DNA from: Actinomycetota bacterium
GTDB lineage: Bacteria; Actinomycetota; Acidimicrobiia; Spongiisociales; UBA5794
Direction of reading: 5' to 3'
DNA length: 64,000 nt
NCBI GenBank assembly: GCA_013151445.1
Contig: JAADIG010000137.1
Coordinates: 18,424 to 82,423, forward strand
Shown: piece after piece, positions 1-64,000 of the stretch
How positions within the stretch are numbered: the first letter of the stretch is position 1
Layout of the letters: the number at the start of each line of letters is the position of its first letter
Position numbers and translations under genes: made by a program
The notes under the pieces: model-generated
What the model saw: the letters and a program-made list of their open reading frames with translations, nothing else
Told to the model about the DNA's origin: nothing
Database searches by the model: none

Positions 1-162
1 CTCGCCGATTCAGAGTTGGTTGCGTTCATCTCCGTCGGTCGTGATCCCTCGGACCCGGCGAATACGACCGGTGTTGGTATGCCGCCAAAAGGTGGCAACC
101 CGTCGTTGAACGATGCAGACCTGGCGGACATCGTCGCCTACATTCGCTCCCTCAACCCGTAG
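1..162 (+). CDS. C-terminal fragment of a class I c-type cytochrome (5' truncated by window edge)
   Basis: Frame 1 reads ...ELVAFISVGRDPSDPANTTGVGMPPKGGNPSLNDADLADIVAYIRSLNP-stop; MPPKGG..L.D.D...IVAYI is the axial-Met/C-terminal helix pattern of cytochrome c. CxxCH lies outside the window. Confidence 0.75.
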   Translation, partial: LADSELVAFISVGRDPSDPANTTGVGMPPKGGNPSLNDADLADIVAYIRSLNP

Positions 163-188
163 GTTCGTACTCCACGTCGAGTAAGAAC

Positions 189-230
189 GAACCCGCTCCG
201 AGCCTCCGCTCGGAGCGGGTTCTCCTTTGG
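189..230 (+). terminator. Intrinsic terminator-like hairpin after the cytochrome c gene
   Basis: Perfect 15-bp stem GAACCCGCTCCGAGC (189-203) / GCTCGGAGCGGGTTC (208-222), 4-nt loop, followed by TCCTTT. Confidence 0.75.
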
Positions 231-309
231 GCACCGGTCACCGTCGTTGCGCCGGCCAGGATATGGCATTTACCGTGCTGAGGACGCCTCGAATATGTGT
301 TTGAAGCCT

Positions 310-336
310 TAAGGGCTGGAGTTCTGGGGTCGATAG
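310..336 (+). promoter_or_regulatory. Candidate sigma28 (FliA/WhiG-type) promoter for the cheA-like gene
   Basis: TAAG (310-313) - 15 nt - GTCGATAG (329-336), close to the TAAA-N15-GCCGATAA consensus; 36 nt before the GTG start. Confidence 0.45.
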
Positions 337-372
337 ACAGAACGTGGCAATCAAGCAGAAAGATTCGGTTAC

Positions 373-2565
373 GTGACCTGGGCCGCAGACCCCGAGTTGC
401 TGGAAATGTTCCTTGGCGAAGTCGAGGAACGTTCGACGCGCCTTATCGCGGGCAGCACAGCAATAGTCGAAGGGACGCTGACCGAACAGCTGGCGGGGGA
501 GATGGTTCGCCAAGCGCACACGATCAAGGGCACTGGACGCGTCATGGGCTTCGACGCCATCGCCCGGGTTGGTGATGTGCTCGAGCGGCTATGGCGTGAG
601 ATTCAACAGGGATCACGTCCCGCCGACGAAAAGCTTGGTGCCCTCATCAAAAGGCTTGTCGAGGAGTTGATACCATCGAGCCGTGCAAACGCCAAGATCG
701 GTACCCTTCGCCTCTGGAAGAAGCTCAACGCCGTCGAAGAGGCGATCGAATGGGAGCTTTCCGAACCCGAGGAGGACGAGGTTGATGCCGACACCTCCGA
801 ACTCCCAGAGGACGGTACCTCCACGGCCGGAGCCGACACCCAGGACATTCTTGATCTGCTCGACAAGGCCGTCGCCGGACTCACACCACCCACTGTCGAG
901 CCGGATGAATTCATCGATCGTCGTCTTGCGGAAACAAAGGCGTCGTCCCAGCTCCTGCGATACGCGGATACGAGCGACCTGGGTGGGTTGCTCGGAGCGT
1001 TAAACACATGGGCAACTGAACAGGCGGTCAACGTCAACGCTGGCTCCCTCTACCGGATGATCAACAACGTTGCAAGCATTCGTCTCAGCCTGCAAGCCGC
1101 CTTCACCGAAGCCGCCGCGGACACCTCGAACGCCATCCCCGACTCGATGATCGAGGCGCTCGCCGGCCTCGACCGGGCGGCCGTGAGCCTCGAAGCGGAT
1201 GCCCTCGCCCTCGCCTCGGTTCCCCTGAGTGATGTCACTGCGACTCTCAACCAGTTGGTTCGCTACCTGTCCAAGAAACTCGGCAAGGACGTCTCATTCG
1301 AAATTAACGCCGACACGGAGATCTTCGTCGATCGGCAGGTCCGCGAACGCATCGCCGACCCGCTGCGTCAGATGGTTGTCAACGCGGTCCTGCACGGCGT
1401 CGAGCTTCCGGCCGAACGTGAAGCGGCAGGTAAGCCAGCCAGCGCAAAGGTGGTGGTGCATGCGGTCCTGAAGGAAAACCGGCTGGAGCTGCTGGTTGCC
1501 GATGATGGCGCTGGCATCGATTGGGAAGGGGTTCGCAAGATTGCCGTAGACGCCGGTTTGTATACCGCCGGGCGTGGTGCCGACCCGAAGGCGCTGACCC
1601 CAATATTGTTTTCGAAGGGGTTCACAACGATCGATGTCAACGAGGTCGGTGGCCGCGGGGAGGGGCTCTCCCGAGTCGCAGCCGCAGCCGAAGACCTGTA
1701 CGGGCGTGTGACGATCGAGTCGGAACCAGGCAAGGGCACCGGGATCTCGCTGGTTGTGCCAACTACCCGTGCGTTGCAAAGCGTGCTGATTGTCCGCACC
1801 GGCGAACAGATGTGGGGTTTCCCCGAGGCGACTGTCGATGACACCATGCCACTCGCCGAGGTGGTACTCAGTGGCTCCAATCCCGAGACGATGGTGTGGA
1901 AGAGAGCGTCGCTACCCGTCGTCCACCTCGCTGACGTCGTCGGCTCGGAGAGCGTCGGCGGTCCAGGTCAGCAGCTTGTCGTAGTCACCGCTCGGTCGGG
2001 GACCGTTGCTTTTGTCGTCGACTCTTTGGCCGACGTCAAGGAAGTGGTAGCAAAAGAACTGGGACCGATCGTTGCCGGACCATCTCACATCACTGGAGCA
2101 GCTTTGCTCGGCGGTGGCGAGGTGGTACTCCTGCTTGACACCGTCGAACTGGTCGACCGTGTGAGTCGTGGACCAGTCGAACGTGTTGCCGGGAGTCGCA
2201 TCCTGGTCGTCGACGATTCTCAAGGTGCACGAGCGGTTGTCTCCGGAGCCCTCGCTTCGGTGGGGTACGCAACCGACGTTGCTTCCAGCGCCGCCGAGGC
2301 GATAGAGAAACTCGCTGCCCGCGGTGCCGACGCTCTTGTTGTAGATTTCTCCATGCCGGACGCCGATGGTGTCGCCCTCGTCGACGAAGTCCGTGCCCGG
2401 TTTGATCGCCTCCCGATCGTTATGTTGTCCGGCGTCGCCACCGACGAGGATCAGGGTCGCGCCCGTGCGGCCGGTGTCGATGTCTTCTTAGACAAGGATG
2501 ATTTCCGCGAGGGAGCCCTTGCGGATGCCCTCTCGGAACTTCTCTCCAAGGGGGATAACCGATGA
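373..2565 (+). CDS. cheA: CheA-like hybrid histidine kinase (Hpt - acidic linker - dimerisation - HATPase - CheW - REC)
   Basis: Hpt AHTIKG; N-box NAVLHG; G1 DDGAGID; F-box FSKGFTT; G2 GRGEGL; CheW-like ITGAALLGGGEVVLLLD; C-terminal receiver ILVVDDS...DFSMP...FLDK. Confidence 0.88.
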   Translation: MTWAADPELLEMFLGEVEERSTRLIAGSTAIVEGTLTEQLAGEMVRQAHTIKGTGRVMGFDAIARVGDVLERLWREIQQGSRPADEKLGALIKRLVEELIPSSRANAKIGTLRLWKKLNAVEEAIEWELSEPEEDEVDADTSELPEDGTSTAGADTQDILDLLDKAVAGLTPPTVEPDEFIDRRLAETKASSQLLRYADTSDLGGLLGALNTWATEQAVNVNAGSLYRMINNVASIRLSLQAAFTEAAADTSNAIPDSMIEALAGLDRAAVSLEADALALASVPLSDVTATLNQLVRYLSKKLGKDVSFEINADTEIFVDRQVRERIADPLRQMVVNAVLHGVELPAEREAAGKPASAKVVVHAVLKENRLELLVADDGAGIDWEGVRKIAVDAGLYTAGRGADPKALTPILFSKGFTTIDVNEVGGRGEGLSRVAAAAEDLYGRVTIESEPGKGTGISLVVPTTRALQSVLIVRTGEQMWGFPEATVDDTMPLAEVVLSGSNPETMVWKRASLPVVHLADVVGSESVGGPGQQLVVVTARSGTVAFVVDSLADVKEVVAKELGPIVAGPSHITGAALLGGGEVVLLLDTVELVDRVSRGPVERVAGSRILVVDDSQGARAVVSGALASVGYATDVASSAAEAIEKLAARGADALVVDFSMPDADGVALVDEVRARFDRLPIVMLSGVATDEDQGRARAAGVDVFLDKDDFREGALADALSELLSKGDNR

Positions 2566-3554
2566 GAATCCTCATCGCCGATGACTCCCCAGTTCTGCGG
2601 ATGGCGGTCTCCAAACTGCTTGAGGCCGAGGGGTTCGAAGTCTCGACCGCCGCCGATGGTATCGAGGCGGTGACCAGTGTGTACGAGTCGCCACCGGACC
2701 TGGTCTTGCTCGACGTCAAGATGCCCCGACTCACCGGCTACGTGGCCTGTCGGCTCATCAAGGAGGATCCGCTTACCGCACAGATCCCCATCCTTATCCT
2801 CACCTCATTGGACTCGGAGGAGGATCGCTATTGGGGTCAGAACTCCGGGGCGGACGGTTATGTCACGAAGGATTCTCTCGGCGCTGGCCTAGTCGCAGCG
2901 ATCAACTCAGCACTCGCGACCCGAGCGTTGACCGACCTGACGAGTAGACCGAGCGTACAAGTTGTGCCATCGATGGGTGCCGCCGATGTGCTGACCCGAG
3001 TGTGCGAGATGCTTGACCGCAAGTTGTTCGAGATGACCGTCGTGAACTCGATGACGGCGATCAGTATGCGCTCATTGAGTGTCCCGGTGTCGATCGAGCA
3101 GGTGTTTGCAGAAGTGAGACACGTGGTCCAATACGATGTTGGCGCCGTTTTGACCTTGGAAAACCGCCTGATCCATTTCTGGGCCGCGGAGACGATTGGC
3201 CAGGATGGGCTAACCCGCCTCAAGCAAGTGGCCGTCGACAGTGTGGCGCGGTTCTCGGGAAGCGAGCCTCATATCGATGCGGTACGTCTCGTCGAAGTTG
3301 GGAAGTCCGGTGATCGGATCACCGAAGGAAAGTCGATCGAGTCCGTGTATACGGCACCGCTGCGCGGACACGGCACCTTGATAGGGGTACTTGTTCTCGC
3401 ATCGACGCGACCCACGGCCTTCCCCGATCAGGTTCTCACCACCGTGCGAACTCTGGTGCCGGCTATCGCCGGTGTGGTGGAGTCGGCCCTGACGTTCCGC
3501 CAGGCTATGCAGCAAGAGGTTCAGTCGAACCTGACAGCCATCAGCGGTATGTAA
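2562..3554 (+). CDS. Response regulator with N-terminal REC and C-terminal GAF-like domain
   Basis: MRILIADDS, LVLLDVKMP, ILTS, YVTK receiver motifs; C-terminal S.YTAPLRGHGTLIGVLVL...AF GAF pattern; ATGA overlap with cheA. Confidence 0.8.
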   Translation: MRILIADDSPVLRMAVSKLLEAEGFEVSTAADGIEAVTSVYESPPDLVLLDVKMPRLTGYVACRLIKEDPLTAQIPILILTSLDSEEDRYWGQNSGADGYVTKDSLGAGLVAAINSALATRALTDLTSRPSVQVVPSMGAADVLTRVCEMLDRKLFEMTVVNSMTAISMRSLSVPVSIEQVFAEVRHVVQYDVGAVLTLENRLIHFWAAETIGQDGLTRLKQVAVDSVARFSGSEPHIDAVRLVEVGKSGDRITEGKSIESVYTAPLRGHGTLIGVLVLASTRPTAFPDQVLTTVRTLVPAIAGVVESALTFRQAMQQEVQSNLTAISGM

Positions 3555-3688
3555 CGCACCATTGTGCAACCCGCTCAGTGCGCGACCGGTCGTGGTCGTG
3601 ATAGACGCCTGTTTGTCGTCCAGGCCCAACGGCCCTCAAATGACATCGCTGTAATCAGGTCCGACGGACATCGTATACTTCGGGTCTC

Positions 3689-5893
3689 ATGACTGACTCC
3701 CCCCTGCTCGAAGACCTCAATCCCTCCCAACGCGAGGCCGTTGCCGCAACCGAAGGCCCCGTTCTGGTTGTTGCCGGCGCTGGTTCGGGGAAGACCCGTG
3801 TATTGACTCGGCGGATAGCGCATCTGATTCGCGACCTCGGGGTGTCTCCACAGGCGATTCTGGCGATCACCTTCACGAACAAGGCCGCATCCGAGATGAA
3901 GGAGAGGGTGAGCGAGCTTGTCGGCCCGATGGCCGAACGGATGTGGGTGTCGACATTCCATAGTTCCTGTGCCCGGATTCTGCGTGCGGATGCACACAAC
4001 CTCGGCTACCGGTCTGCCTTCTCGATCTACGATTCCGCTGACTCCCTCAGGCTTATCACACTGTGTATTCGTGATCTGGACATGGATCCGAAACGATTCC
4101 CTCCACGCAACATTCGGGCAACGATTAGCTCAGCCAAGAACGAGCTGATGGACTACGAGACTTTCGCTCAGACGGACAGCGGGTTTTTCCACGAGCAAGT
4201 CGCCGATATCTATCGGCTCTATCAGCAACGCCTGATCGAGGCGTCGGCGATGGATTTCGACGACCTCTTGATGTTGACCGTTGAACTCCTCACCGCGTTC
4301 CCCGATGTTCTTGCCAAGTACCAGGACCGGTTCCAGTACGTCCTTGTTGATGAGTACCAGGACACCAACCATGCGCAGTACATGATGGTGAAACTGCTCA
4401 CCGAACGACACAAGAACCTGTGTGTCGTCGGTGACTCCGACCAGTCCATCTATGCGTTTCGCGGTGCGGACATTCGCAACATCAACGAGTTCGAGAAGGA
4501 CTACCGCGATGCGCGCATCATTCTGCTCGAACAGAACTATCGGTCAACACAGACGATTCTCGAAGCTGCGAATGCCGTTATTTCCAACAACGGAAGTCGT
4601 AAGCCGAAGCGTCTTTGGACCGATGTCGGGTCGGGTGAAAAGATCGTGACGTTCGAGGGCGAAGATGAGCGCGACGAGGCTGCGTTCATCTCGGAAACCG
4701 TCGGTGCCTTGCAGGACTCGGTGGCGCTGTCGAAGATGGCAGTGTTCTACCGAACCAACGCGCAGGCGCGGGTCATCGAAGAAACCTTCGCCCGCTACCA
4801 GGTGCCGTACCAGGTAGTTGGTGGCCTGAAGTACTACGACCGACGCGAGGTGAAGGATGCGCTCGCTTACGTGCGTGGCATTGTGAATCCTGACGACCAG
4901 GTAGCGTTGCGGCGGATCATCAACGTGCCTAAACGTGCGATAGGGGACACCTCGGTTGCCCATGTTGACCGGTTCGCCGAGGAGAGAGGGATCGGGTTTT
5001 GGGAGGCCCTCCAGCATTCGGCCGACAACGATCGCCTATCGGCTCGGGCCAAGAAGGCGATCGCCGAATTCGTGGCCCTCATGGACCAGCTTGCCTTTGA
5101 GTCCGCCATGGGGCCCAAGGCAGCGTTCGAGGCCGTCCTGAACACCACCGGCTATCTCGACGCGATCCGGGCGGAACGTTCGATCGAAGCGATGGGTAGG
5201 GAGGAGAACCTGCGCGAGCTGGTTGCGGCGGCGGCGGAGTTCGAGGAGACCGGCCCCGCATCGCTTGGCGACATCGACTGGGACAAGCTCGACGGGCCGC
5301 GCAAGTTAGAGATGTTCCTGGAAACGATCGCCCTGGTGACCGATGTCGACTCGATGGACGAGACCGAATCGGTCACCCTGATGACACTCCACAACGCCAA
5401 GGGCCTGGAGTTCCCGGTGGTTTTCATGAGCGGGATGGAGGACGGCGTTTTCCCACACATGCGTGCGCTGGGAGATCCCGCAGAGCTTGAGGAGGAACGC
5501 CGCCTCTGTTACGTGGGTATCACCAGAGCCCGCCAACGTCTGTATATGACAGGCGCGTCGAGCAGGAACATGTTCGGCACGAACAACTACAACTCGCGGA
5601 GTCGGTTCTTCACGGAGATCCCCTCACACCTTCTTGAGGAGGCCCGGCGATCGCGGCGTCGGTCGACCTTGGAGGCCGCTCCCGCATCGGGACGGCGTGC
5701 GCTGGTACCAAACGCGGGTGCACTTTCATCGGATGAGATCACGGCCGGGGATCGGGTGCGTCACAAACAATGGGGCGCCGGCGTCGTTCGTGAGGTACGG
5801 GGGGTTGGGGACTCCGCCGAGGCCTACGTCGTGTTTGATGCCACCGGTACCAAGCGGCTGTTACTGGCGTGGGCCCCACTCGAAAAGGTATAG
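3689..5893 (+). CDS. pcrA: ATP-dependent DNA helicase PcrA/UvrD
   Basis: AGAGSGKT, TFTNKAA, DEYQD, VGDSDQSIY, QNYRS, TLHNAKGLEF, YVGITRA; C-terminal Tudor-like GDRVRHKQWG. Confidence 0.97.
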   Translation: MTDSPLLEDLNPSQREAVAATEGPVLVVAGAGSGKTRVLTRRIAHLIRDLGVSPQAILAITFTNKAASEMKERVSELVGPMAERMWVSTFHSSCARILRADAHNLGYRSAFSIYDSADSLRLITLCIRDLDMDPKRFPPRNIRATISSAKNELMDYETFAQTDSGFFHEQVADIYRLYQQRLIEASAMDFDDLLMLTVELLTAFPDVLAKYQDRFQYVLVDEYQDTNHAQYMMVKLLTERHKNLCVVGDSDQSIYAFRGADIRNINEFEKDYRDARIILLEQNYRSTQTILEAANAVISNNGSRKPKRLWTDVGSGEKIVTFEGEDERDEAAFISETVGALQDSVALSKMAVFYRTNAQARVIEETFARYQVPYQVVGGLKYYDRREVKDALAYVRGIVNPDDQVALRRIINVPKRAIGDTSVAHVDRFAEERGIGFWEALQHSADNDRLSARAKKAIAEFVALMDQLAFESAMGPKAAFEAVLNTTGYLDAIRAERSIEAMGREENLRELVAAAAEFEETGPASLGDIDWDKLDGPRKLEMFLETIALVTDVDSMDETESVTLMTLHNAKGLEFPVVFMSGMEDGVFPHMRALGDPAELEEERRLCYVGITRARQRLYMTGASSRNMFGTNNYNSRSRFFTEIPSHLLEEARRSRRRSTLEAAPASGRRALVPNAGALSSDEITAGDRVRHKQWGAGVVREVRGVGDSAEAYVVFDATGTKRLLLAWAPLEKV

Positions 5894-5975
5894 CTTGTGA
5901 CACGCTGCCATCAGTTCTGAGGGGGGCGGTGGCGGGATGGGTAGATCGCTGTGGACGGGCTAACCTCCGTGGGTT

Positions 5976-6371
5976 ATGCCAGCACGTGTTCTTATCGCAA
6001 AACCGGGTCTCGACGGTCACGACCGTGGAGCGAAGGTGGTGGCGAGGGCGTTGCGAGACGCCGGCTGCGAGGTGATCTATTCGGGTCTGCATCAGACACC
6101 GGAACAGATCGTTGAAATCGCCATCCAGGAAGACGTAGACGGGATCGGATTATCGGTCCTTTCGGGTGCCCACCTCACGGTGTTCCCCCGAGTCATGGAA
6201 ATCCTCAAGGAACGAGGAATCGATGACATTGTCGTATTCGGTGGCGGGGTTATCCCCGACCAGGACATCGAGACCCTTAAGCAGGCTGGCCTGGCTGAGA
6301 TCTTTACCCCCGGGACATCGTTGCACGATATTGCCGAGTGGGTCCGTAACAACCTTCACAATGACGAATGA
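5976..6371 (+). CDS. Stand-alone cobalamin-binding subunit of an acyl-CoA mutase (IcmB/MCM C-terminal type)
   Basis: [11 protein letters not shown] (DxHxxG), SVLSGAH, FGGGVIP, IFTPG motifs. Confidence 0.92.
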
Positions 6372-6428
6372 CCAGCATGCCCGCCCGGTACGAGACCGTA
6401 TCAAGCGAGAACGTGCCGAGGAGGCCTC

Positions 6429-7652
6429 TTGAAGATTCATGAGTACCAAGCCAAGGAGCTGATGAAGGCTCGTGGCATTGCCGTCCCAGTGGGAACGATG
6501 GCGACGACCGTCGAAGAGGCGGTCGCCGCGGTGCGCCCACTCATTGAGAGTTCTGGTAATCCCGTGGTTGTCGTGAAGTCGCAGATCCACGCCGGAGGGC
6601 GTGGCAAGGGCCGCTTCAAGGAGCACCCGGATCTCGGTGGCGTAACGGTGGTGCTCGACGGCCTCAAGGGTGGTGTCGAGGCGACCGAGGCGAAGGTCCG
6701 TGAGCTTGCCGACAAGATGCTTGGCGCGACTCTGGTAACGATTCAGACCGGACCCGAGGGCAAACAGGTGAACCGGCTGTACGTGGAGCAGGGTATCGAT
6801 ATTGCGACCGAATTGTACGTGTCGGTCGTGCTTGACCGGTCCAGTTCCCGCAACATCGTGATGGTGTCTACCGAGGGCGGCACCGAGATCGAAGAGGTGG
6901 CTGCCAACACCCCGGAGAAGATACTCAAAGAGGAGATCACCCCCGGGTTCGGCCTCCTGCCGTTCCAGGCTCGAGCCATTGCCTACGGTCTTGGTCTCGA
7001 AGGAGCGGCGTTCAAGAACGGTGTGAAGTTCATGCACCTGCTCGCCGACGCGGCCGTCGAGCTCGACACGGACATGATCGAGATCAACCCGCTTGTCGTC
7101 ACGACCGACGGTGACGTGATGGCGTTGGATGGCAAGATGAGTTTCGAATCGAATGCGCTGTTCCGCCATCCGGATGTCGTGGCGATGCGCGACGACTCCG
7201 AGGAGGACCCTGCGGAGCTAGAAGCGAGCGGGTATGACCTTTCCTTCATCAAGCTCGATGGATCTATCGGTTGCATGGTGAATGGTGCGGGGCTTGCGAT
7301 GGCGACGATGGATATCATCAAGTACGTCGGCGGCGAGCCCGCCAACTTCCTCGATGTCGGTGGCGGTGCAACCGCAGAGAAGGTCACGGCTGCATTCAAG
7401 ATCATCACTCGCGATCCCAGCGTCAAAGGCATTTTTGTCAACATCTTTGGCGGCATTATGAAGTGTGACACGATCGCCGAAGGGGTCGTGACCGCGGTGA
7501 AGGAAGTCGGACTTGAGGTGCCGCTCGTGGTACGTCTTGAGGGCACCAATGTTGAGCTGGGTAAACAGATCATCAATGAATCCGGGTTGAACGTGGTGAG
7601 TGCCGAAGACATGTTGGATGGCGCAAAGAAGATAGTGGAGTTGACCGAATGA
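6429..7652 (+). CDS. sucC: Succinyl-CoA synthetase beta subunit
   Basis: [62 protein letters not shown]; TTG start. Confidence 0.95.
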
Positions 7653-8575
7653 GTGTGTTGGTCTCGAAAGACACAAAGGTTCTCATCCAGGGCATGGGGA
7701 AGACCGGCCGGTTCCATACTGATAAGGCAATTGCCTACGGCACGCAGATGGTTGGGGCGGTGCATCCGTCACGGGCCGGACAGACGGAGGCGTTTTCCGG
7801 CGAAACCGACCACTCTGGCGTGCAGGGTCGCCCCGACACCTACGCCGCGGACATTCCGATCTTTCGCACGGTCACCGAGGCGATCGACGCCACCGGTGCG
7901 ACCGTTTCGGTTGTGTATGTGCCGCCGCCGTTTGCAGCCGACGCAATCATGGAGGCCGCCGACGCCGGTCTGGAGCTTGTGATTTGTGTGACCGAGGGCA
8001 TCCCAGTCGCCGACATGGTGAACGCCAAACAGTTCCTCGCTGGTACGAACACCCGTCTGGTGGGGCCGAACTGTCCGGGTGTTATCACGCCGCAGGAGTG
8101 CAAGATCGGCATCATGCCGGGGTACATTCACACGCCGGGGAAGATCGGCGTGATTTCGCGCTCGGGCACACTCACTTACGAAGCTGTGTTCCAACTCACC
8201 AACAATGGTCTCGGGCAGACAACTGCCATCGGGATCGGTGGTGACCCGGTGAATGGCACTAACTTTGTTGACTGTCTCGCCCTGTTCAACGATGATCCCG
8301 ATACCGAGGGTGTCATCATGATCGGAGAGATCGGAGGCACCGCGGAAGAGGAAGCCTGCGAGTGGATCAAGGCCAACATGACGAAACCGGTCGCTGGTTT
8401 CATTGCGGGGACAACGGCCCCTCCCGGCAAGCGCATGGGTCACGCCGGTGCAATCATTTCCGGAGGCAAGGGCACGGCCGCTGACAAAATTTCCGCGATG
8501 GAGGCTGCCGGCGTTGTGGTTGCTCCGACACCGACCGACATGGGTGCGGCCATGCTCCAGGCGTTAGATCGCTGA
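7649..8575 (+). CDS. sucD: Succinyl-CoA synthetase alpha subunit
   Basis: [33 protein letters not shown] (phospho-His); ATGA overlap with sucC. Confidence 0.96.
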
Positions 8576-8626
8576 GTCTCGTTTCGGCACCGTCGACCGA
8601 TGACCGTGGGGACTGATCGTCACAAC

Positions 8627-8656
8627 TTGACGTTTAGTTGACCGACCATCTAGTAT
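8627..8656 (+). promoter_or_regulatory. sigma70-type promoter of tetR (leaderless) with an overlapping operator
   Basis: TTGACG (8627-8632), 18 nt, TAGTAT (8651-8656), ATG 6 nt later; operator-like TAGTTGACCGACCATCTA at 8635-8652. Confidence 0.7.
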
Positions 8657-8662
8657 GCCCGC

Positions 8663-9259
8663 ATGGGTAGAACAAGTGACGCCAAGGAACGCCTCCTGAG
8701 AACCGGAGGTGAGCTGATTCATCAACGTGGTTACTCCGCGGTGAGCATCAGCGATGCTTGCGCCGAAGCGGGTGTCAAGAAGGGCAGCTTCTATCACTTC
8801 TTCCCGTCGAAAGTGGACTTCATGGCGTCCGTCATTGCGGACTATTCGGCGCGTACCGCCACCGCCTACGATGAGGTAGCCCACGGTGACGCCCCACCGC
8901 TGGACCGGCTGGCGTACTACCTCGACGGCATCAAGACCTATCACATCGAGCTGCAGGGTCTCTACGGCAAGGTTGTTGGGTGTCCGATCGGAAACCTTGC
9001 TCTTGAGATGAGCACGCTCGAGGCGGAGCTGCGTACCAGCGTCCGTGACGAGTTATCCGCCAATCGGGCATCCTTTGAGATGTGTGTTAGAGAAGCCATC
9101 GACAGGGGTGACATCCCGGCGATGGATCCCGGTGCGGCCGCAAGGGCGATCCAGGCACAGATTCAGGGAATGGTCATGCAGGCCAAGGTCGAGGACAATC
9201 CGGACGCGCTGGACGGCCTCCGTGCGTCGGTGTTCCAACTTCTTGGTGTTGTCGGGTAA
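8663..9259 (+). CDS. TetR/AcrR family regulator (NemR-like)
   Basis: HTH GYSAVSISDACAEAGVKKGSFYHFFPSK; C-terminal GCPIGNLALEMS typical of NemR-like TetRs. Confidence 0.92.
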   Translation: MGRTSDAKERLLRTGGELIHQRGYSAVSISDACAEAGVKKGSFYHFFPSKVDFMASVIADYSARTATAYDEVAHGDAPPLDRLAYYLDGIKTYHIELQGLYGKVVGCPIGNLALEMSTLEAELRTSVRDELSANRASFEMCVREAIDRGDIPAMDPGAAARAIQAQIQGMVMQAKVEDNPDALDGLRASVFQLLGVVG

Positions 9260-9310
9260 ACCAGGATCATCGGGACCATCAACACCACCCTCCTTTTTTT
9301 TCGAGATCAA

Positions 9311-9328
9311 TAGACAACCGGTCAACTA
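9311..9328 (+). promoter_or_regulatory. Second TetR operator copy, upstream of the SDR gene
   Basis: TAGACAACCGGTCAACTA; its reverse complement matches 8635-8652 at 14/18 nt. Confidence 0.6.
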
Positions 9329-9354
9329 AGACCACAATGAGAGGAAAACCAACC

Positions 9355-10104
9355 ATGCAAACTAGGAAGATTTCGGACTCGGTGGCCTTTGTCACCGGCG
9401 CAAACCGAGGAATTGGGCGGGCCATCACCGAAGCACTGCTCGAGCGAGGGGTCCAAAAGGTGTATGCCGCAGTTCGTGACACAGGGACGGTTGGCGATCT
9501 CGTCGGCCGCTATGGCGATCGGGTTGTGCCGCTTGCTCTCGATGTCACCGATGCTGCCCAGGTCGCCGCAACGGCCGCTGTTGCAGGCGATACGACGTTG
9601 CTCGTCAACAATGCGGGTGTAGCGCTCGGAGGGGACCTGGTGAGCGGTGATATCGTCGCAAACGCTCGTCAGGAGATGGAGGTGAACTACTTCGCTCCAC
9701 TTGAGATCCTGCAGAGCTTCGCCCCAATTCTCAAGACCAACGGTGGGGGTGGAGTCGTGAACATGTCGTCCATCGCCGGTCTGAGCAACTTTGCCATGCT
9801 TGCAACCTACAGCGCCTCGAAGGCAGCCGTTCATTCTCTGACACAGGCGACTCGTGCGTTGCTTGCTGCCCAGAACACGGCCGTCTTCGGCGTGTACCCG
9901 GGTCCCGTCGACACGGACATGGCAAAGGGTATCGATATGGAAAAGACCTCACCACAGCACGTCGCAAATGCGATTCTCGACGGTGTTGAGGCTGGTACGA
10001 CCGATATCTATCCCGATCCGTTCGCCGAAGGATTCGGCCAGCAGTTCGAGGATTCTCCGCGCGCCGTCGAAAAGCAGCTCGCTGGGATGGTCCAGCAGGG
10101 CTGA
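9355..10104 (+). CDS. Short-chain dehydrogenase/reductase
   Basis: TGANRGIG, NNAG, YSASK, YPGPVDT; start moved to ATG 9355, after RBS GAGGA. Confidence 0.92.
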   Translation: MQTRKISDSVAFVTGANRGIGRAITEALLERGVQKVYAAVRDTGTVGDLVGRYGDRVVPLALDVTDAAQVAATAAVAGDTTLLVNNAGVALGGDLVSGDIVANARQEMEVNYFAPLEILQSFAPILKTNGGGGVVNMSSIAGLSNFAMLATYSASKAAVHSLTQATRALLAAQNTAVFGVYPGPVDTDMAKGIDMEKTSPQHVANAILDGVEAGTTDIYPDPFAEGFGQQFEDSPRAVEKQLAGMVQQG

Positions 10105-10110
10105 ACCAGT

Positions 10111-10153
10111 GGTGTTGTGCGGGCCTCGAACATACCGGGGCTCGCACGACACC
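10111..10153 (+). terminator. Hairpin after the SDR gene
   Basis: 18-bp stem GGTGTTGTGCGGGCCTCG / CGGGGCTCGCACGACACC with three G-U pairs (favours the + strand), 7-nt loop. Confidence 0.6.
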
Positions 10154-10225
10154 GGTTCGCGCCGGTTGTGACAGGTGACTCCAATAGCGGGTATTCTGCT
10201 TGCGTCGTCGAGTGGAGACCTTCGA

Positions 10226-10546
10226 ATGAGCGACCAGCATCAACGAACCTGGACCTTTCTCACGAATCATGCGCGGGTTCTCGTTCTTATTGCGGAGACA
10301 CCCGGCATACGACTGCGTGATATTGCTGTCCGGGTTGGGATTACCGAACGAGCATCACAGCGTATTGTCGCGGAACTTGAGGCCGACGGGTACCTCTCCC
10401 ACGAGAAGGTAGGTCGGCGCAACCACTACCACCTCCTGTCGTCGGCTCACCTCCGTCATCCTCTGGAGGACGGGATCGAGGTCGGTCAACTGCTCGATCT
10501 TTTTGTGGACCCGGACCGCTCTGAGTCGCCGCCGGTGACCACCTAA
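10226..10546 (+). CDS. Small winged helix-turn-helix regulator (WTFLTNH family)
   Basis: WTFLTNHARVL...RLRDIAVRVGITERASQRIVAELEADGYL...GRRNHY; ATG 10226 follows GGAG. Confidence 0.85.
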   Translation: MSDQHQRTWTFLTNHARVLVLIAETPGIRLRDIAVRVGITERASQRIVAELEADGYLSHEKVGRRNHYHLLSSAHLRHPLEDGIEVGQLLDLFVDPDRSESPPVTT

Positions 10547-10676
10547 CGCCACTCATATTCCACCCGAGCCTGCATCACGACCGATACCGAGCGATGCATT
10601 ACCGATTAACAAAGCATGATATCGTTAGCGTCTATTCGACGTAGTCGTTGGTTTCGGCGGCGAATAGCTTGGGAAA

Positions 10677-10725
10677 CCTGTGGTGGGTTGACCCGGTTTA
10701 CGGATAGGTAGCTCGGGCCGTATGG
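10677..10725 (+). ncRNA. Candidate cation-sensing riboswitch-like element (nhaA-I / DUF1646-like)
   Basis: Extended hairpin TGTGGT-GGGTT-G-ACC-loop-GGT-AGCTC-GG-GCCGTA about 130 nt upstream of a cation:proton antiporter; resemblance to the motif consensus is from memory and unverified. Confidence 0.45.
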
Positions 10726-10854
10726 TCCGATTGCTCGATAGGCGGGGCTCGCGGCTTTCGGCGTGCGAGATAGATCACACCCGTTGAGAGGATCGTCGTA
10801 GGAGCGGCGTGGTCCCTCGGCCGGAACATAGAGGTACATGGCAATCTACGAGGA

Positions 10855-12660
10855 GTGGCACGGCCAGTGTTTGAAGACCCCATCATTCAACTAGGCGGGA
10901 TCGCGGTCCTTGCGTTTGCGGTGACATGGTTCGGTGATCGGATCCGGGTGCCGGTGATTCTGCCGCTACTCGTGACGGGGTTCCTCGTTGGACCAGTATT
11001 TGGTCTCGTGAACCCCGATGTTCTGATTGGCGATCTGCTCACGCCCGCAGTTTCCATTGCAGTCGGCCTCATTCTCTTCGAGGGTGGGTTGAGTCTCAAA
11101 ATGCGCGAGATGGCCGGCCAGCAACGCGTGTTGTGGTTACTAGTGACGGTGGGCATGCTGATCACCTGGGCGGTTGGTGCCGCGACCGTAATGGCATTCA
11201 CGGACCTGCGGCCGGGGCTTGCGGTACTTCTCGGATCGATTCTCGTGGTGTCCGGTCCGACGGTGGTCGGACCTCTTCTCGCTCATGTGCGCCCCAAGCG
11301 CTCGGTCGGTTCGATCCTGAAGTGGGAAAGTATCTTCATTGATCCGATTGGTGCCCTGGTAGCCGTCCTGGCATTCGAGGTATTCCTCGTGGGTCGTGTC
11401 GGTGCCACACCCGTCGAGATCATCAGCCAGGTCGCCCAGTTCATGTTCGCCGGTGTGGCGGTCGGTGGTATTGTCGCCGCCGGGGCGATTCCTGCGTTAC
11501 GACGGCACTGGGTGCCCGAACACCTCCTTTCGCTCTTTGGGATAAGCGTTGCGTTGCTCGCCTTCATCGTCGCCGACTCGATTGCGGCCGAGTCCGGCCT
11601 GCTGTCGACGACCGTTGTCGGACTTATCCTCGCCAACCACAAAACGATTCGCACGGAACAGATCGTCCAGTTCTCCGAAGTCGTCAGGGTCCTGCTGATT
11701 GGCGTGTTGTTCATTGTGCTCAGCGCCCGTTTGACGACCGACCAACTTCAGGTCGATCTCGGAGCTGCGGCCGCAATCGTTGCTGCCTTGGTCCTGGTGG
11801 CACGGCCACTTGCTGTGGCTGTATCGACCTGGCGATCGAAACTCTCCTGGCAGGAGAAGGTGTTGCTCGCGGCGGTCGCCCCGCGGGGAATCGTTGCGGC
11901 CTCCATTGCGTCCGTGTTCGCCCTGGAACTCCAGCATGCCGGGATTCCGGGTGCCGACGAACTTATACCTCTGGTGTTTGCAGTGATCGTCGCCACCGTC
12001 ACGATCTATGGCCTCGGAATGGGTCCACTTGCCCGCTGGTTGAAGCTGGCCGAACGCCACCAAGAGGGGGTTCTGGTTCTCGGAGCCGGAAGAGTGGAGC
12101 GGGCGATCGCTGACGCCCTCGCCGATGCGGGTGTCGAGGTTGTTCTCGCAACGACCAACCGTGATGACTATTACGATGCCAGAGCCGCCGGTCGACGAAC
12201 CTACTTCGGCAACATCCTCGCTCGCGATGTGGATCTTGAGCTCGACCTGTCGGGAATCGGGAGGCTGCTCGCGCTAACGCCGAATGACGATGTCAACACG
12301 CTGGCGGCGAGCCGTTATGCAGCGACATTCGGCGGCGGATCGACGTTCCAGCTCGTACCTCGGCGCCGCGACGGGGGAGTTGCCTCAATCCCCGCTTCCG
12401 AATTTGGCGGACGGTTGTTGTTTGGAAGCGAGTGGGACTACAACACCGTTCTCGAGTCCCTGGAGAATGGTGGACAGGTGCTCACTAGCACTGTCTCGGA
12501 TCCGGTCGAGGGTGAGGGTCTTGGTCCTGTCGAGAATGGCACAACACCGCTGTTCGTCGTCAAGTCAGATGGCAAGGTGGTCATCGTCGAAAGCGGATCA
12601 AGTGGGGTCTTGGACGGCCTTGGATCCGGCGATACCGTCATCTCGCTCAGCAACGATTAG
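10855..12660 (+). CDS. CPA1-family cation:proton antiporter with C-terminal NAD-binding/TrkA-N-like domain
   Basis: About 12 TM segments; ILFEGGL, SGPTVV, ESIFIDP, APRGIVAA; cytoplasmic VLVLGAG and LALTPNDDVN. True start may be GTG 10867. Confidence 0.9.
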   Translation: MARPVFEDPIIQLGGIAVLAFAVTWFGDRIRVPVILPLLVTGFLVGPVFGLVNPDVLIGDLLTPAVSIAVGLILFEGGLSLKMREMAGQQRVLWLLVTVGMLITWAVGAATVMAFTDLRPGLAVLLGSILVVSGPTVVGPLLAHVRPKRSVGSILKWESIFIDPIGALVAVLAFEVFLVGRVGATPVEIISQVAQFMFAGVAVGGIVAAGAIPALRRHWVPEHLLSLFGISVALLAFIVADSIAAESGLLSTTVVGLILANHKTIRTEQIVQFSEVVRVLLIGVLFIVLSARLTTDQLQVDLGAAAAIVAALVLVARPLAVAVSTWRSKLSWQEKVLLAAVAPRGIVAASIASVFALELQHAGIPGADELIPLVFAVIVATVTIYGLGMGPLARWLKLAERHQEGVLVLGAGRVERAIADALADAGVEVVLATTNRDDYYDARAAGRRTYFGNILARDVDLELDLSGIGRLLALTPNDDVNTLAASRYAATFGGGSTFQLVPRRRDGGVASIPASEFGGRLLFGSEWDYNTVLESLENGGQVLTSTVSDPVEGEGLGPVENGTTPLFVVKSDGKVVIVESGSSGVLDGLGSGDTVISLSND

Positions 12661-12701
12661 ACCGTCGTGCGGACGCATCGTACGAGCAATATGATGTCCG
12701 G

Positions 12702-13259
12702 ATGATGTCCGAAGTAACCCGAGACTCAGTCGACACTGCACACCGCATCGCAGATGAGCTGTTCAGCGTCTACCCGACGGAGTTCGGTGCGGCGAGGGCC
12801 GCTTATCACGGTCATGTGCACAGGGGCATCGATCTTGTCGCCCACCAGATGGATCTTGACGAAGCGACCGGGAAGCTGTTGGGGGTGGCGGGCTTTTTTC
12901 ACGATGCGGGGATCTGGCTCGACAACACCTTCGACTATTTAGGTCCGTCGATCCGGCGGGCTCTTGATCATCTGCATGACGTCGATGCGGGGGGTGAAGA
13001 TCTGGTGCGGCTGGTTATCTTTGAGCACCATCGGTTGCGGAGGGCGAGGTCCGAGCATCCGCTCGTGGAAGCGTTTCGGCGTGCCGATCTCACGGACCTC
13101 ACCGGCGGCCTTGTTCCGAGTCCCGGGGTGTCGTTTCGGGAGTATCGGCAGATCGGTGGGCGGTACCCGTCTCATGGGTTCCGTTGGAGGCTCACGGTGA
13201 TCTTTTTGCGGTGGACGCTGCGGCACCCGCTGCGACCGCTCCCCATGATGAAGTGGTAA
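12702..13259 (+). CDS. HD-domain phosphohydrolase-like protein
   Basis: H...HD...HH...D pattern: YHGHVHR, FHDAGIW, EHH, FRRAD. Confidence 0.7.
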   Translation: MMSEVTRDSVDTAHRIADELFSVYPTEFGAARAAYHGHVHRGIDLVAHQMDLDEATGKLLGVAGFFHDAGIWLDNTFDYLGPSIRRALDHLHDVDAGGEDLVRLVIFEHHRLRRARSEHPLVEAFRRADLTDLTGGLVPSPGVSFREYRQIGGRYPSHGFRWRLTVIFLRWTLRHPLRPLPMMKW

Positions 13260-13277
13260 CCCCGCCCCCATCTCCCC

Positions 13278-13327
13278 ATTTTGGCGTCCCACCACCCCAT
13301 GTTTCGTGCGCAAATGGACGCCAGAAT
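13278..13327. repeat. Intergenic palindromic repeat family, copy A
   Basis: ATTTTGGCGTCC...GGACGCCAGAAT, 50 nt; its CAAATGGACGCCAGAA is identical to the copy at 41731-41746. Confidence 0.7.
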
Positions 13328-13407
13328 GAGGATGATCGTGCTCGTTGACTTGATCAACTGCGCCGTAGCTGCGTGATCCGCGACTCTCGCCACCACACAG
13401 AAACTTC

Positions 13408-13439
13408 TTGACATTCCTGTTGACTGGAATGTGTACGGT
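13408..13439 (+). promoter_or_regulatory. MerR-family-type promoter/operator
   Basis: TTGACA (13408-13413), 20-nt spacer, TACGGT (13434-13439); dyad ACATTCCTGT-TG-ACTGGAATGT (13411-13432, 9/10 symmetric) between the hexamers. Confidence 0.72.
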
Positions 13440-13481
13440 GGCTGCGTGTAGCCAGATGAAACGTTCGGGAGCATCGAAACG

Positions 13482-13673
13482 ATGGAGCATGCAGGAATAG
13501 CAGTACAGGCGGAGCGCCCCCGCGGGCGTCCCGCAAAGAGGTTCATGCCGGGGAGAATCTGTATCGAACCGGAGTGTGTGACCCTCCTCAGTACGTACAA
13601 TCCGAACGATATGTGTTTCCGGCACAGTCCGATCCGTTTCCCGCGGACCCGTGGTCGGGTGGATGTAGAGTGA
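13482..13673 (+). CDS. 63-aa protein with C-x4-C-x12-C-x2-H putative metal-binding motif
   Basis: GRICIEPECVTLLSTYNPNDMCFRH; GGGAG RBS upstream; stop overlaps the next start (GTGA 13670-13673). Confidence 0.7.
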   Translation: MEHAGIAVQAERPRGRPAKRFMPGRICIEPECVTLLSTYNPNDMCFRHSPIRFPRTRGRVDVE

Positions 13674-14596
13674 CTGATTTCTTGACGGCCGTCACGGCGA
13701 TGCGAGGCGATGAGACTCGCTCGGATCATGATCATCCACGTTCGGCAGCTACCAAAACGAAACGCCGACCGGTACGTGGCTCGTTGGATGAATTGCACAC
13801 ATCGACGGTCGGCGGCCAGATTCGGCAGGGGCAGACGCCGTTCATATTCCTGCACGGGCTTGGCGGGACCCAGGTGTACTGGACCGCAGCCGACAGTGAC
13901 AGGTACCTGCCGCCACAGTCGACTCTCGTCGATCTTCTCGGGTTTGGCCAGTCACCCAGACCGTTCAAGAAGTACACCCTCGACACGCATCTCGCCGCAC
14001 TGGAGGCGGCGTTGGCTGGGCAACCTCCAGCGATCCTTGTCGGGCATTCCCTCGGGGCCGCTCTCGCATTGGCCTATGCCGTGCGCAATCCCGAGAGTGT
14101 GAAGGGACTGGTGCTGATCAGCCTCCCGTCGTACGGCGGCACCCAGGGGGCGATCCGTTGGCATCGACGACGGCTCAGCGGCTGGTTTCTCACCAACATG
14201 GTGCTTACTGGCCTGGCGTGTGTGACATCACGTCGACTGTTGGGGCCTCTGCTTCCCTTGATACTGCGCGACATACCCCGCGAGGTGGCTCGTGACCTTG
14301 TCGAACACAACGTCATGTCGTCGACTACGTCGCTGTGGAATGTGTTGTATCGCCGTGATGCGGTCGACGACCTCGATGCGCTCGCTCCCGACCTTCCGGT
14401 TACGTTCATCCACGGGACCAAGGACGGCACCGCTCCGATCGACTCGATTCGTGCCGTCACCGACGGGTACGAGAATCGGAAGCTGATCGAACTCGAAGGA
14501 GTTGACCACCACCCCTGGTTGCGAGCCCCCGGCGCATGCGCTGCGGCCATCGCCGACGCCGGGCGCGCCATTCAGACAGCACCACCAAAAGCATGA
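13670..14596 (+). CDS. Alpha/beta-fold hydrolase
   Basis: HGLGG, DLLGFGQS, nucleophile GHSLG, HGTKD, DHHPW; start set at the GTG overlapping the upstream stop. Confidence 0.88.
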   Translation: MTDFLTAVTAMRGDETRSDHDHPRSAATKTKRRPVRGSLDELHTSTVGGQIRQGQTPFIFLHGLGGTQVYWTAADSDRYLPPQSTLVDLLGFGQSPRPFKKYTLDTHLAALEAALAGQPPAILVGHSLGAALALAYAVRNPESVKGLVLISLPSYGGTQGAIRWHRRRLSGWFLTNMVLTGLACVTSRRLLGPLLPLILRDIPREVARDLVEHNVMSSTTSLWNVLYRRDAVDDLDALAPDLPVTFIHGTKDGTAPIDSIRAVTDGYENRKLIELEGVDHHPWLRAPGACAAAIADAGRAIQTAPPKA

Positions 14597-14627
14597 CAGG
14601 TGCTCGGCACCGGTCGAAAGTTGTGGA

Positions 14628-15245
14628 CTACTCGGGTGGGCGGAACCCGATCGCCGCACGCTCGGTTCGTGATCTCTTGAGTTCCCAGAAACCCGGTGTG
14701 GACCCCGCGGCGTGAACGCCATCCCACAAGCGCAGGGCTGCATCGATTTCGAGTTCGCGAGAAATCACCGGTCCGAAGATGGCGACCGGTTCGCCCTCAG
14801 CGTCATCAAATCCGATGATTGGTGTTCCGACGTCTTCACCGGTCAGTGCAAGAGCTTCGGCCATGCTTGCCGAGATCGTGTCGTCCCACGAAACATCGTC
14901 GGCCGCGAGCGCAAACTTACTGTCCAGACCGACGGCATCGAGGGCTTGCGCGGGATCGAAGTCGATATCCTGACCGAGGTGGATATGGCGGCCGTACTCG
15001 GTGTAGAGGTCACCGATGACCGCATCGCCCTTTTCGGAGCGAACGGCCTCAAGGACTCGCAGAAGCCGATGACTCTTGGTGTAGATGCCGGTGAAGGGGT
15101 GGTCCGGGTTATCAACGTTTTTCATCTTGAGACTGATTGACCGCCATCGAACGTCCAGGTCGCGGTGCGGTGCCACGTTGACGATCCAGCGCGATGTCAT
15201 CCAGCACCATGGACAGATCGGGTCGAGCCAATAGTTCACTCTCAC
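14628..15245 (-). CDS. DsbA-like thioredoxin-fold protein, Rv2466c (mycothiol-dependent reductase) family
   Basis: DPICPWCWMTSRW, GEDVGTPII, FGPVIS, FWELKR; RBS AGGAG. Confidence 0.88.
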   Translation of the reverse strand: MRVNYWLDPICPWCWMTSRWIVNVAPHRDLDVRWRSISLKMKNVDNPDHPFTGIYTKSHRLLRVLEAVRSEKGDAVIGDLYTEYGRHIHLGQDIDFDPAQALDAVGLDSKFALAADDVSWDDTISASMAEALALTGEDVGTPIIGFDDAEGEPVAIFGPVISRELEIDAALRLWDGVHAAGSTPGFWELKRSRTERAAIGFRPPE

Positions 15246-15474
15246 GTGATTCTCCTGATTCTTGTTGATAGGGGATACAAATTTGGTCGGGTCTCATGGA
15301 CTGACACCGCAGTTTGCTCGAAGAAATAGTATCAACGAATCAGTCACTCTATTCCGGTCGGGTTGTCGTCCTGGTTCTGCCCGAGTAACGCCTGTCCGTG
15401 GTGGTGAATATCAATGAGAGGGACATCGATGAGATCGTTTCGCACTGCCCTCGGCCTGTCTCTAGGGTATCTGC

Positions 15475-16104
15475 GTGATCGCTGGCACGACAGCGCGGAC
15501 GCGTATAGCTGTCCTGGTATCTGGGAGCGGGTCAAACCTGCAGGCCCTTATTGACGCATCTGTCGACCCTCATTTTGGTGCCGAGATCGCTGTCGTTGTT
15601 GCTGACCGGCCGAACGCCGGGGCACTCAAGCGTGCGGCGGATGCCGGGATTGCTCATGTGGTGGTTTCGTGGTCCGACTACTCCGACCGGGAGACATTCA
15701 CGACCGCTATCTGCGATGCAACCCACACCCATGACGTCACCGGGCTGGTCCTTGCCGGCTTCATGCGGATCCTTTCACCCGTGGCGATAAGACGGTATCC
15801 GGATGCGATCATCAACGTTCACCCGGCCCTGCTGCCGGCGTTCCCGGGAGCCGATGCCGTTGGCCAGGCGCTCGCCCACGGGGTGACAGTGACGGGTGTG
15901 ACGGTTCACTTTGTCGATGAGCAGGTCGACCACGGGCCGATTATCTTGCAAGAGTCGGCTGCGGTCCATCCCGACGACACTATCGATATCCTCCATCGTC
16001 GAATCCAGCAGATCGAACACACGGTGCTCCCGCTTGCGGTCGACGCTTTTGGCAAGGGTCTCCTCAGGGTCGTGGGTCGGCGCGTCGAGTGGTCTTCGTT
16101 ATGA
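15475..16104 (+). CDS. purN: Phosphoribosylglycinamide formyltransferase
   Basis: SGSGSNLQA, LAGFMRIL, NVHPALLP, GVTVHFVD, DHGPII; TAGGGT -10 six nt upstream. Confidence 0.96.
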   Translation: MIAGTTARTRIAVLVSGSGSNLQALIDASVDPHFGAEIAVVVADRPNAGALKRAADAGIAHVVVSWSDYSDRETFTTAICDATHTHDVTGLVLAGFMRILSPVAIRRYPDAIINVHPALLPAFPGADAVGQALAHGVTVTGVTVHFVDEQVDHGPIILQESAAVHPDDTIDILHRRIQQIEHTVLPLAVDAFGKGLLRVVGRRVEWSSL

Positions 16105-16144
16105 ATCTATGCCACGTTGAGGGGGTACCAAGATGGGAGCCAAC

Positions 16145-17686
16145 ATGACCAGACAACCGGTTCGGCAAGCACTGATATCCGTCTTTGATAAAACGGGTGT
16201 CGTAGATCTTGCTACCCGCCTCGTGGCCGGGGGAGTCGTGATCATCTCCTCTGGTGGGACCGCGAAACATCTTCGGTCCCACGGTGTGTCGGTGGTCGAC
16301 GTTGCCGACCTAACCGGCGCCAAGGAGATGCTCGGAGGTCGGGTGAAGACGCTGCACCCGACTATCCATGGTGCGATTTTGGCGGACCGTTCCCTGGCGA
16401 GCCATGTTGATGAGCTGTCCGATCGTGGGATTTCGCCTATCGACCTCGTCGTCGTAAATCTCTACCCGTTCGAGGCGACCGTGGCCGATCCGAACGCGAC
16501 CGTATCGGAGATCATTGAGAAGATCGACATAGGGGGCCCCACGATGATCCGGGCTGCGGCAAAAAATCACGCCCACGTGGCCGTGGCCACCGACCCGGAT
16601 GACTACCCGGGAATTGCCGCAGCAGTCGAACAGGGGGGAACGTTGCCGGAGGAACGCCAGGTACTTGCTCGCAAGGCCTTCGCCCACACGGCCGGATACG
16701 ATGCGGCGATTGTCCGGTGGTTTGATCGAGACGATTCGCTACCTGGGTTGCTTCCTCTCACTCTTGAACGCGTCGAGTCCCTGCGTTACGGGGAGAATCC
16801 GCACCAACCCGCAGCAATTTATACCGAGCGTGGAGCCCAAGGGTGGTGGCGTGAGGCGACGATTCATCAGGGTAAGGCGATGTCTTTCAACAACTACGCC
16901 GATACCGAGGCTGCGTGGCGTCTCGTAGGCGACCTCTCGCGCCCCGGTGTTGTTGTCATGAAACACATGAACGCCTGTGGCGCAGCGGAAGGGGCAACAC
17001 TCTCAGAAGCGTTCGGCACTGCCTGGGAGTGTGACCCAAAGTCTGGTTTTGGTGGCATCGTGGCCCTCAACGAGGAGTTGGACGAAGACACGGCCCGAAG
17101 GATTGTTGCGAACTTTGTCGAGGTGGTGATCGCACCGGGTCTCACCGAGGCCGCTGCCAACCTCCTTGCAAGCAAGAAGAATCTTCGTGTCGTTACCGCA
17201 CGGTTCCCCGAAACGGGAGGTCTCGACATGCGACGCGTCGAGGGGGGCATGTTGGTCCAATATCGAGACTCGCTTGCCACCGCTGGAGGAGATGTCCCCG
17301 CCGAGTGGCGTGTCGTTTCCGAGCGCACGCCGACAGATGAGGAGATGGCCGCATTGCGTTTCGCTTGGACGGTGGCCGGGCACACCAAATCCAACGCAAT
17401 CGTCATCGCCAACGGTCGTGCCGCTGTCGGTGTGGGCGCCGGTGACCAGAGCCGGGTTGGTGCCGCCGAGAGAGCGATCGTGAAGGCCGGTGACCGCACG
17501 GTGGGAGCCGTTGCTGCCAGCGATGCTTTTCTGCCATTCCGAGACACCCTCGACATCCTCGCTTATGCGGGGGTGCGTGCGGTTGTTGAACCGGGGGGAT
17601 CAAAACGCGACGATGAGGTCATCGCCGCCGCCGACGAGAGCGGCGTTTCGCTCGTATTCACCAACAAAAGGCATTTCCGACATTGA
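16145..17686 (+). CDS. purH: Bifunctional AICAR transformylase/IMP cyclohydrolase
   Basis: [46 protein letters not shown]; start after GGAG. Confidence 0.97.
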
Positions 17687-18543
17687 GCGCACAAATACTT
17701 TCAGGACGTGATGTAGCCGCCGTCGTGCGGGCAGAGGTGGCCGAACAGGTTGCCGCTCTCAATGGGCGTGGCAAAACAGTGGGTCTGGCGACGGTCCTCG
17801 TCGGCGATGACCCGGCGTCGCACGTGTATGTGCGTAACAAACACCGTGCTGCCGAAAAAGCAGGGATGATCTCGATTGATGTGAATCTGCCAGCCGATGT
17901 CTCCCAGGAGGAGGTGATCGCTGCGGTTCACACCCTCAATGGTGATGATCGTGTCGACGGCATGATTGTGCAGCTTCCGCTCCCCAGCGGATTAGACGGC
18001 AACGCCGCGGTCGAGGCGGTACTCCCGGCGAAGGACGCCGATGGGTTACATCCCTACAACCTAGGATTGCTCATCCTTGATCGTCCGGGTCCACGGCCGG
18101 CGACACCATCGGGTGTTCTCCGGATCCTGGAGCACTATGGCATCACTACCTCTGGCAAGCGGGCTGTCGTGATCGGCCGATCGTTTCTCGTCGGACGTCC
18201 CATGGCCATCATGCTGGGTTCCAAGGGTGTGGATGCAACGGTTGTCCAGGCCCATTCGCGGACGCCCGATCTCGGGGCTGTCACCCTTGAAGCCGACATC
18301 ATTGTTGTTGCCGCCGGTCGACCCGACCTGCTGCGTCGTGAACATGTGAAACCCGGAGCCATCGTGATCGACGTCGGGACCAACAGGGTCGATGGCAAGC
18401 TTGTTGGAGATGTCGATTTCGAGGGGGTCTCAAGTGTTGCCGGCGGGATCACTCCAGTCCCCGGAGGTGTTGGACCTATGACGATTGCATCGCTGCTCGT
18501 GAACACCGTACAAGCTGCACAGAGGACGGCCACGCTCGATTAG
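17683..18543 (+). CDS. folD: Methylenetetrahydrofolate dehydrogenase/cyclohydrolase
   Basis: [38 protein letters not shown]. Confidence 0.96.
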
Positions 18544-18552
18544 GGGTTCCAG

Positions 18553-19605
18553 TTATCGGCGGGTGAACCGGCCCCACGCCACGGCGATCTGTTCCAGTTC
18601 CTCGACGTCGACGTCGACACCAATTCCAACCGCAGGGCGTGGCAAGATCGCCCCGCTCTCCGTCTCCCACGACGGGCGGGCGCTGTCAGTTTCGAGATAG
18701 AACGATGTCGGGGCGAGGTCCGTCGGTCCCATCTCGCCGAGCGTGGCGAGGGCAAGCGTGTGCGCGCGACCGATGCTCGACTCGATGAGGCCCGAGAGGC
18801 GTACTGCCATGTCGGTTGAGCGGAGCTGCTGATTTACCTCAAGCACCCCAGCAATTCCAATGATGCCGGGCTTCACCGTGAGCAGGTCCGCGGCTCGCAA
18901 CTCGATCGCCTGTGCGATGCCGGAGCCTGAGTGAAGCGATTCGTCGAGTGCGATTGGCACATCGAGACGCTCGCGTAACTTTGCGTGGCCGCGGAGGTCA
19001 TCTCGGGGGAGGGGTTGCTCGAAGAAATCGAGATTGAGTGCGTCGAACGCATCGAAGATGTCGACGGCGGTATGGTCAAATGACGCGTTGGCGTCGATGG
19101 CGACGCCAAGGTGTGGGTAGGTGTCAACGACAGCCTTCACGAATGCAACATCGCGTCCGGGCATCACCTTCACCTTGACCGCGGGGATACCCCACGCAAC
19201 GGCGCGTTCGACCTTCCCAAGGAGGTCGTCAATCGTCGCCCCGGACACCGCCACGCGACAGGGTATTGGACGTGCGATCCCTCCGATCGCCGCCCACAGC
19301 GGTTCCTCGGAGAGACGTGCCGCGAGATCCCATCGAGCCTGGTCGACCGCCGCTGACGCAGTCAGAGGGATGTTTGGGATCGCACCACCGAGGATGTCGT
19401 CCGCATGGTTGCCGAGGGCCTCCCAGACATCATCGATCGTCTCCGACGAATAGTTCGGGTAGGGGGCGGCCTCGCCCCAGCCGACAACTCCCTTCTCCTC
19501 AATGCCGACAAGCGCGACGTCGCGACTCCTGACGACTCCGGTTGCCGTGACAATCGGATCGACGAGTCGCAGTTTCAGCCGGGCGAGAATCAGTGATGAG
19601 AACAC
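18553..19605 (-). CDS. menC: Enolase-superfamily o-succinylbenzoate synthase / N-acylamino acid racemase-like enzyme
   Basis: GWGEAAP, KVK, DAN, EQP, DES, VKP; start reset to GTG 19605, six nt after a TACCCT -10. Confidence 0.75.
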   Translation of the reverse strand: MFSSLILARLKLRLVDPIVTATGVVRSRDVALVGIEEKGVVGWGEAAPYPNYSSETIDDVWEALGNHADDILGGAIPNIPLTASAAVDQARWDLAARLSEEPLWAAIGGIARPIPCRVAVSGATIDDLLGKVERAVAWGIPAVKVKVMPGRDVAFVKAVVDTYPHLGVAIDANASFDHTAVDIFDAFDALNLDFFEQPLPRDDLRGHAKLRERLDVPIALDESLHSGSGIAQAIELRAADLLTVKPGIIGIAGVLEVNQQLRSTDMAVRLSGLIESSIGRAHTLALATLGEMGPTDLAPTSFYLETDSARPSWETESGAILPRPAVGIGVDVDVEELEQIAVAWGRFTRR

Positions 19606-19747
19606 GACAAAAGGGTACCCATGGTGGCGCCGATTTGGGCGCACCGGTCTCGCACGGGTTCTCGAGTCGGGACACACGGAGAGCAGCTGAAGCCGTACTA
19701 CTCTTGGGTACGAATCCGACATCGCTGACTTTTTCAGGAGAATGCAC

Positions 19748-20950
<1,203 letters not shown>

Positions 20951-20994
20951 TCATGGTTCCAACAGTCGGACCGTGACAGCAGCAAGCGGCAGCG

Positions 20995-21528
20995 ATGATC
21001 GCCGACAAAGCGGTGACCCATCTCAGCGAGCCGGTCGAGTTGGCGTCCGGTCGGATGTCGTCAGTCTTCATTGACGGCAAACACGGTCTCGCCGACCCGT
21101 CCGACCTGGAGACCGCGTGCCGGGCCATCATCGAGATGGCACAAGGTGCGGGCTGCAGTTTCGATCATGTCGGGGGGCCGACGCTTGGTGCCGACCACCT
21201 GGCGGTTGGTGTTGCCCTGCTTGGGTCAAAACGGTGGTTCATTGTCCGCAAGGAACGTAAGGATCGAGGGACCGGTCGGCTCATTGAGGGGGCCCGAGTT
21301 GGTTCGGGAGACTCCGCTCTCTTGGTGGAGGACATTTGCTCCACTGGTGGTTCGTTGCTGAAGGCTCTGCGCGCAGTACGTGCGACGGGTGCTGTTGTTA
21401 CTCACGCTGGGACACTCGTGGATCGCGGGCTGGTTGCTCATGCGGCCTTTGCAGATGAGGGTGTCGAGCTGCTGGCGGTAACGACGTGGGCAGATCTCGG
21501 GATTGACCCCATCGAAGGCTCCCCGTAA
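20995..21528 (+). CDS. pyrE: Orotate phosphoribosyltransferase
   Basis: LASGRMSSVFID, VRKERKDRG, PRPP loop VEDICSTGGS. Confidence 0.85.
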   Translation: MIADKAVTHLSEPVELASGRMSSVFIDGKHGLADPSDLETACRAIIEMAQGAGCSFDHVGGPTLGADHLAVGVALLGSKRWFIVRKERKDRGTGRLIEGARVGSGDSALLVEDICSTGGSLLKALRAVRATGAVVTHAGTLVDRGLVAHAAFADEGVELLAVTTWADLGIDPIEGSP

Positions 21529-21536
21529 CGACCAGA

Positions 21537-22601
21537 TCAGCCGTTGACGACGTATGCGAGCAGCGGCTTGTCGGGTCCGCCGGAGATGTTCGTTCCGCGG
21601 GGAAAGTCCCAGATCTCTACCCACATTGTGCGACCCCCGATGGAGAACAGCCCGGCGACCCGGGGAATGGACGGGTCGTCTATGGCCGTGAAGGTCCCCG
21701 ACCATCCGTGGGTTGCAAGTCCCTGACGCACCAGCCCTGCCATGTGCTCGATCGAGGTGCTGTCGGTGTTCCACACGTAGTACACCGGTGCGGGGTTTGC
21801 GATGCCGGCTTGGCTTGCCAACTCGACCGCAAAGAGCGGATCCGTTGAACTGCTGTTCTCGCTCGCCGCTGGGATCCAGGGTGTCCCCCGTGTCAAGGTT
21901 GTGAGGTCGGTGTCCAACCAGTTTGTAATCCAGTCGATTCGCGAGCGTGAGATCGTGTCCTCGGCCCCGGTTGTGATCGCGGCAACGGAGTCCGCCATGT
22001 CTTCCACCGGGTCGCTGCGTCCGTAGGCAGTTGTTCCTTTCGGGTCGGCGAGCGTCCAGGTCAACGTGTCGCCGTCAATGAACGAACTCCACCCCGCGGC
22101 CGCGGCAAAGTCACCGACAAGACCGGATCGTTCCATGGCATTGTCCGTGACAACAAAACTTGCCTCCTTGGACTCGTCGACGAGTGCCGCAAACTGGGCG
22201 ACATGGATAAGTTCGTGGGTAAGGATCGACTGCATCACAACCGGGGTATCCGCGACCTCAAACGTGTGATCAATCAGGTAGATGTCGAGTCCCTTGGAAT
22301 ACGCGGAGGCGAGTGACGAGACCTGACCGCCCTCGGCCACGCGGAACAGGGCGTCCGGTGATACTTTGTCGAGCAGCGGCTGGGGGATGAGGTCGAATCC
22401 TGCGGCAATCAGATCGAGCTCTTCGAGGTTGATGGCGCGACCCGACCCCGAGATTGGGTAACCCGCAACGGTGCGAGTCCAATCGATCTGTGCCGGTCGT
22501 TCCGCCACGAACTGAACGTTCGATTCACCCAGCGGGGTACCAATAGAGCATGCGGAGAGCACGATTGCGGTGGTCAAGGTAAGAGCTAGAAGGCGGCGCA
22601 T
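21537..22601 (-). CDS. Lipoprotein with zincin-type HExxH motif
   Basis: Signal/lipobox MRRLLALTLTTAIVLSAC; THELIH and downstream YGRSDPVEDMADS. Confidence 0.7.
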   Translation of the reverse strand: MRRLLALTLTTAIVLSACSIGTPLGESNVQFVAERPAQIDWTRTVAGYPISGSGRAINLEELDLIAAGFDLIPQPLLDKVSPDALFRVAEGGQVSSLASAYSKGLDIYLIDHTFEVADTPVVMQSILTHELIHVAQFAALVDESKEASFVVTDNAMERSGLVGDFAAAAGWSSFIDGDTLTWTLADPKGTTAYGRSDPVEDMADSVAAITTGAEDTISRSRIDWITNWLDTDLTTLTRGTPWIPAASENSSSTDPLFAVELASQAGIANPAPVYYVWNTDSTSIEHMAGLVRQGLATHGWSGTFTAIDDPSIPRVAGLFSIGGRTMWVEIWDFPRGTNISGGPDKPLLAYVVNG

Positions 22602-22709
22602 GGATGCCATTGAACCACGTCTTGGCAGGCAATCGGTCGGTGAGGGAAACGCACTACCATTGGCGTTGATCCCAGGGGTGACGTACCCCGCCTTGAAAAG
22701 GAGCATGCG

Positions 22710-23639
22710 ATGAGCAAGGTTACGGTCGTTGGCGCAGGCAAGTACGGTTCAACAACTGTCCAACGGATCGCCGAGGCGGACATTGTTGACGAGGTCGTGA
22801 TGATCGACATCGTTGAAGGTTTGCCACAGGGTTTGGCGCTCGATATGAACCAGAGTCGTCCGGTTCAGCGGTATCGCACAAAGGTTGTCGGAACCAATGA
22901 TTATGTGGACACCGCCGGATCCGACGTTGTTGTAATCACGGCTGGTCTTCCCCGAAAGCCCGGCATGAGTCGAATGGACCTGCTCCAGGTGAATGCGGGA
23001 ATCGTCAAGCAGGTCACGGAACAGATCGTCGCAAACTCACCCGATGCCGTCATCGTGGTTGTTACGAATCCGCTCGATCAGATGACCACGCTTTGTGCCG
23101 ACGTATCCGGGTTCCCGAAGAATCGCGTACTCGGTCAAGCCGGCATGTTGGACAGTGCCAGGTTCGCCCACTTTATTTCCGAATCCGCCGGAGTCGATAT
23201 TCTCGATGTTGAGGCGGTCACGCTCGGCTCCCACGGCGCCACGATGGTTCCGGTGCCTTCACTGTGCCGGGCCGGTGGCCGACCGCTCGAGGACGTTCTC
23301 GATAGTCACACGATTGATGGGCTTGTTGACCGTACCCGCAACGGTGGAGCCGAAATCGTCGGTCTGCTCAAGACCGGGTCGGCGTACTACGCCCCTTCTG
23401 CGGCCGCGGCAGCGATGGTCAAGGCGATCATCACGGACGCTGGAACCGAGATGCCGGTGTGTGCATGGATGACCGGCGAGTACGACATATCGGATGTCTA
23501 TCTTGGGGTTATCGCCAAGATCGGCGCTGGTGGTGTGCGCGAGGTCGTGCAAAAGGACCTCACCGACACCGAACTCGCCGGGCTGCGGGAAGCCGCGGCT
23601 GCCGTGAAGGAAAAGGTCGCGGACCTCAACGCCCTCTAG
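22710..23639 (+). CDS. mdh: Malate dehydrogenase (LDH-like)
   Basis: VGAGKYG, TAGLPRKPGMSRMDLL, VTNPLD, LDSARF, GSHG, GSAYYAP; RBS AAGGAG. Confidence 0.96.
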   Translation: MSKVTVVGAGKYGSTTVQRIAEADIVDEVVMIDIVEGLPQGLALDMNQSRPVQRYRTKVVGTNDYVDTAGSDVVVITAGLPRKPGMSRMDLLQVNAGIVKQVTEQIVANSPDAVIVVVTNPLDQMTTLCADVSGFPKNRVLGQAGMLDSARFAHFISESAGVDILDVEAVTLGSHGATMVPVPSLCRAGGRPLEDVLDSHTIDGLVDRTRNGGAEIVGLLKTGSAYYAPSAAAAAMVKAIITDAGTEMPVCAWMTGEYDISDVYLGVIAKIGAGGVREVVQKDLTDTELAGLREAAAAVKEKVADLNAL

Positions 23640-23740
23640 GGCGTTGCCAACATTGCCGGATCTGCCCGTCGGGTCCGTCGCTGAGTTGTGGGAGTGAGCC
23701 GAGGATTCGGTTTGCGGTCCGTCGCCGGCACCCGTTGTCG

Positions 23741-24631
23741 TTAGCCGCGGTTCATCGCGGCTTCGAGCTCCCGCTTGGACTTTTCTGCTGCCTCACGCTG
23801 CTTGCGAATTCGACGGTCATTCACGATGACGTCGCGACGTTTCGCCCACATCGAGATTGCACCAAGGAGGACGAGCGCCGAACCAGCGACCGCAAACAGC
23901 CACCCGCTGGTGACCTGCGTGTCCTTGTACTGTGCGGCGAGAGTGGTGAGTTCAACCTGCTCGCTCAGCAGGTTCGAGCGCAATGCTCCGGCCGAGAACG
24001 CCAGCGCGCTGAACGCACCGAGTGATCCAAGTATCAGCGTCCGGTTGGCGGCTAGCTCGATGGGGTCCTTCACCACTGAGGCGATGACGATCGCCCCTCC
24101 GATGACGGCCGTCATGGCGGCAGCGGAAAGCTGCAGGTCAGCGGCAACGAGTGCGAAGTACACACCGCCGATACTGGCGATGACGACCACACGATTTTTC
24201 CAGACGTCTGCTGTCGAGCGTTCCGACTGATCCTCATTCATGAAGCCCGTGTACCGTGCAACGAGGCGCGTGATGGCGCGTCCGATGAGAATGGCTATAA
24301 GGGCGGCGCCGATTCCCCCGAGACCCTTGGTGCGTGAGGGATCTCCGACGGCGGCTGCGATGACGACTGCCAGGACAACAATCCCGACCGAAATCATTGG
24401 TCCCCACTTGGAGTCCTCGGACCCTTTCCACATCACAGCAACTGACGAGACAAGAAGGAGGGCTCCGATGGCGACAAAAATGACAGCGTGGTTGGACTCT
24501 GTTCCGCGCATCGCCCACGGTTCAACGAGGAAACCGTAGGCAGGCTTCATCCGGGCAAACTCCCAGAAAATAGATTGGATCACGAACAGCGATCCAATTA
24601 TCGGTAGGGCCTCGAACAGTCTCTTTTTCAC
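23741..24631 (-). CDS. Multi-pass membrane protein of unknown function
   Basis: About 8 hydrophobic segments and a charged C-terminal tail; GTG 24631 has a GGAGG RBS and TACAAT -10 upstream. Confidence 0.7.
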   Translation of the reverse strand: MKKRLFEALPIIGSLFVIQSIFWEFARMKPAYGFLVEPWAMRGTESNHAVIFVAIGALLLVSSVAVMWKGSEDSKWGPMISVGIVVLAVVIAAAVGDPSRTKGLGGIGAALIAILIGRAITRLVARYTGFMNEDQSERSTADVWKNRVVVIASIGGVYFALVAADLQLSAAAMTAVIGGAIVIASVVKDPIELAANRTLILGSLGAFSALAFSAGALRSNLLSEQVELTTLAAQYKDTQVTSGWLFAVAGSALVLLGAISMWAKRRDVIVNDRRIRKQREAAEKSKRELEAAMNRG

Positions 24632-24758
24632 GGTTGCTACCTCCAGCGCCCGCATTGTAGTGCTCTGCCTCGCGAGTTCGTACTGAACGGGTACCGGTGG
24701 CATCACTGGGTGCGGGCATTGCCGCATATACGTTTTTGATGAACACCACCGGCAGCGT

Positions 24759-24779
24759 TAGGGTTACACGCGTGTAATT
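24759..24779 (+). promoter_or_regulatory. hup promoter -10 with overlapping TTAC-N6-GTAATT dyad
   Basis: TAGGGT (24759-24764) overlapped by GGTTAC-ACGCGT-GTAATT (24762-24779). Confidence 0.55.
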
Positions 24780-24817
24780 CGCCTCGACAATTTTCCACAG
24801 AAAAGGAACGAGACTTC

Positions 24818-25093
24818 ATGAACAAGAGTGAGCTCATTGACAACGTCGTCAACGCAACGGGAGAGTCCAAGGCTGCCGTTGGTGCGGTGCTCGATGCAAC
24901 GCTCGGTGCAATCACCGGTGCGGTCAAGAATGGTGACAAGGTCCAGCTGACAGGTTTCGGAACGTTTGAACGCCGTCACCGTAAGGCGCGTGTCGGGCGC
25001 AATCCGCAGACCGGAGCCGAGGTACAGATCAAGGCAGCGAACGTGCCGGCGTTCAAGGCTGGCAAGGCATTCAAGGACACGGTCAACTCGTAA
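24818..25093 (+). CDS. hup: DNA-binding protein HU
   Basis: MNKSELI, GFGTF, RKARVGRNPQTG, PAFKAGK. Confidence 0.97.
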   Translation: MNKSELIDNVVNATGESKAAVGAVLDATLGAITGAVKNGDKVQLTGFGTFERRHRKARVGRNPQTGAEVQIKAANVPAFKAGKAFKDTVNS

Positions 25094-25107
25094 CCGATTC
25101 GCCCACT

Positions 25108-25170
25108 CCCCGTTCTTGTGACGTTTCGCTTGAATAGTCCTATTCAAGCGTCACAAGAACGGGGGTTTTT
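25108..25170 (+). terminator. Long hairpin terminator between convergent hup and SCP2 genes (palindrome family copy E)
   Basis: CCCCGTTCTTGTGA..CGCTTGAATAG-TC-CTATTCAAGCG-TCACAAGAACGGGG followed by TTTTT; GTTCT to AGAAC spans 49 nt (25112-25160). Confidence 0.75.
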
Positions 25171-25176
25171 CTTGTT

Positions 25177-25572
25177 CTAGGCGGCGTACTCGACGTCCAT
25201 CGTCTTGAGAGCGTTTGCGAACTCCACAAAAACATTCTGATGCATGATCAGTTTGGAAGGGTTCCCGCCGATCTTGATCTTTCCCGTCATGAACGCCATC
25301 TGCGTATTGAGCTCGCCGCGTGAGATGCTGGTTGCGGTCTCGTAGGCACTCGTGATGGAGGCATCAAAGTCGGGAAGTGTCGTGAGACTCATCTCGGCAT
25401 TTCCGTCGGCAATGGTCAACGCATAGTTGATCGTATCGCCGTCCGGTACGTCGGTGACGATGAACTGGACATCGAGTGTGAGACCGGAAATAGCGGTCTT
25501 GAACGCGTCGCTGTTATTGAGTTGCGCGGTCGCTTGTGTCATGAATTCGTCACTGAGGAATTGAACGGCCAC
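25177..25572 (-). CDS. SCP2 sterol/lipid-binding domain protein
   Basis: FLSDEF, GELNTQMAFMTGKIKIGG pattern; RBS AAGGAG. Confidence 0.85.
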   Translation of the reverse strand: MAVQFLSDEFMTQATAQLNNSDAFKTAISGLTLDVQFIVTDVPDGDTINYALTIADGNAEMSLTTLPDFDASITSAYETATSISRGELNTQMAFMTGKIKIGGNPSKLIMHQNVFVEFANALKTMDVEYAA

Positions 25573-25683
25573 GCCGTCTCCTTTGCTGAGTAGGTCGATT
25601 CAACAAGGTTAGTCGACCGTCGGCGCAAAATTTGAGTCCCCGATCAAAAAGAACCTTGCCGCGGTCCTTCATCGAAGTGCGAA

Positions 25684-26445
25684 CTACCGTTGACCAGCGA
25701 GACGGCCCTGTTGGAACTTCGACCTGATGTAGTCCCGGTTCATCAATGCAATAAAGTCGATGCTGATGCTCTTGGGGCAGGCGGTTTCGCATTCACCATG
25801 GTTGCTACATGCACCGAACCACTTCTCCATCTCGTCGACCATGTCCGCCACCCGCGAGAACCGCTCGGCCTGACCCTGTGGGAGCAGGTTCAGGTGGGAA
25901 ACCTTTGCCGAAGTGAACAGCTGGGCCGCAGAGTTGGGGCACGCCGCTACGCAGGCGCCACAGCCGATGCAGGCAGCCGCGTCCATCGCTGCTTCCGCCG
26001 CTAGTTTTGGCACGGGTATCAGGTTTGCGTCCGGTGCCGATCCGGTCGACACCGTGATATACCCGCCCGCTTCGATGATCCGGTCGAATGCCGACCGATC
26101 GACCGTTAGGTCTCTGACGACCGGGAACCCCTCGGCGCGCCACGGCTCGATACGAATCGTGTCACCGTCTTTGAACTTGCGCATGTGGAGTTGGCAGGTC
26201 GCGGTACCGAGCTGGGGACCGTGCGCCTGACCGTTGATCATCATGCCGCACATGCCGCAGATGCCCTCACGGCAGTCGTGGTCGAAGGCTATTGGCTCTT
26301 CGTTGTTGGTGTTGAGGTTCTCGTTGACAATGTCGAGCATTTCAAGGAAGGAGGCATGATCGGGGATGTCGTTCGCTTCATACCGAACGAACTCACCTTC
26401 GGCATCGGGACCGACCTGGCGCCACACGCTGAGGATGACATCCAT
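25684..26445 (-). CDS. sdhB: Succinate dehydrogenase/fumarate reductase Fe-S subunit
   Basis: [33 protein letters not shown]. Confidence 0.95.
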
Positions 26446-28364
26446 TACTTGTAGCTCCTTGTCGCGAGTTTGACGTTTTCAAAGACGAGCTGTTCCTTGT
26501 GTTTCGTCTGCGGCTGGTTGGGTCCGTTCCACGCCCAGGCCGAGACGTGGGTGAAGTCCTCGTCGTTGCGCCGGGCCTCACCTTCCTCGGTCTGGTGCTC
26601 AACCCGGAAATGACCGCCGCATGACTCCTCGCGGTCGAGGGCGTCCCGACACATGAGTTCGGCGAGTTCGAAGAAGTCGGCAACCCGTCCGACCCTTTCA
26701 AGGGATTGGTTAAAGGACTCGTTGGTGCCGAGCACCTTTACATCGGTTTCGAACTCTTCCCGTAGATGTGGGATCTCGCGAATGGCTTTCTCGAGTCCCT
26801 CACGTGACCGTTCCATTCCGCATTCCGCGAGCATGATCTTGCCAAGTTCGCGGTGGAACCAGTCAGCGGACCGTGTGCCCTTGGTCGCCAAGAACTTGGC
26901 TGTTCGATCCTGCACCTGCGTGATGGCCTGGCGGAATACATCGTGGTCGGTCGGAACCGGATCGACGTTGAGGAAGTCGGCGAGGTAGTCGCCAATGGTG
27001 TAGGGGAGCACGAAGTATCCGTCTGCAAGACCCTGCATCAGCGCCGAAGCACCAAGACGGTTCGCACCATGGTCCGAGAAGTTTGCTTCTCCGATCGCGT
27101 ACAACCCGGGGATCGAGGTCATGAGGTTGTAATCCACCCACGCTCCACCCATGGTGTAGTGCGGTGCCGGGTAGATGCGCATGGGTGTCTCGTACGGATT
27201 GTCGTCGGTGATGCGCTCGTACATCTCGAACAGGTTGCCGTACCGTTCGCGGATCGTGTCTTCACCGAGACGTGCGATCGCATGTTTGAAGTCGAGGTAG
27301 ACACCGTTGTTGAGGGGACCGACACCGTGGCCCGAATCCACCTGAGTTTTTGCGTTGCGCGACGCCACGTCACGAGGTACGAGGTTGCCAAATGCCGGAT
27401 AGATCCGTTCCAGGTAGTAATCCCGCTCGCTTTCGAGGATGTCCCCGGCCGGACGGTTATCCCCGACGGTCTTGGGTACCCAGATCCGGCCGTCGTTGCG
27501 TAGCGACTCCGACATCAATGTGAGCTTCGATTGCGACTCGTCGGACTGGGGAATACACGTTGGGTGGATCTGTGTGTAACAGGGGTTTGCGAAATGGGCA
27601 CCCTTGCGGTGGGCACGCCAGATGGCCGTCGTGTTGCAGGCCATGGCGTTGGTCGAGAGGAAGAAGACATTCGAGTAACCACCGGTTGCGAGAACGACCG
27701 CATGGGCAGAGTGAGCGGTGACCTCTCCGGTGATGAGATCACGCACAACAACGCCGGCGGCTTGTCCTTCGTGGGTAACGACCTCGAGAAGTTCCGACCG
27801 GTTGATCATTTCAACCGATCCCTTTGCGATTTCCTTCGCCAACGCCTGGTACGCACCGAGCAGCAGCTGTTGTCCGGTCTGTCCACGTGCGTAGAACGTT
27901 CGAGAAACCTGGGCGCCACCAAAGGAGCGGTTGTCGAGAAGACCGCCATATTCACGTGCGAAGGGCACGCCCTGGGCCGTCGCCTGGTCGATGATGTGGT
28001 TCGAAACCTCTGCGAGGCGGTATACGTTTGCCTCGCGAGAGCGGTAGTCGCCTCCCTTGACGGTGTCGTAGAACAGCCGGTACACGCTGTCCCCGTCGTT
28101 GTGGTAGTTCTTTGCCGCGTTGATGCCGCCCTGGGCTGCAATCGAGTGGGCTCGCCGCGGTGAATCGTGGTAGGTGATGACCTTGACGTTGTAGCCGAGC
28201 TCGCCAAGTGTTGCCGCGGCCGACGCTCCTGCCAGTCCGGATCCGATGACGATGATCGAGTATTTGCGTTTATTGGCGGGGTTGACCAGGCGAATGGAGA
28301 ACTTGTGGTTGTTCCACTTGTCCTCGATGGATCCGGCGGGAACCTTGCTGTCGAGTGTTGTCAT
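26445..28364 (-). CDS. sdhA: Succinate dehydrogenase/fumarate reductase flavoprotein
   Basis: [47 protein letters not shown]. Confidence 0.95.
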
Positions 28365-28373
28365 GAGAGACCC

Positions 28374-29111
28374 CTACAACTTCAGAATGCCGAACTGAAC
28401 GGCAAGTGGAATGCTGATATTTCCGAGAACAATGAAGGCGGTGAGGCCGTAGGCGAGTTTGTTGCGCCATTTGTTGAACTTTGCATTGTTGATACCAATG
28501 CTCTGGAACAGGCTCCAGGCTCCGTGGCGAACGTGTGCGCCGAGTGCCAGGATCGCAACGATGTACAGGATTGCCACCGGAACCCGTTCGAAGGTTGCAA
28601 CGATGTTTGCGTACACGTCACCGTAGACAAAGTCCGGGTTGGCTGGACCCCAGGTCAGATCTGACAAGTGGAACAGGATGAAGAGAAACACTGTGATCCC
28701 GGTATACGCCATGAATCGGCTTGCGTAGGTGGCGGCGAGATATGTCGTGCGGGTTTGATATCCGACCGAGCCACGGGCCTTTCTGTTTCTCCACCAGAGC
28801 GAGAGGGCTGCATGCACATGGATGGAGTAGGCCAGGAGCAGGCCGATCCTCATGAGCCAGAGTATCGATTGACGCGGCACGAGTTCACCGCCGAGGTCAC
28901 GGAGGGCCTCGGCGTAGAGGTCAACGTTCTCGGGGCCGAGAAAGACTTTCAAGTTACCGAGTAGGTGGGCCACCAGATACCCGAGGAGCAGAATGCCGCT
29001 CAGAGCCATGGCCCACTTCTTGCCGACGTCCGAGCTGTAGAACTCGATGATGAATGGTCGTTTGCGCCGTGCCTTTACGCTGTCGCGCTTGTCGACCTCT
29101 GTATGTGCCAC
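28374..29111 (-). CDS. sdhC: Succinate dehydrogenase cytochrome b subunit (single 5-TM anchor)
   Basis: SDVGKKWAMALSG, heme His in HLLGN, HVH, FHL, HVRHG; GTG 29111 with AAGGAGAGG RBS. Confidence 0.92.
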   Translation of the reverse strand: MAHTEVDKRDSVKARRKRPFIIEFYSSDVGKKWAMALSGILLLGYLVAHLLGNLKVFLGPENVDLYAEALRDLGGELVPRQSILWLMRIGLLLAYSIHVHAALSLWWRNRKARGSVGYQTRTTYLAATYASRFMAYTGITVFLFILFHLSDLTWGPANPDFVYGDVYANIVATFERVPVAILYIVAILALGAHVRHGAWSLFQSIGINNAKFNKWRNKLAYGLTAFIVLGNISIPLAVQFGILKL

Positions 29112-29325
29112 GTGCCTCTCCTTGGGTGTAACGCCCTCATTATGACCGGCTTGTGCCAACGCTGCGAGATCAGGATCTTGCTGACATAGCGGCGCCGCCC
29201 GATGGTAGTGCGTCGCAAGCAATTCTGGTTCATTCCCACTCAGATTCGCGCGGAGTGTGGTCACCCCGCGCTCGCGTTCGCGAGCATTCGCAGTGGTTCC
29301 CCTTGTATATCAACGGTTTCTCTAG

Positions 29326-29397
29326 TTGACATTCGCGCGGAGAGTTGTCAGAATTACCAACGGGTAATTACGTTATCGTAATTCCACTTATGTAATT
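29326..29397 (+). promoter_or_regulatory. whiB promoter followed by three overlapping AATTAC-N6-GTAATT boxes
   Basis: TTGACA (29326-29331), 17 nt, TG-extended CAGAAT (29349-29354); AATT recurs at 29352, 29366, 29380, 29394 (14-bp period). Confidence 0.7.
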
Positions 29398-29418
29398 TAG
29401 AGATATAGGGGAGTGTGT

Positions 29419-29700
29419 GTGTTCACCCAGTTGATCGAGGCCTTGAAGGGAGCCGACTACGGTTGGCAGGACCTCGCAAACTGCCGAGGCGCAAATCCGG
29501 ATCTGTTTTTTCCGGAACGCGGCGCATCGACACGGACGGCCAAGTCCATTTGCCGTGAGTGTTCGGTGAGACCCGAGTGTCTTGAGTTTGCCATCACGAG
29601 TTCAGAAAAGTTCGGTATTTGGGGAGCACTCTCCGAGCGCGAACGGCGCAAGATCCGCAAGGAACGTACCGCCGCGGCTGCTGCTCGTAAGGTCGGGTAG
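29419..29700 (+). CDS. whiB: WhiB-family Fe-S transcriptional regulator (WhiB/WhiB2-like)
   Basis: Four Cys (NCRG...ICRECSVRPECL), DLFFPERG, GIWGALSERERR. Confidence 0.93.
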   Translation: MFTQLIEALKGADYGWQDLANCRGANPDLFFPERGASTRTAKSICRECSVRPECLEFAITSSEKFGIWGALSERERRKIRKERTAAAAARKVG

Positions 29701-29747
29701 CTCTCCACCGGGAGGATTAGTCGGATCACATATATCGAGGTAGGTAC

Positions 29748-30662
29748 ATGGGTTGGGTCGTAGGTCTCGTTGTTGGTATTGCCATCGTGGCGGTGTTTGT
29801 GTGGGTGCGGCGCATCTCGGTGGCGGCAGGACCGAGCGAGGCATCTCGCGAGGTTCCCGTTTCCGGACTGACCCTCGACGTTCTCGAGTTCATCCCATCA
29901 CTTGAACAGATAACGGTTGTTTTCGATGCTCCGCTCCCCGATGGCGATATCGGCGATGTGCTGCGTGATCTGTTGTTCGACGAGGCGCTACGAGTCGTCC
30001 GCCAGAAACGCCAGAGTGGTCTCCCTATCGACGGTATTGCAACGATCCGTGTGATCGGCATGCGCAACGGTGAACGTGTTGAGGTTGGTGTTCTCGAAGT
30101 AGAAGAACCGGGTGAGCTGCCGGAGCCGCCCGCGGTGCCGTTGCCACACATGCGAGCCACGGGGGACCCGTTCCGCGGCATGACGCAGGAGGAGTTGGAT
30201 CTGGCTCCGAAGCTCAGGGACCGTTCCGGCGAGGACGGCATCGAACCGGTTGGTGAGATGTTGCGGTTCTCGGAACGAGTCGATGCCGGCCTGCGACTAC
30301 GAGGTGTTGATCCATCCTCGGCTTCGCTTGCGGCGTTGACGACCACCTTGTTCGAACTCGCCGGTTACACCATCGACATACTGTCGCAGGACTCCTTCGT
30401 GGCGGCCCGCGACGGCGTCAAGACCTATGTTGCGATTGTGCCCCACGGCAGCGATGAACATCCCGAACTTCAGCCATCGGAGATGACCTCGTTCGTTATC
30501 GACTTTCAGCAGTCCCGTGCGAATCGGGGGATTTTGGTCACCGACAAGTTCGGACCGTTCGACATCTATGCGATGGAAAAGCGGGTTCCCGATGTGCGGT
30601 TTGTGCCGCACGAGCGACTCCAAGCCTTCGTGGATTCGTTCGCACTCGATTGGGACAACTAA
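29748..30662 (+). CDS. Membrane-anchored hypothetical protein with degenerate Mrr-like C-terminal domain
   Basis: N-terminal TM helix; C-terminal LFELAGYTI...DSFVAARDGVKTYV...F...RANRGILVT resembles the Mrr_cat fold pattern. Confidence 0.6.
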   Translation: MGWVVGLVVGIAIVAVFVWVRRISVAAGPSEASREVPVSGLTLDVLEFIPSLEQITVVFDAPLPDGDIGDVLRDLLFDEALRVVRQKRQSGLPIDGIATIRVIGMRNGERVEVGVLEVEEPGELPEPPAVPLPHMRATGDPFRGMTQEELDLAPKLRDRSGEDGIEPVGEMLRFSERVDAGLRLRGVDPSSASLAALTTTLFELAGYTIDILSQDSFVAARDGVKTYVAIVPHGSDEHPELQPSEMTSFVIDFQQSRANRGILVTDKFGPFDIYAMEKRVPDVRFVPHERLQAFVDSFALDWDN

Positions 30663-30713
30663 CGAAGGTCGCAATCCGGGTAGAATCACCTTGTCCATCA
30701 AGGAGACCAACCA

Positions 30714-30884
30714 ATGTTCAGCAATCTCGGTGGTGGCGACTTTATCTGGATCCTTCTCATTGTCGTGGTCCTGTTCGGAGCCGCCAAGTTACCCAAGCTC
30801 GCCCGTTCGCTCGGTGCGTCTGCTTCCGAGTTCCGCAAGGGCCTCGAAGACGGTGCCGAGCAGGAACCTCCAGACAAGGAATAA
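30714..30884 (+). CDS. tatA: Twin-arginine translocase TatA (56 aa, below the ORF-track cutoff)
   Basis: MFSNLGGGDFIWILLIVVVLFGAAKLPKLARSLGASASEFRKGLED; RBS AAGGAG; TAGAAT -10 at 30681. Confidence 0.92.
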   Translation: MFSNLGGGDFIWILLIVVVLFGAAKLPKLARSLGASASEFRKGLEDGAEQEPPDKE

Positions 30885-30987
30885 CCACTCGACACGCGGC
30901 GATCGTTGTTCGTCGCGCAATATTCCCGTCCGCCCGGGAACCGATCCCAAAACACCGGCGTTAGCTAGGTGGAGAATCGGGGAAGAC

Positions 30988-31497
30988 ATGGCAGAAGAAC
31001 TCGTACCCGACTGGGAAGACGTGGCTCGTCGTTATGGGCGGAAAATCTACAACTATGCGTACCGGCTTACCGGTAATCCTGACGACTCTGCCGACCTCGT
31101 CCAGGAGGTCCTGCTCAGGGTCCGCAAGGGTCTACAACGCTACACGCCCGGATCCTTCGAGGGATGGCTGTGGCGTATCACCCGAAACGCCTTCCTTGAC
31201 GACGTCCGTCGCCGCAAGCGACGACCCACGGTTCCTCTCGGTGACGACGACCGCGGCATTGGCAATCCCAGCCCGTCTCCCGATGAGGTGCTCTCCTCCG
31301 TCCGGCTTTCCGAGGATGTCCAAGCAGCGCTGCTCAAGCTCCCGATGGACTTCCGGGAATGTGTCGTGCTTTGCGACGTTGTGGGACTTACCTATGACGA
31401 AATATCCGACGCCGTCGACATACCGGTGGGGACTGTCCGCAGCCGTATCCACCGCGGCCGCAAGATGCTCAGGGACACGTTGACATGGCCTCTGTAA
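30988..31497 (+). CDS. sigE: ECF RNA polymerase sigma factor, SigE-like
   Basis: AYRLTGNPDDSADLVQE, YTPGSFEGWL, VVLCDVVGLTYDEI, GTVRSRIHRGR; start at ATG 30988. Confidence 0.9.
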   Translation: MAEELVPDWEDVARRYGRKIYNYAYRLTGNPDDSADLVQEVLLRVRKGLQRYTPGSFEGWLWRITRNAFLDDVRRRKRRPTVPLGDDDRGIGNPSPSPDEVLSSVRLSEDVQAALLKLPMDFRECVVLCDVVGLTYDEISDAVDIPVGTVRSRIHRGRKMLRDTLTWPL

Positions 31498-32114
31498 TAC
31501 ACGCGTGTGCGGTCGGGGAGTTGCTTTCGGCCTACCTCGACGGCGAACTCACGCGTGACGAGTTACATGTTGTGGTGGAACATCTCGACTCGTGTTTGGA
31601 GTGCATTGCGGAGTTCCACGAACTGCGCGATGCGCGCACCATGTTGCGCACACTGCCACGTCTTGAGGTCCCCGATCGTGCGCTCCCGGATATCCACTAC
31701 GGTGCCGAACTTTCGGCGTACCTCGACGGCGAACTCCCGACTGGGGAGCAGCCAGTGGTTTTTGCACACATGGCGCTCTGTGAGAAATGCCGCAACGAGC
31801 TCTATGAGTTAGATGCGGCCCGCACGGCTGTCCGTGCGCTGCCACGCCTCGATGCGCTGCCCGACGGATCCGCCCACGGCCGCGATGGTGATGCCAACGT
31901 AATCCCATTGCGACGCGGACGACGCTCCTGGTTAGCAGCGAGTGTTGCCGCGGCGGTCCTGGTTCTTTTCGTCTCCCTCACGAGCAGCGACCCGCAGGGC
32001 CCCGTTCTCGACCTTGAAGTGTTCAGCAACCAGCATGTCGCAAGGGAGTCGGTTCAGTCACCGGCGTCGCTGTTTAGCGCCGAGCTGACCGCCGTCGACG
32101 TGAGCAATCCGTGA
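31485..32114 (+). CDS. Anti-sigma factor with two tandem zf-HC2 (ZAS) domains and one TM helix
   Basis: LSAYLDGEL...HLDSCLEC and LSAYLDGEL...HMALCEKC, 62 aa apart; TM WLAASVAAAVLVLFV. Confidence 0.88.
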   Translation: MASVIHACAVGELLSAYLDGELTRDELHVVVEHLDSCLECIAEFHELRDARTMLRTLPRLEVPDRALPDIHYGAELSAYLDGELPTGEQPVVFAHMALCEKCRNELYELDAARTAVRALPRLDALPDGSAHGRDGDANVIPLRRGRRSWLAASVAAAVLVLFVSLTSSDPQGPVLDLEVFSNQHVARESVQSPASLFSAELTAVDVSNP

Positions 32115-33034
32115 GTTCGCATCGTCTTGTCGCCACGCTTCTGGCGGGTCTTGTTTCGGTCGCCCTGGTTGCACCCGCCAGCGCCGATGACACCATCGCG
32201 ACGGACCAGTCGCGCAACGAGATCTACAGCGGCGTTCGTGTTGTCGTGAGCATCTGGGACGGTGTTGCGTCGGCGGGTGTGTATGACATTGAGCACATTG
32301 GGGACATGGAGTATGTGTCGATCGACGGTGCGTGGCTCGTCCTGGGGGAAGGCTCCGCGACCTCCGGTGGTGGTGGCATGGCACTCGCCGGTTGGTCCGA
32401 CATTGCCCTGTCGGATAAGTATCAGGTTCGATCTGCGGTGGGGAAGTCGATGCTGGGACGGACCACCCGAATGGTGGAGGTCATGGAGGGGGATCTGGTG
32501 CGAAGCAAGTTCCGCTTCGATATCCGGACCGGAGCGCCGTTGTCCACAAAGATCTTCGACGGTGACGGCGAGCTGTTCCGGTCATCGACGATGGTGTCGT
32601 TCGGCAGAGCCAATCTGCGTCTGTATCGAGAACTACTGGAAACCGGCACTCAGGACATCATGATGTCCGTCGCGCTCGGTGATGCGCTGCCCGAGAAGGT
32701 CGCGGGGTATCAGGTCGCCGACGTGTACGAAATGAACGGTGGGGGCCAGCAGGTGTTCTACTCCGATGGCCTCTTTTCGTTCTCTGTATTTACCCTTGCG
32801 AAGAACACGACCGTGAGCGAACTCGCCGAAGCTGACGAAGTCACGATTGGGTCCGGGAAGTACCGCAGGTTCGCTTCGCCAACGGTCGTTTGGGTGACTT
32901 GGACGGCTGGTGACGTGACCTACGTGCTTGTGGGTGACGTGCCACCCGACCACCTGGAGGCCGTCCTTGCCGAGCTACCGAAACCGTCGCGGGGGAACTT
33001 CTTGACCCGCTGGTGGGGAAGAATGTTCGGCTAA
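32111..33034 (+). CDS. Exported MucB/RseB-like sigma-E regulatory protein
   Basis: Signal peptide ending APASA; LGRTTRMVEV, YSDGLFSFSVF, YVLVGDVP typical of MucB/RseB; GTGA overlap. Confidence 0.78.
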   Translation: MSSHRLVATLLAGLVSVALVAPASADDTIATDQSRNEIYSGVRVVVSIWDGVASAGVYDIEHIGDMEYVSIDGAWLVLGEGSATSGGGGMALAGWSDIALSDKYQVRSAVGKSMLGRTTRMVEVMEGDLVRSKFRFDIRTGAPLSTKIFDGDGELFRSSTMVSFGRANLRLYRELLETGTQDIMMSVALGDALPEKVAGYQVADVYEMNGGGQQVFYSDGLFSFSVFTLAKNTTVSELAEADEVTIGSGKYRRFASPTVVWVTWTAGDVTYVLVGDVPPDHLEAVLAELPKPSRGNFLTRWWGRMFG

Positions 33035-33042
33035 ACGAACCC

Positions 33043-34239
33043 TTACCGGAGTTCCGCTCGTGCGACAACCATGCGGTGTACTTCGTCGGGGCCGTCGGCG
33101 ATTCGCAGAGTACGTGCAAATGCGTACATGCGCGAGAGGCCAAAGTCATCACCAATACCGGCGCCACCGTGTGCCTGGATTGCCTTGTCAATCACCCACA
33201 GCGCGGAATTCGGTGCCACTACCTTGATGGCTGATACGTCAACACGGGCTGCTCGGCTGCCCATCGTGTCGATCTTCCAAGCGGCATGCATGACAAGAAG
33301 TCGGGCCTGATCGATGCGCATGCGTGACTCGGCGATCCATTCCTGGATAACCGCGTTGTCGGCCAGCGGGCCCCCGAATGCCTTGCGTAGCTTCACCCGC
33401 TTCTTCATCATGTCGAGAGCCCGTTCGGCCATGCCGATAACCCGCATGCAATGGTGGATGCGTCCCGGTCCGAGACGAGCCTGGGCGATCTGGTAACCCG
33501 ATCCTGGTTCTCCAATGATGTTTGCCGCCGGGACCCGCACATTGTTGTAGGCGATCTGGCTGTGGCCACCTCGTTCGTGAAATCCGAACACCGGGAGGTC
33601 GCGTTCAACGATCATGCCGGGAGTGTCCATGGGGACCAGGATCATGGAGAACCGCTGTTTCGGCGGTGCATCGGGGTTGGTGACACCCATCACGATCGAG
33701 ATCTTGCACTCCTTCGAGGAAGCCCCGGTGATCCACCACTTGCGGCCGTTGACCACGAAGTCTTCCCCGTCGGCAACGATCGACGTTTCCAGGTTGCGAG
33801 GGTCGCTGCTGGCAACCCGCGGCTCTGTCATCGAAAACGCCGAACGAATCTCTCCGGCGAGGAGTGGAACCAGCCACTCCTGCTGCTGGTCATGGGACCC
33901 AAACGTTGTCAGCACTTCCATATTGCCGGTATCGGGGGCGGCACAGTTGGTTGCCTCGGGTGCGATTTCGGCCGAGCGCCCCATGATCTCGGCGAGTGGT
34001 GCGTAGTCGACGTTGGAAAGACCGGGTCCCCATTCGTCGTCGGGCAGGAACAGGTTCCAAAGACCCTTTTCCTTGGCGATCTCCTTGAGAGCCCGCAGAA
34101 CCGAGGTACCGGAGTACGGATCGTCGGATGCTTCCATCTCGGCGAGGTTGGCCTTCTCGGCTCGGTAGACGTGCTCGTCCATGAATGTGAGCAATTCCTC
34201 ACGTAGACCCTCACACCGCTCACTCATTCCGAAATCCAT
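33043..34239 (-). CDS. Acyl-CoA dehydrogenase (FadE1/ACAD10-11 type)
   Basis: GLWNLFLP, NCAAPDTGNMEVL, SMTEP, NGRKWW, QARLGPGRIHHCMR, RIADGPDEVH; RBS AAGGAGG. Confidence 0.94.
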   Translation of the reverse strand: MDFGMSERCEGLREELLTFMDEHVYRAEKANLAEMEASDDPYSGTSVLRALKEIAKEKGLWNLFLPDDEWGPGLSNVDYAPLAEIMGRSAEIAPEATNCAAPDTGNMEVLTTFGSHDQQQEWLVPLLAGEIRSAFSMTEPRVASSDPRNLETSIVADGEDFVVNGRKWWITGASSKECKISIVMGVTNPDAPPKQRFSMILVPMDTPGMIVERDLPVFGFHERGGHSQIAYNNVRVPAANIIGEPGSGYQIAQARLGPGRIHHCMRVIGMAERALDMMKKRVKLRKAFGGPLADNAVIQEWIAESRMRIDQARLLVMHAAWKIDTMGSRAARVDVSAIKVVAPNSALWVIDKAIQAHGGAGIGDDFGLSRMYAFARTLRIADGPDEVHRMVVARAELR

Positions 34240-34319
34240 ACCGGCCTCCTTAGGTTCGGAGGCTACCCGCACAACCCGATACGACACAAAATCAGTAACG
34301 ACGTTTCCGGACGAGCGGA

Positions 34320-34994
34320 TCAGTCGGCGTTCGGGAACTTTGCGGTCACGATGTACGTGACGTGTTCGCCGATATTGACGGCGTGGTCGGCGATTCGCTC
34401 GAGGAACCGTCCGACGCGTGTGAGCGCAACCGCCGTCGTGAGGCCAATCTCATCCGCCTGCTGGCCGATCTCGGTGTAGAGAATCGACACCAGGTCATCG
34501 ACCACGTCGTCCGCGGCGTCGAGGGTGATTCCGGCATCGGCTGGAAGCTCGGCGATTGCGGTCACGCACTGTCCGAACACCGACCCGACCGCCGCCACGA
34601 TGTCTGCAATGCGCGCCCGCAGCAGGGGATTGTCGGGGAATCCTCCTTCGCGTTCGAGCATCTTTGCGCAGTTCACGACCAAGTCCCCCGAGCGCTCGAT
34701 CTCATACAGCATGCGGGTCGCCGAAACGAGGAAGCGCAGGTCGCTCGCAACGGGTGCCTGGCGGGCAATTGTTTCGAACGTCGAGGTGTCGAGACGGGTG
34801 TACATTTCGTTGATGGCGAGATCCGCGTTCTTGATCTCAGGCACGAGGTCGAGTCTGCTTTCGGCCATCGCAATACCTGCCCGGTCGAGGTTCTCGAGCA
34901 CGAGCGACCCCATTGTCTCTAAGCCGGACTGGATCTCGCCGAGCAGCGACGAGAATCTGCTGCGAAGGTCATCGTCTGAGGTTGGTATGTTCAT
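34320..34994 (-). CDS. phoU: Phosphate uptake regulator PhoU
   Basis: ARQAPVASDLR, EIERSGD, DDVVD, ERIADHAVNI. Confidence 0.93.
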   Translation of the reverse strand: MNIPTSDDDLRSRFSSLLGEIQSGLETMGSLVLENLDRAGIAMAESRLDLVPEIKNADLAINEMYTRLDTSTFETIARQAPVASDLRFLVSATRMLYEIERSGDLVVNCAKMLEREGGFPDNPLLRARIADIVAAVGSVFGQCVTAIAELPADAGITLDAADDVVDDLVSILYTEIGQQADEIGLTTAVALTRVGRFLERIADHAVNIGEHVTYIVTAKFPNAD

Positions 34995-35004
34995 GGGAGC
35001 CTCC

Positions 35005-35910
35005 CTAGCCGAACCGGCCGGTGATGTAGTCCTCGGTCGCTTGCTGATTCGGGTTCGTGAAGATGGTACCGGTCCCGGCGTACTCGACGAGGTATCCGGT
35101 GCGTTGTCCCTGGTCGTCCACTCGAATATTGAAGAAGGCCGTACGGTCGGATACCCGGGCGGCCTGTTGCATGTTGTGAGTCACTATGACGATCGTGTAG
35201 TCGTGCTTGAGATCCTGCATGAGGTCTTCGATGCGCAGCGTCGCGATGGGGTCGAGCGCCGATGCGGGTTCGTCCATAAGCAAAACGTCGGGGTTGGTGG
35301 CGATCGCTCGTGCAATGCACAGACGCTGTTGTTGTCCACCGGACAACGCGTAGGCCGAGGTCTTGAGCCGGTCCTTTACCTCGTCCCACAATGCGGCACG
35401 CTCAAGCGCGTCGCGGACAACGTCGTCCATGTCCCCGGAGAAACCGGCGATCTTCGGTCCGAACGCAACGTTGTCGTAGATCGACTTCGGGAATGGGTTC
35501 GGTTTCTGGAACACCATGCCGATACGCCGCCGGACCTCCACAGCGTCAACACTTTTACCATAGAGGTCGACACCGTGGTAGGAGATCGAGCCCTCGATCC
35601 GTGCGATCTCGATGATGTCGTTCATCCGGTTGAAGCAACGTAGCACGGTCGATTTGCCGCACCCCGAGGGTCCGATAAGTGCGGTGATCTCGTTCTTATG
35701 GATCTCCATGGAAACACCTGCGACGGCGACGTTATCGCCGTAACGAACACTGAGGTTACGGACGTCGAACACGGCCTCCCCTGTCGGACCGGTCTCGGGT
35801 GGGTGTTTCGAGGGTGAGTCGGCGAGTGTGACCCTCGGAGTCGATCTTGCGACGACCCCCGGTTCGGGTACGGATGGGGAAATGGACATTGCTTCGGTTA
35901 GATCAGTCAC
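35005..35910 (-). CDS. pstB: Phosphate ABC transporter ATPase
   Basis: [49 protein letters not shown]; GTG start overlaps pstA stop. Confidence 0.95.
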
Positions 35911-36857
35911 TGTTGGTTCCGATCGAATCGGTTTCGGATAATGATGGCGGCCGCATTCGCTGTGAGGAGCATTGCGAGGAGTACGACGATCGCCGCGGGC
36001 GCCAACGTATCGGCGAACTGGACATCGTTTTGTTTGCTCCATGAAAGGATAACCACGGGCAGGGCCGTGTAACTACCGGTGACCCGTTCGACGAACGTGG
36101 CGTCCGCTGCCGCGGCGAAGAACCCGGTTGCCACACCGATGACAAGCAAAGGCGCGGTTTCGCCAAACGCCCGTGCGATGGCCAGGACCGCACCGGTGAG
36201 GATCCCCGGCGCAGCCGACGGTATTACCTGGTGGCGAATCACTTCCCATTTGGTAGCTCCGACCCCGAAGCCTGCTTCGCGGATCGTCTGTGGAACGGCG
36301 CGGAGGGCTTCCGATGTTGTGATGATCACGATCGGTAGCACGAGCACTGCCATGGTGACACCGGCGGCGAGAATGTTACGCCCGCTGCTTGTCCCTGACA
36401 GCCCGATGAGGTTCACGACCCGGACAAAAATCGCCAGGCCGAGGAGGCCGTAGACGATCGACGGGACGCTGGCGAGATTGCGAACATTCGTGCGCAGCAG
36501 ATTGGTGAGCCGCCCCCGCGATGCGTATTCCTCGAGATAGACAGCGGTGCCGATACCGAGTGGAAACGCGATGACAGTCACCAGCGCCGCAATGCCGGCC
36601 GAACCCACGATCCCGGACCAGACCCCGGCTGTCGCCGGATCGAGCGACAGCGGGGATGTGATGAAGTCGAGACCGCGCTCCTGGAACGTTGGTACCGCTC
36701 CGGCCGTGATGCTGGTGAGCAGGGTCACGAGGATGAGGAGCGACGTCAACAGGGCCATGAGCAGCGCTGCCCGAAATACGATGGAACCGATCGGTACCCG
36801 TTTGCCAGCAAGGTGTTGGGCGACGATCTCGGTCGTTGTGGGAGCTGACACGACCAT
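35907..36857 (-). CDS. pstA: Phosphate ABC transporter permease PstA
   Basis: [37 protein letters not shown]. Confidence 0.94.
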
Positions 36858-37822
36858 CAGTAGCGCTCCTGGACACGTCTGACTAGCCGATCACTAGCAA
36901 TGTTGAGGACGAGGGTCATGAGGAAGAGGAGCAGCGCGACTGCGAAGAGGCTCTGGAATGCGGTCCCCTCACCAACTACCTGATCCGATCCGGTCGCCAG
37001 TGATGCAATCGCGGCGGTCATCGTTTGTCCCGGTCCGAGAACGTTGAAGCTCCGCAATGATCCTCCGACGGCGCCAGCGGCCATGAACACGACCATTGTC
37101 TCGCCGATTGCGCGCGAGATCCCGAGAATCATTGCCGCCACGATTCCGGATGCGGCCGCCGGGTAGACCACTCGGCGGACCGTTGTCGAGCGACGCGCAC
37201 CGAGACCAAAGGCGGCTTCGCGTAGATGCTTGGGAACCGCCCGCATCGCATCCTCGGCGACCGACGCAATGATCGGAATTGTGAGGACCCCAACACCGAT
37301 CCCGGCGGCCGCCATCGAGAACACCGACGCATCCGTGAAACGTTGGACGATATTCGGGCTAATCCAAACGAGTGCAAAAAAGCCGATGACCACCGAGGGT
37401 ATGCCAGCGAGAATCTCGATGATTGGTTTGAGCACACTGCGAGCACGAGGACGGGCGAACTCGGAGAGGTAGGTCGCCGTTCCGAGGCCGAGAGGTGCTG
37501 CGACGACCATTGCGAGCAACGTAATGAGCACGGTGGCGCCGACGATGGTGAGCAAGTCAAAGAGGCCTCGGCGTGGAAACCAACCCAGCGTCCACAGGGG
37601 ATTCCCATCGCCGAAGTCGAGGCCGGATACAAAGGTCGCGGATTCGCGGAGGAGTGTCGTGATGATGGCGATGCTGACAGCGAGCGACACGGCCGCCATA
37701 GCGATGAGGAGTCGGCGTACCCGTCGTTCACGCCGGTGGCGTTTTGGGCTGCCGGTGAGGTCCATACCCTCCATCATCCGCCTCCTTCGGCGTGTGGTCG
37801 TAGGCGGGAGGGACTGCTGCAT
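36857..37822 (-). CDS. pstC: Phosphate ABC transporter permease PstC
   Basis: YLSEFA, ILAGIPSVV, EDAMRAVP, SRAIGETM. Confidence 0.94.
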   Translation of the reverse strand: MQQSLPPTTTRRRRRMMEGMDLTGSPKRHRRERRVRRLLIAMAAVSLAVSIAIITTLLRESATFVSGLDFGDGNPLWTLGWFPRRGLFDLLTIVGATVLITLLAMVVAAPLGLGTATYLSEFARPRARSVLKPIIEILAGIPSVVIGFFALVWISPNIVQRFTDASVFSMAAAGIGVGVLTIPIIASVAEDAMRAVPKHLREAAFGLGARRSTTVRRVVYPAAASGIVAAMILGISRAIGETMVVFMAAGAVGGSLRSFNVLGPGQTMTAAIASLATGSDQVVGEGTAFQSLFAVALLLFLMTLVLNIASDRLVRRVQERY

Positions 37823-37922
37823 GTGCTCGGCCGTCTCTCCCGCCCTACGAATCTATCGAACATGGCGGTCTCCCGGAGCGGTGTCCAGGACCGCTGGTGG
37901 TGCGGGGGACAGACCCGAATGG

Positions 37923-37954
37923 CCCCGGTCGCAGCGGGCCGGCTGCGACCGGGG
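37923..37954 (-). other. Intercistronic hairpin after pstS (likely mRNA stabiliser or partial terminator)
   Basis: 13-bp perfect stem CCCCGGTCGCAGC / GCTGCGACCGGGG. Confidence 0.6.
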
Positions 37955-38015
37955 GAACCAGTGGTGTTCCGCACATCATGATGGGGGTACTGCGTCATTC
38001 GGGGAGCCTCGGTAT

Positions 38016-39041
38016 CTAGCGCTGGTCCCACGCCGCGATGGTCGCTTCGTAGGATGCCAGCGGGATGTACGCAGCCTCTGCAACGGAGCGGAGGCCTTCC
38101 TCCGAGAGGTAGAAATCCACGTATGCTGCGACGGCGGGTTTCTCCGCCGCTTTTTGTGTGTTGATGTAGAGATAGAGAGATCGGGCGAGTGGGTAGGTTC
38201 CCGATGCGATCGTTTCGGTCGTCGGGAACACACAGCCGTCACCTCCGTCGATCTCGATCGCTTTGACCTTGTCCTGGTTCTCGACGAAGAAGGCGTATCC
38301 GACCCATCCGAGTGAGGTCGGCGATGAGGACAGTCCCTGGATGATCACGTTGTCGTTCGGGGACGCGACGTAGTCGGGTCGGGTGGCCTTCTCGGTGTCA
38401 CGAGTCTTGGCGACCGGCTTTAGTGCGAGTGAGATGAACGTGTCGTAGGTGCCGGATTCCTCGCCGGGTGCGGTGACCGCGAGAGGTACGTCCGCGTAGG
38501 GGGCAACGGTGGATCCGAGTTGGGCTGCGAGATCGTTGGCGTCACTCCAGCTGGAGAACCCGGTCGACTCGGAACCGAGCAGGGCGTACAGGTCCACGAA
38601 CGCCAGGCACTTGACGTCGTTCTCGAGACCGGTGAGCACCGAAATACCATCGATGGCGATCTCAAGTTCGATGTAGGAAATGCCGGCCTGTGAGCAGGCT
38701 TCGGCCTCGGAGTCCTTGATGCGTCGCGACGCATCGGAGATGTCGGTTTCTCCGGCACAGAACTTCTTGAAGCCGTCACCGGTTCCGGGTCCTTCGACGG
38801 CGATGGAGACGTTCGGGTTGGTGGTGTTGAACTTTTCGGCGTTGAGTGCGGAGATTGGTTCGACGGTTGATGATCCGGAAATGAGGACCGAGCCGGTCAA
38901 CGCATTGGAGTCGGATGAGGCTGGAGCTGTGGAGGCCGGGGGTGAAGTAGTCGTTGGAGAGTTGCTTGAGGTGCTGCATGCGGCGGCCACAAGGGCAAGG
39001 GCGAGGACGAAGATGAGCGGTTTCGACAACCGGGATATCAT
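38016..39041 (-). CDS. pstS: Phosphate-binding lipoprotein PstS
   Basis: Lipobox VAAAC; SGSSTV, GTGDGFKKFC, ASRRIK, SGTYDTF, YPLARSLY; start reset to ATG 39041. Confidence 0.93.
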   Translation of the reverse strand: MISRLSKPLIFVLALALVAAACSTSSNSPTTTSPPASTAPASSDSNALTGSVLISGSSTVEPISALNAEKFNTTNPNVSIAVEGPGTGDGFKKFCAGETDISDASRRIKDSEAEACSQAGISYIELEIAIDGISVLTGLENDVKCLAFVDLYALLGSESTGFSSWSDANDLAAQLGSTVAPYADVPLAVTAPGEESGTYDTFISLALKPVAKTRDTEKATRPDYVASPNDNVIIQGLSSSPTSLGWVGYAFFVENQDKVKAIEIDGGDGCVFPTTETIASGTYPLARSLYLYINTQKAAEKPAVAAYVDFYLSEEGLRSVAEAAYIPLASYEATIAAWDQR

Positions 39042-39154
39042 TGGTGGAGTTCCTTCCATACCTATATTCAAGGTTGCATATCGGGAGGTCCGACATGCGT
39101 CGGATCCATCCGACGTCATGGACGCTACGGAGACGAGTTGACCATGGAGGAGTG

Positions 39155-39176
39155 TCAGAGTGAACGCAATGTGAAT
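39155..39176 (-). promoter_or_regulatory. PHO-box-like direct repeat between pstS and senX3
   Basis: Minus strand ATTCAC...GTTCAC at 11-nt spacing (39176-39171, 39165-39160), the actinobacterial PhoP/RegX3 repeat geometry. Confidence 0.6.
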
Positions 39177-39228
39177 TCTTTGTGTACCCCAGCAGCGCCC
39201 CATCACCGATGTCGTATAGTTGCCCGGC

Positions 39229-40425
39229 ATGCTGATCGCCGTAGTGATTTTTGTCGTGGTCGTCACAGCGCTGGGAAGTGCCCTACTTCGCCAGCGCAAA
39301 CGTCTTGATGCCCTCCTCGCAGAGTTCGGTGGTGGACCCCGGGTTCGCTCCGACCACATCACGTCGTTACGCACCGCAATGCAACGTCGCCAAAAGGAAT
39401 ACGACGTCGTCGTCAAACAACGCGACCTGCGTCTCGTGGCCATCGGGGCGACGCCGCTCGGTATCCAGCTCTACGACAGCGAGGGTGCGGTAGTTGTGTC
39501 GAATGATGCCGCCCAGCAGTTGCTTGGATCCTCGAACGTCGCGCTGCGAGAGCGCCTCGCCGAGCTTGTGAGGCACACTCGCGAGACCGGGATCGAAATG
39601 GATGAGAGAGTGCTCACCTCGAGACCAGTCGAGCGTCTCACCAGGGTTGTTGTGCGACCGGTCGGCGACCGCGAGGGTGTCGTTGTGGCGCTCGTTGACG
39701 CGACCAAGAGTCGCCGAATAGAGAAGGTGCGCAGAGACTTTATTGCCAACGCAAGTCACGAACTCAAGACACCGATCGGTGCGTTGCGTGTGCTTGTCGA
39801 GGCCTTGGTTGCGACGTCGGATGTCGCAACCAAGGGAGCGCTGGTTGAGCGGCTGTCGTCGGAAGTGGTTCGCATGTCTGCGCTCGTTGATGACGTCCTT
39901 GACCTCGCCCGGGTCGAGTCCGATGTTGACGAGGAGGCGTTCGAACGCACAAACATCGCCGACGTTGTCCAGACGTCGCTGGCCGGATTGGCGAGCGAGT
40001 CCGACCGGTATGGCGTGAAGATCGATGTTGGTGGTATCGATCCGGATCTGTGGGTGTGTGGCGACCATCGCCAACTCGAATCTGCGATCACCAACCTCAT
40101 GGACAACGCCGTGAAATACACCGCGGCAGCTTCTCGGCGTGTACCGGTTGACGTTCAGGCACAACTCGTCGGAGACGCCGTCGTGATCACGGTAAGCGAT
40201 GCGGGCATTGGGATCCCCGAGCGTGATATCGATCGCATTTTCGAGCGGTTCTACCGAGTCGATAGGGCACGCAGCCGCGAGACTGGCGGGACCGGTCTCG
40301 GGCTCGCCATTGTCCGCCATGTCGCTCTCAATCACGGCGGTACGGTCTCGGTTGAGTCCGTCGCCGGTGAGGGAAGTACGTTCCGAATCGCACTGAAACA
40401 GGAGGGCCCGTGCTCCGCATCCTGA
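39229..40425 (+). CDS. senX3: Sensor histidine kinase SenX3/PhoR
   Basis: RRDFIANASHELKTP, NLMDNAVKY, DAGIGI, FERFYRVD, GGTGLGL; divergent from the pst operon. Confidence 0.9.
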   Translation: MLIAVVIFVVVVTALGSALLRQRKRLDALLAEFGGGPRVRSDHITSLRTAMQRRQKEYDVVVKQRDLRLVAIGATPLGIQLYDSEGAVVVSNDAAQQLLGSSNVALRERLAELVRHTRETGIEMDERVLTSRPVERLTRVVVRPVGDREGVVVALVDATKSRRIEKVRRDFIANASHELKTPIGALRVLVEALVATSDVATKGALVERLSSEVVRMSALVDDVLDLARVESDVDEEAFERTNIADVVQTSLAGLASESDRYGVKIDVGGIDPDLWVCGDHRQLESAITNLMDNAVKYTAAASRRVPVDVQAQLVGDAVVITVSDAGIGIPERDIDRIFERFYRVDRARSRETGGTGLGLAIVRHVALNHGGTVSVESVAGEGSTFRIALKQEGPCSAS

Positions 40426-41093
40426 TCGTTGAAGATGAACCGTCGTACCGCGAGGCCCTTGCCGTGGCTCTCGGAGCGGAAGGGTTTCGTGTGGAGACCG
40501 CCGCCACCGGCCGTGAGGGTGTGTCCCTGTTCCGCGCCGAGCATCCCGATATTGTGCTCCTCGATTTGATGCTTCCCGAACTCTCGGGTCTTGATGTGTT
40601 GCGGGCGATACGCGGCGAGTCCGATGTTCCGGTGATCGTCGTATCGGCCAAGGACAGTGAGAGCGACGTCGTGTCCGCGCTCGAGCTGGGTGCCGACGAC
40701 TACCTGCGCAAACCGTATTCGATCCGCGAACTGGTGGCCCGCATCAGGGTTTCGAGTCGGCGTTCACAGGCTGGCGACGTCGGTGATGATGAACCGCTGG
40801 TCTTTGGCAATGCGGTGCTGGACCCGGGTACCTACGAGGTGCGGATCGGGTCGGTAGCGATAGACCTTCCGAGGAAGGAGTTTGCCTTGCTTCGTCAGCT
40901 AATGGAGCGCAGCGGGCGCATCGTAGCGAGAGAGATGTTGCTGGAGTCGGTGTGGGGGATTCATTGGACCGACTCCAAGACGCTTGACCAGCATGTTCGC
41001 CGGTTACGGCGGAAATTCGAGGGTGCCGAGGGCGCCCCCGAGATCGTCACGGTCAGGGGTGTCGGGTACCGCCTCACGCATCCGGAGCAGTAA
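40410..41093 (+). CDS. regX3: OmpR-family response regulator RegX3/PhoP
   Basis: ILIVEDE, LLDLMLP, GADDY..KPY, SKTLDQHVRRLR, TVRGVGY. Confidence 0.9.
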   Translation: MLRILIVEDEPSYREALAVALGAEGFRVETAATGREGVSLFRAEHPDIVLLDLMLPELSGLDVLRAIRGESDVPVIVVSAKDSESDVVSALELGADDYLRKPYSIRELVARIRVSSRRSQAGDVGDDEPLVFGNAVLDPGTYEVRIGSVAIDLPRKEFALLRQLMERSGRIVAREMLLESVWGIHWTDSKTLDQHVRRLRRKFEGAEGAPEIVTVRGVGYRLTHPEQ

Positions 41094-41117
41094 CCAGAGC
41101 GTCGCCCATCCACGGGA

Positions 41118-41145
41118 GAAGCCCCCGGGATAACCCGGGGGCTTC
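41118..41145. terminator. Hairpin between convergent regX3 and ahpE
   Basis: 12-bp perfect stem GAAGCCCCCGGG-ATAA-CCCGGGGGCTTC. Confidence 0.7.
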
Positions 41146-41167
41146 CATGTTGAACTGGACTGCGTGG

Positions 41168-41629
41168 TCAGGAGAGTTTTGCGAGCGCCTCGGTATACGC
41201 GGAGAACTCGCGACCCTCACCGAGAGAGTCGGTGTTGATGACTTCGCGCACGACACCCTCGGCGTCGAGGATAAAGCTGTACCGGTTGGCGACACCGACG
41301 GCGTCGTTGAACACGCCGTACGCCTTGCTGACCTCACCGTGGGGCCAATAGTCCGCCAGGACGGGGAAGGTGAAACCTTCCTTCTCGCTCCACGCACCGT
41401 TGGTGAAGAACGTCTGGCAGGTGATCGCAACTACCTGGGTATCGAGATCGTTGAGGGCGGAGAGACTGTCGCGAATTGCGCAGAGCTCACCAGTGCAGAT
41501 ACCGGAGAACGCAAACGGGATGAACACGATGAGAGTGTTCCGACCCTTGAGGTCTTCGAGGCTGACCTCGGTTTTGTCGGGTGCGAGCAGGGTGAATGGT
41601 GGTGCGGGGGAACCGACAGTTGCAGCCAT
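41168..41629 (-). CDS. ahpE: Peroxiredoxin AhpE-type
   Basis: PFAFSGICTGELC, LADYWPHGEVSKAYGVF; start ATG 41629 after AAAGGA. Confidence 0.88.
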   Translation of the reverse strand: MAATVGSPAPPFTLLAPDKTEVSLEDLKGRNTLIVFIPFAFSGICTGELCAIRDSLSALNDLDTQVVAITCQTFFTNGAWSEKEGFTFPVLADYWPHGEVSKAYGVFNDAVGVANRYSFILDAEGVVREVINTDSLGEGREFSAYTEALAKLS

Positions 41630-41695
41630 GGTGCGTTTTCCTTTTTTTGTGGGTTGATCCGGGATGGTACCCCGATGTCTTCCAGTCATGAACGT

Positions 41696-41751
41696 TCCTG
41701 TTCTGGCGTCCATTTGGGCCGTATACCGCCCAAATGGACGCCAGAACAGGA
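41696..41751. repeat. Intergenic palindromic repeat family, copy B
   Basis: 24-bp perfect stem; core GTTCTGGCGTCCATTTGGGC-CGTATACC-GCCCAAATGGACGCCAGAAC is 48 nt (41700-41747). Confidence 0.8.
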
Positions 41752-41759
41752 GGTTGGCG

Positions 41760-42854
41760 CTATTCGAGGTCGATGTCGGGCAGATAGTTGCGGGCAACCC
41801 AACCGACAGGATCGGTGAGCTCGTCAGCCGTTGGCACCGACGCCGCCGATGACCACAGCTGGTCAAGCGATTCGACCCCCCAATTGTCAACGAGCTCGCG
41901 CACGAGCCGACCGGCGTCGGCGGCAAGCCCGCGATCGAATCGCAAACCGATCATCGCGCCGATCCCGTCGTCGGCTTGTCCGGGTTCGGAGCGGCGCAGG
42001 GTGTGAGCGTCGACGATCCGGGCTAGAGACGGGAGCATGTCGGAGGCCGCATCGTTAATGACAACATCGACAAAACCCTCAATTGTTGCGAGGAGACCCT
42101 GGACCTTCTTCAGCTTGGCCGTGTCGTATGTTGCCCCGAGCAACTGCCCGATACCTGCATCACCCGACAGCAAACCCTCAAGATCCATGGCTCCGCCGGC
42201 GCCGGCCGCGGCGTCGGTTAGGCGTGACATGTCAAACTCCACCGATTCGAGGAACTCGACCACGATGGTCCGCACAAGGTCTTCAACGCCGGGTTTGGCG
42301 AGCAATGACCGATAGGCGACCGCACGGAGTGACGCCCAGAATCGCACCTCGCGAGCATCGAGTTCGTATTCCTCGGCGAACGCCTCAATAGCTGGGATGA
42401 CGAGCACGGCATTCTTCTGGCCAAGCGCCGGAAGACCCGTATCGAACTGACCGAGGACCCGGTGCGACATGAAACCGACCATCGTGCCGGACTGCATGCC
42501 GGCAAGCGCCGGTCCGAGTGGTCCCATCATTGCGGCCATCGGCCCCTCTGCCATGGCCGACATGCGTTGCGCCAACGGCAGGATGAACCATTCGAATGAC
42601 CGTTCGTTGAGCTCGGCCCACGTTCGCCGGTCGACGGGCTGGAGAAGGTCCGAGGTCACCGTCGTCAGCAACCCGGTTCCCTGCATCTTGAGCTCGGCGG
42701 CACCAGCAAGGTCGAGATACTCCTCGGCCACCCTTGGTTCGATGAGATCTGGTTCACCGACGATGCTCTTCATTACCTCGTTGCCAAGCTGCCAGTTCAC
42801 CGGACCAGATGACTGGAACAGTTCAAACAGCTTGTCGAAGATGCTGTCACTCAC
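41760..42854 (-). CDS. Zincin_2/DUF2342-like protein with degenerate HExxH
   Basis: SGPVNWQL, GFMSHRVLGQFD, LATIEGFVDVV, PTADELTDPVGW; LRAVAY where the family has a HE..H motif. Confidence 0.75.
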   Translation of the reverse strand: MSDSIFDKLFELFQSSGPVNWQLGNEVMKSIVGEPDLIEPRVAEEYLDLAGAAELKMQGTGLLTTVTSDLLQPVDRRTWAELNERSFEWFILPLAQRMSAMAEGPMAAMMGPLGPALAGMQSGTMVGFMSHRVLGQFDTGLPALGQKNAVLVIPAIEAFAEEYELDAREVRFWASLRAVAYRSLLAKPGVEDLVRTIVVEFLESVEFDMSRLTDAAAGAGGAMDLEGLLSGDAGIGQLLGATYDTAKLKKVQGLLATIEGFVDVVINDAASDMLPSLARIVDAHTLRRSEPGQADDGIGAMIGLRFDRGLAADAGRLVRELVDNWGVESLDQLWSSAASVPTADELTDPVGWVARNYLPDIDLE

Positions 42855-44491
42855 AGGTCGTCAGGGCGCTCACCCAATATCACGGGCACCGTGACCTCCT
42901 CGCCGTTGCGAATTACGTCTACCTGGATGGTGTCACCCACGGAGTAAAAGCGCAAGGCAATTATCAACGAGTCCATCGTCCGGTACTCGACACCGTCGAC
43001 GGCGATGATCGTGTCGCCAATCTGGAGACCGGCCGTCTCCGCAGCGCTGTCGGGTGCGAAGTCCACGATCTCTGCACCGCTTGGTCGCATGGAGCCATCC
43101 TCAAGATCCGCGACGTAGGTCGATCCGATGATCCCGAGGAACGCGTGGCGAACCGTGCCGGTGGCTCGCAGTTCGTCGATGATTCGCGTCATCACCTCGA
43201 CTGGTGTCGCAAACCCGATGCCTTCGGGGCCACGGTCGCTCACCGCAACCGCGGTCACGATGCCAATGAGTTCACCACGGTCATTCACCAGGGCTCCACC
43301 CGATGATCCCGGGTTGATAGCAGCGTCGGTCTGCAACATGCCAAACAGCTGGTTCGAGGACGTGTTGACCTCGCGGTCAAACGCCGAGATGACGCCGACA
43401 CTCAACGAGGGACCTCCCACGAGTGCGAGCGGACTCCCGATGGCAATCGCCTTCGAGCCGATGCTGAGTTCGCTCGTGTTGCCGATCGCGATGGGGGTGA
43501 GACCGGTAGCTTCGATACGGACCAATGCAAGGTCGGTGATAGCGTCCGTGCCTTCGACGGTTGCATCGAAGATGCGTCCATCAAAAAGTGTCACCCGCAC
43601 CGCCGTTGATCCTTCAACGACATGGTTGTTGGTGACGATGAGACCGCCGGCATCGATGATGACTCCAGAACCCGAAGCCACGGCCGAGAACTCGCCGTCC
43701 ACCTCTTGGCCGACCTCGATCGCCACGACTGAGGGCACAACACGGTTGCCCACCTGCACGGGGTCATAACCGCCGACGGGCGTCTGGCCCGGCGCCAGGG
43801 TTGCGACAGGGGCCGCCGAGGGAGCGGCGGTGACGGCGGGGACGCCGGGACTCGCCGGGTCGTCAAACGCACCGAACGCCCACATGCCGCCGAGCATGAG
43901 CAATGCACCGAGCATCGATGCAACGAGGGTGAGACCAAAGATCACACCACGGCCGGGTCCGGTGGATCCCTTCGATGAACTTGGCGTAGGTACGTTCGGG
44001 GTTCGATAGCCGACCGAGTCGGTGGCGTCCTCGGTGGGGGGAAGTGTGCGGACGATCGCACCGTAGTCGGCAGGAGCGGTAGGGTCGGGAGTCCGAGTCG
44101 GATCGAGTTCGCGCTGGGTGATGCCAGCCTCGGACAGGACACTGCCGAGCGGTGTGGTGGTGTCGAGGTCCGCAGGGAATGCACGCGGTGTTGGCGGCGG
44201 GTTCACACCGGCATCGACAGTTCCTGCATCGGTGGTTGCCGTGTCAGGCGGAGTTCCAAGTGGTGGTGGGGAGGTGGCGTTCGAGGCGTTCTGCGCATCC
44301 GATGTCGCTGCGTCCACGGTGTCGGTGGTCGGTGCAGGGGCGGTGAGGTCGGACGGGTCGTCGCCGGGGACACTCTCGTCGTGTCCTGGGAGGAGTTCGG
44401 CTGTCGGTGGTTGGGTCTCCGGAGAATCTGTGAAGGAGGTGTCTTCGCTCTCCGGGTTCGTCGCGTCGTGGGGATCAGATGTAGTGTTCAT
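42851..44491 (-). CDS. htrA: HtrA-like serine protease (disordered N-terminus, TM, trypsin, PDZ)
   Basis: GSGVI, TNNHVV, DLALV, QTDAAINPGSSGGAL, C-terminal PDZ. Confidence 0.92.
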   Translation of the reverse strand: MNTTSDPHDATNPESEDTSFTDSPETQPPTAELLPGHDESVPGDDPSDLTAPAPTTDTVDAATSDAQNASNATSPPPLGTPPDTATTDAGTVDAGVNPPPTPRAFPADLDTTTPLGSVLSEAGITQRELDPTRTPDPTAPADYGAIVRTLPPTEDATDSVGYRTPNVPTPSSSKGSTGPGRGVIFGLTLVASMLGALLMLGGMWAFGAFDDPASPGVPAVTAAPSAAPVATLAPGQTPVGGYDPVQVGNRVVPSVVAIEVGQEVDGEFSAVASGSGVIIDAGGLIVTNNHVVEGSTAVRVTLFDGRIFDATVEGTDAITDLALVRIEATGLTPIAIGNTSELSIGSKAIAIGSPLALVGGPSLSVGVISAFDREVNTSSNQLFGMLQTDAAINPGSSGGALVNDRGELIGIVTAVAVSDRGPEGIGFATPVEVMTRIIDELRATGTVRHAFLGIIGSTYVADLEDGSMRPSGAEIVDFAPDSAAETAGLQIGDTIIAVDGVEYRTMDSLIIALRFYSVGDTIQVDVIRNGEEVTVPVILGERPDDL

Positions 44492-44523
44492 AACCCAAAC
44501 AATTGTACCGAGGGCACGAATTA

Positions 44524-44979
44524 ATGAACCCGTTCGACCGGGACACCGTGGTCGTCAGCCATGAGCAAATCGATGTCACCGCCATGCTCGCCGCGATCGG
44601 TGATGATCGGGCGGGTGCCTCGGTCGTCTTTTCCGGGATGGTTCGGAATCACGCTCCGGGAAAAACCGACATCAGTCACCTTGAGTATGAGGCGTATGTC
44701 GGTGTTGTTGAAGTCAAGATCGCCGAGATTATTGCCGAGGCTGCTGCCCGCTGGGATGTTCTCGAAGTGAGGGCCGCACATCGTCTCGGCGAACTTGGAA
44801 TCCGTGACGTTTCGGTTGCGGTGGCTGTCTCGTCTGCCCATCGAGCGGAGTCGTTCGAAGCCGCCCGTTACGTGATCGACGAGCTGAAGAAACGCGCTCC
44901 GATCTGGAAGAAGGAGCACTGGCCCGGCGGTGCCGAATGGGTTCGCGAGGACCACTCCAACCAGGATCTGAGCAGCTAG
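44524..44979 (+). CDS. moaE: Molybdopterin synthase large subunit
   Basis: GASVVFSGMVR, LEYEAY, HRLGEL, SSAHR, PIWKKE. Confidence 0.93.
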   Translation: MNPFDRDTVVVSHEQIDVTAMLAAIGDDRAGASVVFSGMVRNHAPGKTDISHLEYEAYVGVVEVKIAEIIAEAAARWDVLEVRAAHRLGELGIRDVSVAVAVSSAHRAESFEAARYVIDELKKRAPIWKKEHWPGGAEWVREDHSNQDLSS

Positions 44980-44995
44980 CCGGGCACTGGTGGGT

Positions 44996-45487
44996 TCAGT
45001 CGGCGAGTTCGATCGCATACCCGATAAGCGATACATCGGGAACCGGCTCCCAGTCTCGACGGGTGTCTCTGACGAACCCCAAACTGCGATAGAGAGACTG
45101 TGCCACCACCATTGCATCCAGGGTGAAAAGAATGACACGCTGACGGCCTGCTGTGCGAGCCGCCATGACACAGGCCTCGGTGAGAGCTCTCCCTATTCCG
45201 CGACCCTGGTACGCAACATCGACGGCGAGCATCCGGATTCCGGCGGCATCGGGGTCGTCGAATTCTGCTTCCTCCGACGTTGGATCGGAGACAAAGGTGA
45301 CGGTCCCCACGAGTACACCCTCGTCTTCGGCCACAAGGACACGATTCGATTGAGCGCGCCGAGCAACATTCATGAGCACACCGCGGTAGTCGTCGCGTAG
45401 TTCGAGGTTCGGAAGGTTGGCGTAGGCGCGAACCGTCAGTTCTCCTATCTCGTCGAATTCACTTTCTACGGCGTCTCGGATCAACAT
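44996..45487 (-). CDS. GNAT acetyltransferase
   Basis: RMLAVDVAYQGRGIGRAL, AQSLYRSLGF. Confidence 0.9.
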   Translation of the reverse strand: MLIRDAVESEFDEIGELTVRAYANLPNLELRDDYRGVLMNVARRAQSNRVLVAEDEGVLVGTVTFVSDPTSEEAEFDDPDAAGIRMLAVDVAYQGRGIGRALTEACVMAARTAGRQRVILFTLDAMVVAQSLYRSLGFVRDTRRDWEPVPDVSLIGYAIELAD

Positions 45488-45489
45488 GG

Positions 45490-46128
45490 TTACGTCTCGG
45501 ACTCCTTTCTTGCCGGTGCTGAGAGCTCGAGCGGTTCCCAGTCTGGTGTGGGCCGCCCGACAACCATTTCGGCGGCCTCTCGGACCATGGGGTTCGTGTC
45601 GCGGGCCGCGGCTCGCAGCGCCGTCTCCACCTCGTCACCATCGAAGACGGTGAGGGCTACCACGGAGCGACGACGTACCTGCGGCGGCCCCGACGCCACG
45701 AGGTCCAGAAGAACAGGCAGCGCATCGACATGGCCGTTCGCACCTAATGCGGCGACCGCGGATTCCCGGATCAATTTTGTTGACCCGTTGTAGGCAAGGT
45801 CGATGAGTGGAGCAACTGCGCGTTCGTCGTTGCGCTCACCGAGTGCCGTCACGACCGCTTCGACGACCACCTCTTCCGGATCGTCCAGGGCCGCCAGAAG
45901 GGTCTCCGTCCGGTCAAGTCGGGACAGGCCGATACATTCGGCGGCCTCGGCGCGGATGCGCGGATCGCGGTCGTGCGACAGCATCTCGCAGAACCGGTTG
46001 ATGACGTCGGGATCTGACGAACCAGCGAGAAGTGACACGGCCAACCGCCTCAGGTCAGAGTCACCGTCATCGAGAAACGTCTCGGGTTCATCCAGGAGCT
46101 TCGTGAGTCGATCGCGCAGGCTTGCCAT
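45490..46128 (-). CDS. HEAT/PBS-lyase repeat protein
   Basis: Repeated D....VR..A..ALG helical units; TACCCT -10 six nt upstream of ATG. Confidence 0.85.
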   Translation of the reverse strand: MASLRDRLTKLLDEPETFLDDGDSDLRRLAVSLLAGSSDPDVINRFCEMLSHDRDPRIRAEAAECIGLSRLDRTETLLAALDDPEEVVVEAVVTALGERNDERAVAPLIDLAYNGSTKLIRESAVAALGANGHVDALPVLLDLVASGPPQVRRRSVVALTVFDGDEVETALRAAARDTNPMVREAAEMVVGRPTPDWEPLELSAPARKESET

Positions 46129-46489
46129 ATCCGGAGGGTAACAAAGTAGATCGGGACATTCCGGGGTCTTCGTCGGATCGGTCCATCCTGGTTGCTCCGT
46201 GATGCTGCCTGGCGCTCATACTCCGATGGGGTACTCGTGTTGTGGACGCCAGTAACCTCCCCGCGAGTACCGTTGAGCATCGTCGGTACCACGGTCTCGA
46301 GAGCACGCCAGGTTCCGCCGCCGGGCGCCATCGTGTCTCGTTCCACGGATCCGTGGGTTGGAGCAGAGTGAAACAACCGGGTAGCGTTCGACTGCATTCC
46401 AACGAGAATTGATACGACACGTCTGGCAACGAACACCCACCGCGCAAGGTGAGCGGGGAAACCGACGACTACGAACACGTGAGGACGTA

Positions 46490-47284
46490 ATGGTTGAAGA
46501 TCATCTTCTATCGGGCCGCAACGCCGGTGTGCTCACAATTACTCTGAACCGTCCGGATCGGTTGAACGCCTTCACCGCGGCGATGACCGCTGAGCTCCAC
46601 GAGCTGCTGCGCGATGCCGGTAGCGATCCGGCGGTCCGCTGTGTTGTCGTGACCGGCGCCGGCCGCGCTTTCTCGGCGGGTCAAGACCTTCAGGATCGGA
46701 CCGTCACGAGCGATGACGACGAACCACCAAACCTGTATGAGTCACTCGAGGAGCGTTACAACCCGATCGTGCGAGCCATCACCGCGATGTCGAAACCGGT
46801 CATTGCGGCCGTGAACGGCGTTGCCGCTGGTGCGGGCGCAAACCTCGCACTCGCCTGCGACCTGGTCTATGCGGCACGGTCAGCGAAGTTCATCCAGGCA
46901 TTTTCGAAGATTGGCCTCATCCCCGACAGCGGGGGAACGTGGACACTTCCGCGACTCGTCGGCTCCGCCCGGGCAAAGGGGCTTGCGTTGCTGGCGGAAC
47001 CGTTGTCCGCTGAGCAGGCCGCCGAATGGGGAATGATCTGGGCGGTCGTCGACGATGATGAACTTCACGAAACCGTGATGACCTCCGCCGCTACCCTCGC
47101 GACCGGACCGACTCTTGGTTACGCCAAACTCAAGGAACTGCTTGCAGGGTCCTACGGCCGATCACTCGATGATCAGCTCGACCGGGAACGCGACATGCAG
47201 GACCTTCTGGGCCGTTCCGCAGATTACCGCGAGGGCGTACGTGCTTTTTTTGACAAACGACCACCGAACTTCACGGGATCCTGA
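46490..47284 (+). CDS. paaG: 2-(1,2-epoxy-1,2-dihydrophenyl)acetyl-CoA isomerase (crotonase family)
   Basis: LNRPDRLNAF, FSAGQDL, AAGAGANLALACD, GLIPDSGGTW, LSAEQAAEWGMIW; first gene of the paa run. Confidence 0.85.
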   Translation: MVEDHLLSGRNAGVLTITLNRPDRLNAFTAAMTAELHELLRDAGSDPAVRCVVVTGAGRAFSAGQDLQDRTVTSDDDEPPNLYESLEERYNPIVRAITAMSKPVIAAVNGVAAGAGANLALACDLVYAARSAKFIQAFSKIGLIPDSGGTWTLPRLVGSARAKGLALLAEPLSAEQAAEWGMIWAVVDDDELHETVMTSAATLATGPTLGYAKLKELLAGSYGRSLDDQLDRERDMQDLLGRSADYREGVRAFFDKRPPNFTGS

Positions 47285-48813
47285 TGGGTGCACTTACGTC
47301 TGAGAGCGTTGTCGGCGTCGTAGGAGCCGGGACCATGGGGGCGGGTATTGCCCATGTGGCGGCCGCCGCCGGTCACCGGGTCATCATCTTTGATCAGGAC
47401 AAAGGTGTCGCCGAGCGCGCCATTGCGGGGATTGCAGCCCGTCTTGAGAGAAGCGTCGAGCGGGGCAGAATCGACGAGGAGTTGGCGAACCAGACGAACC
47501 GAAACCTGACCGCCGCGGCGTCGATCAACGACCTCAGCGAGTGTCGGTTGGTGATCGAGGCAATCGTCGAAAACCTGGGCATTAAACGACTCGTACTCGG
47601 TGAGATCGAGAAGATGGTCAGCAACGATGCCATCCTTGCAACCAACACATCCTCCCTCTCGGTCACCGCGATCGCCGCCGAGCTCGAACGACCGGAACAG
47701 TGTGTTGGAATGCACTTTTTCAATCCGGCGCCAGTGATGCGCCTCGTCGAGATTGTTCACGGTGCCGTCACCGACTCGGAGGTGGCAGCGACTGCGTTCG
47801 AAACTGCACAGGCGTGGGGCAAGACGGCGGTACACACCAAGTCATCTCCGGGGTTCATCGTGAACCGCGTCGCCCGGCCCTACTACGGCGAGGCGCTACG
47901 TCTGCTCTCGGAGGGGGCAGCCAATGTTGTAACCCTGGACGCCGTGTACACCGAGTGCGGTGCGTGGCGGATGGGACCCTTCTCGCTGCTGGACCTCATC
48001 GGTCTTGATGTCAACCTTGACGTTTCCAAGTCCGTGTTCGATGCCACGTTCAATGACCCACGTTTTGCCCCGTCGTTTGTCCAACAGTCGCTCGTCGATG
48101 CGGGTCACCTCGGGCGTAAGACAGGCCGCGGGTTCTACGAGTACGGACCCGATGCGGTTGAGCCCGAACCCGCGACCGCCCCCGATCACGGGCTCGACAA
48201 GGAAGTCGTTGTTCACGGTGACCCGGGTCCCCTCGGTGCGCTCGTCGATCGATGGTCGATGCGCGGTATTTCGATCACCCATGTCGCCGGTGACGGGTTG
48301 ATTTCGGTCGGCGATATTCAGCTCCGTCTCACCGACGGTCGGCCAGCCACCGAACTCGTTGACGTCGGCCTTGCGCCACCGAACACGGCCGTCATCGACT
48401 GGGTGCATGATTGGGTCACAACATCGCGTGTCTGCATCGCGGCAGCGTCGACCTGTTCACGTAGTTCGCTCGGCACCCTGGTCGGGGCCCTGCAGGCCGC
48501 CGGTTTTCGGGTGACCGTGATCGAAGATACCCCTGGCCTGGTTGTAGCCCGCACACTTTCGACCCTGGCCTCCGTCGCCGGCGACACGGTGTTGCACGGC
48601 ATTGCGTCGGTGGATGCGATCGACACCGCGATGCGGCTCGGCACGAACTACCCGTCAGGTCCCTTGCAGTGGGCGGCTCGGATTGGTTTTGGTCGGGTCG
48701 TTGAAGTTCTTGACCACCTCGTCGCGGCGTACGGTGAGGAGCGGTATCGGGCATCCCTCTGGCTGCGCCGGGCCAGCCAGGGCGAGCGCCTAACACGAAG
48801 GTTTGCACCATGA
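47284..48813 (+). CDS. paaH: 3-hydroxyacyl-CoA dehydrogenase PaaH
   Basis: GAGTMGAG, NTSSLS, GMHFFNPAP, PGFIVNR, LGRKTGRGFY, duplicated C-terminal domain. Confidence 0.9.
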   Translation: MGALTSESVVGVVGAGTMGAGIAHVAAAAGHRVIIFDQDKGVAERAIAGIAARLERSVERGRIDEELANQTNRNLTAAASINDLSECRLVIEAIVENLGIKRLVLGEIEKMVSNDAILATNTSSLSVTAIAAELERPEQCVGMHFFNPAPVMRLVEIVHGAVTDSEVAATAFETAQAWGKTAVHTKSSPGFIVNRVARPYYGEALRLLSEGAANVVTLDAVYTECGAWRMGPFSLLDLIGLDVNLDVSKSVFDATFNDPRFAPSFVQQSLVDAGHLGRKTGRGFYEYGPDAVEPEPATAPDHGLDKEVVVHGDPGPLGALVDRWSMRGISITHVAGDGLISVGDIQLRLTDGRPATELVDVGLAPPNTAVIDWVHDWVTTSRVCIAAASTCSRSSLGTLVGALQAAGFRVTVIEDTPGLVVARTLSTLASVAGDTVLHGIASVDAIDTAMRLGTNYPSGPLQWAARIGFGRVVEVLDHLVAAYGEERYRASLWLRRASQGERLTRRFAP

Positions 48814-50012
48814 TCGAAGCATTCGTTTGTGACGCCGTGAGAACACCGATCGGGCGTTTTGGTGGTGCGTTGTCCGGGGTACGCCCCGACGACCTCCTCG
48901 CACACGTTATGGCAACCGTGATGGAGCGGAATCCGGCGGCCCAGTGGGACACAACAGATGACGTGTTCATGGGTGCAGCGAACCAGGCGGGCGAGGACAA
49001 CCGCAACGTTGCGCGGATGGCAATCCTGCTTTCCGGCATGTCGACCGACGTTCCCGGTTCGACCATCAATCGACTGTGCGGATCGGGTATGGAGGCGATC
49101 GGTCTTGCGGCCCGAACGATCAAATCAGGTGAGGGACACCTGCTACTCGCCGGTGGGGTTGAGTCGATGAGTCGGGCGCCGAAGGTCATGCCCAAGGCAG
49201 ATACGGCGTTTAGCCGGGCAACCGAAATGTATGACACGACGATCGGGTGGCGGTTCGTCAACAAAAGACTGTCCGAGCGTTTCGGTCGCGATGAGATGCC
49301 GTCAACGGCGGAGAACGTTGCGAAGGAGTTCACCGTTTCGCGCGCCGATCAGGATGCGTTTAGCGCACGGTCCCAGGAGCGGACCGCGGTCGCGATGGAC
49401 TCGGGGCGGCTAGCTCGCGAGATCGTGCCCGTCGAGGTCCCGCAGCGTCGCGGCGACCCGGTGATCGTGGAACAAGATGAACATCCGCGCCCGGGTACGA
49501 CGGTCGAGAGGCTGGCTGGTCTGCGCACAATCTTTGAGGGCGGCACCATCACGCCGGGTAACGCGTCGGGAATCAACGACGGTGCCGCAGCAACGATCGT
49601 GGCTTCCGTTGACGGTGTGCGCCGCCACGCACTGACCCCGAGGGCTCGCATCGTTGGTATGGCCACTGCCGGGGTGCCGCCACGCATCATGGGCATGGGT
49701 CCGGTCCCGGCGACCCGGAAGGTACTAGATCTGGTTGGTCTCAAGCTGGCCGACATGGCCGTGATCGAACTCAACGAGGCCTTTGCGGCTCAGGCGTTAG
49801 CGGTGGTGCGCGAGCTCGGTCTGCCCGATGACGCCGAACATGTCAATCCGAACGGGGGAGCCATTGCACTCGGACACCCCCTCGGCATGACGGGAGCCCG
49901 GCTGGTGAACACACTCGTTGAGGAGCTCCACGTACGCGACGAACGGTTTGGTCTCGCAACGATGTGCATCGGTGTGGGACAGGGGATCGCAATGGTTTTG
50001 GAAAAGGTTTGA
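48810..50012 (+). CDS. paaJ: 3-oxoadipyl-CoA thiolase (PaaJ/PcaF)
   Basis: ANQAGEDNRNVARM, NRLCGSG, NEAFA, GHPLG, MCIGVGQG. Confidence 0.9.
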   Translation: MIEAFVCDAVRTPIGRFGGALSGVRPDDLLAHVMATVMERNPAAQWDTTDDVFMGAANQAGEDNRNVARMAILLSGMSTDVPGSTINRLCGSGMEAIGLAARTIKSGEGHLLLAGGVESMSRAPKVMPKADTAFSRATEMYDTTIGWRFVNKRLSERFGRDEMPSTAENVAKEFTVSRADQDAFSARSQERTAVAMDSGRLAREIVPVEVPQRRGDPVIVEQDEHPRPGTTVERLAGLRTIFEGGTITPGNASGINDGAAATIVASVDGVRRHALTPRARIVGMATAGVPPRIMGMGPVPATRKVLDLVGLKLADMAVIELNEAFAAQALAVVRELGLPDDAEHVNPNGGAIALGHPLGMTGARLVNTLVEELHVRDERFGLATMCIGVGQGIAMVLEKV

Positions 50013-50022
50013 GGAGAAACAC

Positions 50023-51690
50023 ATGACGACAGAAGCGCTTGTCGATGCTCATAAGTCGACGCTGGACAAGGCACTGGAAGCCATCAAGACACGCGAATAC
50101 TGGAGCCCCTATCCCGAATCACCACGGGCCTATGGGGAGGACGCACCGGCTCTTGGCGAGGCCGCCTTCAAGGCGCGTCTCGGCAGGCCGTTCGAACTGG
50201 ATCAGCCTTGCGCGGGCATGATGGAAGTCGCCGAATCTTCGCCGTATGGCATCGAGCTTGGAGTGACGTATCCGCGACCCGATGTTGATCGGCTTGTTGA
50301 GCTTGCCCGTGACGCGATGAAGACGTGGGGCCGCGCATCGGCCGAGACACGTGCCGCGGTGTGTCTTGAGATCCTGGATCGCCTTTCGAAGCAGAGCTTC
50401 GAGATGGCCTACGCCGTGATGCACACGACCGGTCAGGCCTTCATGATGGCCTTCCAGGCCGGTGGACCACATGCCCTCGACCGTGCGCTTGAGGCGGTTG
50501 CCTACGGATATCGCGAAACGACCCGGGTTCCGGTCGCGATGCGTTGGGAGAAACCCCAGGGCAAACGGGATCCACTCATCATCGATAAGGAATGGCATGT
50601 CCGTCCCCAGGGCGTCGAGGTCACGATCGGGGTCTCGACATTCCCGACATGGAACGGGTATCCGGGGATCATGGCGAGCCTGGTGACCGGCAACGCATCG
50701 ATCATCAAGCCACACCCGGGGACGATCCTGCCGCTGGCGATCTTTGTCGAAACCGCACGTGCGGTCATCGCGGAGGCCGGGTTCGACGCCAACCTTGTGA
50801 CCCTGGCGGTCGACACTCCGGATGCACCGATCGGTAAGGATCTCGTGCTCAACGATGCCGTCAGGCTGGTCGATTTCACCGGTGGGTCGGCGTTTGGGAA
50901 CTGGCTTGAGGCCAATGTGCCCCAGGCTCAGGTATTCACCGAGAAGTCCGGCGTGAACTCGGTCATCATTGATTCCGTGCCGGATCTCAAGGGAATCATG
51001 CGCAACCTCACGGTGTCCACGTCGCTGTACTCCGGCCAGATGTGCACCACGCCCCAGAACATTTTCATTCCCCGTGACGGGATCGACGTCGGTGGTGAGC
51101 ATGTCAGTTTCGATGACGTGGTCAGGGCGTACACGAGTGGACTTGAGGGATTGCTCGGTGACGATGACAGAGCCAGCGACATTCTCGGAGCGATCAAGGG
51201 TGCCGACACACTGGCGCGTATCGAAAGTGCCGCTTCAAGTGGTGAGGTACTGCTCGAGTCGCGCACCGTCGTGAATCCCACTTTTGCGGATGCGACCGTC
51301 AGGACACCTGTCGTGATCTCTGTCGACGCTGGCGACGAGGACATCTATATGCGGGAGATGTTTGGCCCCGTGATCTATGTGGTTGCAACCGATTCGACCG
51401 AACACTCTCTGCAACTCGCTCGCGAATCGGCGAGCACCCACGGTGCTCTCACGTGGTTGGTTTACACGACCGACGAAGAGGTCTCTCGCCGTGCGGTGGA
51501 CAGTGCGGTCGAGGCCGGGGTATCGGTCGCGTTCAATCTCTTTGGTGGGTTGTACGTCAACCTGTCGGCAGCGTTTAGCGACTTTCATGTCACCGGTGCC
51601 AATCCTGCTGGAAACGCATCGCTCACAGACCCGGCATTTGTGGCAAATAGGTTCCGACTAGTTGGGGTAAGAAAGTCCGTTCTTTCGTGA
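50023..51690 (+). CDS. paaN: Phenylacetate degradation aldehyde dehydrogenase-like protein PaaN
   Basis: TTGQAFMMAFQAGGPHA, TFPTWNGYPG, EKSGVN, YSGQMCT, AFSDFH.TGANPA; RBS GAGGAG. Confidence 0.88.
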   Translation: MTTEALVDAHKSTLDKALEAIKTREYWSPYPESPRAYGEDAPALGEAAFKARLGRPFELDQPCAGMMEVAESSPYGIELGVTYPRPDVDRLVELARDAMKTWGRASAETRAAVCLEILDRLSKQSFEMAYAVMHTTGQAFMMAFQAGGPHALDRALEAVAYGYRETTRVPVAMRWEKPQGKRDPLIIDKEWHVRPQGVEVTIGVSTFPTWNGYPGIMASLVTGNASIIKPHPGTILPLAIFVETARAVIAEAGFDANLVTLAVDTPDAPIGKDLVLNDAVRLVDFTGGSAFGNWLEANVPQAQVFTEKSGVNSVIIDSVPDLKGIMRNLTVSTSLYSGQMCTTPQNIFIPRDGIDVGGEHVSFDDVVRAYTSGLEGLLGDDDRASDILGAIKGADTLARIESAASSGEVLLESRTVVNPTFADATVRTPVVISVDAGDEDIYMREMFGPVIYVVATDSTEHSLQLARESASTHGALTWLVYTTDEEVSRRAVDSAVEAGVSVAFNLFGGLYVNLSAAFSDFHVTGANPAGNASLTDPAFVANRFRLVGVRKSVLS

Positions 51691-51846
51691 ACCGAGACAT
51701 GTCCGTATGACAACTGTCCCCGCGATTCTCTAGGGTGAACCGAGTTCTTACGGATCGCAACCCCATATATGGGATCGAATAAGGGAGTTCAAGCTGGAGG
51801 TCAACGTCATGCCACTTCGTGGCTCCGTTGGATATAGAGAGGTCCT

Positions 51847-53718
51847 ATGACGGCGACAATGGACCGACCGTCGGCACCGAGCACTGGCTCGGGGTACCTG
51901 ACGGTCGCATCTCGTGCGCGCGATTGGGCGGCTACGTCGCCCGACCTGGTCGCGATGCGCGACAAAGATTTTGGAATCTGGCAGGAGAGAACCTGGGGAA
52001 GACTGTGGGATGAAGTCCTCACCGCGGCTCATGCACTGCTCGACATCGGTGTGTCCGTGGGTGATGTCGTTTCTATTCACTCCGAGGACCGGCCAGAGTG
52101 GATCGTTCTTGACCTGGCCACGGTTGCGATCCGGGGTATTACGACAGGTCTCTATCCGACAAACCCGATGGCTGAAGTCATCTATCTCGTCAACGACTCC
52201 GGCGCTGCGGTGCATTTTGCCGAGGATCAGGAGCAGATTGACAAGGTCCTGGAGGCAGAGCCCGGCTCATTCCCGCTGATCAAGAAGCTTCTCTACGTCG
52301 AACCGCGCGGTGTGCGTAACTATGACGATGACCGTCTCGAGTTCTGGGACGACTTCATGGAGCGCGGACGTGCCCACCGTGCCGCCAACGAAGGTGCCGT
52401 TGAAGCGTTGATGGCCCAAGCCGAGGCCGAGGATGTGATGACTCTCGTATACACGTCGGGGACGACGGGTCCGCCAAAGGGCGCCATGTTGACCAACGCC
52501 AACGCCGAGTTCGCCATCACAAAGATCGTACGAGCCCCGAACCGGACAGCCGACGGGAAGGCACCGGGAACCCATGACCAGGTGCTCACCTACCTGCCGC
52601 TGTGTCACGTCGCGGAGCGCATCTTTTCCACATGGACGATGGTTGGCACGGGCTGTGTCTTGAACTTCGCCGAGTCAATCGAAACCGTGCAGGTGAACCT
52701 GCGCGAGGTCCAGCCGACGTTGTTCTTTGCGGTGCCGCGCATCTGGGAGAAGATCCACGCCACTGTCCTCATCAAGATGTCCGACGCAACATGGTTTAAG
52801 AAGATCATCGGTGCGGGTGCGATGCGTCTCGCTACGTTCATTGGCCGCGAACGTGTCAACAACGGCGGGAACCATACGTTCAAGAGTCGAATCGCCTATG
52901 CGATCGGCGACCCGTTGGTGTTCCGGGCATTGAAGGAACGCATCGGAATGCGCCGCTGTCGCTGGGCGGGCTCCGGTGCGGCTGCGATCGCACCGGAGGT
53001 CCTCGAGTTCTTTATGGGTCTCGGGATTCCCGTGTACGAGTTGTACGGCATGACGGAGAATGCTGCGGTCGCGACGTTGAACTTCCACGGCCGAGTCAAG
53101 CTTGGCACCGTCGGCGAGCCGTATCCGGAGATCGGTTTACGCCTCGACGAGGAAACGGGTGAGATTCAGACCAAACATGGCGGGGTGTTCAAGGGTTACT
53201 GGAAGAAACCCGAGGCGACCGCGGAGACGTTCACCGACGACGGATGGTTGAAGACCGGCGATGTCGGCGAGTGGGTGGACGGCACCCATCTCAAGATCAT
53301 TGATCGCATCAAGCACATCATCATCACTTCGGGTGGTAAGAATATTTCGCCGTCGGAGATCGAGAACTCTCTCAAGGCCTCCCCGTTCGTGAAGGAGGCG
53401 ATGGTGATAGGAGACGGACGCAAGTACCTCTGCGCCCTGATCGGGATCGAGTTCGACACTGTCGGCAACTGGGCCCTGCGCCGGGAGATCACGTACACGA
53501 CGTACCGAGACCTGTCCGAGAAACCCGAAGTACTCGAACTCATCCAGGGAATCGTCAACAAAACCAACGAAAAATTCTCCAGAGTTGAGGGGATCAAGAA
53601 GTTCAGGATGATCCCCAAGGAGCTCGACCACGAGGATGGCGAGCTGACCGCCACCCAGAAGATCAAACGATCCGCCATGGTCGACATGTTCTCCGATCTC
53701 GTGGAGGAAATGTACTAA
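51847..53718 (+). CDS. Long-chain acyl-CoA synthetase (AMP-binding)
   Basis: YTSGTTGPPKG, YLPLCHVAER, YGMTE, TGDVG, GGKNISP, TQKIKR. Confidence 0.92.
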   Translation: MTATMDRPSAPSTGSGYLTVASRARDWAATSPDLVAMRDKDFGIWQERTWGRLWDEVLTAAHALLDIGVSVGDVVSIHSEDRPEWIVLDLATVAIRGITTGLYPTNPMAEVIYLVNDSGAAVHFAEDQEQIDKVLEAEPGSFPLIKKLLYVEPRGVRNYDDDRLEFWDDFMERGRAHRAANEGAVEALMAQAEAEDVMTLVYTSGTTGPPKGAMLTNANAEFAITKIVRAPNRTADGKAPGTHDQVLTYLPLCHVAERIFSTWTMVGTGCVLNFAESIETVQVNLREVQPTLFFAVPRIWEKIHATVLIKMSDATWFKKIIGAGAMRLATFIGRERVNNGGNHTFKSRIAYAIGDPLVFRALKERIGMRRCRWAGSGAAAIAPEVLEFFMGLGIPVYELYGMTENAAVATLNFHGRVKLGTVGEPYPEIGLRLDEETGEIQTKHGGVFKGYWKKPEATAETFTDDGWLKTGDVGEWVDGTHLKIIDRIKHIIITSGGKNISPSEIENSLKASPFVKEAMVIGDGRKYLCALIGIEFDTVGNWALRREITYTTYRDLSEKPEVLELIQGIVNKTNEKFSRVEGIKKFRMIPKELDHEDGELTATQKIKRSAMVDMFSDLVEEMY

Positions 53719-54698
53719 TGCTCAGTGTTCCGTTGATCGCCCAAGTGGGCGGGACTTCGCTCGAAACCTTCATCACGAAGACGATTGATGGTTTGGCGCT
53801 TGGGGCTATCTACGCCCTCCTAGCCCTCGGGTTTGTGATCATCTTCAAGGCAACCCAGGTGCTCACGTTTGCCCATGGTGCGGTGTCTGCAATGGGCGCC
53901 TATTTGGTTTCCTACTTTGCGGTGACCCTCAACGTTCCGGGTCGGTGGATGGGGGACCTTCCGGTGACGCTGCAGTTCGCTTTGTCGGCGGTTCTTGCGG
54001 TCCTCCTCGCCGCAGCTATCGGCATGGCGATCGAGCGGGTCTTCATCAGGCCGATGATCGGTGAACCCCTGTTCTCGATCGTCATGATCACCATCGGCCT
54101 CGATATTGTGATCAGAACCATCGTTGGCGACTACATCGGGCAGGGCAACACGGTGAGCACCGGCGCACCATGGGGTTTCCTATCCCAGTGGAGGATCGGT
54201 GGTGTGATCATCCAGCATGCCCAGGTCGCCACCATTATCGTTGCGGTCATCACTGTTGCGGTGCTCATGTGGTTCTTCAAGACCCGGATCGGTATTGCGA
54301 TGCGAGCAACGGCCTTCGATCAGGAAGCCGCGATGGCTCAGGGCATCAGCGCCGGGAAGATCTTCGCCCTGGCCTGGGGTATCGGCGCCGCACTCGCAGT
54401 TATTGGCGGAATCTTCGCAGCCGTGCCCCCACGGGCTCTGGGAGTGTCGGCGGGGACAGCATTTTTCGCACTTCGTGCATTTCCGGCAATCGTCATCGGC
54501 GGTCTTGACTCCATCAAGGGAGCCGTCGTCGGTGGGTTTATCGTCGGGATGGCCGAAGTGATGGCGGGTCATTACTTATCAAGTGTGACTGCCCTGGGTA
54601 TCGGGTTTAATACCGTCGTACCGTACCTTGTGATGATGGCGGTGCTACTGGTTCGACCCCACGGACTGTACGGAACAGTGGAGATTCGACGAGTATGA
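53718..54698 (+). CDS. LivH-like ABC permease
   Basis: GAIYALLALG, FAHG, GIAMRA, IGGLDS, RPHGLYG. Confidence 0.9.
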   Translation: MLSVPLIAQVGGTSLETFITKTIDGLALGAIYALLALGFVIIFKATQVLTFAHGAVSAMGAYLVSYFAVTLNVPGRWMGDLPVTLQFALSAVLAVLLAAAIGMAIERVFIRPMIGEPLFSIVMITIGLDIVIRTIVGDYIGQGNTVSTGAPWGFLSQWRIGGVIIQHAQVATIIVAVITVAVLMWFFKTRIGIAMRATAFDQEAAMAQGISAGKIFALAWGIGAALAVIGGIFAAVPPRALGVSAGTAFFALRAFPAIVIGGLDSIKGAVVGGFIVGMAEVMAGHYLSSVTALGIGFNTVVPYLVMMAVLLVRPHGLYGTVEIRRV

Positions 54699-55921
54699 GA
54701 GGCCGCCCGAACTTTTTCGCATCGTACGAGGCCGAGCAGGGTCTGCTGCCGACGACTACCAAGAAGATCTTCGCCGTTCTTGTGTTGATCGCAGCGATTT
54801 CGATCCCGTTCGAAGTGTTCCCGATTCTCGACAAGTTTGCGGAGCCGGCATGGCTGGTGCTGTTTAACCGTTCGTTGATTTTCCTGATCGCCGCGTTGGG
54901 GCTCAACATCCTGACGGGCCTTGCGGGGCAGGTGTCGCTCGGTCACGCGTTCTTTATGGGTCTTGGTGCCTACACCGCAGTTGTGTTGGGCGGCTCGGCG
55001 GAGGGTCTTTGGGGGCTTGGCCTCCCGATCTGGATCTGGTTGCCGATGGCGGGAGTTGTGCCCGCACTTGTCGGCATCCTTGTTGCCCCGACCGCGGTTC
55101 GCGTGCGTGGGTTGTACCTCGCAATCGTGACACTCGGTCTCGTGTTCATCGGCGAACATATCTTCCGCAACGCAAATTCCATCGCTGGCGCCCCCGAGGT
55201 CGGCCGTGAATGGCCGCGGCTCACCTTCCGTATCTGGAAGGAGGAGAATCCGCTCATCGACTTCTCGAGAGATGGGCAGTGGTTCGGGGTTTCGCTCTCC
55301 GGCGAAGCAAAGACATTCTTCTTCCTGCTCGTTGTCGCTTTGGTTTTTGTTGTTCTTGCGAAGAACCTCAGCCGGACTCGAATCGGGCGGGCGTTCGCCG
55401 CGATCCGTGACCGGGATGTGGCCGCCGAGGTGATGGGGGTGGGAGAGTTTCGTGCAAAGACTCAGGCCTTTGCGATCTCGTCGTTCTATGCGGGCATTTC
55501 AGGTGCCCTCTTCGGCGTCGTTGTCGGCCGTCTCATCCCGGAGACGTGGAACCTCTTCCTTTCGGTCCAGTTTGTCGCCATCGTCTTGATCGGCGGGGCC
55601 GGTACGGTTGCGGGCAGCGTGATGGGTTCGTTCTTTGTGGTGATGATGCCTCGGATGGTGGAGAACGTGACGCGATTCCTCAGTGAGCAGGCAGTCGGTG
55701 ACGGTCCGGTCTCTGCGATCGCCGACGTGGTCATATCGGTTAACGGAGATTTTGGAATCGTCTCGCTCGAGGCGCAGGGTCCGGGTCTCAGTATTTTCCA
55801 ACTCAATCAGGTTATCTACGGTCTTTTGATAGCAGTGTTCCTAATATCGGAGCCACTAGGGCTCTTCGGTGTCTGGATCCGTATCAGAAACTACTGGAAG
55901 AGTTGGCCGTTCACGTATTAG
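54695..55921 (+). CDS. LivM-like ABC permease
   Basis: GLNILTGLAGQVSLGH, GLYLAIVTL, GRAFAAIRD, EPLGL. Confidence 0.9.
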   Translation: MRGRPNFFASYEAEQGLLPTTTKKIFAVLVLIAAISIPFEVFPILDKFAEPAWLVLFNRSLIFLIAALGLNILTGLAGQVSLGHAFFMGLGAYTAVVLGGSAEGLWGLGLPIWIWLPMAGVVPALVGILVAPTAVRVRGLYLAIVTLGLVFIGEHIFRNANSIAGAPEVGREWPRLTFRIWKEENPLIDFSRDGQWFGVSLSGEAKTFFFLLVVALVFVVLAKNLSRTRIGRAFAAIRDRDVAAEVMGVGEFRAKTQAFAISSFYAGISGALFGVVVGRLIPETWNLFLSVQFVAIVLIGGAGTVAGSVMGSFFVVMMPRMVENVTRFLSEQAVGDGPVSAIADVVISVNGDFGIVSLEAQGPGLSIFQLNQVIYGLLIAVFLISEPLGLFGVWIRIRNYWKSWPFTY

Positions 55922-56011
55922 TGAAACGGCAATAGGTCAGGCCGCCCGATGTTTTTCACCGGGCGGCATGGAAAGAAAACGAAACAAACGAAACAAGAAA
56001 TGGGAGGTTGG

Positions 56012-57469
56012 ATGCACCTCAAGAAAAAAATGGTCGTCTTCGTTTTTGTCTTCGCGATGATTGCCGCCGCATGCGGCGGTAGTACTGCGACAACAACGAC
56101 GGCTGCACCGGGTGGCGGTGGAGACACCACCACGACGGCGCCGCCGGCGACAACAACAACAACGTCTGGTCCGACCACAACAGTGGCCCCTCCAGCAGAA
56201 GAAATTAAGATGGACCTCGGTGTCACTGACACTGAGATCAGGATTGGCTTGCTGGCCGACCTTACCGGTCCTTTCGCTGGTCTGACTGTTGACATCGTCG
56301 ACGCTCAGGTCGCGTACTGGGAAGATGTCGTAAATGCGAACGGTGGTATTGCCGGACGCATGGTGGTTCCCGTCATTGAGGACACCGCCTACGACGTTGT
56401 CCAGCACGGCGAGAAGTACACCAAGATCGTTGATCAGGTAGTTGCGTTCTCGAACTCAACCGGTTCGCCGCACACTGCCTCAATCCTTGAGAAGCTCAAG
56501 GAAGACAACATCTTGGCGATTCCGCTGAGCTGGTACTCCGGTTGGGCAGATCCGTCTTACGATGGCGGGCTGACCTTCGAGCAGGGTACGAACTACTGTC
56601 TCGAAGCGATGAACGTCGTTCAGTGGCTGGCCGAAAAGCACGAAGCGGAAACCGGCAACAAGCCGACGATCGCCATCGTGACCCGTGCCGGTGACTACGG
56701 ACAGGATGCCGCTGCCGGCGCCAAGTACGCAGCCGCCGAGTTGGGCCTCGATGTTGTGTACGACGGTGAAGGCACCATCGTGCGTGGACAGGACAAGACC
56801 CCGATCATTTCAGCCATCCTGGGTGCAAACCCGGACTGGGTCTGGATCACCGCAGCTCCTTCGGAGACTGGTGAGATCATGGGTGGTGCGGTTTCTCAGG
56901 GCTTCACCGGTCAATGGACAGGCTCCGTGCCTTCCTACGACTTCCGTATGCTCGATTCGGCATTGGCTCCTGCTTTGCAGGGCTTCTACTGGCAGACGGC
57001 ATACAACGTGACCTGGGGTACCGACGTGCCGGGCATGCAGCAGATCTCTGAAGTTCTGACTGCCCGTTACCCGGACCGCCGTCCGTCCGATGCCTTCGTC
57101 ATCGGTTGGAACGAGGCCGTGTCCATGGAGCAGATCCTTCGTACTGCCGCCGCTAACGGCGATCTCACCCGTCAGGGTGTTATCGACGCGGCGAACAGCA
57201 TCGATACGATTGCGTTCAATGGAACAGGTCCTGACTTCAACTACAAGGGTGAACCGAACGACTATGTCGTTCGCGAGATCTACATCCTGAAGCCGAACGC
57301 GGAGCGGTACGCCGCTGCGGGTGGAGCAGATCAGAAGTTGTCCGATGGTCTCGGAACCACTGGTTCCGACCTGGTTGAGGGTCCATTCACTGGGTCCCTT
57401 GCTGCCAACTTCAACTTCACCGGCGCATGCTGGACCGAAGCTGCTGGCAACACAATCGGAAACGGTTAA
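56012..57469 (+). CDS. Liv-type ABC substrate-binding lipoprotein
   Basis: Lipobox IAAAC, Thr-rich linker, GVTDTEIRIG, NANGGIAGR, DTAY; ATG 56012 after GGAGG. Confidence 0.88.
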   Translation: MHLKKKMVVFVFVFAMIAAACGGSTATTTTAAPGGGGDTTTTAPPATTTTTSGPTTTVAPPAEEIKMDLGVTDTEIRIGLLADLTGPFAGLTVDIVDAQVAYWEDVVNANGGIAGRMVVPVIEDTAYDVVQHGEKYTKIVDQVVAFSNSTGSPHTASILEKLKEDNILAIPLSWYSGWADPSYDGGLTFEQGTNYCLEAMNVVQWLAEKHEAETGNKPTIAIVTRAGDYGQDAAAGAKYAAAELGLDVVYDGEGTIVRGQDKTPIISAILGANPDWVWITAAPSETGEIMGGAVSQGFTGQWTGSVPSYDFRMLDSALAPALQGFYWQTAYNVTWGTDVPGMQQISEVLTARYPDRRPSDAFVIGWNEAVSMEQILRTAAANGDLTRQGVIDAANSIDTIAFNGTGPDFNYKGEPNDYVVREIYILKPNAERYAAAGGADQKLSDGLGTTGSDLVEGPFTGSLAANFNFTGACWTEAAGNTIGNG

Positions 57470-57484
57470 CGACTCACTGAGTTC

Positions 57485-57514
57485 GTGGGGGGTGCGACGT
57501 GTCGCACCCCCCAC
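57485..57514 (+). other. Intercistronic hairpin after the binding-protein gene
   Basis: GTGGGGGGTGCGAC-GT-GTCGCACCCCCCAC; typical 3' stabiliser giving excess binding-protein mRNA. Confidence 0.6.
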
Positions 57515-57541
57515 TTCTCACGAACAAGGAACACCCTCGAG

Positions 57542-58333
57542 ATGCTCGAAGTCGCCAACCTAGAAGTCGTCTACAACGACGTCGTGCTTGTCCTGCGTGG
57601 CATCTCCATTGTGGTGCCCGAGGGGAAGATCGTGGCGTTGCTCGGTGCCAATGGTGCCGGCAAGACAACGACGATTCGTGCGATCACGGGTTTGCTCGAT
57701 GTGCATGAGGGTGACATCACAAAGGGCCGTATCTCGTGGAAGGGTAAGGCGATCGAGAAGATGGACCCGGCAGCGATTGTGCGGTCCGGTATCACCCAGG
57801 TCCTTGAGGGTCGTCGCGTTTTCGCCGAGATGACGGTCGATGAAAACCTCAAGACCGGTGCGTTCACGAGCAAGAGCAAGGCTGCCGAAGCCGCGGCGTA
57901 TGACCGTGTCATGACCATGTTCCCGATCCTGGCCGACCGCCGCTCATCGATATCCGGCTACTTGTCGGGTGGTGAACAACAAATGTTGGCGATGGGTCGT
58001 GCGCTCATGGCCGACCCCGAACTGCTGATCCTCGACGAACCCTCGCTGGGTCTTGCGCCCAAGCTGGTGCAGCAGGTGAAGGAGATCATCGTCGAAATCA
58101 ACAAACAAGGCACGGGTGTCCTGCTGATCGAGCAGAACGCCAACATGGCGCTCTCGATTGCGAGCCATGGATACATCATGGAGACCGGCAAGGTCGTCAT
58201 GGACGGTGCCTCGGAGAAACTCCTCGGCGACGAAGACGTGCAGGAGTTCTACCTCGGTTTGCATGGCTCCGGGGAACGCAAATCTTTCAAAGACATTAAG
58301 CACTACAAGCGGAGGAAGCGGTGGTTGTCGTGA
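57542..58333 (+). CDS. LivF-like ABC ATPase
   Basis: GANGAGKT, LSGGEQQM, LDEPSLGLAP, EQN, C-terminal KHYKRRKRW. Confidence 0.92.
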   Translation: MLEVANLEVVYNDVVLVLRGISIVVPEGKIVALLGANGAGKTTTIRAITGLLDVHEGDITKGRISWKGKAIEKMDPAAIVRSGITQVLEGRRVFAEMTVDENLKTGAFTSKSKAAEAAAYDRVMTMFPILADRRSSISGYLSGGEQQMLAMGRALMADPELLILDEPSLGLAPKLVQQVKEIIVEINKQGTGVLLIEQNANMALSIASHGYIMETGKVVMDGASEKLLGDEDVQEFYLGLHGSGERKSFKDIKHYKRRKRWLS

Positions 58334-59106
58334 GCGAGCCGCTACTCGAATTCGAAGAAGTCAGCCTTTCGTTCAAGGGTGTCAAGGCACTCTCGGGTGT
58401 CAGCTTTGATGTCCGTGAGGGCGAGCTGTTCGCCATTATCGGACCGAACGGGGCGGGAAAGACCTCGGCATTTAACTGCATGAACGGCGTGTACAAACCC
58501 CAGGAGGGTGACATCCGCTGGAAGGGTGAATCGATCCTGGGCCGTCGCCCCGATCGCATCGCCGAACTCGGTATTGCCCGGACGTTCCAGAACATTGAGT
58601 TGTTTGCCCATATGACGGTGCTCCAAAACCTTCTGCTGGGGCGCCATATTCGCACCGATGTTGGGTGGTTCTCCGGGTCGTTCTGGACCAAGAAGGCCCG
58701 TCAGGAAGAGATGGACAATCGTGACAAGGTCGAGGACATCATCGACCTCCTGGAGATTGAGTCCTGGCGTCAGTATCCGGTGGCACTGTTGCCGTACGGG
58801 ATCCAGAAACGTGTAGAACTGGGTCGGGCACTCGCCATGGAACCCGAACTGCTACTGCTCGACGAGCCGGTGGCGGGCATGAACCTCGAAGAGACTGAGG
58901 ACATGGCCCGCTTTGTGCTGGACATTCGTGAAGAGCTGGGTATTGCAATCATTCTTGTCGAGCATGACATGGGTCTCGTGATGGACATCGCCGACCGGAT
59001 TCTCGTGCTCGACTTTGGTACGCCGATCGCGATCGGTGTCCCCGCCGATGTGCAGCGTGACCCCGAGGTTATCAAGGCATACCTCGGCGAAGACGTAGAC
59101 GCCTAA
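58330..59106 (+). CDS. LivG-like ABC ATPase
   Basis: GPNGAGKT, RTFQN, LPYGIQKRVE, LDEPVAG, EHDM, AYLG; GTGA overlap. Confidence 0.92.
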   Translation: MSEPLLEFEEVSLSFKGVKALSGVSFDVREGELFAIIGPNGAGKTSAFNCMNGVYKPQEGDIRWKGESILGRRPDRIAELGIARTFQNIELFAHMTVLQNLLLGRHIRTDVGWFSGSFWTKKARQEEMDNRDKVEDIIDLLEIESWRQYPVALLPYGIQKRVELGRALAMEPELLLLDEPVAGMNLEETEDMARFVLDIREELGIAIILVEHDMGLVMDIADRILVLDFGTPIAIGVPADVQRDPEVIKAYLGEDVDA

Positions 59107-59123
59107 CCTCCCCAACTCTCCTC

Positions 59124-59171
59124 CTTTTGGCGTCCAAAAACGCATAATGCTGCGTTCTCGGACGCCAAAAC
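59124..59171. repeat. Intergenic palindromic repeat family, copy C
   Basis: CTTTTGGCGTCCAAAAACGCA-TAATGC-TGCGTTCTCGGACGCCAAAAC, 48 nt. Confidence 0.75.
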
Positions 59172-59251
59172 ACCTGTATGTGGGGTGTCGGGGAACTAAT
59201 CTTGGTGACACGGTCGTCGTATCGGCGCCCAACTTCCGAATTGGGGATGAT

Positions 59252-60052
59252 ATGAATCAGCGAACCAGACTTCTTGCCACCGTGGCTGCCTTTGCTTTTG
59301 TCGCCGCGGCGTGCTCGGGCAGCGGCGGCGACTTCGTACCGGTAACGGTTGAGTCCACAACGTCAGCAGTGCCCGCGGCGACAACAACCACGACGGTCGC
59401 CCTCACGACAACAACAGCCGCACCGCCGGCCTCGTCGACGACGACAACCACGGTTGCGCCAACGACCACGACAACCGTGCTCCCGGGCGATCCGATGGAC
59501 TTCGGGCCTTCGGCGGGGGATGTACTTGCGGTCATCGGTGTCGAATCCGACGATGTACTCAACGTCCGGCAGGCACCGGGGATCAACCAGAACATTGTCG
59601 CAACCGCCCCTCCGCTCTCCCACAACCTCATCGCGGTCGGTAATACCCGGGCACTACCGAACTCCATCTGGATTGAGATCACACTCAACGGCACACCGGG
59701 CTGGGTGTCCTATTCGTTTGTTGGTTATCTCGGTGACACGGACGACGCCACCGCCGAGGTCGTCGCCGATTACGGTTCGATCCCGTCCGGCGCATCGGTA
59801 GATGAAGTTGTCGAGTTCACACTTGCGACGTTCGTCTCGGTCGATCCCCAATCACGGGTGACCCGCCCCGCAGCACCCATCGTGGGTGACCCGACCGAGG
59901 TGACGGTTGATGTTGTCAGCATTGGTGACGACGCAGTCCGCGGGTACCGCCTACACATTTTCGTACAACTCGAGGCCGGGGTGTACAGCCTCATGAGCGT
60001 GGAACGCACCTACATCTGTGGCCGCGGTGTCTCGGGCGGTCTCTGTCTGTAA
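59252..60052 (+). CDS. Lipoprotein with Thr-rich linker and SH3b-like domain
   Basis: Lipobox VAAAC; DDVLNVRQAPG...WIEI...GWVS; terminal C-x7-C. Confidence 0.75.
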   Translation: MNQRTRLLATVAAFAFVAAACSGSGGDFVPVTVESTTSAVPAATTTTTVALTTTTAAPPASSTTTTTVAPTTTTTVLPGDPMDFGPSAGDVLAVIGVESDDVLNVRQAPGINQNIVATAPPLSHNLIAVGNTRALPNSIWIEITLNGTPGWVSYSFVGYLGDTDDATAEVVADYGSIPSGASVDEVVEFTLATFVSVDPQSRVTRPAAPIVGDPTEVTVDVVSIGDDAVRGYRLHIFVQLEAGVYSLMSVERTYICGRGVSGGLCL

Positions 60053-60086
60053 CCGTCGGCGGAGTGGGGGCCCGTGTTCGGTGGGG

Positions 60087-60485
60087 CTAGGTGTCCTGTT
60101 TGATCAGGACGGTTCCGGTGAATGCGCCGATGAGCCTGTCGCCAGCGGTGATGTCGCTGCGGTAGGTAGCGAGTGAGCGACCCCGACGAAGCTCGGTGCA
60201 TCGGGCTGTGATTGTGTCGCCCGCGGTGGCGGACCCTGAATACACCATGTGGACGTCGATCGCAACGGCTTGCGGTCCCGCAACGTTGCTAGCAATCGCA
60301 AAGGCGATGTCGGCGAGGCCGTAACTCACGGCCCCGTGAAGGGTGCCGTGGACATTGCAGTGCGCGTCGGTCACGGTGAGCTCGATGACGATCACGCCGT
60401 CAGTGTCCGAGACGAATCGCGCACCGAGGTTCTGGGCGTAGGTGTCGCCATTGAATAGTGTCGCGGCTCTGGAGGTCATGTCCAT
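60087..60485 (-). CDS. paaI: PaaI-family hotdog-fold acyl-CoA thioesterase
   Basis: NVHGTLHGAVSYGLADIAFAIASN; TACAGT -10 six nt upstream of ATG 60485. Confidence 0.82.
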   Translation of the reverse strand: MDMTSRAATLFNGDTYAQNLGARFVSDTDGVIVIELTVTDAHCNVHGTLHGAVSYGLADIAFAIASNVAGPQAVAIDVHMVYSGSATAGDTITARCTELRRGRSLATYRSDITAGDRLIGAFTGTVLIKQDT

Positions 60486-60520
60486 CGGTGCACTGTACCA
60501 ACCCCACCCCGCTGATCTCC

Positions 60521-60572
60521 GGGTTCTAGCGTAACTGGGGGCCATATATGGCCCCCAGTTACGCTAGAACCC
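60521..60572. repeat. Perfect 52-bp palindrome; intergenic repeat family copy D
   Basis: GGGTTCTAGCGTAACTGGGGGCCATA|TATGGCCCCCAGTTACGCTAGAACCC; GTTCT-AGAAC core 60523-60570 is 48 nt. Confidence 0.85.
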
Positions 60573-60607
60573 AAAGGGAGGGTGCCCTGTGGTTGGGCAC
60601 CCTCCCT
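60573..60607 (-). terminator. Terminator of the 61834-60633 operon
   Basis: 13-bp stem AGGGAGGGTGCCC / GGGCACCCTCCCT, ending in a short T run on the minus strand. Confidence 0.7.
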
Positions 60608-60632
60608 CTGCTCGTGGTGGACCGAAGGTGCG

Positions 60633-61415
60633 TTACCCGTCCGTGGTAACGGTGTCGGTCACGGCTGTGTCGATGGCACCATCGGGTGCTGCATCGCGCA
60701 GTGCCTGGATGGCAGCCCTGGCGTTCTCACGGGCAGCCTTGAGCTGGGCGTGTGACGCCCGCAGTGCCTTGCGGTTCGCTTCGAGTGTCGCTTCAGCCGG
60801 GTCGGGCCAGTCTGCGGCATCGAGACCGATCACGTTGCCGGCTACTGGTGCCGCAAGTCGGGCACCCTCGGCCAGGTTTGCTTCGGCTTCGTTCAGCAAG
60901 CGGGCCGCCTCGGCGACGTCCCACCCTGCCTCTTCGGCTCGGGCGATCTTCTCACCAATCTTGGCAAGACCCGCTTCGAACCTCGGCACGTTGGCACCGA
61001 TCTTGTCGCTGATCGCAACCATGTGGGTCTTTGGTGCGATCACCAGATACACCCGATAGTCGGTGGCGATAAGCGGTACGAGCTCACGGAGCTGTTCGTA
61101 CGTTGTTGCGGCCTCGATCTCCTGACCCAACATCGTCAGCCCACGGGCGGCGTCGACGTAGTCGGCGAAGAGCTTGTCCTTATGACCCAAGGTCATCGTC
61201 TCGGATTGCGAGACCTTCTCGGTCAGGCGATCAAGCGTCGCAAGACGCCGGTCGATCGCTTCTGCGGCCCGTTCCTTGATGCTTTCGATCGAGCGGCCGT
61301 TGTCGACAACTTGCTCTCGTGGTGTAGCGTCGCGTTCCTGCGCCGTGGCGGCTGCGGGGAGTGCGACCACGACGGCGAACGCCGCGATGACCGCAATAAG
61401 TCGTTTCTTCTTCAT
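60633..61415 (-). CDS. Secreted all-helical/coiled-coil protein of unknown function
   Basis: Signal peptide MKKKRLIAVIAAFAVVVALPAAATA; Ala/Glu/Arg-rich helices; internal DYRVY motif. Confidence 0.8.
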   Translation of the reverse strand: MKKKRLIAVIAAFAVVVALPAAATAQERDATPREQVVDNGRSIESIKERAAEAIDRRLATLDRLTEKVSQSETMTLGHKDKLFADYVDAARGLTMLGQEIEAATTYEQLRELVPLIATDYRVYLVIAPKTHMVAISDKIGANVPRFEAGLAKIGEKIARAEEAGWDVAEAARLLNEAEANLAEGARLAAPVAGNVIGLDAADWPDPAEATLEANRKALRASHAQLKAARENARAAIQALRDAAPDGAIDTAVTDTVTTDG

Positions 61416-61834
61416 GGGATGATGACTCCTTCGTCCTGATTCAGTGAAATGTCCAGATCGCTAAAGATGTCGTCGAGGTCGCTGAACAGGTCATCCAGAT
61501 CGCCAACAACGTCATCCAGGTCGTCAAGATCGACGGTGACTGGTGCTGTTGTTGTCGTGGTTGACGCCCCTGCGGTTGCCGGTGCGGAAGTAGTTGTCGT
61601 CGTTGTCGACGACGTCGTGGCTTCCGATCCAGCGTCCTGGGTGGCGTCTAGTGGCTGATCCGTTTCAGCAGACTGGGTTGTCCCAGCAGACTCGTTCGAC
61701 GTCTGCGATACCTCGCTCGTCGACGCCTGTGGCGCCCCCGTGGTCGTGGTATCTGCGAGCTCTGGTTGGGATGGCGTACAAGCCGCCAGCCCAACAACAA
61801 GTGCTGCAATTGCAATCGTGCCTCTTCGGTGCAT
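61412..61834 (-). CDS. Lipoprotein with Ser/Thr linker and acidic heptad C-terminus
   Basis: Lipobox LAAC; DLDDLDDVVGDLDDLFSDLDDIFSDLD; ATGA overlap with the next gene. Confidence 0.75.
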   Translation of the reverse strand: MHRRGTIAIAALVVGLAACTPSQPELADTTTTGAPQASTSEVSQTSNESAGTTQSAETDQPLDATQDAGSEATTSSTTTTTTSAPATAGASTTTTTAPVTVDLDDLDDVVGDLDDLFSDLDDIFSDLDISLNQDEGVIIP

Positions 61835-61866
61835 CGTTTTGATCCTTGTCTCGATACACCAATAGA

Positions 61867-61895
61867 TTCGGACTCACTTGTTAGGTGAGTCCGAA
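61867..61895. other. Inverted repeat between bioY and the lipoprotein gene (terminator or operator)
   Basis: TTCGGACTCAC-N7-GTGAGTCCGAA. Confidence 0.6.
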
Positions 61896-61921
61896 GCAAA
61901 TTGTGAGAATTGTGTGAAGAT

Positions 61922-62509
61922 CTACCTGCGGGTGCGATCCACGAGACGCCACGCCATCGGCAGGAGGCTGCCCGCAATCGCCACCTTCACGAGATCTCCT
62001 GCAATAAAGGGATACGCCCCGAGCTCTGCGGCCCGGTTCCAGTTTGCACCGATGACGTTGGCGAGCCAGGGGACACCGAAGAGGTAGATCGTCACCGATC
62101 CGAGCAGGAATGCTCCCAGTGCGGTGCTTACCGAGCGGTCCTGGTCGCGTTCGGCGAGACGCCCGACCAGCCATGCGGCGACCACGAAACCAACGAGGTA
62201 TCCGGCCGTCGACCCGGTGGCGACGGTCCATCCTCCCTTGGCGTCGGCGAAGAACGGGAGACCGACGGCGCCCATGACGACATACAAGGCCTGGCTTGCT
62301 GCCCCGGCGTTCGCCCCGAGCACACCACCCGCAAGAAGAACCGCGAGGGTCTGTCCGGTGATGGGAACGGGGGTGAACCCAAGGGGAATGACGAATTGCG
62401 CCATAGCGGCAGTGAACAGGGCAAATCCGAAAACGAGTGCAGCAGTGATTGCCTTTGAGCGTGGGAACACCACACCGAGAAGGACGTTTGAGGGGAGAAC
62501 TGTCTGCAC
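61922..62509 (-). CDS. bioY: Biotin transporter BioY
   Basis: PVPITGQTLAV, YVVMGAVGLPFFA, TAGYLVGF, PFIAGDLVK; RBS AAGGAG. Confidence 0.93.
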   Translation of the reverse strand: MQTVLPSNVLLGVVFPRSKAITAALVFGFALFTAAMAQFVIPLGFTPVPITGQTLAVLLAGGVLGANAGAASQALYVVMGAVGLPFFADAKGGWTVATGSTAGYLVGFVVAAWLVGRLAERDQDRSVSTALGAFLLGSVTIYLFGVPWLANVIGANWNRAAELGAYPFIAGDLVKVAIAGSLLPMAWRLVDRTRR

Positions 62510-62662
62510 GGAATCGCTCCTTGTTGTCTGTGTTGCGCCAGCCTACCTGGCACCCACCGCGAGTGGGTCCGCCGGTTGGGTGCGTCGGAAACCGTTGCGG
62601 GTTAGACGCATCGGTAACCCGGTTCCGTTACTCACGGAGTCACATGCCGCGAGAGTGCGCCG

Positions 62663-63487
62663 CTATCGGACCATGAAAGCGGTGTTCATCACGTTTGTAT
62701 CAAACGCTCCCGGTGCCGAACCGTCACGGGCATAGCGATACAGCGCCGTTTGGAACACTACGGCGAGCGCACTCATGACGACGGCCACGAGCGCCAGCCA
62801 CACGATGCCGAGGGTGACGAAGACCGCGATCGTGATGCCGCTGCCGGTGAATATGCCGAGGGCGATGAGAGCGAATCCGGGGATGGAGGCAATAAAACCG
62901 AGGATCCCGAACCCGATCTGGGCGCTGAGGTTTTCACCCCAGGTTCGTTTGAACAGCGACGCTGATTCGGTGAGCGCATCCTTGACGCTGTATCCCTCAA
63001 GGACGAGGAGCGGCAGCACCAGGTAGGTGACAACGGTCCAGGCCATGCCGATGAACCCGATAACGAGCCGCCCGAGCGTCCCGGCACGTTGCTCGAGGGA
63101 GCGCAGGATGATCGACACGGTTGCCGACACGACTGCCCATTGGAAGATGAGGCCGATGGATCCGCGGGCACCGGCAAGAGCGGACTTGATCGTCGGGTCA
63201 CCGCCTTCGAGCCTTTCGTTGGCGGCAAATACCAGGGCCGCGTTGAAGAACACGGTGATGAACGCGAGCACGACGTACAGGACGAACAGGATGACGTAGG
63301 TCGCAGCCCCGACGTTGTCGGTCTCGGTGCTGATGGCGCCGGATGTGTACAGCGGGATGATGAACGTCGCGATCGTGAGCAACGATGCAACGGCGGAAAT
63401 GACCGGCAGAACCAAGAGTTCTTTGTCAGCCTTGAGCACCGACCATGAGGTTTTCGCTAGTTCAATGGAATTGGCTATTCGTGACAT
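62663..63487 (-). CDS. Membrane protein (DUF6159-like)
   Basis: SWSVLKADKELL, FFNAALV, SLFKRTWGE, FQTALYRYA; TACACT -10 six nt upstream of ATG 63487. Confidence 0.75.
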   Translation of the reverse strand: MSRIANSIELAKTSWSVLKADKELLVLPVISAVASLLTIATFIIPLYTSGAISTETDNVGAATYVILFVLYVVLAFITVFFNAALVFAANERLEGGDPTIKSALAGARGSIGLIFQWAVVSATVSIILRSLEQRAGTLGRLVIGFIGMAWTVVTYLVLPLLVLEGYSVKDALTESASLFKRTWGENLSAQIGFGILGFIASIPGFALIALGIFTGSGITIAVFVTLGIVWLALVAVVMSALAVVFQTALYRYARDGSAPGAFDTNVMNTAFMVR

Positions 63488-63637
63488 GGGTTGAGTGTAC
63501 GTGATGAATGTGACATCCCGAAGCTCTGCGACGTACTCGACACGGCGTGTCGTCATGTGGGGGTCCCGTGCGCCCCGGGGCGAACAACGCCGTCTATGTG
63601 CCCGGTACGCGAAATTTCTCTGTAGCATGGCGCCCTT

Positions 63638-64000
63638 ATGACCGCACCACCAGAGCTTCAAGATCCCCGCTGGCAAGACGTTCCCTCCCATCTGCGACCC
63701 TCCCGCAAGATTCCGGTCTGGCCGTTCATTGTGGGCATTTTCTTGCTCCTCATCGGCGGCGGTTTCTACGTCGCAGCCCAGACACCCGTCGAGTTCTATG
63801 CGTTGTCGCCGGGTCCGGTGAACGACGTCGGCGACTACATCGAGGTCATTGACGACACAGGGCCGTCGGCGGGGCAGCTGTACTTCCTCACCGTCTCGTT
63901 GCGTGAGATCAGCTTGCTTGAGTATTGGGGCGCAAAGCTTGATCCGAAGGTTGATCTGAGCCCGCGGGAGAATATCCGTCCGACGGGTGTGAGCCCGGAG
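63638..64000 (+). CDS. N-terminal part of a YlbL-like PDZ/Lon-domain membrane protein (3' truncated by window edge)
   Basis: Open frame from ATG 63638: TM helix, then FYALSPGPVNDV and GQLYFLTVS. Confidence 0.7.
   Translation, partial: MTAPPELQDPRWQDVPSHLRPSRKIPVWPFIVGIFLLLIGGGFYVAAQTPVEFYALSPGPVNDVGDYIEVIDDTGPSAGQLYFLTVSLREISLLEYWGAKLDPKVDLSPRENIRPTGVSPE

Follow-up and report, generated by a model that had tools for sequence, protein, structure and literature searches.

Dispersed 48-bp palindromes and a candidate cognate nuclease in an uncultured vent Acidimicrobiia bacterium

What are the short palindromes that lie scattered between the genes of the DNA analysed here (the window: 64,000 nt, G000:C1:18424-82423), and what keeps their ends and size alike? 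The window comes from G000, a 3.07-Mb Acidimicrobiia MAG of an uncultured vent bacterium (completeness 98%). A preliminary description had proposed a REP/REPIN- or MITE-like family, or a protein-bound cruciform, served by an enzyme gene outside the window, and had placed five intergenic copies within it, all of which the sequence and crude gene calls bear out:

13278..13327, no strand: element A, F1 family, degenerate; ends TTTTGGCGTCC / GGACGCCAGAA intact
25112..25160, no strand: element E, F2 family, 49 nt, GTTCTTGTGACG ... CGTCACAAGAAC
41700..41747, no strand: element B, F1 family, near-perfect 48-nt palindrome; stem to 41696-41751
59124..59171, no strand: element C, F1 family, imperfect interior, 19/23 pairs
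60523..60570, no strand: element D, F3 family, perfect palindrome (60521-60572)
60572..60610, minus strand: terminator-like hairpin outside the family, between element D and the stop of the gene at 60633-61415 (-)

A length-constrained family behind genes

B (28-nt arms, 96%), D (26-nt, 100%), E (19-nt, 95%) and C (20-nt, 90%) are the best four of the 24 inverted repeats listed for the window, and as DNA they fold at -31.2 kcal/mol (z -13.6), -31.4 (z -12.9), -24.9 (z -11.4) and -17.2 (z -7.3), respectively. Element A is not among the 24. It folds at only -11.2 kcal/mol (z -2.9; 1 of 200 shuffles was equally good) and its interior pairs poorly (12/24 pairs), in keeping with the weak self-complementarity described earlier; because folding is weak while the ends are intact and the interior is mostly unpaired, we regard it as a degenerate copy. 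A lies 19 nt downstream of the stop of an ORF (12702-13259, +), C lies 18 nt past that of an ABC ATPase gene (58321-59106, +), and B lies 13 nt past that of a Zincin_2 gene (41760-42854, -) and about 10 nt upstream of the likely ATG (41689) of an AhpC/TSA gene. Element E sits between convergent genes for HU (24818-25093, +) and SCP2 (25177-25572, -); its stem reaches 25108-25164 and is followed by GGGGGTTTTTCTT, with a T-run directly 3' of the element, the sole such case among the five window copies. The separate terminator beside D is indeed a distinct hairpin, and it is conserved in the sister species G002.

The five copies belong to a much larger set. Scanning G000 with degenerate ends (TTYT[GTA]G[CT]G[TA], 20-60 nt, then the reverse complement) recovered 84 elements, while control scans of the same genome (reversed pattern; left..left; right..left) gave 0 matches each. 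From TTYT to ARAA, 75/84 span exactly 46 or 47 nt (46 nt, n = 41; 47 nt, n = 34; 48 nt, n = 4; 43, 45, 53, 66 and 68 nt, n = 1 each), so that a dispersed family of constrained length, as first described, exists beyond chance. One of the 84 (C130:39947; 66 nt, 12 pairs, within an ORF) looks like a chance match. A separate hairpin scan of G000 returned 133 hairpins, of which the top-scoring 45 all come from the three element families, and a search of Rfam gave no match for the elements.

The three families in G000—F1 (A, B and C, with two main interior types, I and II), F2 (E) and F3 (D)—are related and share one layout: 48-49 bp, with two inverted, conserved end boxes of 11-13 bp around a 24-25-bp interior with an AT-rich centre, and paired ends of the form (G)TTYT...ARAA(C). 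Left flanks are C/T-rich and right flanks G/A-rich; bases adjoining the elements are complementary rather than directly repeated, and no target-site duplication was seen, which counts against the cognate-nuclease reading set out below. The earlier statement that interiors are unrelated holds between genomes, where the same 11-nt ends enclose very different, mostly self-complementary interiors, and between families; it fails within a family, the five copies being of three sequence families. Copies at unrelated loci often differ little or not at all in sequence. In F1 interiors, compensatory change is strong (286 double-sided cells vs. 113.5 +/- 8.7; 0/500 shuffles as high), and elements with largely non-palindromic interiors also keep a constant length (F2-type, 47 nt; G039-type, 49-50 nt). 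Since length holds where interiors do not pair, the fixed spacing points to a protein that sets it.

With respect to genes, the elements lie a median of 14 nt downstream of a stop codon; 67/84 are downstream of a gene end rather than in a promoter, and 65/84 are in convergent or tandem intergenic regions. Convergent regions are enriched (32/182 carry an element, vs. 33/787 tandem and 9/356 divergent), and several copies besides D adjoin a separate canonical terminator hairpin.

Nuclease genes between element copies

As the enzyme expected for such a family, a RAYT / Y1 (HUH) transposase (PF01797) gave 0 matches in the 98% complete G000, and the same search was positive in 6/14 control genomes. 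PF04480 (DUF559) matches exactly two genes in G000, and both are bracketed by element copies:

C77:15623-16546: DUF559 gene, with F2 copies at 15526-15580 and 16522-16574
C149:86225-87142: DUF559 gene, with F3 copies at 86172-86225 and 87189-87250

Between the bracketing elements lies one ORF only. The two proteins are paralogues (36% identical). In G002, two F1 copies enclose an intact 309-aa ORF whose product shares 57% identity with the C149 protein. The enzyme gene that had been postulated beyond the window thus finds support in DUF559 genes on other contigs, in an architecture that recurs in relatives.

The encoded protein is, on modelled structure and profile matches, an AbiEi-like winged-helix DNA-binding module joined to a predicted Vsr/DUF559 ("EDxHD," I-Bth0305I-type) PD-(D/E)XK nuclease domain. 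Pfam assigns AbiEi_4 and REase_MTES_1575/DUF559, and PADLOC AbiEi models match at E values of 1e-25 to 1e-31. In an AF2 model (pLDDT 88.5), the N-terminal two thirds resemble AbiEi 6y8q (TM 0.64-0.70), and the closest likeness of the last ~100 aa given here is to the catalytic domain of I-Bth0305I, 3r3p (TM 0.81); by sequence, the protein also matches 3hrl and 3r3p. R232, D234, E245, D247, H252 and D261 are among the nuclease-domain residues invariant in 22/22 homologues. This AbiEi-like wHTH + DUF559 architecture occurs in 58/151 sampled Actinomycetota genomes, at up to 14 copies per genome.

We consider it on balance probable that these miniature palindromic elements serve as cognate sites for a site-specific nuclease encoded between two copies. 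The best reading is a REPIN/RAYT-like pairing of enzyme and palindrome run by a PD-(D/E)XK nuclease, for which we infer cleavage and copying; the build is called REPIN/RAYT-like because one repeat-flanked enzyme gene accompanies tens of solo repeats behind genes, though the enzyme class differs. Each of F1, F2 and F3 has, on this cognate-nuclease reading, its own nuclease paralogue. A dimer would bind the two end boxes via its AbiEi-like domains, giving the fixed spacing; its cuts would fall either at the borders of the element or within or close to the conserved AT-rich centre. Repair of the break, recombination or template switching might then place copies in new sites behind genes, and the same repair or copying could overwrite or swap element interiors; DNA segments, the nuclease gene included, would thereby come to sit between two direct copies. 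A PD-(D/E)XK nuclease is not known to join DNA by itself, so the copying step would require host functions, a point against this reading.

Related genomes carry the same arrangement in part. With an element defined as an exact inverted repeat of 9-mers that spans 38-60 nt, elements flank both sides of 30/68 homologue loci, one side of 17/68 and neither side of 21/68 (the 68 include at least three duplicates between two source sets), and the last class counts against the cognate-nuclease reading. Among control genes of 200-450 aa in G000, 6/1398 are bracketed, two of these six being the nuclease genes themselves. The box beside the nuclease gene is that of its host genome's own dispersed type, present in 4 to 62 copies: F2-type elements number 33 in G000, 49 in G029, 23 in G027, 6 in G025 and 5 in G002; the G039 type numbers 62 in G039, 6 in G028 and 0 in G000; the G036 type numbers 4 in G036 (two of them flanking the nuclease gene) and 0 in G000; and F1 ends occur 22 times in G015, where they bracket the nuclease gene (reversed controls 0 throughout). 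Box and protein tree agree (22 changes vs. 30.9 shuffled), which weighs little because physical linkage alone predicts it.

Three further observations count against the cognate-nuclease reading. No F1-type nuclease gene was found in the G000 assembly (tblastn, E <= 1) despite 39 F1 copies; G001 has no nuclease homologue at E <= 1e-5, yet has 11 F1-like elements; and in a sample of the rest of the phylum only 6/28 loci are bracketed, of which four share the box by eye.

Turnover at orthologous sites and the alternatives

We think it unlikely, if less so than the other alternatives, that the elements are fixed, non-mobile binding sites of an AbiEi-like host protein (a regulator, roadblock or chromosome organiser), with the gene autoregulated via its flanking sites and the nuclease domain serving some other purpose. 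Such sites would fit a two-box spacing that stays constant even with unpaired interiors, copy numbers of 4 to 62 (regulon-like), and an upstream copy ~45 nt ahead of the nuclease-gene start codon; in the published accounts available, AbiEi (S. agalactiae) and Rv2827c (M. tuberculosis) bind inverted repeats in their own promoters. They would also fit the F3 unit, which is syntenic between G000 and G002 and therefore vertically inherited. Comparison of orthologous sites between G000 and G002 (~80% nt identity) argues against fixity, however, and for the cognate-nuclease reading. Complete elements are gained or lost as indels: element C, missing at its G002 site, and the C109 copy each occur in one of the two species only. 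Two sites show exchange of the entire F1 interior (type I vs. type II) between flanks 85-100% identical. Binding sites alone would further leave unexplained the identical or near-identical copies at unrelated loci, the position of 67/84 elements behind a gene end and the invariance of D234, E245, D247, H252 and D261. Other sites are stable or worn: B is also present at the orthologous site (L127) of the sister species, D is kept there with two compensatory double substitutions, and decayed remnants persist at two G000 sites. Contigs from four vent metagenome runs showed no presence/absence variation at B or C, which counts against the cognate-nuclease reading.

Site-specific recombination would treat the elements as cassette junctions like integron attC or Xer pdif, with solo copies as excision leftovers and the nuclease gene as one cassette; this we hold to be a shade less likely still, although the cargo data speak for it. 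Neighbouring pairs within 2.5 kb that bracket a single gene are in excess (14 vs. 4.4 +/- 2.0 expected; 0/2000 randomisations as high), and flanking copies form direct repeats in 18 of 26 two-copy units (four inverted, four tied). One gene end exists in three states in three genomes—a single F1 copy (G000), F1-2 kb-F1, i.e., two copies with 2 kb of cargo (G002), and F2-nuclease gene-F2 (G029). These cargo observations also support the cognate-nuclease reading. F2 elements, and copies A and C112 of F1, have chimeric-looking arm combinations, and the arm types of C54 2427 and C54 3220, on either side of one gene, are reciprocal. Against such junctions, none of the six tyrosine-recombinase matches in G000 lies near an element (0/6 within 10 kb of a catalogued one), most elements are solitary, relatives have other inserts at C54 and not a clean empty site, and in the L195 case the duplicated stretch extends ~30 nt past the element. 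The end order also differs: attC core sites read RYYYAAC ... GTTRRRY and stand in cassette arrays beside an integron integrase, whereas the present elements have GTT on the left and AAC on the right, in reverse order, and are spread over many contigs.

The location right behind stops, the enrichment in convergent regions, the very stable hairpins, the F1 covariation and the T-run that follows E are equally compatible with a role at the RNA level. Under the cognate-nuclease reading, termination or mRNA stabilisation, if it occurs, would be a side effect. That the elements are nothing but transcription terminators or mRNA-protecting RNA hairpins under selection, with an incidental nuclease link, is very improbable, given a consensus 3' flank (CGGGGAG-like) that is G/A-rich and has no T-run, canonical terminators of their own beside D and several others, nine copies in divergent regions, F2-type and G039-type interiors that are unpaired yet constant in length, the same end boxes across genera, the bracketing of nuclease genes at 30/68 loci vs. 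6/1398 controls, and the absence of an Rfam match.

Relation to known systems

REPIN/RAYT systems, as published descriptions have them, comprise tens of short extragenic palindromes, mostly behind genes and in several families per genome, together with a single-copy, apparently vertically inherited RAYT gene (TnpA_REP, Y1 HUH) flanked by its own repeats, and compensatory change keeps the hairpin. The present elements share the dispersal behind genes, the several families, the single-copy, apparently vertically inherited enzyme gene flanked by its own family and the compensatory change. They differ in lacking the unpaired GTAG or CGTC head of REP/REPIN sequences and in being one 48-49-bp unit with conserved 11-13-bp ends, and the enzyme, in a genome that has no Y1 transposase, combines an AbiEi-like wHTH with a Vsr-type PD-(D/E)XK nuclease in one protein. 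The RAYT transposase is, to our knowledge, the only kind of enzyme established for REP-like repeats.

MITEs have terminal inverted repeats, a target-site duplication and a parent IS that shares their ends and encodes a transposase. The present elements have inverted ends; the adjoining bases are complementary and not direct, and between same-ended copies the only gene found, the wHTH-nuclease gene, is a member of no transposase family known to us. Intrinsic terminators (a G+C-rich hairpin plus T-run) differ in the 3' flank, as above. The homing endonuclease I-Bth0305I (EDxHD/Vsr-like) is alike in catalytic fold and in its invariant acidic and histidine residues, and accounts of it describe a homodimeric, multidomain enzyme that covers ~60 bp and cleaves a pseudopalindromic site at its centre. 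Genes of such enzymes lie in an intron, an intein or a split host gene, and the enzymes cut the empty allele; I-Bth0305I itself is encoded in a group I intron of a phage and has one target only. The present gene is free-standing, in intergenic DNA between two intact sites, and the chromosome holds tens of scattered copies of its candidate site. Similarly, the N-terminal ~180 residues match AbiEi antitoxins in models and structures, but the nuclease domain is fused, the sites are genome-wide, and the unit, with its single ORF between elements, includes no AbiEii nucleotidyltransferase partner of the kind found in AbiE type IV toxin-antitoxin systems.

We tentatively go further and propose, short of holding it probable, a self-perpetuating Actinomycetota DNA system, so far undescribed, in which an AbiEi-like wHTH/Vsr-type nuclease recognises a 47-49-bp two-box palindrome and is encoded between direct copies of it; cutting would spread and homogenise tens of solo copies behind genes, other genes would, as a by-product, ride as exchangeable cassettes, and the whole would be an analogue of REPIN/RAYT arisen independently from a different fold. 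Our literature search returned no report of such a nuclease/palindrome pairing. If true, it would mean that dispersed palindromes are served by a second class of enzyme unrelated to the first, give a role to the widespread AbiEi-like wHTH + DUF559 architecture, provide a new sequence-specific nuclease with a long site (~48 bp) and exchangeable specificity, and account for the places behind genes where this uncultured vent lineage repeatedly gains and loses genes.

Two further repeat classes are alike in part. TRITs, the sequence-conserved terminator hairpins of mycobacteria, are likewise conserved hairpins that follow genes in actinobacterial DNA; we know of no enzyme gene associated with them. 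CGTC-tagged REPs, too, are palindromes scattered downstream of genes, and no transposase dedicated to them is known (Di Nocera et al., 2013; PMC3733652). Their stems measure 8-9 bp and their loops 4-5 nt, and the CGTC head is unpaired; they were found mainly in Alphaproteobacteria, with no mention of Actinobacteria. The F1 and F2 boxes contain CGTC as well, there within the paired stem of a 48-nt palindrome.

Palindrome families and their place among genes

All five palindromes of the window were found where the preliminary description had placed them:

13278-13327: element A (family F1), downstream of an unknown ORF
25112-25160: element E (family F2), flanked by an HU gene and an SCP2 gene
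41700-41747: element B (family F1), behind a Zincin_2 gene and ahead of an AhpC/TSA gene
59124-59171: element C (family F1), behind an ABC ATPase gene
60523-60570: element D (family F3), between a terminator and a thioesterase gene

The strongest four of the 24 inverted repeats listed for the window are B, D, E and C, whose folds as single-stranded DNA are 7 to 14 standard deviations lower than those of shuffles; A is too imperfect for that listing and is as weakly self-complementary as had been claimed (folding z = -2.9 only). The separate terminator reported beside D is likewise present, as an ordinary hairpin of the kind that also adjoins several other copies. Across the whole window, Rfam at its gathering threshold returned 0 matches, and an E-value search of 59000-60700 gave sub-threshold hairpin look-alikes only (e.g., mir-3146, His_leader, psaA). 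Read from the sequence, the probable start codon of the AhpC/TSA gene is an ATG at window 41689, ~10 nt beyond element B (the Pfam match begins at residue 25), and given that start the purine-rich flank of B (AGGA) would be its ribosome-binding site.

Genome-wide, the proposal of a dispersed family of fixed length was borne out. In the draft assembly (G000; 3.07 Mb, 159 contigs, 60.4% G+C), a degenerate-end scan for TTYT[GTA]G[CT]G[TA] followed 20-60 nt on by its reverse complement returned 84 elements, 46 nt long in 41 cases and 47 nt in 34, vs. 0 for each control (reversed pattern, left end twice, right-then-left). A separate scan, open to strong hairpins of every kind, gave 133, and the best 45 of them all belonged to this element group.

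Element families in the window's own genome (family; ends; copies; window elements)
F1; GTTYTGGCGTCC-N24-GGACGCCARAAC; 39; A, B, C
F2; GTTCTTGTGACG-N25-CGTCACAAGAAC; 33; E
F3; CTTCTTGCGTAA...TTACGCAAGAAG; 9; D

The three matches outside these families are two intermediates and one match at C130:39947 (66 nt, poorly paired, within an ORF) that is probably due to chance. The F2 count may be too high by 1-2, because the identical copies with one flank in common at C130:628/2180 and C77:36314/C133:74 may reflect a local ~1.5-kb duplication and contig-end redundancy. Since the main F1 interiors are of two kinds, ATTTGGGCGATATATCGCCCAAAT and AATAACGCACCATGGTGCGTTATT, interiors within this genome are family-specific rather than "unrelated" as first described; that wording does hold across genomes, where interiors differ widely between the same ends. 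Certain copies seem to combine arms of two types, e.g., A and the C112 copy in F1, many F2 copies, and a reciprocal pair at C54.

Most of the elements sit behind genes. Based on 3030 genes called with an in-house crude codon-bias caller, 32 of the 84 sites are convergent, 33 tandem, 9 divergent, 6 within a called ORF (in several of these the 5' end is over-extended) and 4 at the end of a contig; the background of intergenic regions ≥60 nt long comprises 182 convergent, 787 tandem and 356 divergent ones. A gene reads into the element from ≤400 nt in 67/84 cases, with a median stop codon-to-element distance of 14 nt (interquartile range 7.5-26). In 7 cases the element contains the stop codon, and in 5 of these it supplies that codon as the TGA within the F2 box TTCTTGTGACG (ORFs at G000:C5:27214, C27:6257, C54:3220, C92:3656 and C130:2180). 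At C109, the C-terminus of the adjoining gene differs between this genome and that of the sister species (G002) exactly at element presence/absence. Flanks are C/T-rich on the left and G/A-rich on the right, extra-core pairing is gone within ~7 nt, and the consensus flank of the elements in this genome has no T-run. A secondary function in transcript ending or protection is possible, though putative.

Two other readings were dropped. One, a DNA-uptake sequence, would draw on single TGGCGTCC 8-mers, and these occur 137 and 130 times on the two strands (~40 of each within elements), near a composition-based expectation of ~90 per orientation by our own rough arithmetic. Insertion into the loops of older terminators, suggested by the variable complementary flanks, was rejected because the extra-core pairing decays to the level expected of C-rich left and G-rich right flanks, and because the C109 indel between the two species takes in the extended stem.

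Nuclease genes between element copies

Among the enzymes that the preliminary description had proposed as partners, a Y1/RAYT transposase is absent from the genome. A DUF559 gene flanked by copies, also suggested there, was found twice (the genome's six tyrosine recombinase matches, by contrast, are all more than 10 kb away from any catalogued element): the genome holds exactly two DUF559 (PF04480) matches, and both genes are bracketed by elements:

C77:15623-16546: nuclease gene, 307 aa, between F2 copies at 15526-15580 and 16522-16574
C149:86225-87142, minus strand: nuclease gene, 305 aa, between F3 copies at 86172-86225 and 87189-87250

The final codons and stop of the C77 gene lie inside its right-hand F2 copy. 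The two proteins are 36% identical, and tblastn (E ≤ 1) gave no third paralogue in this genome. An F1-type gene, missing here, is present in the sister species ("Bacterium BMS3Bbin02"; ~78-82% nucleotide identity in aligned loci) as an intact 309-aa ORF between two F1 copies, its product 57% identical to the C149 protein.

Pfam assigns AbiEi_4, a winged helix, to the N-terminus of the protein and REase_MTES_1575/DUF559 to its C-terminus, with a weak match to AbiEi_1 in addition; in PADLOC, AbiEi models fit the ~180 residues at the N-terminus (E 1e-25 to 1e-31), and NCBIfam gave no match above its cut-offs. In an AlphaFold model (22 homologues, pLDDT 88.5), the N-terminal two thirds match AbiEi (6y8q) and the last ~100 residues match the I-Bth0305I catalytic domain (3r3p, TM 0.81), then the DUF559 protein 3hrl and Vsr; the 3r3p/3hrl-type likeness is also found at the sequence level. 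Twenty-two columns are invariant in 22/22 homologues, S199, E202, R232, D234, E245, D247, H252 and D261 among them. I-Bth0305I is described as a multidomain homodimer with a ~60 bp footprint and top specificity for a 14-bp pseudopalindrome that has the cut site at its centre; AbiEi and Rv2827c are described as binding to inverted repeats of their own promoters.

The bracketing extends to relatives, 28/41 of which have nuclease homologues (E ≤ 1e-5); the related-locus search was based on a 6-sequence alignment. With a hairpin criterion (palindrome of at least 40 nt, loci with enough flank), elements lie on both sides in 13/42 loci, on one side in 12/42 and on neither in 17/42. With an ends-only criterion (an exact 9-mer paired with its reverse complement, 38-60 nt from end to end), the counts are 30/68, 17/68 and 21/68, the independent number being slightly below 68 because at least three loci (L241/L266, L246/L297, L248/L289) are duplicated between the two source sets. 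The geometry is very regular: on the upstream side ~80 nt separate the end of the copy from the start of the protein match, and on the downstream side the copy begins ~21 nt past the end of that match. As a control, 6/1398 genes of 200-450 aa in the window's genome have copies on both sides, and 2 of the 6 are the nuclease genes. A phylum-wide sample (28 loci, 151 genomes) gave 6 loci with both, 11 with one and 11 with none by mechanical count, and in 4 of those 6 (L329, L341, L342, L346) the same box was recognized by eye on both sides; unpublished genomes (G157, G182, G106, G057, G041) contribute five of these 28 loci. Where elements are asymmetric enough, flanking copies are direct repeats in 18/26 units, inverted in 4/26 and undecided in 4/26.

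Two Acidimicrobiia-type units (L270 on CAXMQO010000026.1 and L289 on CAXMRC010000090.1; 59-67% identical to the query) sit in bins titled Saprospiraceae and Gemmatimonadales, a placement that is likely mis-binning; the flanking elements of L289 are the same as those of L248 in another genome, G015.

Element anatomy and a putative cognate relationship

A loose end pattern gave chance matches in all phyla of the genome collection, and a tighter one was used instead. In the species-representative collection, 88 stretches carry the exact F1 ends 24 nt apart; the matches listed (80 of 88) are MAGs with the titles Acidimicrobiia, Acidimicrobiaceae, Acidimicrobiales or Actinomycetota, the unclassified "uncultured bacterium" and "Bacterium BMS3Bbin02," and one Acidobacteria-titled bin (3 rows). 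Among 41 relatives, a looser F1 pattern occurs in 7 genomes including the window's own (G000 36, G015 22, G002 19, G001 11, G006 3, G007 1, G008 1; reversed controls 0).

Between identical ends, the 24-nt F1 interiors are very different across genomes and mostly self-complementary, with on average 9.3 of 12 interior pairs vs. 5.8 with shuffled partners (maximum 6.4 in 1000 shuffles). In an alignment of 88 distinct F1 copies—the ends fixed by the search pattern, the interior free—89.9% of cells are paired vs. 75.9% shuffled, and double-sided change affects 286 cells vs. 113.5 ± 8.7 (0/500 shuffles as high; slid controls 34-112). At three positions that the search pattern left free (C20, A24 and T25), ≥90% of the copies agree, so the centre of the F1 element is also constrained.

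The type of box that flanks a nuclease gene is also the type dispersed through its genome.

Box types across genomes (type; copies per genome; reversed controls all 0)
F2-type, TTCTYGTGACG-N(18-32)-CGTCACRAGAA; G000 33, G029 49, G027 23 (unpublished genome), G025 6, G002 5; nuclease genes of G029 and of G027 each flanked by two F2-type copies
G039 type, TTTCTCRGCAAT...; G039 62, G028 6, G000 0
G036 type; G036 4 (2 flank the gene), G029 1, G000 0
F1 ends; G015 22, nuclease gene between two of them

F2-type elements are 47 nt (rarely 45 or 48) and G039-type elements 49-50 nt long, with mostly non-self-complementary interiors; constant length without interior pairing argues that the distance between boxes is set by a protein, not by base pairing. 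Box labels on a 43-homologue tree require 22 changes vs. 30.9 when shuffled (0/200 shuffles as low), an agreement that adds little since physical linkage alone would give it. The 49-nt elements of G039 are often tandem doublets with starts ~60 nt apart (11-nt spacer), e.g., C7:65744/65804, C10:45760/45820, C23:81011/81071, C28:11078/11138 and C56:1249/1308; no such doublets were seen in the window's genome.

Element anatomy, with two conserved boxes held a set distance apart, an AT-rich centre under constraint and variable interiors that pair in some lineages only, points to DNA recognized by a protein more than to a simple hairpin in RNA. A candidate protein is available, in which a putative inverted-repeat-binding module is fused to a nuclease whose studied family member is a dimer that cuts the centre of a long pseudopalindrome. 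The genomic pattern resembles that of REPIN/RAYT systems, with a single enzyme gene bracketed by two repeats, solo repeats numbering in the tens downstream of genes, several matched enzyme-repeat pairs in one genome, and vertical descent, decay and replacement, although the enzyme class differs. For REPINs, copy number and sequence homogeneity are reported to fall once the RAYT is lost. From anatomy, protein and this pattern taken together, we take the elements to be dispersed putative cognate sites of these nucleases. The searched literature yielded no description of the element-nuclease pairing; subscription journals, supplements and annotation notes were outside its scope, and our claim is "not found," not "never reported." CGTC-tagged REPs (PMC3733652), which have no known transposase, are far smaller and built differently from the elements of this genome.

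Turnover and bracketed DNA

Comparison with the sister species shows elements kept, absent and rewritten. D is retained there with two compensatory double substitutions, as is its neighbouring terminator, and B is kept at its orthologous site; the empty sites in relatives that the preliminary description had suggested seeking exist, C being missing at its orthologous site and the C109 F2 copy forming a clean 78-bp indel. Identical F2 ends enclose a scrambled interior at C54, and at C24:25054 and C57:408 the entire F1 interior is type II in the window's genome and type I in its sister (flanks 85-100% identical). The window's genome holds decayed remnants at C149 and C99. The F3 unit shares 3.9 kb of synteny with its counterpart in the sister species; the nearest relative of the F2 protein is in G029, another family-level lineage (76% amino-acid, 74% nucleotide identity), which may reflect transfer. 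Cutting by the nuclease followed by repair could spread, overwrite and recombine elements.

Neighbouring elements lie ≤2.5 kb apart in 14 cases, whereas placing them randomly at gene ends gives 4.4 ± 2.0 (never more than 12 in 2000 trials). Close pairs bracket ordinary single genes, which judging from the N-termini include phosphatase-like, MerR-like and HPRT-like ones. The gene end at C89:3711-6006 has one F1 copy in the window's genome, two F1 copies around 2 kb extra in the sister species, and an F2-type pair around a nuclease gene in G029; at C54, both relatives have other inserts at two element positions. A staggered cut at both borders with fill-in might leave the entire site as direct duplicates on either side of inserted DNA. 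The idea is tentative, and the C89 equivalent in the sister species (L195) is no neat fit, as its duplicated stretch overruns the element by ~30 nt.

Also in the sister species, a two-gene insert of ~1.2 kb (L234; G002:C47, reverse strand) stands in place of the F2 copy C54:3220 and adjoins the orthologue of G000:C54:2632-3228. Its second ORF, which ends in an ordinary hairpin, has an HPFxxGNGR-like motif and is putatively Fic/Doc-like.

Metagenome contigs from four DNA runs covering 41100-61000 showed no presence/absence joints at elements; they span B and C, have loose ends at 41700 and 41747 as other repeat copies would give, and break near the centre of D. At window 60543-60550, Logan contigs end or start at the D centre in three of the four runs (X1, X2, X5). 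The breaks at D are an assembly-graph effect of perfect palindromes, and the same effect may explain contigs that start with an element (C79:44, C66:44, C133:74, C45:162) and how a ~1-kb repeat-flanked unit could be lost from a bin.

Follow-up and report, generated by a model that had tools for sequence, protein, structure and literature searches.

Gene arrangement and promoter anatomy

The window analyzed here, meaning the whole 64,000-nucleotide stretch of DNA, carries on its plus strand an open reading frame for a 63-aa mini-protein with a CCCH set of Cys and His residues (13482..13673), followed on the same strand by a gene for an alpha/beta-fold serine hydrolase (13670..14596). Both the Cys/His reading frame and the hydrolase reading frame ending at 14596 had been reported in an initial annotation of this DNA, and both are present. 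The hydrolase may start at a GTG codon (13670) or an ATG codon (13700), and the longest open reading frame begins at 13574. The GTG overlaps the stop codon of the mini-protein gene (GTGA), and an ATGA overlap occurs in the relative G002. Because the next gene (14628-15245, minus strand) is convergent, the operon comprises two genes. The hydrolase matches the Pfam models Abhydrolase_1 (PF00561, 71.2 bits) and Abhydrolase_6 (PF12697, 67.1 bits), both above cut-off, and its Ser-Asp-His triad is intact, with Ser126 (GHSLGA), Asp251, and His279/His280 invariant in 5/5 orthologs. No close solved relative of the hydrolase was found.

Upstream of the mini-protein gene, a -35 hexamer (TTGACA, 13408..13413, plus strand) and a -10 hexamer of the form TAnnnT (TACGGT, 13434..13439, plus strand) are separated by a spacer of 20 nt (13414..13433, plus strand). 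A perfect 22-bp dyad with zero mismatches, ACATTCC-N8-GGAATGT (7+8+7), occupies positions 13411..13432 without regard to strand and begins within the -35 hexamer; we regard it as the putative operator. From the promoter geometry, transcription is predicted to start about 7 nt past the -10 hexamer (13444..13448, plus strand), and a Shine-Dalgarno-like GGGAG (13467..13471, plus strand) is situated 10 nt 5′ of the ATG. Thus, the -35 hexamer, 20-bp spacer, -10 hexamer, and dyad are all found in the sequence as initially described. Note that the -35/-10 gap of 20 nt falls in the 19- to 20-bp range of MerR-class promoters, as compared to the usual spacing of about 17 bp, and that the palindromic operator lies inside the spacer and overlaps the -35 hexamer. 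As far as can be judged at the sequence level, the promoter therefore has every feature that defines the MerR class. Its earlier assignment to this class, with a ZntR-type 20-bp spacer, agrees with the geometry presented for ZntR sites in an excerpt of PMC1526738.

A standard promoter scan, which considers spacers of 16-18 nt, yielded no match at this site, as expected with a spacer of 20 nt. The terminator scan also yielded no match, and the dyad was ruled out as a terminator because it is not followed by a T-run.

The operator motif and its regulon

Within one window, the dyad by itself constitutes weak evidence of function. When two or fewer mismatches are permitted, at least one match is present in 28 of 100 window shuffles, which is the result that favors a functionless, promoter-like sequence arisen by chance. 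A composite pattern comprising the -35 hexamer, the dyad arms, and TAnnnT has a single match in the window and none in 100 shuffles, even with one mismatch, although this pattern was picked after the site had been seen. We also aligned 190 nt around the start codons of the mini-protein gene from this genome (G000) and its close orthologs in G002, G018, G029, and G040, which share 57-86% protein identity. The only invariant upstream sequence is the block CTTGACATTCC.G..GACT.GAA.G..TA...T together with the Shine-Dalgarno element, in which GGAG is invariant in all five genomes, and the flanks have diverged. This 32-bp block is the sole conserved stretch 5′ of the mini-protein gene in the four relatives, a pattern that holds across genera, and the 20-nt spacing is retained in all five aligned promoters.

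The pattern TTGACATTCCNNNNGACTNGAAGG, allowing three or fewer mismatches, yielded 85 matches in 31/41 related genomes, with a maximum of 13 in any one genome, whereas the reversed control yielded six. Sites with one or no mismatch number 33 and are distributed among 11 genomes. In the majority of sites, AGTC fills the four free central positions and is palindromic with GACT, and the family consensus is ACATTCCAGTCGACTGGAAGGT set within TTGACA-N20-TAnnnT. The dyad in the window is a variant of this consensus and differs from it at three positions, a point against the promoter model proposed below. On these sequence comparisons, the motif is a regulon operator and not a product of chance; the cross-genus conservation, the regulon-wide motif counts relative to controls, and the linkage to a regulator gene described below make a functionless site scarcely credible.

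Motif sites with two or fewer mismatches and available flanking sequence (31 sites) also bear on how the promoter might operate. The dyad could serve as a conventional repressor operator, or a MerR protein might only repress from it, with the promoter firing without untwisting since the -35 element matters little to actinobacterial RNA polymerase. An excerpt of PMC1526738 indeed mentions MerR-type sites open only to repression and derepression. However, positions 1-5 of TTGACA are invariant in 31/31 sites, partly as a consequence of how the search pattern was constructed, and TA occurs at positions 27-28, exactly 20 nt past the -35 element and outside the searched pattern, in 31/31 sites as well. 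The T at position 32 is present in 21/31. This 31/31 constraint would not be expected if the -35 element were irrelevant, and the regulator found adjacent to many operators is a MerR-family protein with a full dimerization helix and Cys loop. We therefore consider repression without untwisting to be improbable, and favor activation of a MerR-class promoter.

This genome contains at least five promoters of shared geometry. In addition to that of the window operon, these precede genes for an SPW-repeat membrane protein (contig C18), a CMAS/CfaB-like (cyclopropane-fatty-acid-synthase-like) methyltransferase (C36), a HesB/IscA-like protein whose profile score is below the cut-off (C47), and a CopA-type P1B ATPase followed by a cupredoxin-like protein (C97). 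Many ATPases of the relatives are preceded by the same operator. The occurrence of similar dyads before metal-resistance genes had been set beforehand as a test, and such dyads were found, upstream of the copper-type P1B ATPase in this genome and of many ATPases in the relatives. In contrast, the earlier view that the promoter drives its genes instead of a metal pump does not hold, because the operon proves to be an additional unit in a regulon to which pumps belong as well.

A scan of one genome per species identified 72 exact sites in 71 stretches, which were viewed with 400 nt of surrounding sequence. The corresponding records are mostly titled Acidimicrobiia, Acidimicrobiales, or Acidimicrobiaceae, and a few derive from Chloroflexota, Armatimonadetes, Gemmatimonadota, and other Actinomycetota. 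A divergent MerR gene is located within 400 nt at 24/72 sites. Within 400 nt downstream of the 72 sites are 18 P-type ATPase genes, eight CCCH genes, four SHOCT genes, four YHS genes, three MerR genes, two SPW genes, and one CMAS gene, and nothing was recognized at 29 sites. The genes of the 41 relatives were called by using open reading frames and a GC3 filter, with a Pfam check on 74 open reading frames. Two unpublished genomes (G027 and G038) are included in the counts for the mini-protein family, the motif, and the regulator orthologs, and they also account for two rows of the tree and for two of the five loci linked to rsrA that are mentioned below; no central claim depends on them.

MerR-type metal switches have been described mostly in Proteobacteria and Firmicutes, where they chiefly control pumps, chaperones, and reductases. 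The regulon outlined here is unusually broad, encompassing respiratory genes, lipid-modifying enzymes, and the family of 63-aa Cys3His proteins.

The mini-protein family and its operon partners

Invariant residues of the mini-protein include the four CCCH positions (C27, C32, C45, and H48) along with Y39, N40, P50, P54, R55, R57, and G58. Searches of Pfam, NCBIfam, and the ESM Atlas matched no named family, a PDB profile search returned only the RAR1 CHORD domain (E=1.2), and a structure search against 48,161 chains gave no match at Z>=2. The AlphaFold model contains no helices or strands and has an overall pLDDT of 77.7, with values of about 90 only over residues 21-50. Members of the family are present in 40/41 relatives, usually in 2-4 copies per genome, and the family comprises 1994 cluster representatives at E<=0.001. 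Among the 120 family matches listed, there was no Pfam domain, and every name given by the source was 'hypothetical protein'. Judged by these searches, the CCCH family is unnamed and is seen mainly in Acidimicrobiia. Membership in the regulon provides this family with a candidate inducing condition and a candidate regulator.

The six CCCH copies linked to the promoter form one clade (support 99/96) in a tree built from 30 best-hit rows. For the sixth of these, from G005, roughly 310 nt that include a run of N separate the site from the gene downstream, which also counts against the model proposed below. The species scan revealed six further genomes in which a CCCH gene is positioned about 35-45 nt past the -10 hexamer. 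Other paralogs reside elsewhere, with one in a sigH-rsrA operon (five rsrA-linked loci) and one beside a MerR-copZ-copA locus.

The CCCH protein may form a structural Zn (or Cu) knuckle whose basic arms bind nucleic acid or protein. A bolder proposal, which we offer tentatively and consider doubtful, is that the CCCH mini-proteins constitute an undescribed family of metal-knuckle stress factors, found mainly in Acidimicrobiia, whose paralogs are wired to different thiol-stress circuits (sigH-rsrA for thiol-oxidative stress, the MerR metal promoter, and MerR-copZ-copA), and in which the Cys3His site itself would act as a metal or redox switch governing whether the basic arms bind nucleic acid or a partner. 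If this were true, the MerR regulon would extend past efflux to gene regulation and membrane-lipid remodeling.

The hydrolase gene follows the mini-protein gene in 7/11 genomes examined (G000, G002, G018, G029, G040, G041, and G044), and in the other four (G005, G042, G043, and G045) the mini-protein gene stands behind the same promoter without it. Because of these four cases, we make no claim that the mini-protein and the hydrolase bind each other. The hydrolase gene is itself followed by a CMAS gene in G029 and G040, with a 4-nt overlap of the two in G029, and in G000, G002, and G018 the CMAS gene is under its own copy of the promoter. Since the CMAS and hydrolase genes are linked in this manner, either via an operon or via separate copies of the same promoter, we infer that the hydrolase and the methyltransferase may remodel membrane lipids under metal stress.

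The candidate trans-acting regulator and its probable metal

A profile search located 11 MerR_1 genes in this genome, of which none is on the contig that carries the window (C1). This result is consistent with the earlier observation that the window has no merR gene and with the prediction of control in trans, which now has a specific candidate. The candidate is a metal-type MerR-family protein of 153 aa with MerR_1, MerR, and MerR-DNA-bind domains, encoded on contig C106 (G000:C106:1920-2381). Orthologs with at least 49% identity are present in 14/41 genomes. Among the 11 genomes with motif sites having one or no mismatch, ten hold such an ortholog; in the eleventh (G031), the regulator gene lies beside the site but is split over two frames. 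No sites of this quality were found in the remaining 26 genomes. Furthermore, the operator adjoins the regulator gene in 10/14 genomes that carry it, lying within 81 nt and divergent in eight (G005, G017, G018, G026, G028, G029, G035, and G040) and about 150 nt downstream in two (G004 and G034). Upstream of the regulator gene in this genome, on the opposite strand, are TTTACC, 20 nt that include TTCC...GGAG, and then TAGAAT, and this element faces a gene for an 83-aa SHOCT protein. The co-occurrence and linkage of regulator and operator support the C106 protein as the trans regulator of the promoter. A second metal-type MerR gene in the genome (G000:C27) weighs somewhat against this assignment. 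It was not itself assigned to the regulon because a search for a TTCC/GGAA operator 5′ of this gene found none, but it may still take part.

The C106 protein does not surpass any of the NCBIfam equivalog cut-offs. Its best family score is with CadR-PbrR (TIGR02047, 103.3 bits versus a cut-off of 151.45), with lower scores for CueR (TIGR02044, 89.1 bits versus 147.4) and the ZntR models (76-87 bits versus 143-168), and its closest solved structure is CadR. Three Cys residues, Cys77 and the two of a C120-x5-C126 loop, are invariant in 11/11 regulator orthologs, most orthologs have His-rich C-terminal tails, and the full dimerization helix is retained. When aligned to CueR (1q05), the protein has Cys77 at the Ser position and no Cys at C112, keeps C120, and has the extra C126. 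By curated cut-offs and by this predicted ligand pattern, the regulator is outside CueR, ZntR, CadR-PbrR, and MerR proper. It thus appears to represent a distinct MerR subfamily, mainly of Acidimicrobiia, that couples Cys77 and C-x5-C to CueR/HmrR-like half-sites and a ZntR-like 20-bp geometry.

Comparison with established systems reveals that the operator is itself a mixture. An excerpt of PMC1526738 gives the HmrR signal as ACCTTCCAG-(3)-CTGGAAGG and the CueR signal as ACCTTCCC-(5)-TGGAAGGT, and the half-sites of these proteobacterial regulators are nearly identical to the ACATTCCAG-(4)-CTGGAAGG found here. Targets in both cases include Cu P1B ATPases and, in some genomes, cytochromes c. Moreover, genes for CueR/HmrR regulators are sometimes divergent from their targets and sometimes unlinked, as is true here. 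However, the CueR operator (ACCTTCC...GGAAGGT) is set in a 19-bp spacer, whereas the operator described here has matching half-sites in a 20-bp spacer, a center that is one base longer, and a 22-bp palindrome. CueR also differs in having Ser at the alpha5 position and C112-x7-C120, in place of Cys and C120-x5-C126, and the CueR regulon is smaller than the one described here, which is much larger and includes CCCH mini-protein, hydrolase, CMAS, SPW, and SHOCT genes. With ZntR/zntA, the shared characters are the 22-bp palindrome in a 20-bp spacer and, according to the same source, a central GTCGAC core as in the consensus here. Yet the outer half-site of ZntR is TCTGG rather than ATTCC, the pumps in the present regulon are of the copper type, and the CCx3Hx4C loop noted for ZntR in an excerpt of PMC11672702 is replaced by C-x5-C. 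The Cd/Pb sensors CadR/PbrR provide the best HMM and solved-structure matches and have in common with the regulator Cys77 and, in many of its orthologs, the His-rich C-terminal tail, but CadR has a Cys at C112 that is lacking in the C106 protein, and the half-sites of the operator follow the CueR/HmrR pattern. As judged from sequence, CueR/HmrR-like half-sites joined to a ZntR-type 22-bp palindrome in a 20-bp spacer appear to be a new combination, and this natural operator/sensor pair might be of use for biosensor work. Literature searches on MerR, CueR, or CsoR copper regulation in Acidimicrobiia or Actinobacteria, and on cyclopropane or SPW genes with copper, found no description of this regulon.

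These data lead us to a model that we consider probable. The -35 and TAnnnT -10 hexamers, being 20 bp apart, would be too distant for RNA polymerase and wrongly phased. The 153-aa C106 metal sensor would bind the 22-bp dyad in the spacer as a dimer and, by analogy with solved family members, would hold the promoter closed when free of metal. Upon binding metal, again as in those relatives, the dimer would underwind and kink the spacer to align the two hexamers, and transcription would then start near position 13446. The resulting transcript would direct synthesis of the 63-aa CCCH mini-protein and the translationally coupled serine alpha/beta hydrolase. This operon is one arm of the regulon defined by the common operator, with others producing the Cu-type P1B-1 ATPase and cupredoxin, the CFA-synthase-like methyltransferase, the SPW protein, and the HesB/IscA-like protein, and a further arm producing the SHOCT protein encoded divergently from the regulator gene.

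Cu(I) is the most likely inducing metal, and the balance of evidence points in its direction. The C97 ATPase exceeds the NCBIfam copper subfamily cut-off (TIGR01511, 600.2 versus 397 bits), has CopA as its best match, and carries CPC, YN(x)4P, and M(x)2SS motifs, and ATPases in the regulons of relatives are of a CPH/MSxST type with His-rich N-termini. We take both sets of motifs to be signatures of copper-type P1B ATPases. The regulon partners of these ATPases, including CopZ-like HMA proteins, YHS domains, and cupredoxins, are also consistent with copper, and the half-sites agree with the HmrR/CueR signal ACCTTCCAG...CTGGAAGG in the excerpt of PMC1526738.

The same promoter and regulator might instead respond to Cd, Pb, Zn, or Hg, which are divalent and thiophilic, or to a broad set of soft metals. 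Cys77 aligns with C77 of CadR and C79 of Bacillus MerR and occupies the position of the CueR Ser, which, at the N-terminus of the dimerization helix, is said to exclude divalent ions (PMC11672702, in excerpt). The three invariant Cys residues would fit a tri-thiolate site, and the lack of a counterpart to C112 of CueR, the C120-x5-C126 loop, the His-rich tails, and the CadR-PbrR and CadR matches likewise argue against copper. The 20-bp spacer and 22-bp palindrome correspond to the ZntR geometry of PMC1526738 (in excerpt), and a CPD motif, which points to no particular metal, occurs in some of the regulon ATPases. Additionally, a CsoR-family gene adjoins another P1B ATPase gene in this genome, and therefore copper may already have a sensor. 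In M. tuberculosis, CsoR-type copper sensing induces a Cu(I) P1B ATPase (PMC11672702, in excerpt), which is the same physiological role, but the fold and mechanism are unrelated, with derepression in place of the activation by untwisting proposed here. Against a divalent effector, every ATPase assignable by motif (CPC with YN..P and M..SS, or CPH with MSxST) is of a copper type, the copper subfamily cut-off is exceeded, copper-type partners accompany the pumps, none of the sites examined showed a P1B-2-type signature, and the half-sites resemble those of CueR/HmrR and not those of CadR or ZntR. On balance, we view a divalent or broad-range effector as rather unlikely and retain Cu(I) as the preferred inducer.

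As a separate observation, a search for sequencing runs containing the window listed no RNA run, and the DNA runs that contain most of it are labeled as hydrothermal-vent metagenomes, a setting in which metal stress is plausible.

Breadth and distribution of the operator

The 22-bp TTCC/GGAA-type operator recurs in clusters in two related genomes, where we found five copies each within 14 to 23 kb (G029:C64:174219-188487 and G040:C45:79333-102546). The predicted targets in these clusters include the respiratory proteins NuoA, Rieske and cytochrome b, together with a BlaI-like repressor with an M48 peptidase, an ABC-2 transporter and FAD oxidoreductases. Compared with the CueR, ZntR and CadR regulons surveyed in PMC1526738, the predicted regulon of this operator is far broader. 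The same operator also precedes P1B ATPases (L077:6990-9317, L080:3494-5818 and L085:259-2586) in which TCPD replaces the usual CPC/CPH motif and the HMA-like N-terminus carries no Cys. In G029 and G040, ATPase genes of this TCPD type are predicted to share a transcript with a GAPDH-like gene.

Exact operator sites were also present in records titled Chloroflexota, Armatimonadetes and Gemmatimonadota (L143, L102, L162, L165, L170, L107, L154 and L167), including one complete Ktedonobacteria genome among the Chloroflexota, and in three of these a MerR gene lies directly 3′ of the operator. This distribution could reflect either horizontal spread or mis-binning. At G031:C29 (L052 and L088), an ortholog of the candidate regulator, the 153-aa MerR-family protein encoded at G000:C106:1920-2381, adjoins a perfect operator; its match is split into two pieces in different frames, the result of a frameshift or of misassembly.

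CCCH paralogs in other regulatory settings

At two loci, L022 (G037:C1:456973-460122) and L028 (G026:C98:11160-14297), a paralog from another clade of the Cys/His mini-protein (CCCH) family directly adjoins a gene for a MerR regulator that shares 46 to 49% identity with the C106 protein, and this pair is followed by genes for a CopZ-like HMA protein and a CopA-type ATPase. In G037, the palindrome CCTTCTAGCCAGCTAGAAGG lies ahead of the regulator gene. Further CCCH paralogs (L027, L029 and L036, and also L035 and L037) have a different palindrome (TTTAGTACTAAA or a related form) located 30 to 110 nt ahead of the CCCH start, which suggests a third regulator for the family.

The second CCCH paralog of G000 (69 aa; G000:C19:16939-17148, L099:240-449, minus strand) is directly 3′ of genes for a sigma factor matching SigH_actino above the cut-off and for an RsrA-like anti-sigma factor scoring 54 bits, under the cut-off of 62.5. 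This sigH-rsrA-CCCH order was observed at 5 of 30 best-hit loci (G016, G027, G032, G034 and G038; the G027 and G038 genomes are unpublished).

A second metal-type MerR gene and the neighbors of the promoter

G000 encodes a second metal-type MerR protein (141 aa; G000:C27:17469-17894, L095:3469-3894, minus strand) that has the Cys77-like and C-V-C-H residues and scores 92 bits against the CueR profile, below its cut-off. No TTCC/GGAA operator was found upstream of its gene.

Just 5′ of the promoter in the window is a plus-strand ORF of 185 aa (12702-13259), which matched no Pfam family, is not preceded by the operator and is retained at the same place in G002. Convergent with the hydrolase gene is a minus-strand gene for an Rv2466c-like mycothiol-dependent nitroreductase/DsbA-like protein (14628-15245), likewise found in G002.
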